Shown here: piece after piece, positions 1 through 64,000 of the stretch | How the letters are laid out: the number at the start of each line of letters is the position of its first letter | Numbering within the stretch: position 1 is the stretch's first letter | Origin: an uncultured virus (IMG/VR IMGVR_UViG_3300029305_005079) | Lineage: Duplodnaviria > Heunggongvirae > Uroviricota > Caudoviricetes | Length of the DNA stretch: 64,000 nucleotides | Reading direction: 5' to 3' (one strand) | IMG/VR virus record: IMGVR_UViG_3300029305_005079 | Notes under the pieces: model-generated | Told to the model about the DNA's origin: nothing | What the model saw: only the letters and a program-made list of their open reading frames with translations | Databases searched by the model: none | Position numbers and translations under genes: made by a program

Positions 1-122
1 ACTACTCATATTTGATTCTCCTTTTATTATTGTATTTTAATCAAAAGTTCTAAGTGATATAAACATGGAAAATTTATAAAAAAAATAAAGAGAGGAGCAC
101 CTTTGCTCCTCTCTTATATTAA

Positions 123-2369
123 TTACTCATTATCTGAGTCGTCCGGAGCTTCTAGCGGTGCAGTGATCTTATCAGGATCTTCGAAGAAGATCATAGGCTC
201 ATAATACTCGCCAGGAGTCGGTTTGAATTCTTCATCCTTGGGCTCTTCAAGACCATTAATAGCAAACTGAGGTCTTTCCATGAAGAATAAATCCATAAAT
301 GAAGCTCCTCTCTTTCTGAATGTAAGAGGATTATAAAGCAGTTTATCCACCTTCTGATAACTCATAGAGATGGTAACACTAGGGTTGTCTGTAAGAGATC
401 TATTAAGAGATAAAATCTCATAATCTGGATCATACATAAACCACTTGGGTTTTTTAAGAATATCGTGAGCATCTCTGATCTGGTTAGAGATAATAATCTC
501 AAGATGTGTAGATGCTATATTAAGTCCACCTTCTATAACTGTATCAATCACAGCCTGCAAAAGCTGATGGATATCGAGACCTTTAATGGTGCTATTTTTA
601 TTCAATAAATCTTCAAGATGCTCAAGAGTTTTAGACAACTCATTATTTTCAATAGGAATAATAAAGAGAGTAATATTCTTGAGATCAGGAAGATCTATAG
701 AAATTTTTCCATCAAGAGGTTCTCCTTTCTTACGGATAATACTATTCAATTCATTTGAAATATATAGTTTAACGCCTTTATCATTTGTAATATGATGAAG
801 CTCATTACCCTGCAAAATATCGAATTCTGTAATATATTCATTATAGATAGGAGCTGTATTGTCATCATCACCAAATCCAAGATCATCATCTTCTTCATTT
901 ACGAGTTCGATATTTTCAGGATCTAGAATGAACTTGCAATCTTTAAACTCTCCATCGTCTACAAGACGAATCATATTACCTTCGATTTCAAAGAATTCAT
1001 TAAACTTCTTAACCCATACAACTTTTTCAGCAAATGTCTCGAGAAGATGTTTTGCAGAAAGAAGTTTCTGAGTAAGGCTAGACGAAAGTGTTTCGCTTGC
1101 TATACGTCCGATATTTACGCCAAAATGGATTCCGGCATCATATACTGTATAAGCAAGATCTCCATAGCACTTATAACAAACTCCATGACCTCTAGCGGCT
1201 GAAGCGCAAGTGATAGGAGATCTAAGATAAATTTTCTGACCTATAAGATGTGTATCATTTCTAGATATCTGCATGTCTACCCCTCTAGGATTAAGACGAT
1301 AATATCTATTACAAAGCATCTTAAGAGTTTTCTTATCTTTAATAATGACTTCTACAAAATTAGGTGTACAACAATCGTAATTCTTATCTTCATGAAGGAA
1401 AGAATCCATATTGTTAAGACCGAGAAGTCGTGCAAAATGACCAGAAGATCCTACGTTATTATATTTAATAATCTGAGCTGTTCTTCCAGTAGATGATTCG
1501 ATAAAGTAATCAAGAGGTGTTACAACACCACCATTGATAAACGAGTTATAGATCGGTATCGGGAAAATACCGCCCCTACCGTCAGGTTTGGTTCCGATAT
1601 TGATAGTAAACTCTTTAAACTGCTTCGGATTAATACCTTCAGAAGCTCTACATGCATCTGCAAGGCAGTGGTCATATCCGAGATAGCCCTTGGCATCTTT
1701 CATAATATCGATTGCTTTATTTGCAAATTTCATACCTACCGATTTTACATCTTCGATAGGCACATTTCTTAAATCTGCATGCATGCAATCTCTAAATTCT
1801 CCACACTTGTTCATGAGGAAAACATTGTCTTCAAGATTTACCGTATTCGCCAAATACATTGCAAATTCATCAACGTCATGAAAATGACAAAGAGTATCAT
1901 CAATAATATTATTAAGCTCTTTATTAGTAAATCTTTTTCTATTCGCATCGATAAAGAATTTATCAATATAATCTTTGATTGTATCTTTCTTAATCTCTGT
2001 ATCAAAGAAAACATGCTTAGATTCTATAGGAGTGTCTGTCCTAATAAGCATATTCCACATGATGAGATTAATAAGATAATCTGGAATTGAGAGTTCAAGA
2101 ACATTATTATCAGCGAATGTAACGCTAATAAAACATTCATGAACAAGATCAAGTTCGATACCATCTCTAAGAATATTAAGGATAGAGTCATAATGCATTT
2201 TCCAATTTTCTTTAGTGATATCGGCTGTATTAATGAAAATTAAATTATCATTTTCATAGTTTAAAATTTGTGCATAAGGCCCATAATTCTCTGGATGGTT
2301 AAGGCTTTGAGTTTCCTCATAATAACCATTATCAAGTAATATAGACCTTGAAAGATCATAGTTTGCCAT
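123..2369 (-). CDS. Multisubunit RNA polymerase beta-prime C-terminal subunit (probably non-virion RNAP)
   Basis: RSPITC...CYKCYG Zn site and NIGRIASETLSSSLTQKLLSAKH trigger-loop-like segment; start moved to ATG 2369 after AGGAG; early-type promoter upstream. Confidence 0.88.
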   Translation of the reverse strand: MANYDLSRSILLDNGYYEETQSLNHPENYGPYAQILNYENDNLIFINTADITKENWKMHYDSILNILRDGIELDLVHECFISVTFADNNVLELSIPDYLINLIMWNMLIRTDTPIESKHVFFDTEIKKDTIKDYIDKFFIDANRKRFTNKELNNIIDDTLCHFHDVDEFAMYLANTVNLEDNVFLMNKCGEFRDCMHADLRNVPIEDVKSVGMKFANKAIDIMKDAKGYLGYDHCLADACRASEGINPKQFKEFTINIGTKPDGRGGIFPIPIYNSFINGGVVTPLDYFIESSTGRTAQIIKYNNVGSSGHFARLLGLNNMDSFLHEDKNYDCCTPNFVEVIIKDKKTLKMLCNRYYRLNPRGVDMQISRNDTHLIGQKIYLRSPITCASAARGHGVCYKCYGDLAYTVYDAGIHFGVNIGRIASETLSSSLTQKLLSAKHLLETFAEKVVWVKKFNEFFEIEGNMIRLVDDGEFKDCKFILDPENIELVNEEDDDLGFGDDDNTAPIYNEYITEFDILQGNELHHITNDKGVKLYISNELNSIIRKKGEPLDGKISIDLPDLKNITLFIIPIENNELSKTLEHLEDLLNKNSTIKGLDIHQLLQAVIDTVIEGGLNIASTHLEIIISNQIRDAHDILKKPKWFMYDPDYEILSLNRSLTDNPSVTISMSYQKVDKLLYNPLTFRKRGASFMDLFFMERPQFAINGLEEPKDEEFKPTPGEYYEPMIFFEDPDKITAPLEAPDDSDNE

Positions 2370-2445
2370 AGTTTCATTCTCCTTTGCTTGATTAGATAAA
2401 TTCCGCACTGTTATTAGGTTGTTTTGGTTATTGTAACAACCTAAT

Positions 2446-2462
2446 TTCAATATAATAATATA
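2446..2462 (-). promoter_or_regulatory. Putative early promoter TATATTAT-N6-GAA
   Basis: Motif recurs at 10 intergenic sites. Confidence 0.65.
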
Positions 2463-2608
2463 TATCTATAATAAAAAATGGTGAGACTAGACGTCTTCGG
2501 TACGTCTAGTCTCTTTTTCGAAAGGAAATAAAAAAATGAAAAAAAAAACAACTTTTCGCGGCTGAAATATTCTTGAAAGGATGTTAAGGAACTCGGCAAA
2601 TTCCTTTA

Positions 2609-3046
2609 TTACTTAGTTCTGAAATATTCGGGGATACAAGCCTCTACAAAGTCCTTATCTGCATTAGATGCAATAGGCTGAGCTTTTTCTCCATATTTCT
2701 CGATGAGTTCATTCATTAGCCTACGTTCCTGGAGTCTGAGTTTAACAAGCTCATCCCACGCAGGGTCTCCATTTTCTTTTGCCATATGGCATACGGTAGT
2801 CTTAAGAATACCATTATCGGATTCTGCAGCAAGACGTTCAAGCATATCTCTTGTTACAAGGCCTTCCTCAAGCATAGCTTTAGCTTCAGGGCTTTTAAGA
2901 AATTCTTTCTTCTTAGCTGCAGGAAGATTATTAAGTGATTCGAAAAGTATAGCTTCTCTGAACTGATTAGGGTTCTTCAAAGCACTCTCCAACTTTATAT
3001 CAGCAGGACCAAATACCTGGCTAGATACTCCATTACTGAAAATCAT
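2609..3046 (-). CDS. Hypothetical protein, possibly virion head-associated
   Basis: ORF with GGAGG RBS, AACA-N6-TAA promoter and ILFES motif. Confidence 0.6.
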   Translation of the reverse strand: MIFSNGVSSQVFGPADIKLESALKNPNQFREAILFESLNNLPAAKKKEFLKSPEAKAMLEEGLVTRDMLERLAAESDNGILKTTVCHMAKENGDPAWDELVKLRLQERRLMNELIEKYGEKAQPIASNADKDFVEACIPEYFRTK

Positions 3047-3169
3047 TAGAGCAAACCTCCTCATATAATAAATTTATTTAAATGTTGTTTAATTAGATAT
3101 TATCATTATGAAAGAGTGTAGATATAAATATGCTCGAAAACTTATCATTAATTTGGAGGTTTATAATTT

Positions 3170-3349
3170 ATGCAAGAAAAAGAATCTAAAAGAAATGATC
3201 GTTTAGCAAAAGTGATGGCAAGAAATATTTGTAATTCCATCTATGGATCCTGCAACAAGTCCAGAGAAGAATTGGAGAAGGAACATGCCTATCGATTGTC
3301 TAAACAACCTGAAATAGAAAAACAAATACGAGCACGATTGGAGGCTTAA
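3170..3349 (+). CDS. 59-aa small protein with PolB motif-B-like peptide (RNICNSIYG)
   Basis: Not in the ORF track; GGAGGT RBS, ATG 3170, TAA 3347-3349. Confidence 0.7.
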   Translation: MQEKESKRNDRLAKVMARNICNSIYGSCNKSREELEKEHAYRLSKQPEIEKQIRARLEA

Positions 3350-3354
3350 TAATT

Positions 3355-3621
3355 ATGAGGTATACAGCATTAACCCCATTAAGTTCCGGGGATGCTATAC
3401 AAACATTGGTCAAATATTTATTAGGAGAAGACTATTATATAGTAGATCCTGTAAATGGAGAGCAAGGGAATGCTATTATTGTAGATGATATTCTTCGTAA
3501 ATATAGTAGAAAATATCGTAAGCAATTAAAAGCAGAAGAAAAATTAAAGAAAAAAGAATTACGATTAAAAGATGAGCTAGATATCTGCAAAAAATCTATT
3601 AGCAAAATCTGGAATAAGTAA
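3355..3621 (+). CDS. Hypothetical protein
   Basis: ORF with GGAGG RBS in the polymerase operon. Confidence 0.7.
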   Translation: MRYTALTPLSSGDAIQTLVKYLLGEDYYIVDPVNGEQGNAIIVDDILRKYSRKYRKQLKAEEKLKKKELRLKDELDICKKSISKIWNK

Positions 3622-3637
3622 AGGAGGAATAAAACAA

Positions 3638-5752
3638 ATGGCAATAATTACAGATAGCTTTAGAACTGCTTTAGCAACTTATCCGGATACACAAGCAATA
3701 ACCAACTATAAGAAAATTATGATGGACATGCTTCATTTGAATTTTCCATCATTATCTGAGGCTGAGCTTGCAGCTGCTATCGATTATTCTATCTCTAATC
3801 ATTTTAAAGACACAGATATTACAATCGATAATAATTATAAGAAAATCAATATCAATATGACTCTTAGAGAGTTAGCTGATTATATTACGAGTAAAGAACC
3901 AATCATCACATCTTATGGAGTTCTGTTTAATAGACACGGAGTTCTCCCTAATCCGATTTATAATATGATAGACTCTTTTATTATGGGACGAAAAAAGATG
4001 AAGAAAGAGATGTTTAAATATCCTAAGGGATCTGAATTATTTGAAAAATATAACCTTCTTCAGTTACTATTAAAACTCGATGCCAATGCATATTATGGGG
4101 CTACTGGCCAGTATAGTTGTATTTACTATAACTTATATGCTGCAGCAAGTGTAACGACTCAGGGTAGATCTTGTAATTCGGCAGCAGCATTATTCTTTGA
4201 AAGTTTCTTAAATAATAATGTGCCAATGGGCTCTATGAATGAGCTTATCGAGTTTATCCATAATGTCCTTAATGAGAATCATCATTATGATTCTATTGAT
4301 ATTATTACAAATCATGCATCTATTGATGAAACATTTTTTCAGCTATTGTCATCTACTGGATGGGGTTGGATTCCAACAGAAGATGAGATGCATATTATTT
4401 GGGAAATCTTATCTAAATTAGATCAGGATCAACTTGATAGACTTTTCTACAAAAATAACCTATTTAATTTTATAGACAATACTCCTATAAAACAAGCAAT
4501 TTTGTTTATCCTTCAGACCCTTAAGGCTCCATTTATGGATCCTAATGAGCCGCCTGAAGAGATAGTAGATTTGCTTAAAGAGTTCTGTGATGTATTGAAA
4601 GAATATGTTTATTATGATAAACAAATTATAGATAGACTTGAAAAGATGGATTCTCTTATAAGAACCGTTTCTATTATTCAAGATACAGATAGTGCTATTA
4701 TTTCTCTTGATGGATGGTATCAGTATGTAAGACAAATGTGTGCTGGTGTACCTATGACTATTAAGAATGAAATTACAGATGCACTCGAGTTTATCGAATC
4801 TGGAGAGCTTAAAACCTCTGAAGTAAAAAGAATGGTTGAAGAGTATAGTTTCCTAGATGATGATATTATAGAGGTAGATAGACTGATAGATCCTATGGTT
4901 ATTACACCTCAGGATGGTTTAAGATATTCTATTATTAATATTATTTCTTATTGTATAGGAATTCTTGTAAACGATTATATGGACAAGTATTGTAGAAATG
5001 CTCATACTGATAATGAGCGTGCTTGTCTTATTAGTCTCAAGAATGAATTTTTATTTAAACGCGTTCTTATTACTGATGCAAAGAAGCACTATGCATCTAA
5101 GATGGAACTTCAAGAAGGAAATACAATTCCTGAAGAGAAATCTCTCGATATTAAAGGCATGGATGCGTTTGTTAAATCTAGTATGAATCCTGCAGTTCAA
5201 GCTAGATTGAAGAAGATTCTATATGATGATATTCTTAATTCTGAAGCTATAGATCCGGTAAAGGTTTTAAGAGATATTGCTGTTGTTGAAAAGGAGATCT
5301 TTACTTCTATTAATAATGGTGAGAAGAAATTCTTTAAGCCTGTAAAGGTTAAGGCTTTATCAGCATATGAGAATCCTACTAGAATTCAGGGTATTATGGC
5401 ATCTTATGCTTATAATGCTCTTCATGAGCCCGGTACTGAGGCTCTTGATATGTCAATTAGAAATTCTGTCGATATTGTTAAAGTAGATATAACTATGAAG
5501 AATATAGATAGAATTAGAGAATCTCATCCATATGTATATGAGAAAGCTATCGAACTTCTTAAGACTAAAGAATTTGCTACTGGAATATCTTCTGTAGCTA
5601 TTCCTTTGAATGAACCTGTTCCTGGTTGGGTATTACCATTTATTGAATATCATGTAATTATCAACGATAATGTATCTGGATTCCCAATTGAATCTATTGG
5701 ACTTTATAGAGGGTCTGATAAAAACAATTCTACAAATATGGTGAGTTTCTAA
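3638..5752 (+). CDS. Divergent family-B DNA polymerase subunit (phiKZ-like split type)
   Basis: KLDANAYYG (motif B), QDTDS (motif C), KKHY and DIKGMD; no exonuclease domain or motif A visible. Confidence 0.85.
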   Translation: MAIITDSFRTALATYPDTQAITNYKKIMMDMLHLNFPSLSEAELAAAIDYSISNHFKDTDITIDNNYKKININMTLRELADYITSKEPIITSYGVLFNRHGVLPNPIYNMIDSFIMGRKKMKKEMFKYPKGSELFEKYNLLQLLLKLDANAYYGATGQYSCIYYNLYAAASVTTQGRSCNSAAALFFESFLNNNVPMGSMNELIEFIHNVLNENHHYDSIDIITNHASIDETFFQLLSSTGWGWIPTEDEMHIIWEILSKLDQDQLDRLFYKNNLFNFIDNTPIKQAILFILQTLKAPFMDPNEPPEEIVDLLKEFCDVLKEYVYYDKQIIDRLEKMDSLIRTVSIIQDTDSAIISLDGWYQYVRQMCAGVPMTIKNEITDALEFIESGELKTSEVKRMVEEYSFLDDDIIEVDRLIDPMVITPQDGLRYSIINIISYCIGILVNDYMDKYCRNAHTDNERACLISLKNEFLFKRVLITDAKKHYASKMELQEGNTIPEEKSLDIKGMDAFVKSSMNPAVQARLKKILYDDILNSEAIDPVKVLRDIAVVEKEIFTSINNGEKKFFKPVKVKALSAYENPTRIQGIMASYAYNALHEPGTEALDMSIRNSVDIVKVDITMKNIDRIRESHPYVYEKAIELLKTKEFATGISSVAIPLNEPVPGWVLPFIEYHVIINDNVSGFPIESIGLYRGSDKNNSTNMVSF

Positions 5753-5759
5753 AAGATAT

Positions 5760-5798
5760 AAGAGAAGGATAGAAATATCCTTCTCTTTATTTTTTTTT
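5760..5798 (+). terminator. Intrinsic terminator
   Basis: AAGAGAAGGATA-GAAA-TATCCTTCTCTT followed by a T run. Confidence 0.85.
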
Positions 5799-5832
5799 GT
5801 ATTATTAAAATAAAATAATTATATAATATAAT

Positions 5833-6092
5833 TATGAAATTAGATATTGATTATCGAATCAAATCTTTAAATATCATCGATTAAAAATACGGTGTCTTAC
5901 ATTTACAGTTTTGTGAAGCAATTGATAATCTGCCGTAGTGTCTGAACGGTCAATCTAATTTCATATAATATGCGGGAGATGTCGGATTTCGACATTCTCC
6001 TTTTTCGACACCTCCCGTGGATCATTGTGGGATCCCGGGATTGGATAAGAATTTGTTCTTATCCAACCGTATATGATTCCCATAAGGGATTT
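5833..6092 (+). ncRNA. Candidate structured RNA or long 5-prime leader
   Basis: Long-range pair 5833-5844/5954-5965 plus several hairpins downstream of an early promoter. Confidence 0.4.
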
Positions 6093-6134
6093 ATATAAAT
6101 ATATTTTAAATTCATTTTTTAAGGAGAATGTAAA

Positions 6135-6437
6135 ATGAACACAACAGACAAATTTGAAGGAAAAGTTTTAAATGCTTTAGACAAGCTTGAAGATGAAGGT
6201 AAGATTGTAGGACTTGTAGATCCTATGGCTTTCGATTCCGAAGAAGAACTTGAAACTAAGAAGCGTATATGGAGGGATATCTTTGATAGAAATCCCGATC
6301 TTTCAAATCTCATCATCAGTATCTATGCAGATCTTGGTGATGATGGATTGTATGAATATCTCTTTACATTTATTAGAGATAATTTTGGCGCTTGGTATCA
6401 GGAAGTTACAAAATCCGAAGCCAAGAATGCTGATTAA
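6135..6437 (+). CDS. Hypothetical protein
   Basis: ORF with AAGGAG RBS and downstream terminator. Confidence 0.75.
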   Translation: MNTTDKFEGKVLNALDKLEDEGKIVGLVDPMAFDSEEELETKKRIWRDIFDRNPDLSNLIISIYADLGDDGLYEYLFTFIRDNFGAWYQEVTKSEAKNAD

Positions 6438-6537
6438 AAACTAATAAAGAGCTTCTTTCGAGAAGCTCTTTATTTTTTCTTATACTGTGGAGTTTTATGA
6501 GCTCTAGAACAGATTATTGAGAGAGGTGATGAATAAA

Positions 6538-8070
6538 ATGAATAAGATTATTATTTATCGTACTCATATCGAAATTAATGATTATGAATTAGGAGATTGC
6601 CCTTCTATAGAGAAGACATTTTCTATATACGATATGACTTATCATAAGAGATTTCCCAAAGGAATGATTTATGATAAAGAGAGGAAAGTATTGATGCTTC
6701 CGAGAGGCATCGATATTGGTTTTATAGAACGATTACTACAATCAGAACCTGTCGTAGATCCTTCTATGGATATTCCAGGAGAGATTGGACAGGTTAAATT
6801 AAAATATAAGCCTAGAGATGAAACTCAGCAAGAAGCTATTAAGTTTATGCTTAGTATGGATAAGTATAGACATAACGAAACTAGTACAATGCTATCGGTA
6901 AATTTAAATACTGGTAAAGGTAAGACATATTGTGCTATTGCTACAGCGGCGTTTTTAGGACTTAGGTCTATCGTAATTACCGACAGTATCGGGTGGTTAG
7001 AACAATGGAAAAAATTCTTTATTGAATATACCGATATAAAGGCTGAAGAGATTTATATGATATCAGGATCTCCATCTTTGATGAAATTATTCAATAGAGA
7101 TATATCAAAATATAAAGTCATTCTTTCTACCCATTCTACTATAAAGAGTATTGGAGACACACAAGGATGGGATAAGATTAGAACCTTCTTTCAATATTGT
7201 CAAATAGGAATTAAGTTTTATGATGAAGCCCACCTGAATTTTGATAATATGTTTCAGATAGATTGCTATAGTAATACCTTTATCACGTATTATCTTACAG
7301 CAACTCCTGGGCGTAGCGATGCTCAAGAAAACATGATTTTTGGATTATATTTTAAAAATGTACCAAAAATTAATTTATTTAATGATGAGGAAGACCCTCA
7401 TACGAAATATGCAGCTATTAAATTTAATTCAGATCCAACTCCAGTGCAAGCTGGAGCTTGTAAAAATAATTATGGATTAAATAGAATAGCATATACAGAT
7501 TATCTTGTACACAATCAAAACTTTAAGAAGCTTTTGATTATTATTGTAAGTATGGCTCTTAAGAAACCTGGAAAACATTTATTTTATATAGGTACTAATG
7601 AAGCCATCTTATATGTAAGAGATCTTATATATGAATCTTTTCCTGAATTAATAGGTCAAGTTGGTATTTATACAAGTATTATACCTCCTGATAAGAAACC
7701 TATGGAATTGGAAAAGAAGATTATATTGAGTACAACAAAGAGTGCCGGTGCAGCCATGGATATTAAAGGATTAGCAGAAACCGTTAATCTTGCTGAACCT
7801 TTTAAATCTAGAGTATTAGCACAACAAACTCTTGGACGTACAAGAAGTGAAGATACTTTATATAAAGATATCGTAGATACTGGATTCTTTTATACAAAGA
7901 AGTTTTATGAATTTAAGAAACCCGTATTTAAAAAATATGCTACAGATTGTGTAGAGGTTATTCTTAAGAATGATGAACTTCAATCAAGATCCGAGAAGAT
8001 TATATCAGATAGGGAAAATCTAATACAGCCTATGGAGTTCTTTGATCCAAATAAGAAAGCGGAAGATTAA
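6538..8070 (+). CDS. Superfamily 2 (UvsW-like) DNA helicase
   Basis: TGKGKT, FYDEAH, LTAT and QTLGR motifs. Confidence 0.9.
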   Translation: MNKIIIYRTHIEINDYELGDCPSIEKTFSIYDMTYHKRFPKGMIYDKERKVLMLPRGIDIGFIERLLQSEPVVDPSMDIPGEIGQVKLKYKPRDETQQEAIKFMLSMDKYRHNETSTMLSVNLNTGKGKTYCAIATAAFLGLRSIVITDSIGWLEQWKKFFIEYTDIKAEEIYMISGSPSLMKLFNRDISKYKVILSTHSTIKSIGDTQGWDKIRTFFQYCQIGIKFYDEAHLNFDNMFQIDCYSNTFITYYLTATPGRSDAQENMIFGLYFKNVPKINLFNDEEDPHTKYAAIKFNSDPTPVQAGACKNNYGLNRIAYTDYLVHNQNFKKLLIIIVSMALKKPGKHLFYIGTNEAILYVRDLIYESFPELIGQVGIYTSIIPPDKKPMELEKKIILSTTKSAGAAMDIKGLAETVNLAEPFKSRVLAQQTLGRTRSEDTLYKDIVDTGFFYTKKFYEFKKPVFKKYATDCVEVILKNDELQSRSEKIISDRENLIQPMEFFDPNKKAED

Positions 8071-8187
8071 TATTCTTCCGCTTTTCTTTTTTCGTAAATA
8101 AATGATTATTTAAAGATATACTATAATTGTGAGTAAAAGAATAATTTCAATTCTTTTATATCAAAATCATGAAAGGAGGATTCTATA

Positions 8188-9633
8188 ATGCTTACTATAT
8201 TTGATAGAATCCAAAACACAGCTATCCTTGCAAGTATGATGTTTGAAAACATCTTTGACAAGGATGACTCTCGCGATGAAAACCGTGCAGCCGGTGATAA
8301 CTTCAACAACGATGGTGATAACACCAATGAAGATATTAATGCTGCAAACAAAACAACCGAATCTGAAAAGAAAGATGAGGAAAAATCAGAAGATACGGCT
8401 TCTTCTGAGGTAAAAGTAGACGCTGCAACAGAGGCTGCAATGTCTAGTGGAAACAGAGTCGAAGATGCACATCAGCCTGGTGTGATTAATCTCGGCTTTG
8501 GTGTCGTAATGGACACTAACAAGATGAGAACTCCTACAGTAGATCCTGCAGTATTTGCGCAGATGAATGCTAATGGAGCAAACCCTCAGCAAAATCCTTA
8601 TTTTGCACACATGCAGCAGCAGGCAGCTCAGCCTATGTCTGCTAATCCTATGTTTATGAATGGGATGCCTCAGCAACAGACTTTTGTTCCTCCGGTACAA
8701 GCGGGACTTATTCCTGGACAGGGAAGGCATAAAGTCGATAATCCGCCTCCTGCAAAAAAGGAGGTAAAGAAAGCCGATGCCGATAATGTAGATGTGGATC
8801 TTTCTGCTCTCCACGGTATCGAAACAAATCCCCCGAAACCCCCTAAACAGTGGCCTGATTCTGTGAGCGCAAAGCTTCCTAATCCCGGTCCTGTAGAGCA
8901 AGCTCCAACAATATCCGTGTTCGATAATACGACAGTTACAAACAAACCTAACTGCAGATATCTTGCGGAGATTGAAAAGCTGGCTCTTGAATGTGGAGTT
9001 CAGATTCAGATGCTTCAGAGAGTTGGAGTAAATGGTTCTGAAAATGGTCTTATTAGTTGTGTAGTATATACACCCGAATCTGATAAGCCTAATCCTTACA
9101 AGGGCTTTACTATCGATACTGGTATGATTATCGATAAGAGAGCAAAAGTATTCCCGGCAATCCTTACTACAGGATATGAAGATGTGCCTGCATTCCCTGT
9201 ATTAATTCCCGATCCTAATAATAAGGAAGGCGGAAAGAGTAAAAACATTCTGAATGTTCAGTTATTCAGAGACATCTTTACAGGCGGAGTTCAGATGCTT
9301 AATAATGCGACATCAATGTATACTCCTGACTTTATGGAACTTAATAAGAGCGTAGCTCTCATCACAATGCCTACTCAGAATATGAACAAAGAGACAAGAA
9401 TCAAAGTTCGTGATCGTCTGATGGCTGCAATGAAGGCTGGAGTCTTTAAAGAAGTTCATAAAGTTGATGAGTATTCGAGATTTGTATTCAAGCATTATGA
9501 TAAGAAAGATAACTCGTTTGTTCTTAGCAATGCTGGTGTTCCTTATCGTTTCGGTGGGGTTCCTCAGAATCAGAAGAACATCGAAATCATATTCGCCTCT
9601 GATGGCAAAACCCGAATTAAGTACGTAGACTAA
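8188..9633 (+). CDS. Hypothetical early protein with long Q/P-rich disordered N-terminal half
   Basis: ORF with strong RBS and early-type promoter at 8117-8133. Confidence 0.8.
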   Translation: MLTIFDRIQNTAILASMMFENIFDKDDSRDENRAAGDNFNNDGDNTNEDINAANKTTESEKKDEEKSEDTASSEVKVDAATEAAMSSGNRVEDAHQPGVINLGFGVVMDTNKMRTPTVDPAVFAQMNANGANPQQNPYFAHMQQQAAQPMSANPMFMNGMPQQQTFVPPVQAGLIPGQGRHKVDNPPPAKKEVKKADADNVDVDLSALHGIETNPPKPPKQWPDSVSAKLPNPGPVEQAPTISVFDNTTVTNKPNCRYLAEIEKLALECGVQIQMLQRVGVNGSENGLISCVVYTPESDKPNPYKGFTIDTGMIIDKRAKVFPAILTTGYEDVPAFPVLIPDPNNKEGGKSKNILNVQLFRDIFTGGVQMLNNATSMYTPDFMELNKSVALITMPTQNMNKETRIKVRDRLMAAMKAGVFKEVHKVDEYSRFVFKHYDKKDNSFVLSNAGVPYRFGGVPQNQKNIEIIFASDGKTRIKYVD

Positions 9634-9742
9634 ATCGGTCTACGTACTTACTCGGTAATAATAATCCTGCAGCAATGCGGGATTATTTTTTTAATTGATG
9701 GCAAACTTTTTAATAAATAACAGACAAAGGAGAATGAACAAC

Positions 9743-10525
9743 ATGGCTAAAGATAGAGAACTTATCGAGCCTATGGAGTTCTTCAAAATAGATAAAGTTT
9801 CGGATGATGTGTATGCATTAGGTCCGAATGTGATATTAAAATTTAATGTATCTCTTTCGAAGATATCCAATGGTAAGAGACACCATTTTCATAAAGAATA
9901 TGAATATTCCTCTCGAGGAATTCCAGAGCAACCAACTCTAGTTACTATAAAACGTAGTTTTGATTATTATCTTTCTATAGAAAATATGCAGAAGGATAGT
10001 AATGGTAATAAAGCTTTTATAAGAATTGGACCTCAAGAATATATGCTCTTCAAGCGAGGACTTGAAGAAGCAATTTCTTGGTTTACAGATAAGAAATGGT
10101 CTAAATTATTTGCTCATGATAAAGGAAAGTTATTTCTAGTATCGCCGATACCAGAATTTGATATTCCAAATTTACCTATGCAAAAATATATACATATCAC
10201 TCCAGTGATTATCGATAAAGGTATAGCGAATGCCGATAAAGAACCTGGAGTTAGATTTGTACTTGGAGACGAATCTAATTTTGTAGATATGAATCTTGAT
10301 AGATTGATGGGGTTGTATTATATAATCTCATGCTTTAATATGTATCAGGCAGCTCTATCAATTGTTAATTATGTAGAGCGCCCAGAGTTTGGTACAAATA
10401 GATTTATTATGAAAACAGAATTTTCTATACCTGATAAGCAGGAAGACGTTAGACAAGGAGTATCTGGTATAACTTCTGGTAGGGTAGTAGATTGTAAACG
10501 AAATATAAGTTCATTGGAGGGCTAA
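9743..10525 (+). CDS. Hypothetical protein
   Basis: ORF; AAGGAG RBS before ATG 9743. Confidence 0.75.
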   Translation: MAKDRELIEPMEFFKIDKVSDDVYALGPNVILKFNVSLSKISNGKRHHFHKEYEYSSRGIPEQPTLVTIKRSFDYYLSIENMQKDSNGNKAFIRIGPQEYMLFKRGLEEAISWFTDKKWSKLFAHDKGKLFLVSPIPEFDIPNLPMQKYIHITPVIIDKGIANADKEPGVRFVLGDESNFVDMNLDRLMGLYYIISCFNMYQAALSIVNYVERPEFGTNRFIMKTEFSIPDKQEDVRQGVSGITSGRVVDCKRNISSLEG

Positions 10526-10529
10526 AAGT

Positions 10530-11180
10530 ATGATAGTACCAGTATTTCCATTATTTAAAGATAAAGATTATGATGAGGCATTACAGTATCTTACTTCTAA
10601 AATGCTCTCTGATGGACAGATTATGTCTGTAGAAATAGATCCTCATACAAAAGAAAGTCTAGAAGATCAATCTGCTATAAATGATTTTATTTATGCATTA
10701 ACGGCAAATTCTGTAAAATATTTATTTGGGGTTAATGTTCCTCAAATGGCAAACTATATGCAGGTTCAAGATTTTGTATTAGACAAGGTGAAACCTTCAT
10801 TGCTTAATTATATGACATATACTAAACTAAATGGTTTGACATTTGAATATGCTCCAACTTCATTTACCACACCAGCTTTAATAAAAGAAGCTAAATCTGG
10901 TAGACCGGCTTTATATGTTTGGGATACGAATGAGATGTGGGATCTTGAAAAAGAGATTGATTCTAAGGACAAGTTGTTAACTTGTCCTCTTAATGGATAT
11001 ATCAATCTTTTTTTGCAATTAAATGATGTAGATAATGTAGAGTTTAAGCAACAGCTTCATACGGATGGAGTAATCGATAGAGAAGATTTGATAAAGTCTA
11101 CCCTTGTGATAAAGCTTTTACCGTGTAACAATTTTAATAAAGCATTAAATTTAATGCATGCATTGTTCAGGTACTATTGA
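10530..11180 (+). CDS. Hypothetical protein
   Basis: ORF with GGAGG RBS. Confidence 0.75.
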   Translation: MIVPVFPLFKDKDYDEALQYLTSKMLSDGQIMSVEIDPHTKESLEDQSAINDFIYALTANSVKYLFGVNVPQMANYMQVQDFVLDKVKPSLLNYMTYTKLNGLTFEYAPTSFTTPALIKEAKSGRPALYVWDTNEMWDLEKEIDSKDKLLTCPLNGYINLFLQLNDVDNVEFKQQLHTDGVIDREDLIKSTLVIKLLPCNNFNKALNLMHALFRYY

Positions 11181-11203
11181 AATCACAAAGGAGAATACAT
11201 ATC

Positions 11204-11584
11204 ATGGATTACTTAATGGAGGCATTTAGACGAGCATTAGAATCGTATAATCATCAATTTATATTAACAAAAACGGGATTTAATACTTGGGAATTACAAT
11301 TTAGAGGGCTTCCTCTTGATTTGGATTATGGTCTTGTGACTTTAAAGTATGAAGCTAATTCCATAGAAGTTATGGAGGTTCATGGCAAATATCAAGATAA
11401 AGTATTAAAAGCTCAGCATTTTCCTATTTTTAAATCTTCTAGAAAAGCTGGTGTAAATATATTGACAGCTACATTTAATAGAGATGATTTTGCTAGGAAG
11501 ATCAATACTATAGATCATTTTTTTAGATGCTATGAAACTAAAACATTTGACAAATCTTCTGTACTAAATCAAGGCATCTATTAA
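11204..11584 (+). CDS. Hypothetical protein
   Basis: ORF with AAGGAG RBS. Confidence 0.7.
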   Translation: MDYLMEAFRRALESYNHQFILTKTGFNTWELQFRGLPLDLDYGLVTLKYEANSIEVMEVHGKYQDKVLKAQHFPIFKSSRKAGVNILTATFNRDDFARKINTIDHFFRCYETKTFDKSSVLNQGIY

Positions 11585-11639
11585 TATACAACAAAATACC
11601 CGAAGCGAGATAAAATCGCTTCGGGATATTATCTTTTTT

Positions 11640-12407
11640 TTAGATTGTAAACATGAGAGGCTGATGAGTATTTGCAGCAGATACATGAGCATCATCCAGT
11701 CGCTGTACAATATCATCTCTTTTTCCAGCTCTTCCTTCGAGATCGCCGAGTTTGAGATCGATATTTGCATAAACGGTTTCAAGCCCATCATAATATTTAA
11801 GATTCTCATATAAAAATCTTGCTACATCAGCTTCAGCAAGTTCTTCAAAAATTTCCATCATTGTAGGAGGAATAGTCATAAGATTTGTAGCATGCTTAAT
11901 TAGAATTTCTACAGGAAATGACTTCATTCCTCTAGTAATATCAGCCCCAGTTACAGTAGATAGTTTAATCATATTCGGAGGCTTATATTCTACAAAGATC
12001 TGGTTGTTAAACAATGACATGTGATCTGCTCTCATCTGAAGAAGCATAACATCATCGAGACCATAGTTATTTGTCATAAAATCATACATGCCATAACCCT
12101 GAGCTTCTTGAAGTCTAAGACTATCTCTGGAAAACAGAGCCCAGTCAATATCTCTAACTCCAAGAATTTCTACATTTTCTGGTACATATTGATCTATTAA
12201 ATAAAATCCATCTTTCTTTCTCTGCGAAAGATCGAGGGTAATTCTAAGCGAATTTGGAAAATATCTACTAAATGTGTCAAGAGTTTCATTAGCGATTACA
12301 TCTTCTGCCCATTTATCTTTAGTAAGGTAGTATGGAAGTTTTAATTGCATAACTCCAAGTCTACGTTCTAATTTGTCAAGAAGTTTATTCATTCTATTAG
12401 TAGGCAT
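11640..12407 (-). CDS. Putative neck / head-tail adaptor protein
   Basis: Size, position beside terminase and loose resemblance to T4 gp13-like proteins. Confidence 0.4.
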   Translation of the reverse strand: MPTNRMNKLLDKLERRLGVMQLKLPYYLTKDKWAEDVIANETLDTFSRYFPNSLRITLDLSQRKKDGFYLIDQYVPENVEILGVRDIDWALFSRDSLRLQEAQGYGMYDFMTNNYGLDDVMLLQMRADHMSLFNNQIFVEYKPPNMIKLSTVTGADITRGMKSFPVEILIKHATNLMTIPPTMMEIFEELAEADVARFLYENLKYYDGLETVYANIDLKLGDLEGRAGKRDDIVQRLDDAHVSAANTHQPLMFTI

Positions 12408-12499
12408 ATCTTGAATACCTCCTTCGAGTAATCATATTTATTATAAATGTTGAAAGGTTAAAATGAGAGAGTCATGATCGACTCTCTCATTTATTTTTT

Positions 12500-14692
12500 T
12501 TATTTGCCCCAAAGCGAGCTAAGGTTTCCAACTAATACACTATTTCCATTCATCCCATTAATATCCTCGTCATCTCTATTGAAATTCAAGAATACTTCTG
12601 TAGGAATAGTTTGAACAGATTGATTTGCTTGAGGGACAATAGTGTGATATCGATCTGATAAAGTCTTTTGAACAGCTCTATTTGTAAGAATTCTATTCAA
12701 ACAAGCCTCATCTTTTTCCATTTCACTATGCATCCACTCTTCATAAGATTGCTTGCCAGGAGTCTGATTAAGAACTTCAAGCTGCTCATTAATCTCCTGA
12801 TCGTCTACAATCTCAAGATCTTGTATTGTATTGGTGCTATCTTCTTGGATATCAACAACAGCTTCTTCCAGATCTGCATCTGTACGAAGAACTCGTTTAG
12901 TGATACCCCAGTTATTCATTAGATCTCCACCATTATAGTAGATATATAGAGCCCAAAGCCAAGAGAAGATTTGGTCGTCATGAGTATTAGACGAGTGTTC
13001 GACCTTGCCATTCTTCTTAACTTCAAGACCACAGAGCTCTTCATAAATAGTAGGAGATATAATTTTGTCCTTATGATATTCTACTCTATCTCTAAGGATT
13101 TCAATTAACTGTTCACGTTCAGTCTTTGTAGAATCTGAACCATAAACTTTAGTCTTTTGAGTCCTTCTATGGATAGCAGAACCCATGACCCTCTCTTCTA
13201 CTACTTTATCTTTAATAGTATAGAAGAGATTTTTCTTAATAGAGGTTTGAAGTAGACGCGCAATTACCGAACTTCCAAAACCTCCATTACGCTCGATATT
13301 TACTACAGCATTTGGCATCCATTTAGATACTATCTCATGTATAATTAATGCCAATTCTGGTGTAGATATAAAGTTGCTATTTAACTCAGCAGTTACTCTA
13401 GTACTATAAGAGTCTACAACTGTAATAGCAGACGAGTCTCTTTGATAACCGCCAGACACGTCGACACCTATAAGAGGAGGATATTTCATATTAATCTTTT
13501 CGTAGATCTTAAGCTCATACTTATTAAGGAGAAGGACAGTGTTGATAGGCTGTCTAAGAAGTCCTTTAATAGTATCAAGATCTTCAGCTCTAAAGGGAGA
13601 GTTTTCAGAAGAATTAGACCATTCAAGAAGTACCTCACGTCGGATGGCATCCCAATCCTTACGCATGGTAACACAAAGATCTTTGAACCACTGCTCGCTT
13701 TTACCAAGCTGCTGATAACTAAACTTAATATATACGAAATTAGAGTTTGTATTAGATGCAATAATATCATAAATCTGCTCTTTGCTAAGATCATACCATC
13801 TTTCGCTAAAAGGTGTAGCAGATTCTTTCATGTTGAAGCCTTCGATACCTTCATCTGTTGTAAGCATACCAGGAGTTGTTGTAATAAGCATTCCATAAGG
13901 GGAGTTATTACGTCTTGCATTGTTAGATGCCGTATTGAATGCAGGAACCATGTTTGTATAAATGATAGTATTATACTGAATGAATGCATACTCGTCTATG
14001 TAAATAATAGGGGTTGTACGACCTCTCATCAGACTCGCAGCTGCTACTTTATTTCTTGCAGATGCAACTGTTCTAATTCTATTATTATTTACAGGATGTT
14101 GAAGTGTTTCAACATTGTTCTTACCTCTAATCTTGCTTCCATCTGGAGCAAATGCCTGGTCCATTACAAGATAAGAAGGAAGAAGTGCACGAATCTCTCT
14201 GATACGCTGCAAGTTCAACTTAGAGTCATCGAGCTTCTTGTTAAGGAAGCTCATTTCCGCATTAGCGGTGCCGAAGTTAAACAAATACAAATACCAGCAA
14301 AGAGACGAAATAGTTTTACCAGTCTGTCGAGGTTGCTCTAGGAATGTATTAAGATTCATCATTAGACAGAATAGCAAAGCCAGGTTTCCTCTAGTAAGCT
14401 CAAATTTAACACCTGTAGCTTGACCAGAGTCTGGGATTCTAACTACTTCTCTAAAGAAGTACCAAGGGTTATATATACATTCTCTAAGAACTTTTTGCTT
14501 CATTATTGTATTTAACTTTGGATCATGTGGATCTATTCTAGCTAAATCTGGGTCCAATAATGCTAGCATAAATTTATTATTCTCTATACCAGAGTCTTTT
14601 AGGTATTGAGACATTTCCAAAAAGCTTTTATTGGTGGTACTCATATGGTAGTAGATAACTGTTTGAGTATTTCCACCGTACATAATAGCCAT
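12500..14692 (-). CDS. terL: Terminase large subunit
   Basis: PRQTGKT Walker A, YIDEYAF Walker B, IGVDVSGG..RDSSA and HDD nuclease motifs. Confidence 0.92.
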   Translation of the reverse strand: MAIMYGGNTQTVIYYHMSTTNKSFLEMSQYLKDSGIENNKFMLALLDPDLARIDPHDPKLNTIMKQKVLRECIYNPWYFFREVVRIPDSGQATGVKFELTRGNLALLFCLMMNLNTFLEQPRQTGKTISSLCWYLYLFNFGTANAEMSFLNKKLDDSKLNLQRIREIRALLPSYLVMDQAFAPDGSKIRGKNNVETLQHPVNNNRIRTVASARNKVAAASLMRGRTTPIIYIDEYAFIQYNTIIYTNMVPAFNTASNNARRNNSPYGMLITTTPGMLTTDEGIEGFNMKESATPFSERWYDLSKEQIYDIIASNTNSNFVYIKFSYQQLGKSEQWFKDLCVTMRKDWDAIRREVLLEWSNSSENSPFRAEDLDTIKGLLRQPINTVLLLNKYELKIYEKINMKYPPLIGVDVSGGYQRDSSAITVVDSYSTRVTAELNSNFISTPELALIIHEIVSKWMPNAVVNIERNGGFGSSVIARLLQTSIKKNLFYTIKDKVVEERVMGSAIHRRTQKTKVYGSDSTKTEREQLIEILRDRVEYHKDKIISPTIYEELCGLEVKKNGKVEHSSNTHDDQIFSWLWALYIYYNGGDLMNNWGITKRVLRTDADLEEAVVDIQEDSTNTIQDLEIVDDQEINEQLEVLNQTPGKQSYEEWMHSEMEKDEACLNRILTNRAVQKTLSDRYHTIVPQANQSVQTIPTEVFLNFNRDDEDINGMNGNSVLVGNLSSLWGK

Positions 14693-14801
14693 AGCTATTT
14701 TCCTCCTTTCATTTATATTAAAAGGATAATTATTTATAAGTTGAACCATTAAGGTTGGCAAAAGAATTAGACCAATCTAATATCTAGATTGGTCTAATAT
14801 T

Positions 14802-15623
14802 TTACTTATTAATGCAATATCTCTGAAGTTCATTAGCAATGTGAGACTCAAGATTTACAACAAAAGTATCACCATTCTTTGCTACAAGACGAACCTGATT
14901 GCCTCTTACAATAGTAGCAGATTCATACATGAAATCAATCTGTGAGATAAGAGACTTGATATTTGCAGACTCAGACTTAATGTAAGAAAGCACGGATTCA
15001 TTCGTAATCGGAATAAGAGCGCCTTCCATATTAAGCTTTGTCAAAGTCTTGCCCTGGCAACGGCCACCAAAAGCATAAGACTCTGTTACAAGCTTAGTTG
15101 TATATGCATGAGGATGTGAAGGGTAAATTACTCTATCCCAAGTAATAACTCTAAGGTTTTCAACAATATTACGGCCACGAATATTAGCAAGAGAACCAAG
15201 AGCTCTAAGAGACCAGCTAGGAAGAACGCCTTCTCTAAGATCTTGGTCGAATTCTTCACCCTTAGCATTATTTGTGCCCTTAAAATGAGCCATTACATTA
15301 TTTCCATCCATCCAAATCTTAAGAAATCTTGCTACAGTGTTATTAGGATCGATGGTCTGTTGTCTGATCATAGCTGTATCCATAGGATGTCCATTTTCAG
15401 AAAGCATATTTCCAGTGCTAAGCAACTCCTTAGTTCTAGCACAATTTATTTCTCTTAAAAGGTCATGCTGTAAGTAACATCTACCGTTTCTATTTTCTTC
15501 TTCAGCGGTCTGGATAATACCCTCACCAATTACTCTTTTACCATTTTCAGAAATAACCTTGGCTTCAGGAACCTCCAGAGGTGCGCCTTCTAGAATTACA
15601 TATCCAATAGGCATATTAGGCAT
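14802..15623 (-). CDS. Prohead (capsid maturation) protease, T4 gp21-like
   Basis: NRNGRCY, ENGHP, SLRALGS and WDRVIYPS motifs. Confidence 0.88.
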   Translation of the reverse strand: MPNMPIGYVILEGAPLEVPEAKVISENGKRVIGEGIIQTAEEENRNGRCYLQHDLLREINCARTKELLSTGNMLSENGHPMDTAMIRQQTIDPNNTVARFLKIWMDGNNVMAHFKGTNNAKGEEFDQDLREGVLPSWSLRALGSLANIRGRNIVENLRVITWDRVIYPSHPHAYTTKLVTESYAFGGRCQGKTLTKLNMEGALIPITNESVLSYIKSESANIKSLISQIDFMYESATIVRGNQVRLVAKNGDTFVVNLESHIANELQRYCINK

Positions 15624-15649
15624 GTTTATGCACCTCCTATATAATATCA

Positions 15650-15662
15650 TTATCGTTATGTT
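15650..15662 (-). promoter_or_regulatory. Putative late promoter AACA-N6-TAA
   Basis: AACATAACGATAA upstream of the protease; motif recurs more than 20 times. Confidence 0.7.
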
Positions 15663-15728
15663 GGGACGTTTGATTATGGCATGATTTTATATGGTATATT
15701 TTTACATGCTATAGTAACTAAATTATAA

Positions 15729-16110
15729 GAGATGATACACATGAATTCGAGGCGTCATGTGAGATATTCTTGGAAGGGGTGGAGAGCCTTCTATATCGTC
15801 TCTTGATATTGGCGACCACAATAACAGAATAGCTTTTGCCGCGACGGATTGTCTATTCTGTATAAAACCGTCCCAAACGAAACATTTATTGTTCCAACCA
15901 ATAGATGTTTCGGGTTTTTGTTGTGTATGTAAGGACCCTTTTTACAGGGCCTGAAAGAAGGCGTAGTTGATCGTGTGCTGCGCCTCTTTTCCAACTAAAT
16001 CTCGTATGTATTATTATCCAGAATATATACGTGTTGCTCTTGGTATGGAAAATGGTACCCCCTCTTATACGAGGGGGGAATACATTTTTATATACCATAA
16101 CATACATTTA
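15729..16110 (+). ncRNA. Candidate large structured ncRNA with pseudoknot
   Basis: GC-enriched intergenic tract, nearly fully paired, followed by a terminator; strand inferred from G-U pairs and terminator. Confidence 0.6.
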
Positions 16111-16178
16111 AAGATGGCATATAAGTGTTTTCATGTTTGGCATAGTTATATCCTTTCTGAAAATTTTATTTTTCAATT

Positions 16179-16216
16179 AAAGATCCCAGGTAGAAATACC
16201 TGGGATCTTTTCTTTT
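16179..16216 (+). terminator. Intrinsic terminator
   Basis: AAAGATCCCAGGTA-GAAA-TACCTGGGATCTTT. Confidence 0.85.
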
Positions 16217-16288
16217 AGCTATATATTATATTTTTAAGAAGCCGAAAACTTCTTAATAAATTTAATATATTCACGGAGGTATCAAATC

Positions 16289-17029
16289 ATGAAAAAGAAC
16301 AAGAATAACAAACCTAAGGTAGTCATCTGTAGTTCTCCTGCAGAACTTATCGAACACCTTGAAGCGGAAAAACAGAGATGCGACAATGAACATGGTTGTT
16401 GTGAATGCTCTCCAGAAACTTGTCCGCCTACTGTTTGCCAGAATCCTGCTCCCTATATTTCTCCTGAGCAATCTACTAATCTTTTCCTTGCACAGGATGG
16501 GGAAATGACCAATGATGGATGGATTAAACTTAAATATGATGGGGTCGATAGAGAGGCTGTAATGGATGATCTTATTACTATTGAAAGACAAACTCTTGAT
16601 ACCATCAATCCTAAGGTTAGAAATAATGGTCTTGTAGCTACTGATGATGGTCTTATCGAACCATTTGAAGAGCCCTGGCCTGCAGCATTTATTCCCGGTA
16701 TGGCTTTTGTTGGCGAATTTAATATGGGTGGTTATGCCGGATGTAGTCTGGTTAATACTCTTAATAAAGGACTTAGATATGCGACCGTAGATAGTGAAGG
16801 AAATACTATTGATTGCGGTCCAGTTGTTACCGCTACAGTAGTTGGCAATGTAAGAAAACCCCATGGTCTTTACATTCCTTTTAACAACAGAAATGCTATC
16901 GTGGATGGTGTAAATTTCTGCCATCAGTATCTTGATTTTGTGGATGGGGCTGCTATTGATCATAGAGCTAACGATAATATGATCGAAGGAGCACTTGAGG
17001 AAGAAAAGAAGAAGAAATTCGGTTGGTAA
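16289..17029 (+). CDS. Hypothetical protein with Cys-rich N-terminal patch
   Basis: ORF with GGAGGT RBS and downstream terminator. Confidence 0.75.
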   Translation: MKKNKNNKPKVVICSSPAELIEHLEAEKQRCDNEHGCCECSPETCPPTVCQNPAPYISPEQSTNLFLAQDGEMTNDGWIKLKYDGVDREAVMDDLITIERQTLDTINPKVRNNGLVATDDGLIEPFEEPWPAAFIPGMAFVGEFNMGGYAGCSLVNTLNKGLRYATVDSEGNTIDCGPVVTATVVGNVRKPHGLYIPFNNRNAIVDGVNFCHQYLDFVDGAAIDHRANDNMIEGALEEEKKKKFGW

Positions 17030-17148
17030 AATAATTATTTATATTGGTAAAGGCGAGTTAGCACTCGCCTTTATTTTTTGTAAATTTGATTTATCCGCCA
17101 CTAAGGCTAACTTATAATTAAAATAGCTTAAGGAGGAGGGCAATCGAA

Positions 17149-19539
17149 ATGAGACAAATCGTTATTGCTGATATTAATAGACGCCTTCGAAGTTTGTCGG
17201 CTAAAACATCAGCTTCAAACCACAATAACACATTTTCAGAAGGAGCCCGCTTGATTATCAATAAGGGAAGAGCTTATGATATTAAAAGATTTATTGAGAG
17301 TGCTGGTAAGAGCACCTCTGAGGTGTCTTTTACAACTATCATGGAATTGTTTGACGCTCTTACCGATGTAGGAACTGTAAGTGATATTTCAAAAATGGGC
17401 AATTATATTGCAGAAGATGTAGTGCACAAGGTTAGAGATGCTAAAAATACAGAGTCGCTGATCAAACGTAGAATGACTCGTCTACAACACAAACTTGCAC
17501 CTTCTACTACAGTACCGGCTGGCCCTAAGCCTACTAAACTGGTACAGAAGACAAATGTAAATAAAGAAAAAGCTATTAAAGAAGCATATGAAAATATGCT
17601 TGAAAGCGCTATAATTAATAGAAACTGTGATAGAGTTCTTGAGAATTACAATAGAATTTCAAAGCGATTTAATCTAGAAATAGTTATTAATGAGAACACC
17701 AGAGCAAATGGTGTGAAAGATACGGTAATCGAATTGTGTAATAGAATTGATACATACGATATGCCGACTGCTGTAAAGTTTAATACGGTGATTGAAACGG
17801 CTTTCTATGGGTTTGAATCTAATTTTATTACTTATAATAAATCCGATATTATCGAAGCTGCTGTAGATTATTTCGCATTTAAAGAGGACGGTCTAGCTGC
17901 TGCTAGAGAAATTCTCGATGCAACTCTATTTTATGATAAAAATGAAGATATGGGAAATGTAGATATCTTGACAGAAGAGGAGCCAGAGGAAGATTCCAAG
18001 CCCTCTTCTGTCGATACCGTGATTACCAATCATTTTGGTAATCAACCTATGCAGCCTGTAAAAGAAGCTAGCGAATTTTCTGAAATGCTAGATAAGTTTA
18101 AGAAAGAAGAACTTGCTAAAGAAGATAGCAAACCTGAAACAAAATTACGTTCTCTTGTTACCAAACTCTATTCAAGAAATGTAGATAGTATTGTTGAAGG
18201 AACCCCCAATCTTCTTTCTTGGATTAGATCTTTCTTTATTGTAGGATCTTTCGCAATTCCTGTAATTGGACCTGTTGTTGCTATTATAGGATTTATTGCA
18301 GATAGATTTATCTCTCTTCATATGGATATTAAAGAAACTGAGAAGATGATTCAGTGTTTTAGCAATGAGATTAGAGCTGCTAATAAGAAGCTCGAATCCA
18401 CGACAAATGCGGAAGATAAAGATAAACTTGAGAAATATATAGATTCTCTTAAGAAAGCAAAAGAGAAGATTTCTATGTATAGAATGGATCTTACCGATGA
18501 TTTTGAAGTCGAAGGTGATTATAACGATATGGCTGAAGGGGATGAATTCGACTTTGGAGATTTCGATAGCGACGAAGACTTCGACTTCGGTGATGATATG
18601 GACTTTAGTTTCGATGAGATGGCTACTGCTGTAACCTCTATCGTTGATTCTAATAATAACCCTATAGATGAATCTACAATGTATATGCTTCCTAGAAAGC
18701 TTTCTGATGAGCTTCTTTACGATATAACAAATGTTGTTAAAGAGTGTCCAGATCTTTTCTTTAAAGAAGCATTTATTGATGGACTCAATCAAGAAATTGT
18801 GAGACTCAGAAGTTCTAATTCTAGAAGCGTTGCTGAAATTATTAGAATTAATATTGCTGAAAATATGATTCAAGATCTTACAAATGCTCCTGCAAAAGAA
18901 ATTTCTAGTAAAAATATTATTAGAATCCATCATAAATATTCTGCTATCGCAGAAGCTTATGCTGCTATTAATATGATTAGAAATATGCCTGAGGATCATG
19001 ATGAAACAGTTCTTGAAGCTTCTTTTACAAATACCCTTAAACTTGCATCTATGAAACTTAAGAATGCTATTAAGAAACTCACAGATAAAGAAAGAAGTAT
19101 TTCTAAGTCTGTAGATGTAGGTATGAATAATGTAATGAAGGGTGCAGAGCGTGCTATGACAACCGATAATAGAGAGGCTGTTATCAAGGGATCGATTCTC
19201 CCCTCAGCATCTAAGATAATTAAAATGGCAATTATCAATGCTGGGCTTATCGCTATCCATCAGCCTGCTATTGCTGTTATTGGTACACTTGCATATCTTG
19301 CTTGCTCTACAAAGTTTAAAGCCAAAGAGCGTCAAATGCTTATAGATGAAATCGAGATTGAGATTGAAATGTGCGATAAATATATTAAGATTGCTGAAGA
19401 TAAGAATGATATGAAGGCTCTTAAACAGTTAATGACTACTAAGAGAGAACTTACTCGTCAGCTTCAGAGAATCAAATATAATATGAAAGCCAAGCTCGGT
19501 CAGAAGTATTATGATGCTAAGAATGTAGGCGATAAATAA
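17149..19539 (+). CDS. Putative internal head protein
   Basis: Late promoter, head-module context and repeated candidate protease sites (MLESA, VKEAS, VLEAS). Confidence 0.55.
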   Translation: MRQIVIADINRRLRSLSAKTSASNHNNTFSEGARLIINKGRAYDIKRFIESAGKSTSEVSFTTIMELFDALTDVGTVSDISKMGNYIAEDVVHKVRDAKNTESLIKRRMTRLQHKLAPSTTVPAGPKPTKLVQKTNVNKEKAIKEAYENMLESAIINRNCDRVLENYNRISKRFNLEIVINENTRANGVKDTVIELCNRIDTYDMPTAVKFNTVIETAFYGFESNFITYNKSDIIEAAVDYFAFKEDGLAAAREILDATLFYDKNEDMGNVDILTEEEPEEDSKPSSVDTVITNHFGNQPMQPVKEASEFSEMLDKFKKEELAKEDSKPETKLRSLVTKLYSRNVDSIVEGTPNLLSWIRSFFIVGSFAIPVIGPVVAIIGFIADRFISLHMDIKETEKMIQCFSNEIRAANKKLESTTNAEDKDKLEKYIDSLKKAKEKISMYRMDLTDDFEVEGDYNDMAEGDEFDFGDFDSDEDFDFGDDMDFSFDEMATAVTSIVDSNNNPIDESTMYMLPRKLSDELLYDITNVVKECPDLFFKEAFIDGLNQEIVRLRSSNSRSVAEIIRINIAENMIQDLTNAPAKEISSKNIIRIHHKYSAIAEAYAAINMIRNMPEDHDETVLEASFTNTLKLASMKLKNAIKKLTDKERSISKSVDVGMNNVMKGAERAMTTDNREAVIKGSILPSASKIIKMAIINAGLIAIHQPAIAVIGTLAYLACSTKFKAKERQMLIDEIEIEIEMCDKYIKIAEDKNDMKALKQLMTTKRELTRQLQRIKYNMKAKLGQKYYDAKNVGDK

Positions 19540-19625
19540 TAAATATGGACTGCTAGCGATAGCAGTCCTTTATTTTTTTATAAACGTCAACATTAGATTA
19601 AATCATAAAGAAGGGAGGTATAACT

Positions 19626-20273
19626 ATGGGATTACTTTTTGATAGATCCAAACTCAAACACCTGCTCGAAGTCGAAGTAGATGGACAGCCTGTTGAGAAT
19701 GATCCAAATCAAACCCCTGAAGATTATACAGATTCTCCTGATCCTGCTGCTGGTGGTGAACAACCTCCTGCAGAAGAAGCTCTACCTCAAGAAGAGGGAC
19801 AAGATCCTAATATGCCTCCACCCGAAGAGGCTCCCCCAGAAGATTATAATGATGAATATGGAGGAGAAGATGGCGGTGGAGGGGAAGCTCAAGGTTCTGA
19901 ACCTCCCCCTCCAGAAGAGGAAGCTCCTGTAGATAATATCAAACAGCAGGAAGAGGAATTATATAATGAACTCACCCCCGAGCAACTAGATATCAAGCAT
20001 AAAGAATTAAAAACACAATTCTTAAATATGTATGACGAAGTAGTTGCTATTATAGATAGAATCGGAGATGTAAATGTAGCCGAAGAGAATATTGGTACAA
20101 TAGAATATGTATCTAATACTTTGGCCAATCTTAAAGATATGCTCTCTGATTATATGAACACAGTTTATAAAACCAAATCGTATTTTGAGAATTCTATTAA
20201 TTATAATAGATTCTTAGCAGTTTTGGGTGGTATAAACAAAGTTTTGGAGGAAATGAACTCCAAAAATGCTTAA
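19626..20273 (+). CDS. Acidic Pro-rich protein, possible scaffold/core protein
   Basis: Directly upstream of the probable capsid gene; late promoter at 19589-19601. Confidence 0.5.
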   Translation: MGLLFDRSKLKHLLEVEVDGQPVENDPNQTPEDYTDSPDPAAGGEQPPAEEALPQEEGQDPNMPPPEEAPPEDYNDEYGGEDGGGGEAQGSEPPPPEEEAPVDNIKQQEEELYNELTPEQLDIKHKELKTQFLNMYDEVVAIIDRIGDVNVAEENIGTIEYVSNTLANLKDMLSDYMNTVYKTKSYFENSINYNRFLAVLGGINKVLEEMNSKNA

Positions 20274-20302
20274 AAGTAAACTCTTACTTTCTAAGCAATC
20301 GT

Positions 20303-20315
20303 AACATCTTGGTAA
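20303..20315 (+). promoter_or_regulatory. Putative late promoter AACA-N6-TAA
   Basis: AACATCTTGGTAA upstream of the probable capsid gene. Confidence 0.7.
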
Positions 20316-20389
20316 AAATATTGTCGTATAAACGGCATATTTAAAAATGCATAAAAATATATTAAGCTTAATAGAAAGGAGCATGTAAT

Positions 20390-22180
20390 ATGCCTATTGT
20401 TGGTAACCGCAAATCTACTGCAAGCATGGGTAATGGCTATCGTCATGACTCTATCTCCAGCTTTGCTGAGAGCTTCAAGCAGTGTGCAAAAGATATCTTG
20501 AACGAGAGCGGCGTTGACCTTTTCATGGAGCCCCAGAAGGCCCTCCAGATTGGTGCATCTCGTGCTGCTCTTAAGAATTTCTACGTTGAGAATAGCTACG
20601 ATGCTAAGGAGTTCGAGGAGATCGATCCTAGTAATGCAGCTGACATGATTGAGGATGCAGAGGCTATGTCCGAGGCTCAGTTTGAGAACGATGTAGACGC
20701 AGTCCTCGAGCATACTAATATGGCGGCTATGAACCCCGTTATCGGTATGACTTTCCCGCTTCATAAGAATATCCTTATGAACAACGTTTTCGACAAGGGT
20801 GCTATTCCCAAGTTTGTTGCTCGTGAGCCTAAGTTCACGATCTCCATGGAAGACCGTATCCTTGTTACTCCCGATGGAACTGAGATCGACATGTACAAGG
20901 AACAGTATAAGATTCGCGAAGCGATCGATTCTACTGCTCCCTTTGTAGAGATCGATATGGAACTTCCTCAGCTCGAGGGCGCTACTGACGTACTCGCTAC
21001 TATGGGCGCTACTCCCGAGGATACTCTCTCTATCGATACTTATATTTCCGCAGTTAAGGTAACTGGCATCTACCTCGAAGCTGGCGACATCAATCCTGAG
21101 ACTGGTGCCGTAGTTGAGCAGGCTGGTGCTGTTGACTGCTGGATTCCTACTCGTCTCCACTTTACTCCTCACTACGGCGAGATCGATCGTATCATCGCTG
21201 AGGAAGTTGCTTTCACCACTAAGGATGCTACTGATCCCACTAAGACTGTTGTTATCAAGGACGTCATCACTGGCTTCATGAAGAACAATAAGTTCATGAT
21301 CAATGGTTCTACTGGTGTTGTAACTGCTGTAAGACTGAGCGCACGTCTCGATACTTCTTCCGCTATGGTTAAGACTTGTAGCGTTAGATGGAAGGTTCGC
21401 ACTGACATCGTTGAGATTGGTAATGCTAACCCCATCAATACTACTATCTCTCCTGAGGAAGTTAAGGATATCGGTGCTCTCTACAACGTTAACCAGCTTT
21501 CTAAGGTTCTCAGCCTTATGAAGGTTGCTCTTGGCGACTACAAGGATAGCAAGATCAAGTCTGAGCTCGACAACAGCTTCAGAACTATGCCTGCTGAGTC
21601 CAAGTTCGCTAGCACCTTCGACTTTGCACCTCGTCAGGGTTACGCTCTCGACCATGTTGAGTGGCGTTATAAGACGTTCATGGATTACCTCGACAGCGTC
21701 TGCACTGGCCTGTTCCAGGTACTGAACGATCCTAACATGACTGTTTCTATCTTCGGTGCTCCCGATCTTATCCGTAAGATCACTCCTACCGAGTACACCT
21801 ATCAGACTCCTTCTAACATCGGTCCTGTAGAGCTCGACTTCGTAAAGACTGTTGTTACTTCTGATAAGAGAGTATATCAGTTCATCGCATCTGATAAGCT
21901 CCGTGGTAACTCCAACCTGATCATTGTTCTCTGTCCCAGAAACACTGATCGTATCGTATATCGTATCTACGATTACCAGATGTACGTATCTAATGAGATC
22001 CGTAACATGGCTAACCCTGCTCTTCCTGCTATCCATGCTTTCGAGCGTTGGAAGTTCGTTGAGTATCAGCCTGTTCAGGGTCGTATCCAGATCATGCATC
22101 CCACTGGTCTCACTGAGATCGCTCCTAACAATGATCCTATCGGCGGTCAGTACATGAGCGACTTCAACCTTCTTAAGTAA
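20390..22180 (+). CDS. Probable major capsid protein precursor
   Basis: Very strong high-expression codon bias, own promoter and terminator, acidic N-terminal region with candidate cleavage sites, head-module context. Confidence 0.75.
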   Translation: MPIVGNRKSTASMGNGYRHDSISSFAESFKQCAKDILNESGVDLFMEPQKALQIGASRAALKNFYVENSYDAKEFEEIDPSNAADMIEDAEAMSEAQFENDVDAVLEHTNMAAMNPVIGMTFPLHKNILMNNVFDKGAIPKFVAREPKFTISMEDRILVTPDGTEIDMYKEQYKIREAIDSTAPFVEIDMELPQLEGATDVLATMGATPEDTLSIDTYISAVKVTGIYLEAGDINPETGAVVEQAGAVDCWIPTRLHFTPHYGEIDRIIAEEVAFTTKDATDPTKTVVIKDVITGFMKNNKFMINGSTGVVTAVRLSARLDTSSAMVKTCSVRWKVRTDIVEIGNANPINTTISPEEVKDIGALYNVNQLSKVLSLMKVALGDYKDSKIKSELDNSFRTMPAESKFASTFDFAPRQGYALDHVEWRYKTFMDYLDSVCTGLFQVLNDPNMTVSIFGAPDLIRKITPTEYTYQTPSNIGPVELDFVKTVVTSDKRVYQFIASDKLRGNSNLIIVLCPRNTDRIVYRIYDYQMYVSNEIRNMANPALPAIHAFERWKFVEYQPVQGRIQIMHPTGLTEIAPNNDPIGGQYMSDFNLLK

Positions 22181-22227
22181 TTCTTCTGATTGTTGAGAAA
22201 TCTCATTATAGATCCTTTCAAAAGCTT

Positions 22228-22257
22228 AGAGAAGAGAGTGAAAGCTCTCTTCTCTTT
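22228..22257 (+). terminator. Intrinsic terminator
   Basis: AGAGAAGAGAG/CTCTCTTCTCT stem followed by T-rich tail. Confidence 0.75.
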
Positions 22258-22340
22258 GTTTCTTTATCCTCTCAACTATTAAATAAATTATTAAAGGTGC
22301 ATCACTTTAAATAATAATACTCGACTGGAGGATACAATAT

Positions 22341-23510
22341 ATGAATATTATCGAATATGATTTTAGTTCACTGCTCGAGTCTTTTGAGCTGCTTAAAGCA
22401 AATAAGCAGACTCCTGATATTATGCAGACTATTAAAGGTGAACTTAATAGATTCTTCGAAGATTCTAATTGTAAAGAGGTTATCTTTACAACAAATACAG
22501 ATAAAATGTTTTTCGGTATCAAGATTGTTCCTATGCTTGATGCTGATGATATCTACGATTATATTATTGATGATGAAAAACTTCGTGTGGACAAATACAT
22601 CGTTGAGTTTGATTCTAAGCTGTTCGACCCTGTTATGGATCTTTCTGCTCAAGAGCTTCTTACTCTTCTTATTAGAGAGGTATCCCATCTTGTTGGCAGC
22701 TCTCAGCCTATTGAGGATATGAGAAATGCTCTTCATATCTATCTTGCAGAAAATAGAACTACAATTAAGATATCTCAATCTATTCACTACAAAGAGATTC
22801 TTGCATATGGTCTTAAGGATTATCTTGCAAAAGCTCAGTCTATTTTCTATAACGGTGATAAGACAGATGTAATTGCTGATGAGTTTATTCTTGCATATGG
22901 ATTTATGCCATATCTCGAATCTGCTTATGACAAAATTTTCAATAATAATATCAAGCTCTATGAGAATTGTAATGTAAGTAAGTTTATTGTATTTAGCTGG
23001 ACTCTCGATCTGTATAGAAATATCAGAACTCGTAGAGTAGGAGCTATTAGAACCCTTAATGAACTTAAAACTCTTACAGCATCTAGACTTGAAAGGATGG
23101 AAATGGATAATGTCATTAGACGTATCCAAAGAATCGATGATGATTCTGTTCTTGTAGAAGGTGCAAGGATGGATAGTCTTAAGATTAAGATTAAAGAGAA
23201 GCTTAAAAAGGCAAGACTCAATAATCTTCGTATGATCGATAGCACTTTCTATGAACTTTCTATGCAGGTTAAGAACGTAGAGGATGAAAACGATGCTCTG
23301 TATCTTATGAGACAGATTAATACAAACCTCTCCGTAATTGATGAATATAGAAATTCTACGGATTGCGATGATTATGAAAAGGAAAGATGGAATGCTGTAT
23401 TTGAGAAGTTTATGCAACTTCGCGATAAACTTACCGATACAGTAGTTTATAAGAACAAACAGTACGGATTATTTGTTAATTATCCGGAAATTGTGGAGAA
23501 TAGATATTAA
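22341..23510 (+). CDS. Putative virion protein with degenerate zincin-like motif (REVSH)
   Basis: Late promoter; LLESF and LVEGA candidate cleavage sites. Confidence 0.5.
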   Translation: MNIIEYDFSSLLESFELLKANKQTPDIMQTIKGELNRFFEDSNCKEVIFTTNTDKMFFGIKIVPMLDADDIYDYIIDDEKLRVDKYIVEFDSKLFDPVMDLSAQELLTLLIREVSHLVGSSQPIEDMRNALHIYLAENRTTIKISQSIHYKEILAYGLKDYLAKAQSIFYNGDKTDVIADEFILAYGFMPYLESAYDKIFNNNIKLYENCNVSKFIVFSWTLDLYRNIRTRRVGAIRTLNELKTLTASRLERMEMDNVIRRIQRIDDDSVLVEGARMDSLKIKIKEKLKKARLNNLRMIDSTFYELSMQVKNVEDENDALYLMRQINTNLSVIDEYRNSTDCDDYEKERWNAVFEKFMQLRDKLTDTVVYKNKQYGLFVNYPEIVENRY

Positions 23511-23643
23511 CATCTTTATAAATCAAGGTGAAGCTAGTTCGGTTCATTTTTGGTCACTCCTTTCATGATTATATAAATTTTGTTGCTAATGCCGCATGAG
23601 CAACAAATACACCCAGACTCCCGCCGAGTCTGGGTGTTTGCTT

Positions 23644-24084
23644 TTATTCTACATATTTAGCGATAGCTCTAGGTTTTGTGATATCTCCACCTATGAATAC
23701 AATTATCCATTTAGAGCCTTCTGGAATATATCTATTCTCTTCATCGTGACAATGTTTACAAGTGCATTCATGTATATCTCTACATACACATTCTAAACAA
23801 CTGGCTTTGGGCTGATTACAAAGAGATTCTGGAAAAGGCACATACACATAATTTGTAATGCTGATATTGCCTACATCCAGCTGGCCTTTATTTAGATTCA
23901 TAAGGTTGTTCGTATTCTGTCTTTCATTCTTTTCTATAATATGAGAATTATCCATATTAGGGGTAAGAATCGGAATACACATCTTAACCTTTCCTGGATT
24001 AAATCTATCTATTACCTGCATAGCTATACCGATCTCTGGATACTTAAGATCCATATTATCATAGAAGTTTGCCATATTAATCAT
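23644..24084 (-). CDS. Baseplate spike/hub-like protein (gp5/VgrG OB-fold-like)
   Basis: GKVKMCIP...IPEGSKWIIVFIGGDITKP pattern with a Cys/His cluster. Confidence 0.55.
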   Translation of the reverse strand: MINMANFYDNMDLKYPEIGIAMQVIDRFNPGKVKMCIPILTPNMDNSHIIEKNERQNTNNLMNLNKGQLDVGNISITNYVYVPFPESLCNQPKASCLECVCRDIHECTCKHCHDEENRYIPEGSKWIIVFIGGDITKPRAIAKYVE

Positions 24085-24175
24085 TTTTATCACCTTCCTA
24101 TACACTTCAATTTATTAATAAGTTCAAGTATCATTTTATACGCTAGACAACTACAATGTAATTACAATAAAGGAG

Positions 24176-25684
24176 ATGAAAAATATGTTAATTTGTTATC
24201 ATCATACTGATATGGATGGTAAAAGTGCCGGCTGGCTTGTACATAGCCATAAACCTCAAGGTATCGAAGATCATCCGAAATCTTATATTATGACAGACTA
24301 TGGAGATAAATTTGACAAGCATACAACTAAAGATGATGTATTTCTTGTAGACGTTTCTATTAGCGATACTAGTTATGAAGATTTTATTAATCTTTGTAAT
24401 ACTGCTAGAACCGTAACATGGATCGACCATCATCAGACATCGCTTGAAATTATTGAGAAACATCGTGATGAATTGCAGAAAATTTCGAATTTAACTTACT
24501 TTGTTTCTAAGTGCGCTTGTGGAGCCGCACTTACTTATTCTTTTTTAAATCTGCCTCATGATGAATTAATGCGTTGTAGGCAGATTAATGAAGATGAATA
24601 TTATGATATTTCAGCCAAATATCAGTCTGCTCCTGCAGATAAAGCTACACTTGGAGTAATTATTGTAACTCTTCTTAAACGTAATAAGAAAGATCCTACA
24701 GATTACTACACTGAGAATTTTAATATCACATTACCTCAATGGATTTTCCATGTAGATGATTATGATGCTTGGAAAAAGCTTAATCCTGATTCTGAATCGC
24801 TTAGTCTAGCATTTAATGCTATGGATACTGCTATTTGTATTACAGATACAAACGGACAAGATATCTTTAATCAATTCTGGAATGAGCTTGAATCTGGTGG
24901 TGGATTAAAGCAACTCATATATATGGGTAATATTATTAAGACATATATTGATAGAAGATATGCAGATGAGCTTCCTTCTACCTTCGAATGGGAATACGAA
25001 GGTACTAAGTTTATTTGCAAAAATGGTACTGGAAATAACTGGAACTTTGCAGAATTAATCGATAAATATGATGCTGCTATCCTTTTCAATTATGATGGAA
25101 AAAGCGGCAAATGGGATTATTCTGTATATTCTAGCGATAAATCTAAATTTGATTGCAGCGCTTTTTGTAAACAGTTTGGTGGTGGAGGACATTTCCATGC
25201 TTCTGGTTTCCAGATTAAGGATCTTATTTTCCTCACAAAAACTAAGGTTAAAGAAAAAGATAAGACAATTTTCCTTGGTGGCGTAACAACAAATCCTTGG
25301 AGAGAAAAGTTTATTGCTCTTTGGAAGAAGAGTGATGATCCTAAAACAAAAGAATTTAAGCCTTTCAATCCTATCGTAGATGACTGGAATGAGGAGGCTA
25401 TTAAGAAAGAGAATGAGGTTAAGGAAAATTCCGTCCTCAATATCTTTCTTATTACTCCCGATATCAAGGGTCCGTATTCGTATGTAGAAGCTATCGAAAG
25501 TTCTCATATGACTAAGACTTTCTTTATCGTATGGGATGAAAATATGATGTTTGATCAAGCTATGATGAAGAGCCTTAATGCTATTGGAGATCTTATTGAA
25601 AAGCATGATGATTGCAAATATAAGATTTACACAGGTGAAGATCAGCTTGAAGTTATCGTAAACGATGTAATTGCATTGCTTTAA
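24176..25684 (+). CDS. DHH/DHHA1 phosphoesterase fused to nucleoside 2-deoxyribosyltransferase-like domain
   Basis: HTDMDG, WIDHH and GGGGH; C-terminal IFLGG..WR..FNPIVDDW..YSYVE. Confidence 0.85.
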   Translation: MKNMLICYHHTDMDGKSAGWLVHSHKPQGIEDHPKSYIMTDYGDKFDKHTTKDDVFLVDVSISDTSYEDFINLCNTARTVTWIDHHQTSLEIIEKHRDELQKISNLTYFVSKCACGAALTYSFLNLPHDELMRCRQINEDEYYDISAKYQSAPADKATLGVIIVTLLKRNKKDPTDYYTENFNITLPQWIFHVDDYDAWKKLNPDSESLSLAFNAMDTAICITDTNGQDIFNQFWNELESGGGLKQLIYMGNIIKTYIDRRYADELPSTFEWEYEGTKFICKNGTGNNWNFAELIDKYDAAILFNYDGKSGKWDYSVYSSDKSKFDCSAFCKQFGGGGHFHASGFQIKDLIFLTKTKVKEKDKTIFLGGVTTNPWREKFIALWKKSDDPKTKEFKPFNPIVDDWNEEAIKKENEVKENSVLNIFLITPDIKGPYSYVEAIESSHMTKTFFIVWDENMMFDQAMMKSLNAIGDLIEKHDDCKYKIYTGEDQLEVIVNDVIALL

Positions 25685-25741
25685 GCAATTACATAAACCG
25701 AAACAAATATATAAATTATATAATCTAGGAGGATTAATAAA

Positions 25742-26536
25742 ATGGCATTTGGAAGCACTTATAACAACAACAAAAAAGAAAGTAATGTTCCCGAACTTAC
25801 AGTATACTCTGGTTATAGATTTAATAATGCAGAGTCTAAGATCGATGCAACTTGTTTGACATTCAGATTCTGGAAGGGTAACCTTTGTGTAGGTATCTTC
25901 CCCAGAAGAAATACTGGAAATGATGAAATTTCGTTCGATATGGATAATGGTATCACCATTTATCTATCTCATACAAAGGCTCGTATTCTTAAGCATGAAC
26001 TCGAACTGTTTTTGTCCGATCCTATTACTTACAACTCTGTAGGAGTGCCTTCTGGACAGGCAGCTATTACAATTTCTAATGGTTCCGAGTATGGCAAGAA
26101 TAATCCTGTCATTACCATCAGAAAGGTAACAGAGACTGGCGAGGTCGTAGCAAGCTTTAGCTACGAATTCAAAACCGATATGCATCATTCTATCAGAAAC
26201 TACGATGGAAAGAATTTTGATGCTGTATATGACGATTATAAAAATATCGAGATTGAGCAGTTTATTACTGTACTTGACGAATTTGTAAAAGCATCTACTA
26301 ATGCAATTGCATTTTCTGTTATGGATCAGAGAAAGTATTCTCAGAGCAGGGTTGAAGACAAGATCAATCAGATCTGCGCAAGCCTTGGTATTGAAACTGC
26401 AAGAGCACAGTCCAATGGACGCGGTGGCTCATACAATAGAAGCTTCTTTAATTCTTCTGCTTCCGATAATGGAAATTCTGGATATTCCGCAAATTCGGTA
26501 AGCTATGGCTCGGCTTCTATTGATGATCTTGAATAA
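25742..26536 (+). CDS. Putative single-stranded DNA-binding protein
   Basis: Beta-rich core, G/S/N-rich tail and acidic terminus IDDLE. Confidence 0.45.
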   Translation: MAFGSTYNNNKKESNVPELTVYSGYRFNNAESKIDATCLTFRFWKGNLCVGIFPRRNTGNDEISFDMDNGITIYLSHTKARILKHELELFLSDPITYNSVGVPSGQAAITISNGSEYGKNNPVITIRKVTETGEVVASFSYEFKTDMHHSIRNYDGKNFDAVYDDYKNIEIEQFITVLDEFVKASTNAIAFSVMDQRKYSQSRVEDKINQICASLGIETARAQSNGRGGSYNRSFFNSSASDNGNSGYSANSVSYGSASIDDLE

Positions 26537-26599
26537 TTAAAATAAAAAGAGCTTGATCTTATTACAGGTCAAGCTCTAATCTTTTTGGAGGCATATAAA

Positions 26600-27253
26600 A
26601 TGGCATTTAAAGGATTTAATTCTATTTTATTTGATTTCTATTCACTTGTAGATGCTAAGATATCTCTTATTCATTTTATTAAAGGAGAATATAGAGATGC
26701 TGAACTTAGACATTTGAATAAGCACAAAATTTTATATACAGAAGATACTGAGTGGATGTGGAATCGCCAATTTGGAGTAGAAGAGGTTTTTAAATCTCTT
26801 ATTCTAGACGATGAAGCAAAAACCAGATCTATTGATATCTTTAATCAACTTTTTAAAGAAAATGAAAAAGAAATTCTCGAAAAATATTCTTATGAAACAG
26901 CGATGCCTATTCTAATAGAAGCTTACAAGAGAGCGGGAGAAGGTACTATCAGAACAGCTATACGGTGTGAAACGGAAGCGCAGAAAGCATTTGCACAAAA
27001 GAAATATCCAAGTACCCCTATTGAATTTGGAAAACCTGATGAGATAGATATGGGTAAGTATGGAAGACTTATTGTTGGAGATTATCATGAGGCTCTTAAG
27101 TATAATCTCGAAGAGCCTAAGAGTATTCTTGTATTAAATTTTAGAGAGAATTTTAACGACAAGGATAGTACTCTATTAAAGCCGGAACTTATAATTAAAT
27201 TTGGAGATATACATGATATTGGAGTTATCTCCGCATATAGACCTGAAACATAA
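26600..27253 (+). CDS. Hypothetical protein (possible degenerate HAD fold)
   Basis: N-terminal ILFDFYSLVD. Confidence 0.5.
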   Translation: MAFKGFNSILFDFYSLVDAKISLIHFIKGEYRDAELRHLNKHKILYTEDTEWMWNRQFGVEEVFKSLILDDEAKTRSIDIFNQLFKENEKEILEKYSYETAMPILIEAYKRAGEGTIRTAIRCETEAQKAFAQKKYPSTPIEFGKPDEIDMGKYGRLIVGDYHEALKYNLEEPKSILVLNFRENFNDKDSTLLKPELIIKFGDIHDIGVISAYRPET

Positions 27254-27277
27254 TATAATCATAAAGGAGAATCAATC

Positions 27278-29002
27278 ATGAGCGTTATTATGAACAATGT
27301 AGTTTCAAAAGAAACAATGAGAGAAATTCAGACTAAGACTCTTAAAGAACTTGCTGAAATTCTTAAGCTTTCATTTGGGCCCAATGGTTCCAATGCATGT
27401 ATTAAAAAGGAGAATGCTCTTTCTAGATATAGTAAGGACGGCCATACTATTATTGGGGCACTTCATTATAATGGTATTATTGAGCAGTCTATCAAGGATG
27501 ATGTAGAATCTATTACACGTCATATCGTAAAGACTGTTGGTGATGGTACCACGTCTGCTGTAATTCTTTCTTCTCTTATCTTTGATGAGATTAAGCAGTT
27601 TGAAAAGAGTTATCAGCCTGCATATATTGTAAAAACCCTTCAGAAGGTTGTAGATCAGATTAAAGCTAGAATCAAGGCTACTGCTAAAGAGCTTACACTT
27701 GACGACGTGTACGATATTGCTATGATTTCCACAAACGGAAACGAGTATATTTCTAATACTCTCAAGACAATTTATGAGCAGTTTGGCACTTCTGTATTTA
27801 TCGATGTAACCCCTTCTATTGGAGAAGAAATGGTTATTAAGAGCTATGATGGTATGACTCTTAATACTGGATATTGCGATTCTTGTTATGTAACAGATCC
27901 TAAGAATAATACTGCAGTAGTAGATAAGCCTGAAGTTTATTTCTTTGAGCATCCTGTTGATACTAGAGAGCTTGGCGTATATCTTGATGCTATCCTTTCT
28001 AGAAATATTATTACTCCTGTAAATACCCAGAATTATAGTACACTTATTCCTACAGTAATTTTTGCACCTAAGATTTCTCAGGATATGTCTGCCCTTATGG
28101 ATTCTCTTACTTCCGTTATGGCAGAAATGCCTGTGAATAACAAACTTCCTGTATGTATTATTACAGATTATCATGAAGCCGATCAGCTTGCAGATCTTGC
28201 TAAGATGTGTGGAGCTAAGCTTATCAGAAAGTATATTGATGCAAATGTTTATAAGAACGACGTAGAAAGAGGCGCTGCTCCTACACCTGAAACCATCTTT
28301 AACTGGGGTGGTAAGTGTGATAGAGTTGTAGCATATTCCGATAAAACTACATTTATTAGACCTTGCAAGATGTACAATGAAGATGGCTCTTATAGCGAGC
28401 TTTATAACAATCTTCTTAACTTCCTTGAGATCGAGATTGCAAAGGGTAAGGAGAATGGTGAAGATGGACATACTATCGGAACTCTCAAGAGACGTCTGCA
28501 TTCTCTTAAGGCAAATATGGTAGAACTCTTTGTTGGCGGTATTACTCAGGCTGATAGAGATGCTCTTAGAGACCTTGTTGAGGATGCCGTACTTAATATT
28601 CGTTCTGCAGCAGCTAATGGTGTGGGACTTGCAGCTAATGTTACAGCTCTCGATGTAATTACTACGTATGTATATGATGAACTCGACGGTTCTGAAGATT
28701 GCGATCAGTTTACATTCGATGTAGCATCTGCTATTCTTATGGCTTATTGTGAGCTTGTAAAGACTCTCTTCAATGATGCTGATGTTTATGATAATGAAAC
28801 TCTTATCGATACTTGTATTGCAGCAGCAAAGAAGGGCGAGGTTTATAATCTCCGTACTGGTAAATTCGATACAAATGTAAAGACCTCTATCATGTCCGAT
28901 ATCACTATTCTTGACACTGTATCTAGAATTATTGGTATTATGGCTACTTGTAATCAGTTTATTCTTCCTAGCGCTATGCATAATATCTACGAGAAGAACT
29001 AA
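27278..29002 (+). CDS. Phage GroEL-like chaperonin
   Basis: SFGPNG, KDG, VGDGTTSA, ISTNG and EDA motifs. Confidence 0.92.
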   Translation: MSVIMNNVVSKETMREIQTKTLKELAEILKLSFGPNGSNACIKKENALSRYSKDGHTIIGALHYNGIIEQSIKDDVESITRHIVKTVGDGTTSAVILSSLIFDEIKQFEKSYQPAYIVKTLQKVVDQIKARIKATAKELTLDDVYDIAMISTNGNEYISNTLKTIYEQFGTSVFIDVTPSIGEEMVIKSYDGMTLNTGYCDSCYVTDPKNNTAVVDKPEVYFFEHPVDTRELGVYLDAILSRNIITPVNTQNYSTLIPTVIFAPKISQDMSALMDSLTSVMAEMPVNNKLPVCIITDYHEADQLADLAKMCGAKLIRKYIDANVYKNDVERGAAPTPETIFNWGGKCDRVVAYSDKTTFIRPCKMYNEDGSYSELYNNLLNFLEIEIAKGKENGEDGHTIGTLKRRLHSLKANMVELFVGGITQADRDALRDLVEDAVLNIRSAAANGVGLAANVTALDVITTYVYDELDGSEDCDQFTFDVASAILMAYCELVKTLFNDADVYDNETLIDTCIAAAKKGEVYNLRTGKFDTNVKTSIMSDITILDTVSRIIGIMATCNQFILPSAMHNIYEKN

Positions 29003-29175
29003 CAATATTATAATCCTTCTGTGGATTAAAACTTTGACTGACAAACTTCAAGATGAACGGTCTTTCTGTGATATCTTGTCACCTCCTCACTTTAAAACAC
29101 CCAACCGGCTTCATGTCGGTTGGGTGTCATATTTTTTAGTCATCCGTTCTACCAGTTGTTTGATTGTCCATAGCT

Positions 29176-31923
29176 TTACTCCTTAGGTATACAGTATGTA
29201 GAAATAGTTCCTACATTTGCTAAAACGGTTTTGGAAGGTCTCTCATAACCATCCGGTCCTTCTGGATCTATGGAGATAATAATAGTATTATCATGCGCTC
29301 CGTTAATCACTACAGGAGTATTAGAGATAGTAAGATGAGGAGTAACTTCTTTAGAAGAACCATCTTCTGGTTCTGTAGAAATATTATCGACTTTAATGGA
29401 AGTACCCTTTTCAATCTTATCGATCATCTTAGCCTTTGTGGCTTTTGCTGTATTAGCATGCTTGTCAGCTTCAGGAGTATCTGTATCATCTGCAAGATCA
29501 TCAAGTTCATAGTCATCCTTAATAGGCTGATCATTTGACATAAGTTTTTCAATATTTGATCTAAATCTATTAAGCTTAGTCATATCAAAGTCCTTAAAGT
29601 CAACTGTAAAATATCCGCGAGATCCTACAAATATAATACGTTTATTTCCCCAAGCCTTCCTCAGCTTGCCTAAATCGGTACGTACAAGACGAACGATTGT
29701 CGAAATCGGGTTCAAATTCGTTTTATAGTCAAATACATCTCCACCTGTAGAATTATTCCAAATTCCAGCATCTACAGGAATAAAAATAGTTTTATTCTTA
29801 TAAATGCTATCAATCTCTCTATTGTTGAGAAGCTTATTGATAAAATCAAAATAAACCTCTACACCTTTATCAAGTCTAAATGTATTATTCTTTAAGAATA
29901 GAGAATGATAATACGAAAGATCTACAAACATATTAAATCTCTTATACATTTCAAGCTTTACATAAGTACGCTTAATCTGAGGATTAAGTTGCTTAATCTT
30001 CTCATAAAGCTGAAGTGTTTCTTTACTATTCTTAATTCTTTCATTGTAGAGATATTGTTTAAGCTTTGCAGAATAATCGGAACTGTCTGCTTCTAAGAAA
30101 GCAGAACCCTCCAGCATAATAGAATTCTCCTGTTGAATATAACGCTTAAATCCATCAAAAGAATCATTTGCTTCTATCATATCTTTGATAAATACATACC
30201 TTCCATACTTATCCTTACAATTAGTATCTTTAAATCCATTCTTGAGAGCAAGATTAATAGATGCTTCATTTCCAGGATGAGCAGTCCAATAGTACAGCTT
30301 AAAACCGTGAGTCGAATGAAGATCGCTGTTAATAACTTCTTTCACCATAGTATCTGCAATTCCCATACCTCTAAATTGGTCTGATACTGCAATGGTAATC
30401 TGAGCAATCTCTGGTTTGGAAGGGAATTGATATACGTCGAGGAATCCAGCTGGCTCTCCACCAACGTATTTGATTACACGCTTTATAACAAAATCTGAAT
30501 CTCTATAGGTATCATAAAAAGAGATCTTCTTTATCTCATCGCCAGAAAGGTGGCTACAAATTTTCATTATATCCCCATATTGAGTTCCTACAAAAGATTC
30601 TGTTACAGCTTCTTTAGGTTTATCTTTATTAAGAAAAGCCCGAACTTTTTCTTTGGCTTTGTCCTTAACTTTAATTACACCATCTTTAACTTTTTCTGCA
30701 GCTTTATTAACGAGCTCTTCTGTTTTAGAAGGTTTCTTATTAGCCTTTTCTTCTTCACGGCGTTTCTGTTCTCTAATAGCTTCATCATAATAAGGTTTAA
30801 ATCTATTAGCTGCGCTAACTTTAACATCAGTGATACCGAACTTATTTATCTTTTTAATTATATTTTGTGCAAGCTCTTCTTCGTCTGAAGGATCGCAGTT
30901 ATTAAACATTCTGATTGCAGCTCTCACGTGATCTTCATCATGAATCGGATATTTTCTTTTATCCGGTACACCAAAATCGGAAGGTAATAACCTTTGTCTT
31001 TCAAAATAAGTTAAAGTAGACTCAAAAATAAGTTTTCTAATATTTCCAATCGTTGATGCAAGTGTATACTTTGTAAAAATTTGAAGATTTCCGGACTTCA
31101 AATAATCATAAATAATATTAGTCTTCTTCTTTTCTATAATAGATTGAATTCCTTTAGCAAATCTATTATAAGAATCTTGTCCAATATCTACAGTAGAGTT
31201 GCCCTTATTTTCATTAATCCAAGCATACATTCCGGAATATACCTGAGCAATCGAAAGCACCGGGATGAGTGCAAGATCGGGATTGGCCTGAAGAAGCATA
31301 TTACAAATAAGCTCATTCTTTAAATAGATCTGATAAGGTCCACCCATAACTTCAGGATCATAGACTCTTTTGCTTACAAGATGGATCTCTTCTCCATTAC
31401 TATATGAATACAAAGCATCTTTACAAACGCTATTATATTCAGAAGAAGCGGAGTCTCTTAATGAAGATACTGTAGGATGCACAATAACCTTAACAGTTTC
31501 GGGTACATATGTAAGCTTCAGATCTGTTGCGATTTTCTTATAGATGTTTCTATTACCATAGACATCATCAATATAATGCCTGTCCATAGTAGACATATCT
31601 TCATCATATTTAAATTTAATCTTTGAATTCCAGTTACGAAGCATAGCTTCAGAGACTGCATTCTCTTCGGCTTCATCGAATTCTGGATCTTTGTCTTTAC
31701 CATTTCCTATATAAGCCATAACATTTCTGTCTATATAGAAAGAGGTAAATAGATCAGGATTATGCACATAAGGCAATTGAGTTAGCTTAGCTGAAGTCTC
31801 CATATTAGGAGTCAAAAGCATAATGCTAGATCCATGCCTTCTATCTTTTTCATCAATAGGAGCATATACCTTTTTAGTAGCAGAATATAAAAATAATGGT
31901 TTAAGTTCGTCCATCATTCTCAT
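29176..31923 (-). CDS. Large multidomain late protein with DUF6582-like module and GNAT acetyltransferase domain
   Basis: DFGVPDKRKYPIHDEDHVRAAIRMF; AVSDQFRGMGIA...NEASINLALKNGF. Confidence 0.75.
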   Translation of the reverse strand: MRMMDELKPLFLYSATKKVYAPIDEKDRRHGSSIMLLTPNMETSAKLTQLPYVHNPDLFTSFYIDRNVMAYIGNGKDKDPEFDEAEENAVSEAMLRNWNSKIKFKYDEDMSTMDRHYIDDVYGNRNIYKKIATDLKLTYVPETVKVIVHPTVSSLRDSASSEYNSVCKDALYSYSNGEEIHLVSKRVYDPEVMGGPYQIYLKNELICNMLLQANPDLALIPVLSIAQVYSGMYAWINENKGNSTVDIGQDSYNRFAKGIQSIIEKKKTNIIYDYLKSGNLQIFTKYTLASTIGNIRKLIFESTLTYFERQRLLPSDFGVPDKRKYPIHDEDHVRAAIRMFNNCDPSDEEELAQNIIKKINKFGITDVKVSAANRFKPYYDEAIREQKRREEEKANKKPSKTEELVNKAAEKVKDGVIKVKDKAKEKVRAFLNKDKPKEAVTESFVGTQYGDIMKICSHLSGDEIKKISFYDTYRDSDFVIKRVIKYVGGEPAGFLDVYQFPSKPEIAQITIAVSDQFRGMGIADTMVKEVINSDLHSTHGFKLYYWTAHPGNEASINLALKNGFKDTNCKDKYGRYVFIKDMIEANDSFDGFKRYIQQENSIMLEGSAFLEADSSDYSAKLKQYLYNERIKNSKETLQLYEKIKQLNPQIKRTYVKLEMYKRFNMFVDLSYYHSLFLKNNTFRLDKGVEVYFDFINKLLNNREIDSIYKNKTIFIPVDAGIWNNSTGGDVFDYKTNLNPISTIVRLVRTDLGKLRKAWGNKRIIFVGSRGYFTVDFKDFDMTKLNRFRSNIEKLMSNDQPIKDDYELDDLADDTDTPEADKHANTAKATKAKMIDKIEKGTSIKVDNISTEPEDGSSKEVTPHLTISNTPVVINGAHDNTIIISIDPEGPDGYERPSKTVLANVGTISTYCIPKE

Positions 31924-32071
31924 AACTATCACACTCCTTTCAAAGTTTTATTATAAAGTTATGGTGTTCCTGAGTTAACCTTTACAGGCTCATTCACATA
32001 CTTATAATCATTATGAGGTATAAAATTATACTGATTACAGTTAATTAAATTAATGATTGTGGAGGTTTATA

Positions 32072-32251
32072 ATGAAAAAAGACAAAGCACAATCGTATAC
32101 GGTAGCTAAGGATGATTTCATTACTTTTTTAGCTTCCGCAAGTCCAGAAGAAGTTTCTAGATATATTCTTGAAAAAGGAAAACCTAGAAAACTTATAGAA
32201 CCGATGATCTTCTTTGATAGAGATAAGAAGATTGACGATAAGAAATGTTAA
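32072..32251 (+). CDS. Small protein with IEPMIFF motif
   Basis: GGAGGT RBS before ATG 32072. Confidence 0.7.
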   Translation: MKKDKAQSYTVAKDDFITFLASASPEEVSRYILEKGKPRKLIEPMIFFDRDKKIDDKKC

Positions 32252-32306
32252 GCTCTTATGCTTTTCATATAAAAAATAAATATATTTTCTTAGGAGGAAA
32301 ACCAAT

Positions 32307-32843
32307 ATGTCCGAACAGGTAACAACCGTAAAAGGTCTTCTCGATGAGATTGCTGGCAATCTTTCTCAGAAGAGCGCATCGAGAAAAGATGAAGTAAGAA
32401 TTATGCAGGCTATGCTTAGCGATCCTACCTATAAGGTAAATGTATATGGTAAGGATGGTATCGAGTCTGTATACTGCCCTGCAGAAGATTATAGACATAT
32501 GTGCGCTAGTGTTATGTCTCATGTAGCAAAGATTCCTATGGCAGAAGCTAATCAGCTTATGGAAGGATATCAGGTAAGCAAGGATGAGGCTAATAGTGCA
32601 ATTAATGTGTCTAAGGAATTTGTAAATACTTTCCTTAAAACTGGCCGCAAGCTACCTCTTGGTCCTAGAGAGACTTCTGATATCTCTCTTAGCCATAAAG
32701 TGGTAGAAGCAAGCACCAGGCTCTATCCTCAGAAGGTCGGTGTCAACGATGATGGTTCTGATAGATATTCTAAGACAGCTACTACCGTTCCCGCGCATGA
32801 CAGCATCAGAGTTCATGCTCCCTGTCCTGCTTGGGTTAAGTAA
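32307..32843 (+). CDS. Hypothetical protein, possibly HU-like DNA-binding
   Basis: Strong RBS and codon bias; C-terminal VPAHDSIRV recalls an HU arm. Confidence 0.4.
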   Translation: MSEQVTTVKGLLDEIAGNLSQKSASRKDEVRIMQAMLSDPTYKVNVYGKDGIESVYCPAEDYRHMCASVMSHVAKIPMAEANQLMEGYQVSKDEANSAINVSKEFVNTFLKTGRKLPLGPRETSDISLSHKVVEASTRLYPQKVGVNDDGSDRYSKTATTVPAHDSIRVHAPCPAWVK

Positions 32844-32903
32844 TTTATCATTACACAAAAAAATAAAGACGATAGCAGAAATGCTATCGTCTTTTCTATT
32901 TTA

Positions 32904-33413
32904 TTATTTAAATATGTTTTTAAGCTTCTTAAAGATGCGATTTTTATCCCGTCTAGGTCTACGGATATAATAAAATGTATCTTCAGATACTCTTCTAAGG
33001 CTAAATCCGATAGATTCGAGAAATTTCTCATCATTAATAACATTTGTACACTTACCTTTAAGAATAACAAGAGCATCTTGTTTGTCATTCAAGCAAGTTT
33101 CAATTAATTCTTTTTTCTTTTCATCAGAAACGTCTTTGTCGTAGTGAAGAGCTTCGATTTGATAGATGAAATTGTACTTCTGGGGGTGACAGAGCACAAA
33201 TCTATCAACCTCGGTAGCGTAAACTCTGCGGCATGCTATAACTCCTAACAACGAACTGTAGCTTTCATCTGTAATTACATATATAGAATTGCAGCATTGT
33301 ACAAATTCTTGTTTTGTAAGTAGAGCATGCTTGTAGCAACTAGATTTAAGCATAATTTCTGCGCCTTCCATAGCAATCCTACTCTCAGGCGGAACTCTTT
33401 TAATTAGAAGCAT
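32904..33413 (-). CDS. Hypothetical protein, possible GNAT-like fold
   Basis: LLGVIA, YQIEALH and FLESIGF pattern. Confidence 0.4.
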   Translation of the reverse strand: MLLIKRVPPESRIAMEGAEIMLKSSCYKHALLTKQEFVQCCNSIYVITDESYSSLLGVIACRRVYATEVDRFVLCHPQKYNFIYQIEALHYDKDVSDEKKKELIETCLNDKQDALVILKGKCTNVINDEKFLESIGFSLRRVSEDTFYYIRRPRRDKNRIFKKLKNIFK

Positions 33414-33499
33414 TTTAAGCACTCTCCTTAAATACAAAATTTTATATTATAATAAAGTTAGCCACATGTAGAATTTGATCTACATGTGGCTATTTAGAT

Positions 33500-34312
33500 T
33501 TAATTAGCAAATATCATAGGTCTAATAAAATTATCTGAAACGTTAAAATCTACAATTCCAACTTTTCTTCCATCTTTATTTACTATATGCATATCTGCTT
33601 TAATATGATAGACATCATAATAGCCAGCATAATTATAAGCTAATTCGCAGAATCTATTTATAGATTCATCCAAATATCTGTTATTGCTTTTAATTACTAC
33701 AGAATCAATTCCATTAAAGTTTAGAATTATATCATCCGTTAATCTATCATTAGAAAAGATCTGAAGCTTGTGGAACAACTGAAAATCTCTAATAATAATA
33801 TTGGCTATAGTCTGTTTATAAAATTGCTCTGCTGTTGCTTTTGTATAATTACCCTCATCTGGTAAGTCTGGAGATGTAATAGATGAGATATCTATCCTGA
33901 TCCCTACTAATGAAGATAATTGTCTTGCATTATTTGCAACCCAATCATAACTAGCTCTTTCTACGTCACCCTCTACTGATTTTCTATATTCAGTACGAGT
34001 ATTGTAAGTGAGCATAGAAATGACTTGATCTGCATGATGCAATTCATGAGAAATAGCCCATGCGATAGTGCTTGCAATATAAGTCTCTTTAGGAAGTATA
34101 CGAGACCATTCATCTTGCCAAGAATCTATAATAGTCCCTATATGGACTGCTATATAATTCGGATACCTAATATTAGCATAGGTACCATTAATCAAATCAT
34201 ACATATCAAGATATAGCAAGCAATTACTGTTTAATCTATTAATTTTTCCATTCATATAATTAAACATCTTTACAGCTACATCTGAGTAAAAATGGTATTC
34301 TTCAAATGTCAT
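33500..34312 (-). CDS. Putative zinc metallopeptidase-like protein
   Basis: SHELHHADQ (HExxH) with downstream Glu. Confidence 0.55.
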   Translation of the reverse strand: MTFEEYHFYSDVAVKMFNYMNGKINRLNSNCLLYLDMYDLINGTYANIRYPNYIAVHIGTIIDSWQDEWSRILPKETYIASTIAWAISHELHHADQVISMLTYNTRTEYRKSVEGDVERASYDWVANNARQLSSLVGIRIDISSITSPDLPDEGNYTKATAEQFYKQTIANIIIRDFQLFHKLQIFSNDRLTDDIILNFNGIDSVVIKSNNRYLDESINRFCELAYNYAGYYDVYHIKADMHIVNKDGRKVGIVDFNVSDNFIRPMIFAN

Positions 34313-34620
34313 TCTATTACACCCTCCAATTCAGAAAGATCTATTTCATTATTATTTTCTATAGATACTAAATTTGAATTTCCATCTGCATCTATATTTA
34401 CGAAATATAAATCTATAAAATCATGAATTGATATCATTATAATCATTCCGTTATAGAATTTATCAGGATCTTGATTGATGGCATCAATAACCTGTTTCTT
34501 GCTTTCAAATAATACCACATCCAAAGGTTTAGCTTGTTCTTTTAACATTTCGATATATTTATTGTTACCCTTATGATAATAAGTATGGTTGTTTATAATA
34601 ATATTTATTGGAATACTCAT
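34309..34620 (-). CDS. Hypothetical protein
   Basis: ORF with RBS and early-type promoter at 34643-34659. Confidence 0.7.
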   Translation of the reverse strand: MSIPINIIINNHTYYHKGNNKYIEMLKEQAKPLDVVLFESKKQVIDAINQDPDKFYNGMIIMISIHDFIDLYFVNIDADGNSNLVSIENNNEIDLSELEGVIE

Positions 34621-34730
34621 TATTTATTCTCCTTTATATTTATTCTTAATAATAATATACAAGCATGAATTTATTTCAAATATACCTACTCATTCACTAA
34701 GTATTAATATATCGTAAAGGAGTGTTAAAT

Positions 34731-35471
34731 ATGAATTTTCCAACAGGCAAAATCATAGCCTTTGAAGGGCTAGATAATTGTTTTAAAGAAACGAATTACA
34801 AAGAATTTGTAAGTAGATTAAAGTCGTTGTGTCCAAACACGGAGCATATGATTCATACGGAATCGTTTCCAAGATATGGAACACAGTGTTGTATAGGTGT
34901 AGAGAAATGGTTAGATGGATCTTTTGACAGATCTCATATGAAAGCACATCCGGAAGCTATATGCAATCTGTACAGTCTTGATAGATATAGCTATTGGTTT
35001 GAAAGCGTTCATGGAACTGCAAGAAATATAGACAAGCTCTATGAAGGAGATTGTTTTATATTTGACAGATATAATATTTCGAATGCAATATATCAACCTC
35101 AAGTAGGCGATATGCCAAGAGTAGACGATTTGTTATATGACAATCAGGCATGGGGTATTCCTACTCCAGATATTGTCGTATGGTTGAGAATTAGAAATTT
35201 TTCTAAATATGAAGAATTGTTAAAAACAAAACAAAATAAAGATTTGAATGAATCTGATATTGATTTTATGAAAAAGATTTGGGATAGATCGGAGCATGCT
35301 CTGTTCAGTAATATATTTCAGAAAGCTAATATTGATCTTAGAGTAATCGAAATCTTAGATGAAGATGGAGAGCTTAAATCAAGAGAACAGCTTGCAATTG
35401 ATGTATATCATGCTGTGCGAAATGCTATAAATAGATCTATTGAAAGAACGGGCAACCATATTGTATTTTAA
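34731..35471 (+). CDS. tmk: Thymidylate (dNMP) kinase-like protein
   Basis: IAFEGLDNCFKET variant P-loop, FPRY, FDRY and PDIVVWL. Confidence 0.78.
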   Translation: MNFPTGKIIAFEGLDNCFKETNYKEFVSRLKSLCPNTEHMIHTESFPRYGTQCCIGVEKWLDGSFDRSHMKAHPEAICNLYSLDRYSYWFESVHGTARNIDKLYEGDCFIFDRYNISNAIYQPQVGDMPRVDDLLYDNQAWGIPTPDIVVWLRIRNFSKYEELLKTKQNKDLNESDIDFMKKIWDRSEHALFSNIFQKANIDLRVIEILDEDGELKSREQLAIDVYHAVRNAINRSIERTGNHIVF

Positions 35472-35485
35472 GGAGGATATAAATT

Positions 35486-36847
35486 ATGTCAGTCAAAAAC
35501 CCACTCGCAAACGAATCTATCATTTCTAAGGTACGAAAGAAATCTGATAGAAAACAGGAAGCTGTTACTGGAACAATTACAGCAGAACTTCTCGGAATCA
35601 ATGATGCAATGACAGTATGTGCTAAAGCATGTGCTTGCTGTTGGGATAGACCGATTCCTGAAGGTTACGATAATGTAGCAGAATATGTTGCAAAGAGATC
35701 TAGAATTGGTCATACATCTGTTGTAGAGCATAGCAACTTTGTTATGTATCTTCATGTAGATAAGGCTTATGAAGAAGATCTTATTTCTATTCTTGATATT
35801 ATGCATTATCTTTATTCTAAAACCATTCCGGATTCTACGAATACTGGATGGCATGTAATTATTGGCGGTTCTTATAGAGGTTATTGCGATCTCTATAGAG
35901 AGACTGATGATCTGAATAATGCTGTATTAAAGGCTATTGCTGGATGTCTTTATATTTATGCTCATTCTGCAGCATTTGAAGATATTTGCAAACTCGGTCT
36001 TATGGATAAGATGAGATTTATGAATGTAGAGCCCGATGAAAATCATAAGCTTCTTAATAAGCTCTCTCAGCCTTATGAAAATGAGTATTTTGAGATTCTT
36101 GGTATTGATGATATCAAGAAGCTTTATACGAATCTTTATGTAGTATCCAAAGAAGCTGCAGAGAAGATTACAACTTATGATCTTATTAAATTTGTAACCG
36201 TATCTGTTATGTTTAAGAATATGAGTAGAACTTGTACCCATCAGCTTGTAAGACACAGAAATGCTATTACCCAGGAATCTCAGAGATATGTAGATTATTC
36301 TAAAGCCTGCTTTAATAGCCCTGAAATCTTTAAGCCTGAAAAATACGATAAAGATCATAAGTATACAGTAAGATTTGCATCTTCTGCTCCTATGAATCTC
36401 ACGCTTTCGGAGATTGGAGCAGCTATGTGTGAAATCTATGGAATGCTTAGTAATCCTGTGATTACAGGTGCTAATTACGCTCTTCTTAAAGAGGATGCTA
36501 GAGCTTTCTTACCTTCTAATGTACAGTGTAAGAAAATCTATATCACGTTTACATATAAGAGCCTTCTTAAGTTCCTTAATCTTAGGGAGGATAAAGCTGC
36601 TCAGGCAGAAATCAGAACTTATGCTGTAGCTCTCGGTAATTGGATTAGAGAGAATACTGAGTTTGGCACAAAGGAGCTTTGTGATCTCTATACACAGCCT
36701 AGACTTCTTATTGAAGATCCCTTTAAGATCGATATCGATGAAGGTATCGTAGAAGAACAGATTGAGCTTACTCCTGAAGATTATATTAAGGCTGCAGGTC
36801 TTGATGTAGAAGATAATGAAGAAGTAACCGAATCTAAAGATGAATAA
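35486..36847 (+). CDS. thyX: Flavin-dependent thymidylate synthase
   Basis: GHTSVVEH, SRTCTHQLVRHR..QESQRY, EDARAFLP and AQAEIR. Confidence 0.92.
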   Translation: MSVKNPLANESIISKVRKKSDRKQEAVTGTITAELLGINDAMTVCAKACACCWDRPIPEGYDNVAEYVAKRSRIGHTSVVEHSNFVMYLHVDKAYEEDLISILDIMHYLYSKTIPDSTNTGWHVIIGGSYRGYCDLYRETDDLNNAVLKAIAGCLYIYAHSAAFEDICKLGLMDKMRFMNVEPDENHKLLNKLSQPYENEYFEILGIDDIKKLYTNLYVVSKEAAEKITTYDLIKFVTVSVMFKNMSRTCTHQLVRHRNAITQESQRYVDYSKACFNSPEIFKPEKYDKDHKYTVRFASSAPMNLTLSEIGAAMCEIYGMLSNPVITGANYALLKEDARAFLPSNVQCKKIYITFTYKSLLKFLNLREDKAAQAEIRTYAVALGNWIRENTEFGTKELCDLYTQPRLLIEDPFKIDIDEGIVEEQIELTPEDYIKAAGLDVEDNEEVTESKDE

Positions 36848-36913
36848 TATGATGACGGATAGGATTAGCTTCCTATCCGTCATTTTAACGCTTTTTAACA
36901 TATTTATTAAAAG

Positions 36914-37645
36914 GTGGTGATATATGTGAGAGATCCAAATAATATGATTAAATCATATGAGATGGAAGCACCTCCTACAGTCATTAAGATGAATGAAATT
37001 CCTCCATATGATCTGTATGACTTCGATCTCAATGATGAAAAATCATTTAAAAAATATATGCAAACCATTGAGAAATGTGTAAGACAATCTTTTGAATATA
37101 GAGCTCTTATTAATTTCTTGAGAGAATATATGGATATGAATCAGTGTGCTTTCTACCAGAATGTAAATAATACTGATACAACTAAAGTTCATATTGAAAT
37201 TCATCACGAACCTCTTAGTTTATACGATATTTGCCTTATTGTATATAATAAGAGGGTTGCTTTTAACGAACCTCTTGATGAGGAATATGTTGCTAAAGAG
37301 GTTATGTATCTCCATTATAATTTAATGGTAGGTCTTATTCCTCTTGCAGAAACTGTACACCAATTGGTTCATGCACAGTATTTATTTGTACCTACTACAG
37401 CTGTACTCGGAAAGTATAGAGAATTCGTTGATCGATATCAACCCTATATGATTCCTGAACAGTTAGAAACTCTTGAGCATATCGAGGAAGCTACTAAAGT
37501 ATATGATAGCGATGATGCAAAGCTTCTTTTGTCCAAGAATTATATCTATATAGATATGAGTGGTTCATATAATCTTCCTAAAACGGAAGATATAATTTCT
37601 ATGGTTAAGGATAGAATTAAGGATATTTTAGATGCAAAAACCTAA
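36914..37645 (+). CDS. HNH-like fold protein (paralog of 45911-46582)
   Basis: IEIHHEP...LIPLAETVHQLVH. Confidence 0.55.
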   Translation: MVIYVRDPNNMIKSYEMEAPPTVIKMNEIPPYDLYDFDLNDEKSFKKYMQTIEKCVRQSFEYRALINFLREYMDMNQCAFYQNVNNTDTTKVHIEIHHEPLSLYDICLIVYNKRVAFNEPLDEEYVAKEVMYLHYNLMVGLIPLAETVHQLVHAQYLFVPTTAVLGKYREFVDRYQPYMIPEQLETLEHIEEATKVYDSDDAKLLLSKNYIYIDMSGSYNLPKTEDIISMVKDRIKDILDAKT

Positions 37646-37804
37646 TTTTTACCTATGATACTACGAAAAATGGTCATTTTGTTATAAAATACCCTTAAAT
37701 CGACCTATTTTAAATAAATCAGCTCTACAACATATAAATAATTCTATGAATCCTTCGTAGAGTTGATCAATTCTATTAAATAAAGATATAAGGAGGAAAC
37801 TCAA

Positions 37805-38374
37805 ATGTTGTTTAAGAATCCGCGTAAGCTGCTTTCTGAAGCTGCATCTGCTGACCTTCTCGCTCCTGAAGTAAGCGAAGAGGTTAAGGATGTTATCGAT
37901 GGTCTCGAGGATACTCTCGTTGACGGTAACATCGAAGAAGTTAAGGACGAAGATAAGACCACTAATGGTGGCATTCCTGTAGTTGCTGAGTCCGTATCCA
38001 TCATGGAGTCTACTGGTAACTATGATAGAGCTCGTTACCTCGTTAAGCTCGAGGACGTTATCGCTATCAAGGAAACTGAGGGCGAGGCTGCCGCTGCTGA
38101 AAATGCAGAGCCTGGTACTGCTCCCACTCCCGAGGAGTGTGAAGCTGCAGAGCCTGATGCAGCAAATGTTGTTGAAGACATCGCTGCTAAGAATGGCGTA
38201 GAGCCTGAGCAGGTTGCTGTAGTTATTACTGCAGAGTCTGTTACGTTCCTTGCTGAGACTGCTCTTCTTGAGGCTAAGGCTGGTAAGAAGAATGGCAAGG
38301 GTGCTAAGAAGCTCGCTAAGGTTGGTAAGACCGTTGATGAGCTCAAGGGTAAGGTTAAGCTCGTTAAGGCGTAA
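37805..38374 (+). CDS. Abundant acidic head protein (core/scaffold-like)
   Basis: High-expression codon bias, late promoter at 37729-37741 and six candidate protease sites. Confidence 0.55.
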   Translation: MLFKNPRKLLSEAASADLLAPEVSEEVKDVIDGLEDTLVDGNIEEVKDEDKTTNGGIPVVAESVSIMESTGNYDRARYLVKLEDVIAIKETEGEAAAAENAEPGTAPTPEECEAAEPDAANVVEDIAAKNGVEPEQVAVVITAESVTFLAETALLEAKAGKKNGKGAKKLAKVGKTVDELKGKVKLVKA

Positions 38375-38395
38375 TCATATAATTACCTCCGTTTT

Positions 38396-38436
38396 ATAGA
38401 GGACTGACTTCGGTCAGTCCTCTATTCTTTTTTTTT
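38396..38436 (+). terminator. Intrinsic terminator
   Basis: ATAGAGGACTGAC-TTCG-GTCAGTCCTCTAT followed by a T run. Confidence 0.85.
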
Positions 38437-38503
38437 AATGGGGTATTTGGTTGCATATTATATATACGAAAACAAGTAAATAATTTAAGAAAGGAGATTA
38501 AAC

Positions 38504-39232
38504 ATGATCTTCAATATTTATTGCGATGCCTCTATAGATCTAGACAGAAAGATCGCATGTGGAGGTTGTTATATCATTGAACAAGACCAGAATGGCCAAA
38601 CAAGAGACATTGGATTTAGGCGGATAATCCAAAGAAATGCAACAAATAATTCGGCTGAAATTTTAGCTATTTGGGCTGGTATTGTCGAAGCATTAAAACT
38701 TAGGCAATCATATCCAGGAGCTATTTTCAGACTATTTTCCGATTCTAAGATTTCTTTATATGGTCTTAGAGATTGGATGAAAAACTGGGTTCGAGGTATT
38801 AAACCGGATGGTACACTCATATCATCTAGCGGTCAGCCTGTAATGAACCAGCAACGATTCATAGATTGTTTTAACTTGATTGTAGAAAATAATCTAAAGA
38901 TTGAACTCTACCACCAGAGAGGACATGTAAGAGAAAAAAATATGCCTCTTGAAGTTGCTAGGGCTCAATTTATTAAAGCAAATAAAGTAGCACCCGAAGG
39001 GATGGGTACTACTATTGAAAACTTGTGTTATGGTAATGATATGATAGATAATATCACTAGAGAAGCTGTATATGCATTTATCGATGGAAAACTATTACCA
39101 TATACAGAAGTGGAAGGAGTGGCTCCTTTCACTTATACTATTCGAAAAAATATGCTTCATCAATACATACGTTGTATTGATAAAACTACTGTTATCAGTA
39201 GGCATGATTTTAAAGGAGGATATAACCAATAA
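38504..39232 (+). CDS. rnhA: Ribonuclease H
   Basis: IYCDAS, TNNSAEILAI, FSDS, RGH and GNDMID. Confidence 0.9.
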   Translation: MIFNIYCDASIDLDRKIACGGCYIIEQDQNGQTRDIGFRRIIQRNATNNSAEILAIWAGIVEALKLRQSYPGAIFRLFSDSKISLYGLRDWMKNWVRGIKPDGTLISSSGQPVMNQQRFIDCFNLIVENNLKIELYHQRGHVREKNMPLEVARAQFIKANKVAPEGMGTTIENLCYGNDMIDNITREAVYAFIDGKLLPYTEVEGVAPFTYTIRKNMLHQYIRCIDKTTVISRHDFKGGYNQ

Positions 39233-39738
39233 TGAAGAAACTTGATCAAACAGATGTCAAGATTCCAAGGGAATTTCAGTATCCTACTATGGGAGATCCT
39301 ACAAAAGTAATTTCCCATAAGAAAGTAGCTGTAAATCTTAGTGGAGAAGATAAACCCATTATTGAAAAATATTATGCTGATATTATAGATAATGTGCTTA
39401 TTCATGCAATGGATGGAGTTATTGATAGCGATTCTAGCGAAGCTATTATCGTTGTTAATATACTTACATTAATTCAAGATACTGTAAGAGAAGTTGATAA
39501 GAAATTCTCTTATATAAATCTCTATTCAGATCCTATTTTATCCAAAATTGTATCAAATATGACTAACTCGATTGGCATTATTATCGAAAATATTAAATCT
39601 TGGGAGTCTAATAAGGATACGTTGATTATGGATGTAAATGGAATTATGAGTATTCTTAATTGTGATCTAAATTCAGATAAGGCAAAGAAAGTACGAGATT
39701 TTATCGAATACTTCCATTATAAATTTGATATCGAGTAA
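39232..39738 (+). CDS. Hypothetical protein
   Basis: ORF translationally coupled to RNase H. Confidence 0.7.
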   Translation: MKKLDQTDVKIPREFQYPTMGDPTKVISHKKVAVNLSGEDKPIIEKYYADIIDNVLIHAMDGVIDSDSSEAIIVVNILTLIQDTVREVDKKFSYINLYSDPILSKIVSNMTNSIGIIIENIKSWESNKDTLIMDVNGIMSILNCDLNSDKAKKVRDFIEYFHYKFDIE

Positions 39739-39792
39739 TAATTTTGCCAATTAGATATTATAATTAAGAATACAAGCAAAGGAGAATACAAT

Positions 39793-40914
39793 ATGCTTAA
39801 TCTCAATAGCCCTACAGTTCAGGCTATGTTGCAGAATACACCTCAGGGATACGGGAATATGCCTGTGTATTTTGGCAATAGTCCGACTGTTACAACAGAA
39901 ACAAATATTCCTCCTCAGCAACAGACTTATCAAAGCCCATTTCCTTCACCAAAGGATATGATTGCTCAAGGAGGTCAACAAATAATTTATTCTCCAACAA
40001 CTTTCGCGCCTAGAAATATTGTTGGAGGCTATAATCCAGGATATAATGCCGCATTTAGCGGTTATTATAATCCTTATATGGGTATAGGTGCTTACAGTGG
40101 TTATAATTATATGATGGCACCTCCAGATGCAGATTCTAAAGATCGTCTCGATATGGCAAACTTTAATGGTATGACATACGATGAACAGCTTAAAATGGAA
40201 TCTGATTTTTATTCTACAATTTCAAGAATTGTAAGTAAGAATGTAGGAAGATCTGAAGAGGAGACTGAAGCTTGTGCTGCAGCATTTACTCCTTATAATA
40301 AATATCCTAAAGAAAATCCTACAGAAAGGAAAAAGGTAAAACCTTTACACATTAAACTCAAAGTCGGTGATGAAGTTATCGCTGATAAGAACCCTAGTAC
40401 TGTTCAGCCAAAATATGAACAAGATTATATTTATAATGCAGCTCTAGTGGAGAATATGAAATATAGATCTGAATGGGCTGAAGCTGAGAGAGTAAGAAGA
40501 TGTAATATGCTTTACGACGGAGCTCCTGAAAGACAATTTGATCATATGGATCTTTTGGATTTCTTTAATTACGGAGCCGGTGTTATCATGGCAGATATGC
40601 AAAATCGAATACTCTATGAGCAAGCAAGTAAACGAGTTACAGATGTTTATGATCAAAATGATTTTAGAAAGAGGCTACTCGAAAATAATGGATTAAGAAG
40701 TAAGAAACAAACGCAAGCTTTAGAAAGATTTGTTGGGCGTTATGGGGTTATGCCAGATGGTAGGCCTGTAAGCCCAGGACATGATCCTGCTGTAGCTACA
40801 AGTTTCTCTTATAATCCAAATACCGGTCAATATGAAGTGACGGCTCCTAATTTCCTAAGTAATAGATTAGAAGCTGCACGACAATCTTTTATAAGAGCAA
40901 TTGATAGTAATTAA
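39793..40914 (+). CDS. Hypothetical early protein with P/Q/Y/G-rich low-complexity N-terminus
   Basis: ORF with RBS and early-type promoter at 39754-39770. Confidence 0.75.
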   Translation: MLNLNSPTVQAMLQNTPQGYGNMPVYFGNSPTVTTETNIPPQQQTYQSPFPSPKDMIAQGGQQIIYSPTTFAPRNIVGGYNPGYNAAFSGYYNPYMGIGAYSGYNYMMAPPDADSKDRLDMANFNGMTYDEQLKMESDFYSTISRIVSKNVGRSEEETEACAAAFTPYNKYPKENPTERKKVKPLHIKLKVGDEVIADKNPSTVQPKYEQDYIYNAALVENMKYRSEWAEAERVRRCNMLYDGAPERQFDHMDLLDFFNYGAGVIMADMQNRILYEQASKRVTDVYDQNDFRKRLLENNGLRSKKQTQALERFVGRYGVMPDGRPVSPGHDPAVATSFSYNPNTGQYEVTAPNFLSNRLEAARQSFIRAIDSN

Positions 40915-40929
40915 AGGGAGGTAATTATT

Positions 40930-43437
40930 ATGGCTAAGATAGATGTATTAGACATCTTGAGGGCAAAAAAGAAATCACCTCTTGAATTTAATTACGATAA
41001 TCTTTGGATTCCACCGATGGGGGTTTTTCTAACTCCAGATGATGTGGAGGCTTTAAGACGTATAGCTACATCTTTAAAATTATCTTCTAAAATTCAAGAG
41101 AAGTATAGAATGATAGATGATATTATGCGTCGTAGAGGGTTTAAACGATTTGCTGCAGGTACCAATAGAGTTGTTTATAGTTTTCTTGAAGATACAAGAT
41201 TTGTAGTCAAGATAGCTGTAGATAGAGTTGGTATGCAAGATAATCCTATGGAATATAGGAATCAAGAACTAATCAAACCTTATTGTGCAAAGATGTTTTA
41301 TATTTCGCCTTGTGGCACTGTTGGGTTTGCAGAACGAGTTCTACCTGTAAAGAGTAGAGCGGAATTTAAAAATATCGCAAGTGATGTATTTGATATTTTG
41401 ACACACAAAATATTAGGTAAATATGTCATGGAAGATATAGGTGTCAAGTATTTTATGAACTATGGTAAACAGTTTGCCCTGGACATGGGTAACCATGTTT
41501 CAGCACCTCTTGAATTGCTGGAAGGCTAAGGGAGAAATCCTATGTTAATCAGCAGCTAAAATTATTGTATAATGAAAAAAAATCTATGGGAAAGGAGGAA
41601 GATATATGGAATATATCAGACCTATGGAATTTTGGAAACAATTAACAAAAGATATTGTTGGAGCTGATATAGAGGACTGGTACTGGATCAGTACAGAAGG
41701 ACGAATATATTCAACAAAATCAAATAAAATTTTAAAATTATCTTATGACAATGATGGATATGCCATTATAGGATTATACTATAAAGGGATCCATAAACAA
41801 AAGAATTTTAGGGTTAATAGACTCGTATTATTAGCATTTAATCCTGTTCAAAATGCTGAGCAATTGGTATCAAATCATTTAAATGGAATAAAAGATGAAA
41901 ATCATGAATTCAATTTAGAATGGGCCACATATAGTCAAAATACGATTCATGCATTTAATAACGGATTATCGACACCACTATATGGTGAAAAGAACCCAAT
42001 GGCCATTATAACCGACGCTCAGGCTAAACAGGTTGCTGGCATGCTATCAGAAGAAAAATATACGTATTCCGATATAGTTAATGCAACTGGAGTTCCTGTA
42101 GATATAGTTAGTAGTATAAATAATGGACGTTCTTGGGATAAATATTATAAAGAGTATGACCTTGAAAATAAGCATAATCCTAGAGAAAATGCGGTATTCT
42201 CATATTATGATATACACAAAATATGCAAATATTTTGAAGATCATCAGATAACAACATTAGATAGATCTATAAAAGAAGATATTTTGAAGTATATTAATTA
42301 TCCTTCCAATATTTCTACTAGAAAGATGCTACAGAGAATTTTTGACAAACAGAGGCATGCAAAAATATCATCATTATACAATTTTTAAGTTCAACGACTA
42401 TCGAAAGGATAGTATAGAAGAAATATCTATACAAATAACCGAGTAGAGTAGGAGAAATCCGAAGTGGGAGGCATCTTATATTTGGTAATAGAATATAAGA
42501 TGAAGATATAGTCTAGCCCTTTATGAAAATAAAGGTAGTAGCGGTTCGCTATGGGTACGGCCCAGTGTTACTTGACTATCCATTTATTTATAAGCTGGAT
42601 GGAAATAAGTTATTTTGCAATAAAGTAGATCCGGCTACAAATGAACCCTGTAATGGAGAGATCGATTACGATGTGGGTTTCAATCACTTAGTTTGTACTC
42701 GATGCGGCAAAATTTATCTGGCAACAGATTTAAAAGATGACAGCGTCGAAAACAAAATTATAATCAAAGGAGGCAATCAAATGAAAGTTGTACTCAAAGT
42801 GGGAGATGAAATTGTAGGACGTCCCATTCCTACCGAGGAGGTTATGACACCTCCGAGACGAAAGATCGAAAATAAACTCGGTCTTGTTGTAAAGATTTCT
42901 GGAGGTAATATTACACCTGCAGAAGAGGTTGTTGATAAGCAGCCTGAAACCCCTACCACTCCTGTAATCAAGGAGGATAAGAAAGAGGAGAAAGCTACTA
43001 AGGGCGAGAAGAAGCCTGAGGTTACTCCCGAAAAGCGTGAGGCTATCGAGAATATCGAAAAGTCCACAGAATCTAAATTCATTCCTAAGGATACTGTAAT
43101 CGAGCAGGAGTCTAAGAAGGAAGAGCCTGTAGTGGCTACTAAGCCTGAATCTACAGATGAACTCGAACTTGCTGTTATTGAAACTGAGGATGAAGCAGAT
43201 GAAAAAGATGACGATGCTGCAGCTGAGGTTGCTACAACAGCAAGCGCTGTAGAAACTTCTATCGCAGATAAGTATGCTGATATGTATGACGACTATGATG
43301 ACGATGGAAGTTCATTCAGAGGCCGTCAGCCTATCAGAAAGAAGAATACTGTTGAGAGGGATGCGAATGGAAGATTCGTATCTACAAAGAACGGATCTAA
43401 CAAGAAAAAGAATAATAGAATCCCTAGCAACAAGTAA
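40930..43437 (+). CDS. Protein kinase-like protein, spliced: join(40930..41466,42544..43437), 476 aa
   Basis: AAGTNRVVY, VVKIA and DIG..FMNYG joined in frame to VRYGYGPVLLDY; Cys ribbon and acidic tail. Confidence 0.75.
41467..42543 (+). mobile_element. Group I intron carrying a homing endonuclease ORF
   Basis: Core elements GAATTGCTGGAA, AATCAGCAG, GTTCAACGACTA and AAGATATAGTCT; P1 U-G pair at 41466; terminal G at 42543. Confidence 0.9.
41606..42388 (+). CDS. Intron-encoded NUMOD4/HNH homing endonuclease
   Basis: YWISTEGRIYS, NRLVLLAF and NHLNGIKDENHEFNLEW. Confidence 0.88.
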   Translation: MEYIRPMEFWKQLTKDIVGADIEDWYWISTEGRIYSTKSNKILKLSYDNDGYAIIGLYYKGIHKQKNFRVNRLVLLAFNPVQNAEQLVSNHLNGIKDENHEFNLEWATYSQNTIHAFNNGLSTPLYGEKNPMAIITDAQAKQVAGMLSEEKYTYSDIVNATGVPVDIVSSINNGRSWDKYYKEYDLENKHNPRENAVFSYYDIHKICKYFEDHQITTLDRSIKEDILKYINYPSNISTRKMLQRIFDKQRHAKISSLYNF

Positions 43438-43454
43438 TTGCGAGGTACCTTATT

Positions 43455-44117
43455 ATGGCAAATTATCCGATCAATATTTGGGTAATTAATGAGGATGAGT
43501 TTGACGAATTTACTTACACTGGTGGAAAGGTTATTTATATAGCCGAAGAAATCAGTCCTAGATTCCAAACTCATCCGGCCATTATTACCGCAGGTGGCTT
43601 ATTGCCACCAATGGATGCCATTAGAGCTGAGCTCGATGGTAGTATGTTTGAATGCTCAAATATATACGAGCAATATCTTCAAACTGAAGAAGCGGATCCA
43701 TTTATTTCTATTATTATTGCTGCAGGACTTAGACAGATTCCCATAGGAATAATGTTTGGAAAAGATGAAATGAATTTTCAGTTCCCGAAGATGTTTATCG
43801 ATTTTATGTATAGAGCATACGGGGTAGTATTCGGTTTAAAGCATAAAGTACAGCCTTATATTATAGAAGATTTTCTTCCTATAGATTTGACCAAACTATA
43901 TCTACTGAATATTATCGATTATAAAACATTTATGGAGATGCATCCACAGCATCTTCCTATACAGAATATGGCTATCTTAAAGATGGTTAATGAAAACAGA
44001 CCTCCTATTAAAAATAGAGATATGAATGGTTTTATTGAATATTTTGAGATGGTTAAAAATGCTGTACAGAACAATGGTGGAAAATTCTTGGTAGAACCAT
44101 TGGAGGGCATATGGTAA
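43455..44117 (+). CDS. Hypothetical protein
   Basis: ORF in the kinase operon. Confidence 0.75.
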   Translation: MANYPINIWVINEDEFDEFTYTGGKVIYIAEEISPRFQTHPAIITAGGLLPPMDAIRAELDGSMFECSNIYEQYLQTEEADPFISIIIAAGLRQIPIGIMFGKDEMNFQFPKMFIDFMYRAYGVVFGLKHKVQPYIIEDFLPIDLTKLYLLNIIDYKTFMEMHPQHLPIQNMAILKMVNENRPPIKNRDMNGFIEYFEMVKNAVQNNGGKFLVEPLEGIW

Positions 44118-44623
44118 TATTCACTCCAATAAGATTAATACCTGTTGAGATGCTTGAGATAAAAGGAATAAGACAGGTTGTAGTTTACAACCTGTCTTCT
44201 TATTATAGCGACGTCCCAACTTTAAACATGCTAGTCCCATCCATAGAATATCTTCCAGAAAATTTGATGGATGGAGACATCTCTAGTTTTCCTGCTTTTG
44301 ATGTAGCTTATGGAAAACATATTATGGAAAATGTAGATGCATTTATTCAGCTTATGAATATAATGATCTACGCTTACACATCTCCTGAAACCCTGGTTCA
44401 AATTCTTGTAAATAAATCGGAGTTTAGAGATGCAATTACAGAATCGCTTGTAAAGCTTATACAGCAACGTTATGGATACAATGCATGTATCGTAAACGAA
44501 ACTGAAGATTTTCTATATGCCGAGGAATCAGATTTTTCAATTCCAGGCTTATTTACACTTGATCAGGATTTAGCTCGTTACAGAGAAATAGTTGGGGTAA
44601 GGGAGGCAGATATCTATGAGTAG
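44111..44623 (+). CDS. Hypothetical protein
   Basis: Overlapping ORF with GGAGG RBS. Confidence 0.75.
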   Translation: MVIFTPIRLIPVEMLEIKGIRQVVVYNLSSYYSDVPTLNMLVPSIEYLPENLMDGDISSFPAFDVAYGKHIMENVDAFIQLMNIMIYAYTSPETLVQILVNKSEFRDAITESLVKLIQQRYGYNACIVNETEDFLYAEESDFSIPGLFTLDQDLARYREIVGVREADIYE

Positions 44624-45434
44624 TAAATTATGGGAGAAAACAAATTACTATTCTCCTATAGAATTTCTAATAGATATGCCTATTCATGAATATGATATTA
44701 CCAAAGCGAATATCAGTATTCTAAGAGATATGAATGTCCTTACAGAAGAGCAATACCAATACTATCTGACTGCTCCTAGAATGGAGCGTCAGATAGCTAT
44801 TGGTAAAATGCTTGGTCGTAAAGGTATATCGGATCTATTAGCCCAAGGTGTATCTAATGCTAAACGAATATTTATGGAAAGAAATAATATTCAAGATAAT
44901 GAAATTATTGCAATTAGAAATGATGCTATAATGGTCATCTCAGATAGACCTATGATCTTAGACGTGTCTGATAGAGTCAAATTTAGACTTTCAGCCATCT
45001 ATAGATCTTTCTATAAACTATTCAGATCTTATTATTTTTATTATAATTTTGATCTAGTGACTAAAACTGAAGTGCTAGATATAAAAGGATTAGACGACGT
45101 AGCAATTGAACTACATCGTCACCATATGCTAGAATTCTTAAACGAGTTATTCTACACGGCCCAAATTGAAGGGGCTGAGAGTGCTATTAGACTTTTATCA
45201 GTTGTTTATAATGATTATATTAATATGAAACTTGATGTAAATTATTATAGAGAGTTAAATAGTGCATCTAGATTTAGACTAAAGCCTGAATTCTCAATGT
45301 GTAAAGCTGTTTATATGGACTTTGCCACTGAGTGGGATAAAAGATATATAGATATCCAGTTTAATGAAAAGCTATTAAGAGAGCTAAATAGAATGCTAGC
45401 ATCTATTTACTTTAGAAGTCCTAGACGAAAATAA
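44616..45434 (+). CDS. Small DNA polymerase palm-like protein
   Basis: EYDITKAN (motif A-like), AIRNDAI (motif C-like) and LDIKG. Confidence 0.5.
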   Translation: MSSKLWEKTNYYSPIEFLIDMPIHEYDITKANISILRDMNVLTEEQYQYYLTAPRMERQIAIGKMLGRKGISDLLAQGVSNAKRIFMERNNIQDNEIIAIRNDAIMVISDRPMILDVSDRVKFRLSAIYRSFYKLFRSYYFYYNFDLVTKTEVLDIKGLDDVAIELHRHHMLEFLNELFYTAQIEGAESAIRLLSVVYNDYINMKLDVNYYRELNSASRFRLKPEFSMCKAVYMDFATEWDKRYIDIQFNEKLLRELNRMLASIYFRSPRRK

Positions 45435-45474
45435 GAAAGACAGTACGATGGAGAATCGTACTGTCTTTATTTTT

Positions 45475-45927
45475 TTATTCATCCTTCATAAATACAGAGT
45501 TATGCTCTGTTACATAATTCATTACACAGATATAGATCTTGTCGGCTATAATATCTGCGATATTCTTTATATTGTAGAATAACGAGAGCTTATCGAGTGC
45601 AGCATTAGAAATTCTTAGAGATACCATCTGTACAAGATCTTTTCTAATTGCAGCCTCTCTCTCTTCTGTAATAAAGCCCTCATTCATTGGAGCTAGATAT
45701 TTTACTTGATAATCTGTAAAACTTTCTTGAATAATTAAATCTAGAATTTCAGGGATAGATTGATCTATGGTAGCAGACACGTTGATCTGATACAGCGAGA
45801 TCTCTTCTAGCCTTTTTCTATGTTTATTATTAGAATAAATTACAAGTGCAAATAATGCTAAAGCTACCGGAATAAAAATTCCTGCCATAATATATAACGC
45901 TATCAATGGGTTATCCACAATATTCAC
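45475..45927 (-). CDS. Membrane-anchored hypothetical protein
   Basis: N-terminal hydrophobic helix. Confidence 0.7.
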   Translation of the reverse strand: MNIVDNPLIALYIMAGIFIPVALALFALVIYSNNKHRKRLEEISLYQINVSATIDQSIPEILDLIIQESFTDYQVKYLAPMNEGFITEEREAAIRKDLVQMVSLRISNAALDKLSLFYNIKNIADIIADKIYICVMNYVTEHNSVFMKDE

Positions 45928-46582
45928 TCCATTCTTTTATTTTATTTCTTAGGTCTAATAGACCTCCATCGGTTGTTCCTTCAACCTCTATTGCTTTCTT
46001 TAAATAATAAAGTAGTTTGAATGCTACATCCTGAGTTAGTCCAAGCTTATACTTCTCAATTAAAGTAGGCCAGTCTCCAAAACACATACTCGGATGTATA
46101 AAAAATTCTCCCGGATCATTATGATAAACTTGATGAGGGGTTTTAGACAGCATAACAAGAGCAATTCGGTTTGCCTTATGCTCTTCCTTTAAAGCCTGCA
46201 CCACATCAAACGTTGTTACATAACCAACCGTGTTTAATAAGTGTTCCGTAATGAGTAAACAAATATCAAATAGAGTCAAAATTGCATGATGCATTTCTAT
46301 ATCTACTCCATCCATATCTGCATGGATAAAACCATGTACCTGGCATCTGTCCATACCAAGACCTATAAGAAATCCTTTATAATTACTATAGGTTGTCGAA
46401 TGACGGAATCTCATTTCACAATTCTTAAGAAAAGTTCTATATGTATCTATATCCATTAAGCTTTCTCTCGTTTGATAAAAACTAATGGAGAATGTACTAT
46501 TAGGGCTTGATACAATCGGATTCATGTTTTCTTGATATGTCTCGATACCAGGAACTGGATTGTAGCTAACCATTTGAACCAC
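45911..46582 (-). CDS. HNH-like fold protein (paralog of 36914-37645)
   Basis: IEMHH...LVMLSKTPHQVYH. Confidence 0.55.
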   Translation of the reverse strand: MVQMVSYNPVPGIETYQENMNPIVSSPNSTFSISFYQTRESLMDIDTYRTFLKNCEMRFRHSTTYSNYKGFLIGLGMDRCQVHGFIHADMDGVDIEMHHAILTLFDICLLITEHLLNTVGYVTTFDVVQALKEEHKANRIALVMLSKTPHQVYHNDPGEFFIHPSMCFGDWPTLIEKYKLGLTQDVAFKLLYYLKKAIEVEGTTDGGLLDLRNKIKEWSEYCG

Positions 46583-46735
46583 CTCCGAATTATTTTTTTA
46601 TGTATTATTATTTTGTTAAAATCCTAAACTATCGACATTGGGCCGATATAGGAATTTATCGGGTATGACTTGTTAAATGTTTAATATTTATGACCGCACA
46701 TATCAATAAAATTAATCGAGAGAGGGTGATTTGTA

Positions 46736-49645
46736 TTGTCTTTCGAAATTAATAAGGTGTATACGGATAACCCATATGTGGATGAGTTAGTATACTACAC
46801 GAAATTATTAGGCTTTGGAACTGTGCTTAAAATGCAGGACGTTGCAGACAATGCAGAAACTGTAGAGTCCCTTAAAGCAGGCGGACTCTATATTTCTTGT
46901 GTTGAAGGTAATGCTACCCTGAAACAGTTCGAAATTACAAGAGAAGACTTATACAGTATTGGTATTGTAGCAGCTGCAGATATCGATAGATATCTAGAGG
47001 ATCCTAGTCTCCTTGAACCTGCTAAAAGAGTAATACTTACAAAAAATTTAAGAGCTAAATATATTGCTAATTATGAAGAGCTTAACCCTTATTATAGAAT
47101 GCTCCATGGTCTTCCTGCAATAGGTCATGAAGATTATGTTACAGAGTATTGGATGCCTCCGGCTGGAATAAATATTGATATCTCTAAGCCTGTACATATG
47201 ATGAACGATGCAGAGATCATGATCTTGGAGAACTATGGTGTTATCGAGGATATGATCAATGATGACTCTGTAAATAGACAATACATGAGGCATATGGGAA
47301 AAAAGAAAATCGATTATTATATGGCTCGTAGAGCTAATAGATTCGATGTGCTTTATGTACCTACTATAGATTCTGAGGCCATTCAGAAAATGTATAGAGA
47401 TAAGCTTGATGAGAATAAGTTTTATACACTCAGAACCGTTTATTCTAATGCGTTTAAATATGGCTCCGATTACTATGATAACTTTATTGCTGTATTTATT
47501 GTGCTTTCTACTGTTATTGATATTATTTCTAGAGTGCAGGAATTTATTGCTAGAAAAGAAATCTTTGATATCAGATCTGTACAATATATATTTAAATCTT
47601 ATGGAGTGCCATTCTTTGAAGAAATCCCTTTGAAGTATCAAATAGCTATGGTTAAAAATCTCCATACTTTACTAAAATATAAATCTACTGCTAAATGCAT
47701 GGTAGATATATGCTCCCTTTTTGGATTTGATAATATCAAGATCTTCAAATATTATCTGCTGAAAGATAGAAATGTAGATATTACTACTGGAGATTATGTG
47801 TATTCTGATGATCCAGAAGAAGAATTTACATTGAAATTTTTAAAACTCCCATTAGATGAGGATTTGGACAACTATATCAGATCTAGAATGAATTATGTAG
47901 ATTATGATGAGATTACCGAATCAGATCCTAAATGGGATGGTGGACTCGAGCATGAAGAAGTTATTAAAGAAATTCTAAAGCAAGAGTTCAACTTTACAAG
48001 AACCAAATATATTTCGATTGATACTATCTATGAGATTGCGAAAATGTCTGCTCAGCAGAGCTATTTCTTTAATTTCTTATACGATAACGTCGATTTTGAA
48101 AGCGAGCTTACAGTTCAAGTTCCTTATATCAATCCTGGAACTGAGTTTAATATCGCTGATGTGTTTACACTATTAACCGCACTTACGTATTTTTATAATG
48201 GTATGAAAGATACTATTATGGATACACAGAGTAAGGTATTGTATGTAAATGGTTTCAACTTCAAAGCAGATCTTGCAGCTCTTGCTTCTCATATAGCAGA
48301 TAAGAAGATTTATAACTTTGAAGATTACAAAGAATGGGCATATAATGCTGCTGAGAATGATTCTATTACCTATCCGGGCAGCCCAGCTCATGCACAAGAA
48401 CAGCTTGCAAAATTCCAAATTCCTACATCATCAATTCCTAGCTTTAATGAAATGATGAATATATATGTCAATAATCTTGAAGTTAGAGATGAATTGCTTA
48501 AAGGAATGAATGAAGCTGATAATAAATTTATTTATGATATCTATAAGAAGCTTTATGATTCTCTTATGGTAGTAGAGCTTACTATGGATTATTACAAGAA
48601 TCCTGAAACTGGAGATTTTTATAGAGATATAGATGGTGATGCTACATATACCGAATATTTAAAGCATGCCGATCCTCTACTTTATTCAGTTATTCTTCAG
48701 CTTGAAAATTTTGAAGATGAAAATTCCAGAAATCAGTATATTGCTAATGTAATCGATAGCGTTATTTATGCATTAGAAGAGTATATCGATACCACTGAAT
48801 TTCAGGCGTTGTTTTCAAATCTTCCAATTATGAGTAGCGAAGCTGTTAAGCAGTATATTGCTACAGTAATCAATTTCTATAAGTCTTATAAAGTAGATTT
48901 CCTCGGACTCAACACCATTTATACATTAGATGATAAGAGTGAGGGAATTATTAGACTTATCGATATGATGGAATTTCATAGATACTTTGAAAGAGCAGAA
49001 TTCCTCGAGCTTAAGGAAAGCTTTGCTAGGTATCTTGTAGAAAGAAATGACAAAGAAGCTCTTGAGTTAATTGAAAGAATGTACTTTGATATCTTTACTT
49101 GGGCCGATAAGTATTTTGTTGAAAGAGACGAATTGCTTAAGGAACAGATTGCGAAGATTCTTACTAAAGCTACATATTATTCAATTATTCAAGTTCATGA
49201 AAAGCTTTTTAGTGTGGAGATGATTAAGAATTTCTCTGAAAAAGTTGATATGTATTGCGAGATCGCTCCCACTACAATATATGAACCCAATGATGATCTT
49301 GGATTAAAAGATCAGCTTTGGTTTGTAGATCCCAATTTCAGTGTAAGTATTTATATGTCTAGAGTTGGTACTGGGGAAGAAGGTAACCTCATAGCAGCAA
49401 CAGAAGATGGAGATGCTTATGCTAGTGTAGGAATTACTACAAATATTGAGGATGATGTTCTAGCTTATGATGTACCCACTGAGGCAGCTGTTGCTTCTTA
49501 TGTAAAAGCTACTGCCATTACATCAGAGGATATTGTTACATCTGGTAATGTAAATAAGGATGTAAACCAAGCATCTAATGATAAAGTCGTTAGTGAGAAG
49601 GCAACAGTTGAGTTAATCACCATAAATACGCTAGAAGACGAATAA
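46736..49645 (+). CDS. Large virion structural protein, probably baseplate wedge
   Basis: 969-aa ORF, late-like promoter, adjacent structural gene. Confidence 0.5.
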   Translation: MSFEINKVYTDNPYVDELVYYTKLLGFGTVLKMQDVADNAETVESLKAGGLYISCVEGNATLKQFEITREDLYSIGIVAAADIDRYLEDPSLLEPAKRVILTKNLRAKYIANYEELNPYYRMLHGLPAIGHEDYVTEYWMPPAGINIDISKPVHMMNDAEIMILENYGVIEDMINDDSVNRQYMRHMGKKKIDYYMARRANRFDVLYVPTIDSEAIQKMYRDKLDENKFYTLRTVYSNAFKYGSDYYDNFIAVFIVLSTVIDIISRVQEFIARKEIFDIRSVQYIFKSYGVPFFEEIPLKYQIAMVKNLHTLLKYKSTAKCMVDICSLFGFDNIKIFKYYLLKDRNVDITTGDYVYSDDPEEEFTLKFLKLPLDEDLDNYIRSRMNYVDYDEITESDPKWDGGLEHEEVIKEILKQEFNFTRTKYISIDTIYEIAKMSAQQSYFFNFLYDNVDFESELTVQVPYINPGTEFNIADVFTLLTALTYFYNGMKDTIMDTQSKVLYVNGFNFKADLAALASHIADKKIYNFEDYKEWAYNAAENDSITYPGSPAHAQEQLAKFQIPTSSIPSFNEMMNIYVNNLEVRDELLKGMNEADNKFIYDIYKKLYDSLMVVELTMDYYKNPETGDFYRDIDGDATYTEYLKHADPLLYSVILQLENFEDENSRNQYIANVIDSVIYALEEYIDTTEFQALFSNLPIMSSEAVKQYIATVINFYKSYKVDFLGLNTIYTLDDKSEGIIRLIDMMEFHRYFERAEFLELKESFARYLVERNDKEALELIERMYFDIFTWADKYFVERDELLKEQIAKILTKATYYSIIQVHEKLFSVEMIKNFSEKVDMYCEIAPTTIYEPNDDLGLKDQLWFVDPNFSVSIYMSRVGTGEEGNLIAATEDGDAYASVGITTNIEDDVLAYDVPTEAAVASYVKATAITSEDIVTSGNVNKDVNQASNDKVVSEKATVELITINTLEDE

Positions 49646-49693
49646 TTAAACATATAAATAAAGTTACAAAGCTTACAAGGAGGCGTACTCGTT

Positions 49694-50539
49694 ATGGATA
49701 CAATCAGGACTTTTTATGATGGGCTTGATACTCATGACAAGCTCGGATATAATACATTTAAAACCTCTATCGATGTAAGAAATGCTGAAACTGGCGAAGT
49801 TATTTTTAAGAATCTTAAGAATAAGGTAATCATTCCTGGTTCTGGATTTATTGCTCGTAAACTGTTTGACATTTCTTCTGAAGAGATTACACCTAGTTAT
49901 AATACTGCATTTGGTAGTGCCATGTATACTCCTACTACCGATGCGGCTCCTACAACTATTGATGCAAAGACTGTAGCTACTAAGGACAATCATAAGGTTC
50001 TCTTGTTCTGTTGTGGTATTGATGGTTGTGGAACTCAGAACTCCCAGGTTTATCCTGTAGACTATAAGAAGTGGATCGCTACTGAAAATCTGATTCCCTT
50101 TAGATATCAGCTCGGTTCCGATGATATTAGTGATGATCTTAGAGAGTCTTACTTCGGTCGTACCGAAATCAATGGTGGTGAATACATCGCTTACTATTTT
50201 AAGAGATTCGAAGAAGTTCCTACTCTTGTACAGCAGTTTATCGATGGTACCCCTGTAAATGCAGACATCTATAATTCTGTAAAGGCCGAGAGTGCTGAAA
50301 CTTATGTAGAGATGAACCTTAAGATCACTAAGCAGGATATTAGAGATTACTTTGTTGCTACCGTTGGTATCGATGAAGCAAGAATCAACTCTATTTCTCT
50401 CTGTTCTGCATATCCTGTAGAGGAGAATGGTCATCTTTACTTTAAGGATATTCGTCCTGTAACCAAGCTCAATTTCCCGAATGAGCAGTTCATCGACGTA
50501 TCCAAGGGTATTGATATTATTTATCACATCTATATGTAA
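49694..50539 (+). CDS. Putative baseplate/tail structural protein
   Basis: Late promoter at 49649-49661, codon bias and beta-rich sequence. Confidence 0.5.
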   Translation: MDTIRTFYDGLDTHDKLGYNTFKTSIDVRNAETGEVIFKNLKNKVIIPGSGFIARKLFDISSEEITPSYNTAFGSAMYTPTTDAAPTTIDAKTVATKDNHKVLLFCCGIDGCGTQNSQVYPVDYKKWIATENLIPFRYQLGSDDISDDLRESYFGRTEINGGEYIAYYFKRFEEVPTLVQQFIDGTPVNADIYNSVKAESAETYVEMNLKITKQDIRDYFVATVGIDEARINSISLCSAYPVEENGHLYFKDIRPVTKLNFPNEQFIDVSKGIDIIYHIYM

Positions 50540-50635
50540 TAATACGCTCCCGAGTAGAGTTGTTTCTACTCGGGAGTTTAGTCTTATTTAGCTCAGCACA
50601 ATATATTAAGAATAATAAGAAAGGAGGAAACTCTT

Positions 50636-51247
50636 TTGAATATGTCAATGGAAGAAATGCAAGAATATATTAAACTTCTTGAAGCAGATCTTGCCAAAGA
50701 AAAGGCTGCAAGAGAAGAAGAACAAAATATGTATAAAGAATTGGAAAATGATTATGAGCATACTATAGATTCGCTTAGACGAGAACTCGCTAATGCCAAC
50801 GGTAAAATAATTTCTCAAAATATTATTCTCGAATCTTATAAAGACAAGGTTGGCACTCCTGTCATAGTAGAAGGAGCAGAATCCGATCTTTATAAAGGCG
50901 AACAAAAAGATTTTATTATTGAACTTATTAGACGAGCTATGGGGGCAAGTCCTAAATATACGCGAAATTATCGAATCTGCGAATCTTTATTAGGCGCTAA
51001 TGTAGAAGTTGGCGAACGAGCTAGAATTAAAGATACTATAGCCAATATACTTAAAAGCTATTCTGGTATGACTAATGATACTATATCTGCTCTTAATGAT
51101 ATTGGAATCAAAGTTATAGATTGTAAAAACCATTTTAAATTGGTATTAGCTGGAGATGAAAGATATATAGTATCCATCTCCCACAGTCCTTCTGATGTAA
51201 AATGCGGACTCAATGCCACATCTGATATAAATAGATGCTTCTTTTAA
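50636..51247 (+). CDS. Coiled-coil hypothetical protein
   Basis: ORF with strong RBS and downstream terminator. Confidence 0.7.
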   Translation: MNMSMEEMQEYIKLLEADLAKEKAAREEEQNMYKELENDYEHTIDSLRRELANANGKIISQNIILESYKDKVGTPVIVEGAESDLYKGEQKDFIIELIRRAMGASPKYTRNYRICESLLGANVEVGERARIKDTIANILKSYSGMTNDTISALNDIGIKVIDCKNHFKLVLAGDERYIVSISHSPSDVKCGLNATSDINRCFF

Positions 51248-51337
51248 GATAGAAGGACTTTTACGTCCTTCTATCATTCATTTTAGTCTATTTGAACTTA
51301 TAAATAATACTATGACAAGAGAGGAGATTTTAGTATT

Positions 51338-52594
51338 ATGGCTATTCAGAAACGAGTCTCTAAAACAATCACTAAAGCTGAAGAGATTGAGTATCTTATT
51401 GGCTTAAAAGAAGATGATATTACTATGAGTCTTGTAATGGAACTCTTTGCAGACTTTAATAAATATCAGAAATATAATCCTTATGATATTATTACCATTC
51501 CTACCGGTGGATATGGTGGAAAGACTCCAGATGGTAAAGAAAAGAAAAATAAACAGCCCTTCACTACAACTGTAGGAAGATTGATCTTTAATAAATATTT
51601 TATCGAATCCGATCCAGAGCTTTTGGCAAGGATTGGATATGTAAATGAAAACGTAAATAAGAAAATGTATGGTAAGCTCTTCGACCAGCTTGGATATGAT
51701 GTATTAGAAGATAGAATAAGCATAGATGCATATAAGAGATTCTGTAAAAAGAGTCAAAAGTTTATGCCTTTTGTAAGCATTCTCGCTCCCAATCATTCAG
51801 ACAATATGCTTACCATTACTAAGAAAATTAATAAGAAGAAGGCAGAATTGATTAAAGCAAATCAAGAAGCTTTCGATAAAGGTGATGTAATTGTAGTAGA
51901 TAAAGTAAGTAAAGAGCTTCTTGAGTATGCTAGAGAGTTGATGAAAGATGATCCTGCAATGGATATGTTTTTATCTGGTGCGGGAGGATCTTTTGAAAAC
52001 AACTTCAAAAATATGTTTATCATGAGAGGTTCTGTACAAGACCCAGATCCTAGAAAAAGCTATAATATCATTACATCGAATTATGTAGATGGAGTATCTA
52101 AAGAAGAATACTCTAAACTAGCAAATACACTTGCCGCAGGCCCATATTCTAGATCTAAGAAAACTGAGCTGGGCGGATATTGGGAGAAACTTTTTCTCAC
52201 CTCGCTACAGCATGTTATCCTGGATGAACCCGGATCTGACTGTGGTACAAAGAGACATATTACTCTTAAAGTAACCGATAAGAATATTGGTTCTATAATG
52301 TATTGCTATGTAATAAATGCTGATGGATCCCTCACCGAGATTACATCTGAAAATAAAGAAAAGTTTATAGGAAAGACTATTAAGCTTAGATTCTCATCAA
52401 TGTGTGAGTCCAAATCTGGTATTTGCAACAAGTGCGCTGGTAATCTATTTTATAGACTTGGTATTCGCAATATCGGTGCGGCAACGCCTCAGATTCCGTC
52501 TAGGCTTAAAGTTTTATCTATGAAGCTATTCCATGATGATCAGCTTAATTTTACCGAGATGGATCCTATGGCAGCATTTTGTCCAGACGATTAA
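51338..52594 (+). CDS. RNA polymerase beta-prime middle/C-terminal subunit (probably virion RNAP)
   Basis: TTVGRLIFN, SGAGGS, KTELGGY, DCGT and ICNKCAG; late-type promoter at 51295-51307. Confidence 0.88.
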   Translation: MAIQKRVSKTITKAEEIEYLIGLKEDDITMSLVMELFADFNKYQKYNPYDIITIPTGGYGGKTPDGKEKKNKQPFTTTVGRLIFNKYFIESDPELLARIGYVNENVNKKMYGKLFDQLGYDVLEDRISIDAYKRFCKKSQKFMPFVSILAPNHSDNMLTITKKINKKKAELIKANQEAFDKGDVIVVDKVSKELLEYARELMKDDPAMDMFLSGAGGSFENNFKNMFIMRGSVQDPDPRKSYNIITSNYVDGVSKEEYSKLANTLAAGPYSRSKKTELGGYWEKLFLTSLQHVILDEPGSDCGTKRHITLKVTDKNIGSIMYCYVINADGSLTEITSENKEKFIGKTIKLRFSSMCESKSGICNKCAGNLFYRLGIRNIGAATPQIPSRLKVLSMKLFHDDQLNFTEMDPMAAFCPDD

Positions 52595-52621
52595 TACTTT
52601 TTATATAAGGAAGTGGTTTTA

Positions 52622-53431
52622 ATGTTTAAAAAAGCATGGTCGATTATTAAGTCAATTGTAGATCTTGCAGTAGGTATCATCATGCGAGTTAAAAAGGATG
52701 ATAAAATTGTTGTAGACAAAGAAATCCTTGATAATGTAGTAGATGATACTAAAGAAACAATTGATGAAATTAAAGACATCACGAAGAAAGAAGAAACTCC
52801 AAAAGAGGAAGCAACTCCAGTAGAGCCTGAATCAGACCCTAAGCCTGAAGAATCAGAGCCTTTGGAGGAGCCTGTTATTCCTCCTTTTGTAGAAGATGTT
52901 CCTGAAAAGGAGCTTATCTCTATCGATCTTTCTAAAGAAGAAGTATTCAAAATGCTTAGAGAAGCTGGATTAACCGATGCTGGTGCAGCAGGCTTGATGG
53001 GCAATCTTCAAGCAGAATCTGGCATCAGATCTATTAATCTTCAGAATACTTATGAAAAGAAATTTAGCATTAACGACGAAGAATATACTGAAGCCGTTGA
53101 CTCTGGTAGATATGATAAAGATATCTTTATCAATGATAGAGCTGGCTATGGCATAGCTCAATGGACGTTCTGGAGCAGAAAGAGAGATCTTTATGAGTAT
53201 GCTCAGTCCATTGGTCATTCTATTGGTAGTTGTAAAATGCAAGTAGAGTTTCTTATTAAAGAGCTTAATAAGGACTTTAGAAAGGTTATGGAAGTTTTAA
53301 AGACTACAGATTCTGTACAAGAAGCTTCCGATATCGTTCTTGAAAAATTCGAAGCTCCAGCAGTTCTCAATTACGATGCTAGACGTGAAATGAGTCAATC
53401 ATTCTACGATCAATTTGCAGGAAAGTTCTAA
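52622..53431 (+). CDS. Phage tail lysozyme-family muralytic enzyme
   Basis: AGLMGNLQAESG, GYGIAQWT, QVEFLIKEL and FEAP. Confidence 0.85.
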   Translation: MFKKAWSIIKSIVDLAVGIIMRVKKDDKIVVDKEILDNVVDDTKETIDEIKDITKKEETPKEEATPVEPESDPKPEESEPLEEPVIPPFVEDVPEKELISIDLSKEEVFKMLREAGLTDAGAAGLMGNLQAESGIRSINLQNTYEKKFSINDEEYTEAVDSGRYDKDIFINDRAGYGIAQWTFWSRKRDLYEYAQSIGHSIGSCKMQVEFLIKELNKDFRKVMEVLKTTDSVQEASDIVLEKFEAPAVLNYDARREMSQSFYDQFAGKF

Positions 53432-53551
53432 AAACAAATTGTCCAACAAGGTTTTATCCTTGTTGGACTTTTGTCTTTCTTCGACTATATACTATAATAA
53501 TGAAGAAAGAAATATATTTTACATTCCTTGGAGGGGAGATGATTTATAATT

Positions 53552-53641
53552 ATGTTGTTTAAACTTTTAAATGCAATATTTAGACTTATTCTAAATATCG
53601 AAACCATTAAATGGTTTAAGAAAAGAAAGGGTAACCATTAA
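53552..53641 (+). CDS. 29-aa amphipathic cationic peptide
   Basis: MLFKLLNAIFRLILNIETIKWFKKRKGNH between an early promoter and a terminator. Confidence 0.45.
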   Translation: MLFKLLNAIFRLILNIETIKWFKKRKGNH

Positions 53642-53708
53642 ACCCTTTCTTTTTTGTAAAATATAAGCCCTAAAACTATATAATAATTAATTTATCTTAT
53701 ATACCAAA

Positions 53709-54281
53709 TTGGGGGATGCTATGGGTATACGAACAGCAATTCAAGAATATAAAGAGACTATTAGAAGGAATAAATTATATAAAAGCTTTTGTAATGAGAT
53801 CTATAATGACCATATAAAGAATTGGAATAATATCATAAAAAGAGTTATAGATATTAATAATGCCAGAAGTTTAATTGGTCTTGTGCGTAGAGATCGATTT
53901 GAAAAGGTTTATAAAATTTTTAATCGTAGAGGGGATAATATTTATGTATGTGCGCTGATGTACATCAACACGGCTGCAGATGAAGATATTCAATTCTACG
54001 ATAACGAGTGGAGAGAGTATACTGAAAACTATACGGCGAATAAAGTAATATTTGAAGTTGCTGGTAGACTTGCTTCATACAATGAAAAGAATGAAATAGG
54101 CTTTATTGAATTTGCTATAGAGAGCTTTTTCGGTTATGGGGTAACTGTAAATGCTATTATTAGCGAAGAGGATATAAAGAAATATTTTAAAAGTAAAGGA
54201 GCGCGAAACCAATGGGAACTAAAACTACTAACGAAACTAAGCGAAAAAGAAGACCAATCGCAGAAAGACAAAAGCCATTAA
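53709..54281 (+). CDS. Hypothetical protein
   Basis: 190-aa ORF. Confidence 0.65.
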   Translation: MGDAMGIRTAIQEYKETIRRNKLYKSFCNEIYNDHIKNWNNIIKRVIDINNARSLIGLVRRDRFEKVYKIFNRRGDNIYVCALMYINTAADEDIQFYDNEWREYTENYTANKVIFEVAGRLASYNEKNEIGFIEFAIESFFGYGVTVNAIISEEDIKKYFKSKGARNQWELKLLTKLSEKEDQSQKDKSH

Positions 54282-54778
54282 ATGTATCTATCGATGAGCT
54301 TAATCTAATTTCTGCATTTGCTAATATCATTTATGATAAGTTTTCGCTACATATGATGAATGAATCATATGAGAAAAAAGAATATCTTACATCAGATGAT
54401 ATCAATAAGGTTATTGCTAGCGGTAGCAATGGAGCATATCTTAATATTGAATTCCATCTATATCCTGAATGGATTGATCATTCTTGGGCTAATGGACATT
54501 TTGAAGATGGTATTAAGACCTTTGCTAAGATTAATAGATATTTGAATTATTCTAATGAAAATGGAAAAATCAAATTAGAAAACTCTGACCTCTATCCGTA
54601 TTTCAATATATCTATTACTGATCTTGAAGATGGCTTCTTTAAAGTAAAGATTTATTCAAGAAGAAAATTCTCGGTTACTACCGATAAATATAATTATAAG
54701 ATCTATAATGTAGATGAGGAGACAAAGAAAGAAAAGAAAAGTTTCTTTAAGAGACTATTTTCCAAATCTTCAAAATAA
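54212..54778 (+). CDS. Hypothetical protein
   Basis: 188-aa ORF. Confidence 0.65.
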   Translation: MGTKTTNETKRKRRPIAERQKPLNVSIDELNLISAFANIIYDKFSLHMMNESYEKKEYLTSDDINKVIASGSNGAYLNIEFHLYPEWIDHSWANGHFEDGIKTFAKINRYLNYSNENGKIKLENSDLYPYFNISITDLEDGFFKVKIYSRRKFSVTTDKYNYKIYNVDEETKKEKKSFFKRLFSKSSK

Positions 54779-54781
54779 GTA

Positions 54782-54798
54782 TATATTATATTCTAGAA
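54782..54798 (+). promoter_or_regulatory. Putative early promoter TATATTAT-N6-GAA overlapping a 13-bp inverted repeat
   Basis: Consensus match; ATTCTAGAATAGG/CCTATTCTAGAAT. Confidence 0.65.
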
Positions 54799-54845
54799 TA
54801 GGTGTCCGCCTATTCTAGAATTTTTATTTCAAAGGAGACAAAACT

Positions 54846-55667
54846 ATGAAAGAACAACACAAGACGTTCAAAACAAGATTTGGCGAATATCTCGTCTTTT
54901 ATTGGTTTGAGCAGAAACTCGAAGATCACATGAGATTTATATGTGATGACACGTTTGGTCTGATGAAAAACGCAGGCTGTAAACAATATAATTCGATTAT
55001 TGTAATCGAGCATATTAAACCCCTTTCTAAAACATTCTTTAGAAAGTTTAAAAATGAGCTTAGAGAGCAAGTGTTCGAAGAAACCAAGAGAGCCCTTAAA
55101 GCATTCTCTATTTTTCATGATGGTAAGCCTATTGTAATGCAAGTATACCCCGATAAAGATCTCGATAGTGAAATATCTTGCGATATCAATATCGACGGTA
55201 TAGATAAAGATACGTATCGTATTACTTCTTCTGGACAAATCTACTTCAAAAACTGGTTTGAAGATGAGCATCCTTTGGAACAGATCCTAACCTCTAAAGG
55301 TTACTGCGTTCAATTAAGAAAAGAAGATGGATCAGAAGCATGGTTTAATGTAGCATCAATTTTCAATCAACTATTTAAGCCCGAATTACTCGATACCGAA
55401 ATTGAAAGATATTTCGATACGGAAATCGAACGGCTTGCTAAGCAATATAATGAACTCGGATTCCTAGATTTGCAAGAGTATAGCTTATTCGAATATTCTC
55501 ATGCGCTAATCTACGGAAATGAAGTTGGTCATGCTATTTATAATAGAGCTTTAGAGGTAACAGCTAAAGATAGAGATATTATAAATAATGGCCGTATAGT
55601 TGAAAATCAAGTTTGGGAGGACGATAATAATGAATCTCGCAATGACAATAGATCTGAAGAAGACTAA
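54846..55667 (+). CDS. Hypothetical protein
   Basis: ORF with AAGGAG RBS. Confidence 0.75.
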   Translation: MKEQHKTFKTRFGEYLVFYWFEQKLEDHMRFICDDTFGLMKNAGCKQYNSIIVIEHIKPLSKTFFRKFKNELREQVFEETKRALKAFSIFHDGKPIVMQVYPDKDLDSEISCDINIDGIDKDTYRITSSGQIYFKNWFEDEHPLEQILTSKGYCVQLRKEDGSEAWFNVASIFNQLFKPELLDTEIERYFDTEIERLAKQYNELGFLDLQEYSLFEYSHALIYGNEVGHAIYNRALEVTAKDRDIINNGRIVENQVWEDDNNESRNDNRSEED

Positions 55668-55929
55668 TCGTTTTATCGGTCCTAGGCCCGTTATGGAGAA
55701 AATCTCTAGAAATCTTGTATTTATAAATATAAAAGATACTAGAGAGGCTTATCATGTAATTTGTGATATATATCTTGCAACCGGCAAATATGTAGGATTT
55801 GATGTTGTAAGCTGTAATATCATGAACGAAACCGATGCCTACAATGCATCGGTTATAATCACTAAAAACGAAAAAGGAGAATTCAAGAAATGGGTAAGCA
55901 CTACAATGACTTGTCGCGCCGAGCATTGA
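55600..55929 (+). CDS. Hypothetical protein (start probably ATG 55630)
   Basis: ORF with GGAGG RBS. Confidence 0.6.
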   Translation: MKIKFGRTIIMNLAMTIDLKKTNRFIGPRPVMEKISRNLVFINIKDTREAYHVICDIYLATGKYVGFDVVSCNIMNETDAYNASVIITKNEKGEFKKWVSTTMTCRAEH

Positions 55930-56183
55930 TCAAGCTCGGTAACGACTTCGACCAAGAACACGATGCTGAACTTCTTCAGTATCTTACGGAGCATGGAGAT
56001 GAATATGAGAATATTCGTCCCGTAGAAAAAGTAATAGAAAAAGCAGACCATCTTAAAGAAGTAGCTGGAGTTTCAACTAGCGTTGTTAAGAAGGTCCTTG
56101 CTAATGAAGCAGATAGAATGATCGATGCCGTTATCGATTCTTTAACTGATACAGCGGATGCATTGCTTAAAGGAGGAAAATAA
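55890..56183 (+). CDS. Hypothetical protein
   Basis: ORF with AAGGAG RBS. Confidence 0.65.
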   Translation: MGKHYNDLSRRALIKLGNDFDQEHDAELLQYLTEHGDEYENIRPVEKVIEKADHLKEVAGVSTSVVKKVLANEADRMIDAVIDSLTDTADALLKGGK

Positions 56184-56184
56184 T

Positions 56185-56691
56185 ATGAAAAAGAAAGTTA
56201 TCTTAAGAGTTTATGATATTAAGAAAGAAATGACTTCTATTTTTATCGTAGATGAGGAAGAAGCAAATTCTGTAATCCATATGACAAATGAATGTCCAGT
56301 TAAGATATATCTTTCATCCAAGATGGATACAGAACCTATTAAGCTGAAGAATAATGCTGAAATTAGCGATTATGCTAAATACTTTGATATTCTGGAAGTA
56401 TTTGAATGCTGTAAAAATATTAATCCAGAATGTATTCATTTTCTTGCAGAAGAAGCAGCATTTTCAGAAGAATATTGCGAATATATTCTTGATCTCTGCG
56501 AAAGACTTTCTCAAGACTCTAAGTATGTCGAAATTGCTAAAAGAATAGCAGATACTATTCTTGAGGAATCGGTTAATATTATAAAAGCTCATATGGCATG
56601 GGTAGAGAAAGCGTATTACAGCTTCCATAATAAAAATAAACCAGATACTATAGATATAGATGCTATCGATAATCGACCTGAAGAAGGTTGA
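56185..56691 (+). CDS. Hypothetical protein
   Basis: ORF with AGGAGG RBS. Confidence 0.7.
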   Translation: MKKKVILRVYDIKKEMTSIFIVDEEEANSVIHMTNECPVKIYLSSKMDTEPIKLKNNAEISDYAKYFDILEVFECCKNINPECIHFLAEEAAFSEEYCEYILDLCERLSQDSKYVEIAKRIADTILEESVNIIKAHMAWVEKAYYSFHNKNKPDTIDIDAIDNRPEEG

Positions 56692-56736
56692 TTTTTATGG
56701 CATCAAAAACATTCTAATAGGAGGTGTTAATAACTT

Positions 56737-58629
56737 ATGGCAAAGATGACAGTAAATACAAGGTACTCGAAGGATGACAACTATGAGTACGAAACTCGTC
56801 TTGAACGTATTAATATGGATACAGAACGAAGAAAAGACGTACTTTCAGGTAACGGCTTTATCGTAAGTTCTCCCAAAGCAATCAAAGACGACATTAAAGA
56901 CCCGAACGGTATCTATTCAACAAAGTATGGTCCTGGTCTTCAGGATGCTAATGCTTTTGGTAATAGATATAGATGTAAATGTGGACATACTACGTCAAGA
57001 TTCTATCATGGTCTTGTATGTGAAGTATGTGGAGAAAAGGTAGAATTTAAGGATGACAACTTTAGCATGTTTGGCTATATTTGTCTTAAGAATCCTTATT
57101 ATATCATTCATCCCAACCTATTTATGTCTCTCGCTTTCTTTATTGGTGAAAAAGATTTTATGGGTATAATCACACCAGATGATAGAAAAGACGAAGATGG
57201 TCATGAGATTGAAATTAAAAGACCTAAAGACGAACCTTTTAGAGGTATCGGTATGATGGATTTCTATGAAAGATTTGATGAAATCATGGAATACTATTGT
57301 GCTAAGAAACCTCAGAAACGTGAATATTATGATAATATTATGGAAGACAAGGATAAAGTATTTATCCAATCTATTCCTGTATTTACCATTCACTTAAGAC
57401 CATTCAGATTAGATGGCGGTGTATTCCACTTTGAGGGAACTAATGCTACCTATAATATGATGGCAAACATAGCTGCCAGAATTAATGATGATAAGACGGC
57501 TATGAATAGAAAAAAGAAACCTAAAAATCAGCTACTATTTGATCTTCAGATGAAATATAGAGAGCTCTATGATGAAATCAGAAAGATTATAAGTGGTAAG
57601 AAAGGATCTAGAGAGTTCTTATGGATCCCTGTAGCGAAATCTACAGAAAACAACCTCTTGAATTGCTGGAAGGCTAAACTCGAAAGAGCATGCTAATCAG
57701 CAGCGAAGTAAGATATATGGCAGGATGGCGAAATTGGAAAACGCAATCGACGGGCTTATATCTATATGAGCTACACACTCATGATATAAGAATTGATTTA
57801 CTGGTTCTAATCCAGATCCAAACTGGGGGTTCGAGCCCCTCTCCTGCCACCATTCTTAAACGTTCAACGACTATCGAAAGACGTCTATTATAGATGAATC
57901 TAGTAGAGTAGGAGAAATCCGAAGTGGGAGGATCCCAAACAAGTAAAGCTGTGGGATAAGATATAGTCTGATCCATAGTGAAAACTATGTGGCTCAATGA
58001 TAAGAGCACTTTTCGGGGGACGATATAACTTTACAGCAAGATCTGTTATTGCCCCCGGTCCTGATCTTAGGATCGATGAAGTTGCTCTGAGTTATCCGTG
58101 TTTGTGCGGATTACTTCAGCAACGAATTATTAATATACTTCATAAATCTTATTTTATGAAGTATAATGATGCATATAAGCTTCTTCATGAATCCATGCAT
58201 CAAGAGAATCCTATCATTAGACAGATAATAGAAGGTATTATTAAGTCTACCGATAGAGGAATTCCTGTATTGATTAATAGAAATCCTACAATATCTTATG
58301 GTGGTATCTTACAAGTATATTGTAGTAGAATTTCTGAAGGATATACAATGCTATTGAATCTGCAGATCCTTGAAGGATTGGCTGCAGACTTTGATGGAGA
58401 CACCTTAAATATCCTTCTTATTATTAATCAAGATTTTCAACAAGCTGCAGAGTATGTATTTAATCCTCGTAATTCGATGTATATATCTAAGAATGATGGT
58501 ATGTTTAATAACTCATATAATCATAAGAGAGATACAATCATTAATATGAATACATTAGTACAGCTTAGTAGAAGTAAATATAGTGCTGATCAGATTGCAG
58601 CTATTAAGGCTGCGCAGGCTACTGTATAA
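56737..58629 (+). CDS. RNA polymerase beta-prime N-terminal catalytic subunit, spliced: join(56737..57609,58000..58629), 500 aa
   Basis: RCKCG..CEVCG Zn finger; spliced GKKGS-IRALFGGRYNFTARSVI; NRNPT and ADFDGD. Confidence 0.92.
57610..57999 (+). mobile_element. Group I intron without ORF, containing a tRNA-like element
   Basis: P1 GGATCT/GGATCC with U-G; P10 TCTTAT/ATAAGA; same core elements as intron 1; terminal G at 57999. Confidence 0.92.
57719..57852 (+). tRNA. Atypical 134-nt tRNA-like RNA nested in the intron; anticodon ambiguous
   Basis: GGCAGGA/TCCTGCC acceptor stem plus ACCA, Leu-like D arm, GGGGG-TTCGAGC-CCCTC T arm, expanded centre. Confidence 0.8.
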
Positions 58630-58638
58630 AATAATAAT

Positions 58639-58675
58639 AGACTCGGGTTAGAAATAACCCGAGTCTTAATTTTAT
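58639..58675 (+). terminator. Intrinsic terminator-like hairpin
   Basis: AGACTCGGGTTA-GAAA-TAACCCGAGTCT. Confidence 0.7.
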
Positions 58676-58693
58676 TAAAAGGAGATTTTTATT

Positions 58694-59173
58694 ATGCTTT
58701 TACTTAAATTTGTAAATAAGATCGTTAATAAACAATCTAGGATGCAAAGAGAAAGCATGACGGATATCTTGATATACAAAGATGTAGATAAACGATATCA
58801 AGATATACGCATGGCGTATTTTTCTAATGGTATTAGATATGTAGCTCATAATGTTGTAAATGACAGAGAATCTTATAATGGAAAAATCAAATTCGAAACC
58901 AAGAGAGTTCCTGCTGTTCTTACTATTGATAGAGTACATGTGTATCAGGTAGGAAATCGCTATGAATGCAGATATAGAATTTGCGATGGCGATAGAGAAG
59001 CTATCTATAATTTCAAAGGCATTCCAAAATTTAACGAGAAAGATAATAATATAATTAAATCTATAACTGTAAATAATGGTACAACCGGAGTTTGGATAGT
59101 TATAGAAATGACCAATGATAAGCCTAGATTAATTATATTCAATCTGGAAAAGACATCTATTATTTCCGAATAA
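58694..59173 (+). CDS. Hypothetical protein
   Basis: ORF with RBS and downstream terminator. Confidence 0.7.
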   Translation: MLLLKFVNKIVNKQSRMQRESMTDILIYKDVDKRYQDIRMAYFSNGIRYVAHNVVNDRESYNGKIKFETKRVPAVLTIDRVHVYQVGNRYECRYRICDGDREAIYNFKGIPKFNEKDNNIIKSITVNNGTTGVWIVIEMTNDKPRLIIFNLEKTSIISE

Positions 59174-59301
59174 TATAAAGAAAGGCGATGATCATCGCCT
59201 TTCTTTTTTTTTGTAATCGTAGATATATTTGATTATATATTATAGCCTTGAATAGGAAGTTCACAGGTCCTATTTAAAATCAGACAAAAATTTAAAGGAG
59301 G

Positions 59302-59559
59302 ATGTTTAATATGGAAAGATGTATTAAACTCGAAACAACGAAAACCCTTAATGTGAAAATCCCTAAAAAATGGGAGAAAACAAAAGACGGAAAGTATAGA
59401 GCTGCTATCCGTTATCGTGAAAGTATGGGGCGAATAGACCCATGGTCAATACCGGAATGCGTAAGTCTTATTCAAACATTCAAGACAATGTTTGTTATGA
59501 TAGCAGATGAGCATCCTGTTATTAATGACGGAGATTGTTTAATCTTTATGCAATCTTAA
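59302..59559 (+). CDS. Hypothetical protein
   Basis: ORF after early promoter at 59236-59252. Confidence 0.65.
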   Translation: MFNMERCIKLETTKTLNVKIPKKWEKTKDGKYRAAIRYRESMGRIDPWSIPECVSLIQTFKTMFVMIADEHPVINDGDCLIFMQS

Positions 59560-59593
59560 ACTTACCTATAAAGAAAGATGAGGTAATATAGCT

Positions 59594-59830
59594 ATGGCAA
59601 AGAAACCGAAAAGCATCATAGGGTGTCATGTAAAATATTTTGACTATCTGGATGCTGAACATTTTGGCACTATAGTAGCAGTAGAGCCATATCCAATGGA
59701 TCCGGAACAGGTTTATGTGTATATTGAAGATGAAGAGTCCGAATTTAATATACATGAAGATGAAGTAAACGGACAAATGGTAAAGTATGCTGAAGTGAGA
59801 CCAAGCACTGAAGTATATATCGACGACTAA
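59594..59830 (+). CDS. Small acidic hypothetical protein
   Basis: ORF with GAGGT RBS. Confidence 0.65.
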   Translation: MAKKPKSIIGCHVKYFDYLDAEHFGTIVAVEPYPMDPEQVYVYIEDEESEFNIHEDEVNGQMVKYAEVRPSTEVYIDD

Positions 59831-59852
59831 AAAGAAAGGAAATAAAACCATC

Positions 59853-60443
59853 ATGAAAGAGTATGTTTCTAGCAAAATAATTATAGCAGGATTTCCTGGA
59901 GTAGGAAAGTCCGAAGCAGCAAAAATTATTCCAGGTGTAGTTATGGACGTCGAAAGTTCAGAATGGCACTGGAATGAGGATAAGACATTAAATCCTCTTT
60001 GGCCCGATAACTATCTTGACTACGTTAAGATACTTCTTGAGACCGATGGGCTTAAGAATTATAGAGATCTTCTCTATATTTGTATTAGCACACACAATCA
60101 GACTTTGGAGAAATTGCGCAAGCTTCAGATCCCGTTCATTATCGCTGTACCAGAAGACAAAGAAGAGACTATTGCTCGCTATAAAGCGAGAGGAAATTCT
60201 GAAGCTTTTGTTAAGCAGCTTGAAGAGAATTGGGAAACTTGGATTGAGGATTTCAAGAAGTATGAGATGCCTATCATTACAGTTCCGAAAGGCCATTATC
60301 TCTCAGAGCTTCTCGATAAGCCTTCATATTACGATCTTCTCAAATCTAAGATCGATGAAGTTTGTCAATATGTATTAAGCGTCGAAGATGAATATAATCC
60401 TATAGATGAATTCTTTGATGGTCTTCTTGGCGACAAGAAGTGA
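59853..60443 (+). CDS. P-loop NTPase / nucleotide kinase-like protein
   Basis: IIAGFPGVGKS and RYKARGN. Confidence 0.7.
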   Translation: MKEYVSSKIIIAGFPGVGKSEAAKIIPGVVMDVESSEWHWNEDKTLNPLWPDNYLDYVKILLETDGLKNYRDLLYICISTHNQTLEKLRKLQIPFIIAVPEDKEETIARYKARGNSEAFVKQLEENWETWIEDFKKYEMPIITVPKGHYLSELLDKPSYYDLLKSKIDEVCQYVLSVEDEYNPIDEFFDGLLGDKK

Positions 60444-60539
60444 TACATATAAAAATATTAAAGAAGAGTCCCGTGGGACTCTTCTTTTTTTTGTATAATA
60501 ACCATCTTGAACATTACAATAAATTAGGAGGTGTTTAAT

Positions 60540-61862
60540 ATGGATATGAAAAATATGACTCCTATTTCTATAGATGAACTTCAAGCTCGACATTCTAAGA
60601 CTCTCTATAGAAGTATTTGTGTTCCGAGTACAACTCAGTCATACTCGCTTTGTATTGAATATATTAAAAAATGGTTTTTATCCAAATTCCCTGCTGATAC
60701 GTTTCCTAGTATTTATGTAGAAGGAAAAAATATATATGATGATTTCAGATCTTTAACAAGAAGTGAGCTTCTTAAAAGAAAGAAGCCCGCGCTTACCATC
60801 ACCCCTTCGATTGATTGGGGGTTTACGAATGAGAATCTAGATACATATCCTTATGGAATGGACCTGTATACTCAAACAGGAAGATTCAAAAATTCATTCT
60901 TTTCTTGTGTCGATACCAACTCCTATATGGGTATTGGTATGCAAACGATGTTAATGAACTTCAATTTCCGAATTAAGCTCGAAACTAGATCTCAACAGCT
61001 TGATATGTATAATTTTATTAAGCTTGCTTGTAGAATTGGTTTTACTTGTGGAGAAGATGTAGATCTTGATTTCCATATCCCATATTCACTTATGGTTCAG
61101 TTGGCAAAAGATAACGGTTTTGAAACCGTTATTAGATCTGAACAGGATAACCAAGAAGGGGAGATAATTAAAAATATTCCAGAATTCCTTCATTGGTTAA
61201 ATCTTCATAGTACATTACCATTCTTGTATAAGCATAGAACTTTGAACGGTAAAAATGAGTTCTTCCTTAGAATGAGAGATATGTATGTACATGTAAGACC
61301 AAGTGACCTTTCTGCAGATGATGGAGAAAGAGATGGTCAACTTTTAGGAAATTATACTCTAGAGTTTTCTGCCGAGGTTAGATTCCCAGCTCCTAAAATG
61401 TATGCTTACTATTCAAATAATGCACATAAGCTTCATGTTGTATATGGAGCATGGTATCAACCTTATGGTCCTGTAAGTTCTTGCTATACATTTAAAGGTA
61501 CACCTATTCCTGATAAAAATGAATATGGATGGCCTTTGTTTATGTATACTACTTACGAAAGCGATGAAGAAGATCTTAATAAACCGCTTCATATTGATTT
61601 CTCAGAACTATTAGAAGGAGATGTTGGAGCTTGTATTAAAGATTGTTTATCAAAAGGTATATCTCCATCAATTTTCTGTAATATGACTTTCTATAATGGA
61701 GCAGAATATATTTATGGAAAATTAGATTGGAATACTCTCACATTCGATAGTGATATGATTATTAGGCATTCGGGCACATTTATCGGTATTTATATCGATA
61801 ATGACTTTGTTACTAATTTTATTACTAGAGATGTGACAGAAAGACTCGAAAAGTCAAAATAA
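60540..61862 (+). CDS. Putative virion structural protein (tail completion-like)
   Basis: Late promoter at 60510-60522; beta-rich sequence. Confidence 0.4.
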   Translation: MDMKNMTPISIDELQARHSKTLYRSICVPSTTQSYSLCIEYIKKWFLSKFPADTFPSIYVEGKNIYDDFRSLTRSELLKRKKPALTITPSIDWGFTNENLDTYPYGMDLYTQTGRFKNSFFSCVDTNSYMGIGMQTMLMNFNFRIKLETRSQQLDMYNFIKLACRIGFTCGEDVDLDFHIPYSLMVQLAKDNGFETVIRSEQDNQEGEIIKNIPEFLHWLNLHSTLPFLYKHRTLNGKNEFFLRMRDMYVHVRPSDLSADDGERDGQLLGNYTLEFSAEVRFPAPKMYAYYSNNAHKLHVVYGAWYQPYGPVSSCYTFKGTPIPDKNEYGWPLFMYTTYESDEEDLNKPLHIDFSELLEGDVGACIKDCLSKGISPSIFCNMTFYNGAEYIYGKLDWNTLTFDSDMIIRHSGTFIGIYIDNDFVTNFITRDVTERLEKSK

Positions 61863-61908
61863 AAAAAAAGAGTTAAGGGAAGAGATTACTCTCTTCCCTT
61901 TATTTTTT

Positions 61909-62358
61909 TTACTTACGAACTGCAGCAGCTGCCACTACCTCATCAGGATAGAGGTTGCTGTGTTCTGCAATAAGGAACGCATCGATAACGGAGAAGATAT
62001 CGATAGAGTTCTTATGAAGGATGTCGGTAACGATTTCAGCAAGCTTATTAGAGTCAACAATATTAAGAATAGCACCATCGATACCAAAAGATGCATAATT
62101 CTTTTTAATAGTATCGAGTGCACGAGCAATAATTTCTTTCTCGTATTCCTCTCTGGAAGCGAACTGATTCTGATCGACACGAACAAGGATTACAACATCC
62201 TTGAGTACAGCTACAATCTTATCACCGTAGCTGTCGATAAAATCGGTAAGATTAAATTTCTTTCCGGTAGATTTGTAGTGCTTGTAAATCTTAACACCGC
62301 CTACGGCAGCGATTGCGATAACAAGAAGACCAACACAAATTCCGATAAACCAATCCAT
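61909..62358 (-). CDS. Single-pass membrane protein, holin-like candidate
   Basis: N-terminal TM helix, basic residues after it and a late promoter. Confidence 0.5.
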   Translation of the reverse strand: MDWFIGICVGLLVIAIAAVGGVKIYKHYKSTGKKFNLTDFIDSYGDKIVAVLKDVVILVRVDQNQFASREEYEKEIIARALDTIKKNYASFGIDGAILNIVDSNKLAEIVTDILHKNSIDIFSVIDAFLIAEHSNLYPDEVVAAAAVRK

Positions 62359-62448
62359 AATAAATACCTTCCTTTCATAGAATTATTTAAATGTTGATAT
62401 AAAGAAAAATAAGTAGAAGTTGACAACAACTTCTACTTATCTATTTAA

Positions 62449-63396
62449 TCATTTTCTATACATATAGTGATATGTAAGGATTGGAGCAATTTTTGTATTC
62501 ATTTTATCAACAACTGCTCTGATCTCCTCATTTCTAACACTATCGGTTTCGAAAGTATCAGCCTCTTCAAATTCTACAGCAATAAATCCTGCAATTACAT
62601 CATTATCATCTTTAACTGCAGAAAGATAAAGTGCTTTTGTTTTAGAATAGGCTATGAATTCTTCAATAGAGGGATCTTTGGTTGCAGACTTATGCACATC
62701 TTCTGCTTTATAACTACCTTTCTTGTAGAGATCTTCGATAAAGTCTGCAAAAAGGTGTAAAGGCATATCTGTATGAGATTTTCCTCTTAAAGTATTGCTA
62801 CCCTTATTAGTCCATTCATGAACACACGACATCTTAAAGAAAGGAAGTCCGTGCATGGATTTATTTCCATTATGGAATACATAGATAGCAACTCTACTAC
62901 AATTCAAAGATGTAAGTGTAGACCTTGAAGCGTCTTTAAAGGCCATGTTTACATCAATGTATGTGCCAACAAGATCTTTGTGAACTTGATTATCGATAGT
63001 CTGCTCAGCAGCTATCGATTCTGCTGCTTGCTGCATTGGTTTCAAAGCTGACTTTACTTCATCGACTATGTCCTTTGTAACGTCCGACTTCTTTCCAAGT
63101 TTTGCATCAAGAGCGTTATCTATAAACTTAGATAAAAGTTCCTCCTCGAGCTTGTCAGAATGATTTTGATGAGTCATAAAATATTGAGTCATCTTTGCAT
63201 TATTTCTGAGAACGAAAAAAGTTAAAAGTATGAATATAACGAAAAATACGGCCATTATGACTACAGCCAGACCATATGCATTAATATCCTTAGCAATAGT
63301 ATCTACAGCATCTGCTGCTTCCCCAATATTTTCTACAGGATCTTTAACTTCTGATGCTGTTGCTGTAAGAGCCAAGAAAGAAAATAAGAAATTCAT
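62449..63396 (-). CDS. Membrane protein with C-terminal GAF-like domain (holin-like candidate)
   Basis: TM helix; RVAIYVFHNG...AGFIAVEF. Confidence 0.5.
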   Translation of the reverse strand: MNFLFSFLALTATASEVKDPVENIGEAADAVDTIAKDINAYGLAVVIMAVFFVIFILLTFFVLRNNAKMTQYFMTHQNHSDKLEEELLSKFIDNALDAKLGKKSDVTKDIVDEVKSALKPMQQAAESIAAEQTIDNQVHKDLVGTYIDVNMAFKDASRSTLTSLNCSRVAIYVFHNGNKSMHGLPFFKMSCVHEWTNKGSNTLRGKSHTDMPLHLFADFIEDLYKKGSYKAEDVHKSATKDPSIEEFIAYSKTKALYLSAVKDDNDVIAGFIAVEFEEADTFETDSVRNEEIRAVVDKMNTKIAPILTYHYMYRK

Positions 63397-63529
63397 TACT
63401 ATCATTCCTCCATTGGTATTCTTACTTACATGTTCAAAGAAGCCTTGAGAGGCAGGCTCAGATAAGACCCGATTCTTCTGGTAAGTCAAAACATATAAAT
63501 AAATCTTTTTAAATAAGGAGGTTTATGAC

Positions 63530-64000
63530 ATGTCTTCAACTCCAAGGCATCCCATTAGACTTTCTGTATATACTTCGGATGGTGTATACTATCCTAGAGA
63601 AATTACAGAAGCTAATGGTAAATTATACTTGATTAATGATGATGGCTCTGTGGTCGAGTTAAACAAAACCGCAGTGACAAAAATTACTGATGCCGCTGGA
63701 ACCGCAATTGGTAGTGTGGATCCTACTACCGGTGGAACAGTGGCCATTCCTAATGCCTCTACAACTAAAAGAGGTCTTGTTGTATTCGGAACTTCTACAG
63801 GTAAGGCGCCTGGTACAGCGTCTGCTGGTTCTTCCGATTCTGTTGCTAGAGCTGACCATGTACACCCTGTACAGACATCTGTAAGTGGTAATGCTGGTAC
63901 GGCTACAAAACTAGCTAATGCTATTAACGTTAGTTTCTCTGGTGTAACTGGAGAATCTTTCAGTTTTGATGGTACTACAGATGTGACACTTAAAATTACA
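63530..64000 (+). CDS. Tail fibre protein, N-terminal part (runs off the window)
   Basis: Open frame from ATG 63530: ASTTKRGLV, ARADHVHP, GNAGTATKL and FDGT; late promoter at 63490-63502. Confidence 0.8.
   Translation, partial: MSSTPRHPIRLSVYTSDGVYYPREITEANGKLYLINDDGSVVELNKTAVTKITDAAGTAIGSVDPTTGGTVAIPNASTTKRGLVVFGTSTGKAPGTASAGSSDSVARADHVHPVQTSVSGNAGTATKLANAINVSFSGVTGESFSFDGTTDVTLKIT

What the first reader, a model, noticed from the sequence alone, without database searches (positions are those of the whole stretch)
183..41635. Shared terminal peptide motif I-x-P-M-x-F-F in unrelated proteins: candidate docking or targeting signal
Seen near termini: YEPMIFF (RNAP beta-prime C-tail, 183-203), IQPMEFF (helicase C-end, 8023-8043), IEPMEFF (N-end, 9764-9784), IEPMIFF (59-aa ORF, 32195-32215), IRPMIFA (HExxH protein C-end, 33506-33526) and IRPMEFW (HNH N-end, 41615-41635). 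Weaker copies are VDPMAF (6216-6233) and IDPMVI in a PolB insertion (4886-4903). Synonymous codons vary, so constraint appears to be on the peptide. Several carriers act on nucleic acids, and I saw no strong copy in capsid or tail proteins. Inference: a short linear motif binding one hub such as a clamp, SSB, compartment scaffold or importer, which even the mobile endonuclease carries.
Basis: partly seen in the sequence, partly recalled or inferred. Interest (0 to 1): 0.88.

Follow-up and report, generated by a model that had tools for sequence, protein, structure and literature searches.

The report
Shared docking peptide in jumbo phage
A seven-residue peptide (roughly L-I-E-P-M-x-F-F) sits on the loose ends of many unrelated DNA-replication, transcription and DNA-cutting proteins of an uncultivated giant phage and changes in step across all of them from lineage to lineage, which marks it as a shared docking tag for one still unidentified partner.

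Summary
All eight coordinates translate as stated. The motif is far above chance (6 observed against 0.03 expected), lies in the coding frame every time and sits near protein ends.

The window is part of an uncultivated AR9-like jumbo phage. In three near-complete relatives 13-17 strict copies per genome sit on tails or inserts of:
- four of five non-virion RNA polymerase subunits
- the DnaB-like and SF2 helicases
- the PolB exonuclease half and NAD-ligase
- a Whirly/PUR-fold nucleic-acid-binding protein (p276)
- an HTH regulator, HNH and PD-(D/E)XK nucleases, an HExxH protein and small proteins

I found no terminal copy in virion RNA polymerase subunits or proteins annotated as structural, nor in gyrase A, the RecA-like or the SbcC-like protein.

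The decisive result is co-variation. One relative has P-I instead of P-M in nearly all carriers. More distant lineages share other variants (P-L-x-Y, R-P-L-I-x-F-Y, V-V-K-F). Helicase tails track p276 N-termini in 27 inferred same-contig pairs (7 of 20000 permutations reach the observed match). AR9 and another 34%-identity relative lack both tails and motif.

This points to one shared, co-evolving, probably phage-encoded receptor. Its identity is not shown: one co-folding job gave no answer, and no clamp, clamp loader or chimallin was found. The candidates I consider, none with direct evidence, are the core of p276 and a replication-factory scaffold.

The parts
183..203 (-). Motif copy YEPMIFF, 20 aa from the C-end of the non-virion RNAP beta' C-part (gene 123-2450, minus strand)
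   Evidence: orthologue of AR9 gp154. The tail lies beyond the region that aligns to AR9, which stops at residue 720-723 of 775. The motif is kept in relatives as YEPMIFF, IEPMIFF, YEPITF.
8023..8043 (+). Motif copy IQPMEFF, 9 aa from the C-end of the SF2 helicase (gene 6538-8070)
   Evidence: In the 4-genome alignment the only invariant columns of the last 37 are R492, Q497, P498, F501. AR9 and G005 helicases end without this tail.
9764..9784 (+). Motif copy IEPMEFF at the N-end of p276 (gene 9743-10525), directly before its folded domain
   Evidence: 54 of 127 family members have x.PM.[FYW] and 17 have x.PI.[FYW] in the first 30 residues.
9743..10525 (+). p276: Whirly/PUR-fold nucleic-acid-binding protein with a disordered C-tail ending in the tip NISSLEG. 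It is a carrier and a speculative candidate receptor.
   Evidence: AlphaFold2 model with a 127-row alignment, pLDDT 88.3. Foldseek gives PURA at probability 1.00. VIA-align gives Z 9.1 Pur-alpha, 7.8 MRP1, 7.5 StWhy2, 7.3 PBF-2. The AR9 homologue g161 matches at profile E 8e-8, lacks the N-motif and has DDDIPF in its tail.
32195..32215 (+). Motif copy IEPMIFF, 12 aa from the C-end of a 59/64-aa ORF (32057-32251)
   Evidence: The G004 orthologue has VEPIIFF.
33506..33526 (-). Motif copy IRPMIFA, 2 aa from the C-end of a 270-aa HExxH protein (33500-34312, minus strand)
   Evidence: Orthologues read IRPMIFK, IEPMEFYK and, in G004, CNAMVFAK. No Pfam or PHROG family.
41615..41635 (+). Motif copy IRPMEFW at residues 4-10 of an HNH/NUMOD4 homing-type endonuclease (41606-42388)
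   Evidence: HNH proteins of relatives start MLIQPMIF (G001), MYSPIEF (G002), MYNPIIF (G004).
6216..6233 (+). Weaker copy VDPMAF at residue 28 of a 100-aa acidic ORF (6135-6437)
   Evidence: A 55% orthologue exists in lineage-A loci, but whether it keeps the motif was not checked.
4886..4903 (+). Motif-like LIDPMVI inside an insertion of the PolB catalytic half (3638-5752); status uncertain
   Evidence: the insertion is absent from AR9 gp152, and is kept as IDPMVI (G001) and INPMII (G002). It has no Phe and is internal.
44649..44669 (+). Possible extra copy YSPIEFL at residue 12 of a 272-aa protein (44616-45434, phrog_21037, unknown function)
   Evidence: The same YSPIEF is found at the N-end of the G002 HNH protein. 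Not followed further.
25742..26536 (+). 264-aa protein with an N/S/G-rich linker and the acidic C-tip SIDDLE. It shares the tip type with p276. It is not a motif carrier but was considered as a possible hub.
   Evidence: A language-model search gave a weak lead to Whirly (0.84). No profile similarity to p276.

Best explanation
The motif is a genuine short linear docking motif. In this window its consensus is L-[IV]-x-P-M-x-F-[Fx], often followed by acidic residues. It sits on terminal extensions that the AR9 orthologues lack (disorder inferred, not measured).

Shown:
- The carriers are the phage's cytoplasmically made DNA-replication, late-transcription (non-virion RNAP) and DNA-cutting proteins.
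- The motif is held by selection on the peptide.
- It changes in step in many unrelated carriers of a genome.

Inferred:
- All copies bind the same pocket of one receptor that evolves with the phage lineage, so the receptor is most likely phage-encoded.
- Docking concentrates or tethers these enzymes on replicating and transcribed phage DNA. This is the way PIP-box or clamp-binding motifs and SSB tails organise replisomes, and the way T4 couples late transcription to its clamp (T4 recalled).
- Homing endonucleases have picked up the tag to reach the same place.

Speculative (about one chance in four): the receptor is the folded core of the Whirly/PUR-like nucleic-acid-binding protein p276, which carries the lineage's own version of the peptide right at its N-terminus.
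For: 1. Enrichment, coding-frame restriction and terminal bias.

2. Orthologues keep the motif while the flanks diverge.

3. Concerted switch. G004 has P-I where the window, G001 and G002 have P-M, in:
- nvRNAP beta' C-part and nvRNAP beta C-part (both copies)
- SF2 and DnaB-like helicases
- p276
- the 198-aa protein (both copies)
- the HTH regulator, the 64-aa ORF, the HNH endonuclease and NAD-ligase
PI.F is the 2nd most enriched of 8000 patterns there, and PM.F is not among that genome's five most enriched patterns.

4. Metagenome relatives at 46-76% helicase identity. Helicase tail, nvRNAP beta' tail and p276 N-end share lineage-specific variants: VDPIEF, LI[HD]PL.Y, RPLI.FY/RPAIVFY, VVKF[VI]. 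Permutation of one representative per lineage reached the observed match in 269, 116 and 731 of 20000 runs for the three pairings.

5. 27 p276/helicase pairs, paired by identical longest-contig length: 7 of 20000 permutations reach the observed similarity. Rare variants are shared within a pair: G-I in both, P-V in both, P-I in both in two pairs.

6. Carrier set. nvRNAP beta-N, beta-C (2 copies), beta'-C and the gp226-like subunit carry it. Virion RNAP subunits do not.

7. AR9 and G005 (helicase 33-34% identical) lack both the tails and the enrichment.

8. For p276 only: Whirly/PUR fold, an SSB-like layout, and an AR9 homologue carrying DDDIPF.
Against: - No binding is shown and no receptor is identified.
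- Several DNA enzymes lack a terminal copy: gyrase A, the RecA-like, SbcC-like, PIF1-like and primase-like proteins, RNase H and nvRNAP beta'-N. GyrB has only an internal PI-type match (LVSPIYF, residue 251 of 865), which I treat as doubtful.
- Co-variation is not perfect. The G003-type genomes have P-I in beta' but P-M in helicase and p276. Some pairs mismatch, for example EPLEFF with NPMDFF and LIDPIEF with VQLMDFF. Lineages G, H and I give low within-genome scores.
- Against p276 as receptor: lineages whose p276 starts ...EEYLK keep PM.F on the helicase; G002 p276 lost the motif; AR9 has a p276 homologue but no motif system. So p276 may be just another client.
- Disorder of the tails is inferred, not measured. 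The helicase model was too poor to tell (pLDDT 44.6).
- The pairing rests on equal contig lengths, not on seen contigs.
Confidence: 0.6

Rival explanations
1. Address tag for a selective replication compartment. The peptide is a linear targeting or partition signal that admits proteins to a phage-built, chimallin-independent compartment or condensate around the phage DNA. Its fast, lineage-private drift keeps out foreign nucleases, and homing endonucleases copy it to get in.
For: - The carriers are proteins that must reach phage DNA after being made in the cytoplasm. The injected virion RNAP lacks the tag.
- Mobile HNH genes carry the local variant.
- Lineage-specific drift resembles the species-specific import recognition reported for chimalliviruses (PMC11087766, passages read).
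- Two proteins here have Whirly-type or ChmC-like layouts with N/G/S-rich tails. ChmC forms condensates (PMC11077065, passages read).
Against: - No chimallin match in G001, G002 or G004 at E <= 1. No tubulin family hit.
- AR9-like phages are described as lacking chimallin (PMC13282480, passages read).
- Gyrase A, the RecA-like, SbcC-like and primase-like proteins and RNase H would also need entry but carry no terminal copy.
- There is no evidence of any compartment in this uncultivated clade.
Confidence: 0.2
2. Host hub. The tag binds a host protein such as the beta sliding clamp, loaded on phage DNA by the host loader, and variants reflect different hosts.
For: - The M-x-F part fits the C-terminal half of the hexameric clamp-binding motif Q-phi-x-[L/M]-x-[F/L]. 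Clamp-binding motifs sit in N- or C-terminal tails with acidic flanks, and ligase is a clamp client (PMC11139829, passages read).
- The phage encodes a PolB but no clamp or loader detectable by Pfam.
Against: - The Gln and the aliphatic second position of the clamp motif are not matched. Pro is near-invariant instead.
- The motif drifts to VVKF or RPLI.FY between phage lineages of about 50% identity and varies finely (P-M, P-I, P-V, G-I) among close relatives. A receptor that drifts at this rate is unlike what I recall of the clamp pocket, which is well conserved among bacteria.
- AR9-type phages of Firmicutes lack the tag.
- The host is unknown.
Confidence: 0.1
3. Turnover or folding tag. The peptide is a terminal degron or a docking site for a protease or chaperonin, for example the phage GroEL-like protein or the HExxH protein.
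For: - Terminal position on many proteins.
- A GroEL-like gene (27278-29002) and an HExxH protein are present.
Against: - AR9 also has GroEL but no motif.
- The HExxH protein is itself a carrier.
- Restriction to DNA and RNA enzymes, and multiple copies on one enzyme, are not expected of a degron.
- No precedent was found in the papers read.
Confidence: 0.05
4. Chance, or a DNA/RNA-level signal (for example a promoter with a TATG core) read through as peptide.
For: - CCTATG recurs in 7 of the 8 sites.
- The sites lie near gene ends, where promoters could lie.
Against: - 0 of 20000 shuffles reach the observed count.
- All 7 hits are in the coding frame and on the sense strand.
- DNA flanks share nothing beyond the codons.
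- Codons vary, and CCT is simply the common Pro codon.
- Relatives keep the peptide with other codons, e.g. CCA or CCG.
Confidence: 0.02

Closest known systems
PCNA PIP-box and bacterial beta-clamp binding motifs (CBM)
   Same: A short hydrophobic/aromatic peptide in N- or C-terminal tails or loops of polymerase, ligase, helicases and nucleases. Many clients share one pocket. Flanks are acidic. Some clients have several copies.
   Different: - The pattern differs: there is no Gln, there is a near-invariant Pro, and the spacing is I-x-P-M-x-F-F against Q-x-x-L-x-x-F-F or Q-phi-x-[L/M](x)[F/L].
- No clamp or loader gene was found.
- The main client is a phage RNA polymerase.
- The motif drifts quickly between lineages.
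T4 sliding clamp gp45 with the C-terminal tails of gp43, gp33 and gp55 (recalled, not checked in a call)
   Same: Replication and late-transcription proteins of one phage share a tail peptide for one DNA-bound hub. This would explain why nvRNAP and replisome proteins carry the same tag.
   Different: T4 encodes the clamp and its loader. This clade shows neither. Here the polymerase subunits themselves carry the tails.
SSB C-terminal tip (DDDIPF) interactome
   Same: Hub logic at single-stranded DNA, with helicases, polymerases and nucleases as partners. The AR9 homologue of p276 even contains DDDIPF. p276 and the 264-aa protein have their own conserved acidic C-tips.
   Different: The polarity is reversed. 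Here the clients carry the peptide. It occurs at N-ends as well and is not at the very C-terminus.
Selective protein import into the chimallivirus phage nucleus (PicA pathway)
   Same: A similar cargo list (nvRNAP, helicase, ligase, an HNH endonuclease) and species-specific recognition (PMC13282480 and PMC11087766, passages read).
   Different: That import is reported to use a folded surface patch and no conserved linear signal. This clade has no chimallin match.
ChmC of chimalliviruses (Whirly-fold RNA-binding protein, condensate former), as a comparison for p276
   Same: Whirly/PUR-type fold, a disordered C-tail with an acidic end, and a gene lying beside nvRNAP genes (PMC11077065, passages read).
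   Different: No profile similarity to phiKZ gp67 (probability 0.2-0.9%). Nucleic-acid binding, oligomer state and condensates are untested for p276.

Membership tests
Short linear motif (SLiM) in the general sense | 3-10 residues with a few fixed positions, recurring in unrelated proteins above chance | tested here: met
   6 observed against 0.032 expected, 0 of 20000 shuffles. Rank 2-3 of 8000 patterns in 4 genomes.
Short linear motif (SLiM) in the general sense | Lies in disordered or accessible regions, conserved as an island in variable flanks | tested here: inconclusive
   - Terminal bias.
- The tails extend beyond the AR9-homologous cores.
- Only the Q, P and F columns of the helicase tail are invariant.
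- The one structure model of a client tail was too poor to use. In p276 the first 10 residues have pLDDT 62.
PCNA PIP-box | Q-x-x-[LIM]-x-x-[FY]-[FY] (recalled consensus) | tested here: not met
   The carriers read [LIV]-x-P-[MI]-x-F-x. There is one residue, not two, between M and FF, and Q is not fixed.
PCNA PIP-box | A PCNA-type clamp is present in the system | tested here: inconclusive
   No clamp family at E <= 1e-4 in the 218 ORFs scanned (219 had references among 230 called; the 3868-aa ORF and three that straddle locus pieces were not scanned). Fold-level searches of all proteins were not possible.
Bacterial beta-clamp binding motif | Q-phi-x-[L/M]-[F/L] or Q-phi-x-[L/M]-x-[F/L] (PMC11139829) | tested here: not met
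   Only M-x-F fits. Positions 1 and 2 are I/V and E/Q/R. Pro occupies position 3.
SSB C-terminal tip type | Acidic run ending in a hydrophobic residue at the extreme C-terminus of the hub itself | tested here: not met
   The motif occurs at N-ends and 2-70 aa from C-ends of client proteins. A separate tip of this kind exists on p276 and the 264-aa protein.
Chimallivirus nuclear import cargo | The phage encodes chimallin (the nuclear shell) | tested here: not met
   phiKZ gp54 finds nothing at E <= 1 in G001, G002 or G004. A sequence search cannot exclude an unrelated shell protein.
Whirly/PUR-like nucleic-acid-binding proteins (for p276) | Tandem beta-beta-beta-beta-alpha repeats forming the Whirly/PUR fold | tested here: met
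   Model pLDDT 88.3. The top four VIA matches are all of this fold, Z 9.1-7.3. Foldseek gives PURA at probability 1.00, E 2.6e-3.
Whirly/PUR-like nucleic-acid-binding proteins (for p276) | Binds single-stranded nucleic acid; forms dimers or tetramers | not testable with these tools
   Needs biochemistry.

The most novel reading that the evidence does not exclude
The peptide is a lineage-private 'address code'. It would be the first linear targeting signal known for a phage replication compartment or condensate, here chimallin-independent and perhaps scaffolded by Whirly-fold proteins. It evolves fast enough to isolate related phages from each other's nucleases, and homing endonucleases counterfeit it.
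Probability: 0.22. Interest if true: 0.9.

Novelty: new variant of a known kind. Interest (0 to 1): 0.8.

Why it matters
Peptide-tag recruitment to a hub is textbook for clamps and SSBs. A tag shared by a phage's own multisubunit RNA polymerase, its replisome, regulators and selfish endonucleases, and seen to change in step across them, has not turned up in the papers I searched:
- jumbo phages and AR9
- short linear motif and replisome
- phage nucleus import
- Whirly and phage

The finding gives three things.

1. A ready-made handle for finding the organising centre of replication and late transcription in AR9-like jumbo phages, whose cell biology is largely unknown. The natural P-M, P-I, P-V, G-I, P-L-x-Y and V-V-K-F variants serve as built-in specificity controls.

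2. A natural example of proteome-wide co-evolution of a short linear motif.

3. If the compartment reading is right, the linear targeting signal that has been sought without success in nucleus-forming phages.

Tried and rejected
- **Co-folding.** I co-folded the helicase tail (45 aa) with a B. subtilis DnaN stand-in, the 264-aa protein and a PC4-like 137-aa protein. The verdict was no answer (ipSAE 0.00 in both runs, controls not run). This says nothing either way.
- **Helicase structure model.** Mean pLDDT was 44.6 with a 4-row alignment, so it cannot be used to judge the tail.
- **DNA-level reading** (promoter or TATG). Rejected on frame, strand and flank evidence.
- **Whole genome of the window.** Not held.
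- **Earlier findings of this scan.** None on record. One search failed on the word limit.
- **Narrowing the receptor by phyletic pattern.** 46 G001 proteins are conserved in G002 and G004 but give no tblastn hit in AR9 or G005. That is too many to choose from. p276 itself turned out to have a distant AR9 homologue.
- **Whole-record searches of metagenome contigs.** Not possible, because the records are not held.
- **phrog_12252 paralogues as a possible clamp.** The language-model search pointed to HNH-type nucleases instead.
- **PDB sequence searches** with the 481-aa, p276 and 216-aa proteins. No hits at E <= 1.
- **The PI.F DNA pattern CCNATHNNNTTY.** Too common in AT-rich DNA to be informative.
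- **Looking for the lineage whose p276 starts ...IEGAEEYLK in IMG/VR,** to test its helicase tail. It was not found.
- **The conserved LYNPLTF segment,** about 66 aa from the beta' C-end. It looks like a second copy but aligns with AR9 gp154 sequence, so I do not count it.
- **The vRNAP subunit end ...EMDPMAAFCPDD** (51338-52594). It does not fit the spacing and is not counted.
- **Capsid-targeting or prohead-protease-site readings.** Set aside because the carriers are not virion proteins and position 2 of the motif is not fixed.

Full report
**What the window is.**
PHROG and Pfam scans show a jumbo phage with split multisubunit RNA polymerases. They also find a split family-B DNA polymerase, an SF2 helicase, terminase, a prohead protease, a major capsid protein, a GroEL-like chaperonin, ThyX and an RNase H.

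There is no near-identical record among 50,697 phage genomes. By tblastn the nearest annotated relatives are AR9/PBS1, Staphylococcus S6-type, Listeria LPJP1 and Yersinia phiR1-37, at about 24-33% identity.

Synteny and AR9's annotation identify the window's 775-aa RNAP gene (123-2450, minus strand) as the orthologue of gp154, the non-virion RNAP (nvRNAP) beta' C-part. The PolB catalytic half and the SF2 helicase lie beside it, as in AR9.

- In 72 ORFs (19,690 aa) PM.F occurs seven times, always with I/L/V/Y two residues before it.
- Shuffling each protein 20,000 times gives a mean of 0.032 for [ILVY].PM.F[FAW] against 6 observed. No shuffle reaches 6.
- Because that pattern was chosen after seeing the data, I also ranked all 8000 XY.Z patterns. 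PM.F is 3rd in the window and 2nd and 3rd in two relatives.
- The constraint is on the peptide. All 7 of 7 six-frame hits are in the frame and strand of a called gene. DNA flanks share nothing beyond the codons. Codons vary. The recurrent CCT is simply the commonest Pro codon, at 59%.
- 7 of 8 strict hits in the window lie within 25 residues of a protein end, against 2.4 expected.

**Relatives and the carrier list.**
IMG/VR holds 11 contigs with helicases 73-81% identical. I fetched three near-complete ones:
- G001, 223,865 bp
- G002, 221,227 bp
- G004, 207,861 bp

Orthologous tails keep the motif while their flanks diverge. In the four-genome helicase alignment the only invariant columns of the last 37 are R492, Q497, P498 and F501.

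Genome-wide, the strict pattern [LIVY].P[MI].F is found 17, 13 and 14 times in the three genomes. Using Pfam, PHROGs and the AR9 map, the carriers are:
- nvRNAP beta-N (orthologue of gp105)
- nvRNAP beta-C (gp089, two copies about 47 residues apart)
- nvRNAP beta'-C (gp154)
- a gp226-like subunit (N-end; split into 161 + 368 aa in G001, fused in G002)
- a DnaB-like helicase (C-tail)
- the SF2 helicase (C-tail)
- the PolB exonuclease half (C-tail)
- NAD-ligase (an N-terminal extension)
- p276 (N-end)
- an HTH_3 regulator (N-end)
- HNH/NUMOD4 endonucleases (N-end)
- a PD-(D/E)XK nuclease (C-end, in G004)
- the HExxH protein (C-end)
- two Zn-ribbon proteins
- a 198-aa protein with two N-terminal copies
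- other small ORFs

Proteins with no terminal copy at the thresholds used:
- nvRNAP beta'-N
- all virion RNAP subunits
- the primase-like protein
- gyrase A
- the RecA-like, SbcC-like and PIF1-like proteins
- RNase H
- the proteins annotated as structural

GyrB has only an internal PI-type match (LVSPIYF, residue 251 of 865), which I treat as doubtful.

The contrast between the cytoplasmically made nvRNAP (about five copies per enzyme) and the packaged virion RNAP (none) is new.

**The key result: the motif changes in step.**
- G004 has orthologues of the carriers but almost no PM.F. At the same places it has P-I:
  - LYEPITF in beta'
  - LEQPIEF in the helicase
  - LEEPIEFF in p276
  - LVEPIIFF in the 64-aa ORF
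  - LVEPIIFD in the DnaB-like helicase
  - both copies in the 198-aa protein and in beta-C
  - the HTH regulator, the HNH endonuclease and the ligase
- Two G004 carriers have A-M instead.
- PI.F is the second most enriched of 8000 patterns in G004.
- A metagenome scan added 29 loci with helicases 46-76% identical. In them the helicase C-tail, the beta' C-tail and the p276 N-end carry lineage-specific shared variants:
  - VDPIEF(I), identical in helicase and p276
  - LI[HD]PL.Y
  - RPLI.FY in the helicase with RPAIVFY in beta'
  - VVKF[VI] with KVIKFV
- With one representative per lineage, permuting lineage labels reached the observed within-lineage similarity in 269 (helicase-p276), 116 (helicase-beta') and 731 (beta'-p276) of 20,000 runs. 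Lineages G, H and I contribute little.
- As an independent set I paired 27 p276 proteins with 27 helicases from the large protein collection by identical longest-contig length. This is a proxy for lying on one contig. 7 of 20,000 permutations reach the observed similarity.
- Rare states are shared within pairs: LVEGIEFF with LVQGIEF, TEPVEFF with IQPVEF, and P-I with P-I in two pairs (a third pair reads P-I against P-L).
- Mismatches exist: EPLEFF with NPMDFF, LIDPIEF with VQLMDFF, VEAMEFF with IQPMDF. In three pairs whose p276 begins ...EEYLK or the like, the helicase keeps PM.F.
- The G003-type genomes are mixed, with P-I in beta' and P-M elsewhere.
- AR9 and the 34%-identity contig G005 have neither the tails nor an enrichment.

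Concerted change of one short peptide in a dozen unrelated proteins is what a single shared binding pocket predicts. The speed and fine grain of the drift argue for a receptor that evolves with the phage.

**Search for the receptor.**
- Pfam on 218 of the 230 G001 ORFs found no clamp, clamp-loader, tubulin or classical SSB family. The 12 not scanned were 8 ORFs under 45 aa, 3 that straddle locus pieces and the 3868-aa ORF.
- phiKZ chimallin finds nothing in G001, G002 or G004. This agrees with a review that places AR9-like phages outside the nucleus-forming family (PMC13282480, passages read).
- 46 proteins are clade-conserved yet give no tblastn hit in AR9 or G005. That is too many to choose among.
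It tested the helicase tail against a stand-in host clamp, the 264-aa protein and a PC4-like 137-aa protein.

**p276.**
- p276 lies beside the helicase in all nine lineages.
- With a 127-sequence alignment it folds confidently (pLDDT 88.3). The fold's best matches are Pur-alpha, MRP1 and the plant Whirly proteins (Z 9.1-7.3; Foldseek PURA probability 1.00).
- After the fold comes a low-confidence tail ending in a conserved tip...N-I-S-x-L-E-G. 117 of 127 members have it.
- The 264-aa protein at 25742-26536 ends in a similar tip after an N/S/G-rich linker.
- A profile of p276 finds AR9 g161 (E 8e-8). That protein lacks the N-terminal motif, and its long G/N-rich tail contains DDDIPF, which I recall as the canonical bacterial SSB tip.
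- I therefore read p276 as a Whirly-fold single-strand-binding protein of the phage.
- The chimallivirus protein ChmC has the same fold class. It is a tetramer, has an N/G-rich plus acidic tail, forms condensates with RNA, and its gene lies among nvRNAP genes (PMC11077065, passages read). I found no profile similarity between phiKZ gp67 and p276 or the 264-aa protein, so this is a likeness of fold and layout only.

**Most likely mechanism.**
- Shown: a selected, terminal, co-varying peptide on the replication, late-transcription and nuclease proteins.
- Inferred: it is a docking tag for one phage-encoded receptor that gathers these proteins on replicating and transcribed phage DNA. In logic it resembles clamp-binding and PIP motifs, or T4's use of one clamp by both the replisome and late-transcription factors (T4 recalled).
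- It is not a member of those motif families. The PIP and CBM patterns are not met (for the CBM definition), and no clamp is seen.
- Speculative: the pocket is on the p276 core. Its own N-terminal copy would then act in self-association, as I recall the N-terminal segment of T4 gp32 does.
- Against this, p276 can lose the canonical motif while the helicase keeps it, and AR9 has the protein without the system.
- The main rival is a targeting code for a compartment or condensate. It explains well the nvRNAP/vRNAP contrast, the tagged homing endonucleases and the private drift. But several DNA enzymes carry no tag, and no shell protein is seen.
- A host hub such as the beta clamp fits the M-x-F half of the hexameric CBM. 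It fits the drift poorly.

**Novelty.**
- In chimalliviruses, authors report that no conserved signal sequence could be found on imported proteins (PMC11087766, passages read).
- My full-text searches turned up no description of this motif or of a proteome-wide co-varying tag in phages. These are word searches of open-access texts only.
- I rate it a new variant of a known kind of system (SLiM-hub recruitment), with a real chance of being something more unusual.

Noticed in passing
window 9743-10525 and 25742-26536: A second shared terminal peptide. p276 ends ...RNISSLEG and the 264-aa protein ends ...SASIDDLE. In each of the four genomes these two proteins carry this I-x-x-L-E tip; the same loose pattern also hit one or two other proteins in three of them. 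117 of 127 p276 homologues keep it. It looks like an SSB-type acidic tip for yet another partner.
   Followed up: partly
AR9 KU878088 133973-134998 (g161); L116: AR9's distant homologue of p276 is annotated as hypothetical. Its G/N-rich C-tail contains DDDIPF, which I recall as the bacterial SSB tip, so it may recruit host SSB partners.
   Followed up: partly
window 20291-22099(-), 27371-29044(-), 22368-23417(-), 49673-50527(-), 16271-16963(-): Very long open frames (230-602 aa) run antisense to real genes, including the major capsid protein, the GroEL-like gene and others, in a 33-39% GC genome. None has a PHROG hit. Cause unexplained.
   Followed up: no
window 56737-57696 and 57997-58629: The nvRNAP beta' N-part (orthologue of AR9 g270) is in two ORFs separated by about 300 bases. 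AR9 g270 is joined across an intron holding an HNH gene. Here it may be an intron without an endonuclease.
   Followed up: no
window 3170-3621; G001 81236-81685 (L016:5236-5682): G001 encodes a 149-aa protein matching Pfam Tad8, a type II Thoeris inhibitor (E 3.5e-20). The window has a 59%-identical counterpart in this interval, which holds two short ORFs of 59 and 88 aa. It may be a split or shortened copy.
   Followed up: no
G002 14299-15063(-) (L024): The 254-aa orthologue of the two-copy 198-aa carrier holds an exact tandem duplication, NPDGTINPMEFF twice, 20 residues apart. This suggests recent selection for two tags.
   Followed up: no
G001 187474-187887(-) (L021:16477-16887): A 137-aa acidic protein with a weak Pfam PC4 match (E 0.0045, below the family cut-off) and a conserved C-end ...FYDPKSI[IL]. 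AR9 also annotates a PC4-family protein, g093.
   Followed up: partly
window 36914-37645 and 45911-46582(-): Two paralogues of phrog_12252, of unknown function. A language-model search places the nearest named clusters among HNH or nicking endonucleases (0.90-0.94).
   Followed up: partly
window 8188-9633: A 481-aa protein between the helicase and p276 has an acidic N-terminal part and then a Q/N/M/P-rich low-complexity stretch (...AQPMSANPMFMNGMPQQQ...). It evolves fast, at 41% identity to G001, and has no PDB or PHROG match.
   Followed up: partly
G001 147630-149117(-) (L019:14633-16117): A reverse-transcriptase gene (Pfam RVT_1, E 3e-15) lies in a G001 region that has no counterpart in G002 or G004.
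   Followed up: no

Follow-up and report, generated by a model that had tools for sequence, protein, structure and literature searches.

A tRNA-like RNA element in the P6 loop of a group I intron in a phage RNA polymerase gene, a candidate exchangeable cargo

Phage group I introns are, to our knowledge, regarded as selfish ribozymes whose sole cargo is the endonuclease that spreads them. In the td intron of phage T4, the ORF is placed in P6, and td halves separated at that loop can still splice. Small RNAs that ride within longer transcripts are familiar from eukaryotes: mascRNA is a non-decoding tRNA-like small RNA that RNase P releases from the longer MALAT1 transcript, and intronic snoRNAs are small RNA genes that travel in introns and do not need a promoter of their own. 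Group I introns and tRNA biology also meet in fungal mitochondria, where two synthetases, the Neurospora tyrosyl-tRNA synthetase CYT-18 and the yeast leucyl-tRNA synthetase NAM2, assist splicing and recognize tRNA-like features of P4-P6. Introns of jumbo-phage genes that carry homing endonucleases have been reviewed (PMC12908238), and group I introns in the mitochondrial atp6 and cox1 genes of Ophiostomatales fungi carry annotated tRNA genes (PMC7902536). In the full-text literature that we searched, we found no report of a tRNA or tRNA-like RNA within a phage group I intron.

The locus described here lies in a 64,000-nt stretch of DNA from an uncultured virus (IMG/VR record IMGVR_UViG_3300029305_005079), and we call this whole stretch the window. 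It is AT-rich, with a G+C content of 35%, and the standard code gives a good reading of it. Neighboring genes code, among other things, for split subunits of multisubunit RNA polymerases, for a tail lysozyme or endolysin and for a virion structural protein (phrog and Pfam matches), a gene content that marks a jumbo phage encoding its own RNA polymerases. Judged by the protein of exon 2, the nearest isolated phages are AR9-like Bacillus phages, Yersinia phage phiR1-37 and Staphylococcus jumbo phages, all at only about 31% identity, and at the DNA level the whole gene had no BLAST match among isolated phages. Nearer relatives are uncultured IMG/VR contigs of 150-260 kb. Twenty of the 23 sequencing runs listed contain part of the stretch, none of these being recorded as an RNA run, and the DNA runs are labeled as gut, feces, bovine and skin metagenomes. 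The carrier clade is one of uncultured gut and rumen jumbo phages. A scan of the genome_contigs set gave one chance match and no tRNA, and identified neither the host nor a donor tRNA.

The gene of interest encodes the beta-prime subunit of an RNA polymerase and is laid out as follows.

56737..57609, + strand: exon 1, the N-terminal part of the RNA polymerase beta-prime gene (291 codons, ending in GKKGS; phrog_2987 match)
57610..57999, + strand: group I intron (390 nt; RF00028 match, in-frame exon joining)
57709-57713 and 57714-57718, + strand: P6a 5' strand UAAGA and 5-nt leader UAUAU, which ends in the U at -1 (from sequence)
57719..57852, + strand: tRNA-like cassette (134 nt; RF00005 match, fold, matches of covariance model R1, covariation)
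57853..57873, + strand: linker U, P6a 3' strand UCUUA (57854-57858), then P6 3' strand, J6/7 and P7 5' strand (AACGUUCAACGACUA; Rfam alignment)
58000..58629, + strand: exon 2 of the beta-prime gene (209 codons and stop; catalytic ADFDGD motif; PF00623 53.9 bits, phrog_2987)

An initial annotation, made from the sequence, placed a group I intron at 57610-57999 in this gene, and that placement holds. RF00028 matches positions 57600-57990 with 69.7 bits against a cut-off of 50 and covers model positions 1-253 (Rfam). P1 is at 57604-57628, P2 at 57629-57646, and P3 through P4' at 57652-57704. In the Rfam alignment a 49-nt insert between P7 and P3' (57874-57922) occupies the place of P7.1/P7.2, which is a trait of subgroup IA, and the helices there are putative. 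The 5' splice site is just after U57609, a U that pairs with G in P1, and the terminal G of the intron is G57999. With the intron removed, the exons join in frame (..GKKGS/IRALFGGRYNFTARSVI, the slash marking the junction), and the junction peptide that restores the host protein is GKKGS/IRALFGG. The two exon products cover positions 46-282 and 287-472 of phrog_2987, and Pfam PF00623 is also matched.

Exon 1 is 35-85% identical to its counterparts in relatives, and the alignment always stops at the junction. In 24 of 26 related loci spanning the junction, one exon runs straight into the other, so intron-less alleles exist; the other two loci (L020 and L023) have an insertion there. The intron is predicted to be self-splicing. 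We found no endonuclease ORF inside it, the only ORFs being of 23-76 codons, and BLAST of the intron against isolated phages gave matches to the intron core only. In contigs from sequencing run X7, 17 of 22 differences are listed, with 16 in exon 1 and one in the intron; in contigs from run X9, 13 of 16 are listed, with two in the intron and 11 in exon 2. The intron is thus better conserved than the exons in these contigs, which fits either a recent spread of the intron or a strong constraint on it.

The P6 hairpin of the intron holds a 147-nt insert (Rfam alignment). Enclosed by UAAGA and UCUUA, this insert contains the 134-nt element that we call the cassette. Its parts are these.

57719-57725 with 57842-57848, + strand: acceptor stem, 7 bp
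57728-57744, + strand: D arm, 3-bp stem and GG loop
57745-57798, + strand: extended hairpin that replaces the anticodon arm
57801-57815, + strand: variable hairpin, stem CUGG/CCAG, loop UUCUAAU
57825-57841, + strand: T arm, loop UUCGAGC
57849 and 57850-57852, + strand: discriminator A and encoded CCA

The 7-bp acceptor stem, A discriminator, CCA, D arm and T arm described in the initial annotation are all present. The elbow nucleotides are all there as well (U8, A14, G18-G19, the T loop and the G-C pair that closes the T stem). With the Rfam tRNA model RF00005 the element reaches 35.5 bits, where the cut-off is 29 (E of 2.9e-6 on 191 bases and 0.00099 on the whole window). To obtain this match, 46 nt have to be inserted in the anticodon arm, and the variable region has to be long. 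A gathering-mode Rfam scan of the whole window did not list the element. Detection by intron and tRNA programs had been proposed by the annotation as a check: RF00028 and RF00005 are over their cut-offs, and ARAGORN at default settings called 0 tRNAs in the window and 0 in 30 related loci. Folded alone, the element has a z-score of -3.17 and none of 200 shuffles was as good, and the cloverleaf is retained in the minimum-energy fold of the entire intron. In the long hairpin, of about 20 bp, a basal stem leads through an internal loop to an 8-bp AU-rich stem, which is followed by a bulge and the apical stem-loop.

Several traits point to the class of tRNA from which the element came. The 3-bp D stem with the loop AAAUUGGAAAA (AAUUGG type), the discriminator A and the extra hairpin are marks of a class II tRNA. 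Unusual for that class are the 9 unpaired nt that separate the variable hairpin from the T stem. The exact 19-nt word of the D arm was found in 36 viral loci, where ARAGORN calls nine tRNAs, six of them tRNA-Leu. When we searched with a covariance model built from the element (R1), the best matches outside the family were those same tRNA-Leu genes, at 40-47 bits. Judged by these resemblances, the element derives from a class II tRNA of tRNA-Leu type. BLAST of the element against isolated phages gave only a 24-nt match in the T arm. Neither the Rfam tRNA alignment nor ARAGORN gave a Leu anticodon in the element, and the anticodon loop is not conserved. A decoding tRNA has a 5-bp anticodon stem and a 7-nt loop, which the element does not have. 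With the anticodon arm replaced by a long hairpin whose tip varies, no decoding should be possible. The apical loops of the three variants described below (CUACACA, CUAC and AGAUC) differ, so they would be neither an anticodon nor a fixed docking loop.

We also considered other identities for the element and rejected them. It is not a tmRNA tRNA-like domain by the searches made, as ARAGORN with -m returned nothing and there was no Rfam tmRNA match at E up to 10. ARAGORN with introns allowed proposed a tRNA-Ser(aga) with a 37-nt intron; its loop lacks U33, and the call is absent in the other variants. A 67-codon ORF runs across the element, and its frame is broken between variants by indels of 1, 1, 2 and 5 nt, so it is not preserved as a protein-coding cassette would be.

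Searching 30 related contigs with R1, we found the cassette in four of them, as two further variants. The copies of L005, L006 and L007 are identical to one another and 87.6% identical to that of the window (BLAST), and this type sits in a different intron of the beta-prime gene, inside the catalytic motif (ADFD/GDT, the slash marking the intron). The third variant is in G001, the contig of L001, which is the window's closest relative. It lies in the P6 loop of yet another intron (RF00028, 79.6 bits), which interrupts a second RNA polymerase gene; the downstream exon of that gene in L126 matches phrog_25005. The cassette is thereby placed at three intron sites in two RNA polymerase genes. One copy was found per carrier contig (n=4; contigs 75%, 90%, 17% and 32% complete by CheckV estimate). 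The cassette-bearing introns have identical P6/P6a and J6/7-P7 strands, and their P1-P2, P5 and P7.1-P9 regions are not alignable. The 3' flank (57853-57873) is identical in all three introns, and the P6a 5' strand and leader are identical save for two extra U in the L005 variant.

When five words of its sequence were looked up exactly in viral contigs, the element turned up only in the contigs of L005, L006 and L007, and the other exact-word matches were tRNA genes, other tRNA-like genes or chance. The metagenome scan gave 40 matches, all unrelated and mostly GC-rich. In runs X3 and X8 we saw position 57735 joined to 57801. At first sight this suggested a deletion variant; the joint is most simply a variant of the G001 type, given that the 3' part of the G001 cassette intron is matched by a loose end in X3.

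The pairing in the cassette is kept across the three variants. We counted 100 of 102 pair cells as standard pairs (98%), in an alignment that was fitted to the structure of the model, with the stems concerned anchored by identical flanks. In six pairs both partners have changed. The acceptor stem has three of these pairs (G-C to A-U, C-G to U-A and A-U to G-C), and the other three belong to the long hairpin, in its basal stem. The count comes from three sequences only, with all six double changes from G001. Shuffling did not reach the observed level in any of 500 trials, and slid partners gave 0-1 double-changed pairs. With two sequences alone there were zero double changes, and the signal appears only on adding the third variant.

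Outside these pairs the differences are few. ACCA, the U at -1 and the T loop are invariant in the three variants. The sole difference in the D arm is an A inserted into its loop in G001, and the T stem shows just two differences, a substitution (G-U to A-U) and an inserted U in L005. The variable hairpin is lengthened in G001 by a 5-nt insertion and two substitutions, and one pair of the lower hairpin is broken in that variant. The extra U in the L005 T stem and the broken G001 pair would be poorly tolerated by a strict tRNA, and RF00005 did not report the L005 variant. The initial annotation had asked for covariation across homologous introns and had named decay of the acceptor and T stems without compensation among the signs that would count against it. 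The comparison gave the former: six compensatory double changes, an acceptor stem altered only by paired changes, and a T stem with that single inserted U. From the pattern of change, we conclude that the structure of the cassette is under selection.

The same P6 loop holds other inserts in related introns. In L020 the intron at the same site as that of the window is about 90% identical in P1-P5 and P8-P9 and has a 16-nt loop instead of the cassette. The L001 intron at the DFD/GD site is the orthologue of the L005 intron (80.5% identity over 195 nt, on the 3' side) and carries an HNH ORF where L005 has the cassette. In contigs of run X8 the same flanks are bridged by 12 or 15 other letters, and in a 51.5-kb contig of run X7 the cassette occurs once, with the flanking core matched at further places. 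The window itself has a second group I intron.

41467..42534 (about), + strand: sister group I intron in a gene matching phrog_4301, with borders inferred from the reading frame only

RF00028 matches only the 3' part of this sister intron (42391-42535), at 43.4 bits and thus below the cut-off, and its core is similar to that of the main intron. Its HNH ORF (41606-42388; phrog_59 and Pfam NUMOD4 matches) lies between the P6 strands, which is the corresponding loop, as the initial annotation had it. Only one of the two introns in the window has the cassette.

True tRNA genes occur in this slot as well. Rfam found 17 tRNAs in nine of the 30 contigs and group I intron matches in 15 of them, and two of the 17 tRNAs are inside a group I intron, in both cases as an insert in P6. 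One is a tRNA-Leu(UAA) in G003 (loop CUUAAAA, 54.8 bits) and the other is a tRNA-Leu(UAG) in G002 (loop CUUAGGA, 58.4 bits). The two introns are orthologous, lie in the second RNA polymerase gene and have P6 inserts of 210 or 261 nt, and both tRNA genes have an encoded CCA directly after them. G002 has both kinds of insert, the true tRNA-Leu and, in a different intron, the tRNA-like cassette. In G001 the orthologue of the tRNA-Leu intron has a decayed remnant, with an acceptor-like stem, a T-like hairpin and ACCA still discernible, which indicates that tRNAs in the P6 slot can decay. We counted 12 intron matches in G001 at E<=0.01 and 10 at E<=0.001, and only one of these introns has the cassette. 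That the element is cargo in a loop which otherwise holds an endonuclease ORF was the central claim of the initial annotation, and it is well supported by what we find: three introns with a cassette that shows compensatory changes, an HNH ORF or a short hairpin at the same sites, and tRNA-Leu in the same slot.

The reading that we prefer, and to which we would give an even chance of being right, is that the cassette is the gene of a non-decoding tRNA-like RNA, carried as exchangeable cargo in P6, excised by the enzymes of tRNA processing and acting in trans as a tRNA mimic. The beta-prime pre-mRNA would be transcribed and the intron would splice itself out. Host RNase P would cleave between U57718 and G57719, and exonucleases would shorten the 3' side as far as the encoded CCA, which ends at 57852, so that the RNA would be freed either from the excised intron or from the precursor. 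The freed 134-nt RNA would be a tRNA mimic in trans. Its partner may be an enzyme that recognizes the acceptor end and the elbow without regard to the anticodon, and that binds the RNA or charges it; candidates are leucyl-tRNA synthetase and a tRNA-targeting host factor. The intron would serve as a vehicle for promoter-less expression and for transfer of the RNA. In moving from one intron to another, the cassette takes the conserved P6 flanks along.

The acceptor stem, T arm, U at -1 and ACCA that the cassette has kept are in line with release by RNase P and 3' processing, as the initial annotation proposed. Its further suggestions, that polymerase production would be coupled to tRNA processing or that the RNA would be a decoy for tRNA-targeting defences, are speculative. 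A tRNA in an intron can work only once it is cut out, and therefore the intron-borne tRNA-Leu genes make processing from the P6 loop plausible. The cassette keeps what processing enzymes need and drops what decoding needs, which favors an RNA gene carried as cargo. With only 0-2 nt between ACCA and the P6a strand, ACCA could also be one side of an internal loop and not a mature 3' end.

In one alternative the element acts in cis, as an accessory of its intron. The tRNA-shaped extension of P6 would recruit a tRNA-binding folding cofactor, with leucyl-tRNA synthetase as a candidate, or would mark the excised intron for cleavage by RNase P and turnover. We consider this unlikely. In its favor, both of the independent tRNA lineages in the P6 slot are of Leu type, and synthetases are known to assist splicing, as CYT-18 and NAM2 do. 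Wherever the cassette occurs, identical P6/P6a strands lie close by, 5 nt away on its 5' side and 0-2 nt beyond ACCA, and the decayed copy in G001 still has a recognizable acceptor stem, a T hairpin and ACCA, the least that RNase P requires. However, a 16-nt loop or an HNH ORF takes the place of the cassette in orthologous introns that still function or, at the least, survive, and the cassette is in just one of the 10 to 12 intron matches of G001 and one of the two introns of the window. One copy per (incomplete) contig, in a different intron each time and with most introns lacking it, is what we would expect of a gene and not of a folding aid, and transfer between unrelated intron bodies also fits a gene better than a folding aid tuned to its ribozyme.

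We find it still harder to see the cassette as a decaying pseudogene, that is, an intron-borne tRNA-Leu which lost its anticodon loop to an insertion and drifts neutrally in a P6 loop that tolerates inserts, and we hold this to be quite improbable. The lack of a usable anticodon loop, the T-stem bulge of the L005 variant and the rejection of the element by default ARAGORN are all consistent with decay, and the G001 orthologue of the tRNA-Leu intron has clearly decayed. Against neutral drift, the six compensatory double changes leave 98% of the pair cells paired, and the changes that lengthen the variable hairpin are coordinated. The D and T arms are nearly unchanged, and the T loop and ACCA identical, while P5 and P7.1-P9 around them are not alignable. 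The cassette has also been transferred to, or kept in, three different introns.

Very improbable, finally, is a decoding tRNA of odd shape, in which the second hairpin would be the anticodon arm of a UAG amber suppressor (its 7-nt loop UUCUARU, with U33, CUA and a purine at 37, is anticodon-like in all three variants) or the long hairpin would be a small removable intron, since the topology is wrong, with the long hairpin being the arm beside the D arm, the stem of the second hairpin is 4 bp in the window and about 8 bp in G001, and removing the long hairpin restores no plausible anticodon loop. Recoding of TAG, or amber suppression, was looked for in the window and rejected: TAG ends 7 of the 85 long ORFs, and readthrough would merge only 2 frames.

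A cargo RNA gene, as preferred above, can be taken further, and we offer the following only as a tentative possibility. The P6 loop may be a general cargo bay, in which endonuclease genes, tRNAs and the tRNA mimic are swapped by recombination between the core flanks. The mimic would act in trans and would be made only by way of host tRNA processing, either as a charged Leu-type acceptor that never decodes or as a sponge that soaks up a host factor or defence recognizing tRNAs by acceptor end and elbow. If the cargo-bay reading is true, phages would have a new route to express and spread small regulatory RNAs. The cassette and the true tRNA-Leu genes in the P6 loop suggest that introns can be vehicles and expression platforms for small RNA genes, and they suggest that phages have a class of non-decoding tRNA mimics.

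Free-standing elongated or anticodon-poor tRNA-like genes in the tRNA arrays of other phages (L039, L063, L061, L034 and L060) share with the cassette the identical 19-nt D arm, the T arm and a length of 110-170 nt, and we count them in favor of the RNA-gene reading. Beyond the D arm they are not alignable to the cassette, and a search of 15 loci found no group I intron.

Among known systems, the fungal mitochondrial introns come close in arrangement, and the true tRNA-Leu genes in introns of the window's relatives are of the same sort as the intron tRNAs of Ophiostomatales. The latter are organellar and annotated as ordinary tRNAs, one of them after a LAGLIDADG ORF, and in that report they come with no comparative or structural analysis (PMC7902536). 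Unlike them, the cassette is phage-borne and non-decoding, and it moves between introns. The likeness to mascRNA and to intronic snoRNAs is in the proposed mode of expression; those systems are eukaryotic and have no homology to the cassette, their carriers being a long non-coding RNA or spliceosomal introns, and the Rfam mascRNA model did not match the element. The synthetase-assisted introns share with the window a link between tRNA shape and the P6 region, as the cassette is of Leu type and sits on P6. In the introns that CYT-18 and NAM2 assist, however, the core itself mimics tRNA and there is no separate cloverleaf, and binding of the cassette by a synthetase is hypothetical.

The endonuclease-carrying introns of phages (T4 td and nrdB, and those with HNH genes in phiKZ-type RNA polymerase genes) share with the window the ribozyme family, the kind of host gene and the loop that takes the insert. 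They differ in what the loop carries, the insert of the window being a structured non-coding RNA in an intron without an endonuclease of its own. Where those introns carry the gene for their own spread, the cargo slot described here holds a structured RNA that is kept by selection, that has moved between introns and that alternates with an endonuclease gene or a short hairpin.

Real tRNA genes are found within group I introns of related phages. In two related phage contigs, a second RNA polymerase gene has orthologous group I introns, and the P6 insert encloses a tRNA-Leu(UAA) gene in one and a tRNA-Leu(UAG) gene in the other, each followed by CCA. Coordinates here and below are within each viral locus, unless the window is named.

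L140:1501-2082, minus strand, group I intron with tRNA-Leu in P6 (tRNA at 1739-1823)
L126:1205-1831, plus strand, group I intron with tRNA-Leu in P6 (tRNA at 1460-1541)

In the closest relative of the window, the orthologue of this intron (L132:1501-2074, minus strand) retains nothing more of a tRNA than a decayed remnant. Its acceptor-like stem, T-like hairpin and ACCA are still recognisable, and the D and anticodon arms are lost.

We compared contigs from two sequencing runs, X7 and X9, with window 57302-58298, which spans the beta-prime intron that carries the 134-nt tRNA-like cassette. In these natural variants the intron, cassette included, is much less divergent than the flanking exons, where the differences are for the most part at third codon positions. 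This low divergence suggests that the intron spread recently, although it does not itself encode an endonuclease.

The second intron of the window has an HNH/NUMOD4 endonuclease ORF within P6. Rfam matched only its 3' part, with a score below the cut-off.

Window 41467-42534, group I intron splitting a gene of unknown function that matches phrog_4301 (borders inferred from the reading frame)

Introns can be dense in the relatives. In the beta-prime gene at L020:2975-4900, three group I introns score above the Rfam cut-off in about 2 kb, and there is a fourth, weaker match. The contig of the closest relative yields a total of 10 to 12 intron matches, seven of them packed into the first 5.3 kb.

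Other RNAs were seen in phage loci. There is a ROOL RNA in the middle of a phage tRNA array (L036:1391-1958, 197 bits, above the cut-off) and a weak tmRNA-like match (L041:1794-2188, 38.5 bits, below the cut-off). Unrelated phage contigs have tRNA-like genes of 110-170 nt within or close to tRNA arrays, some with additional hairpins in the stretch that separates the anticodon arm from the T arm.

L052:811-948, L039:1194-1330 and L063:1064-1226 (minus strand), elongated tRNA-like genes
L061 and L066, L034, and L060, further loci with elongated tRNA-like genes

TRNA-like genes outside introns also occur in other phages.

L037, L040, L043 and L064, about 1150-1226, minus strand, free-standing tRNA-like genes; also L041

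ARAGORN called these genes "tRNA-Phe(aaa)" or gave no assignment. An A-rich stretch replaces a proper anticodon arm, the T arm is normal, and the D arm is the same as that of the cassette.
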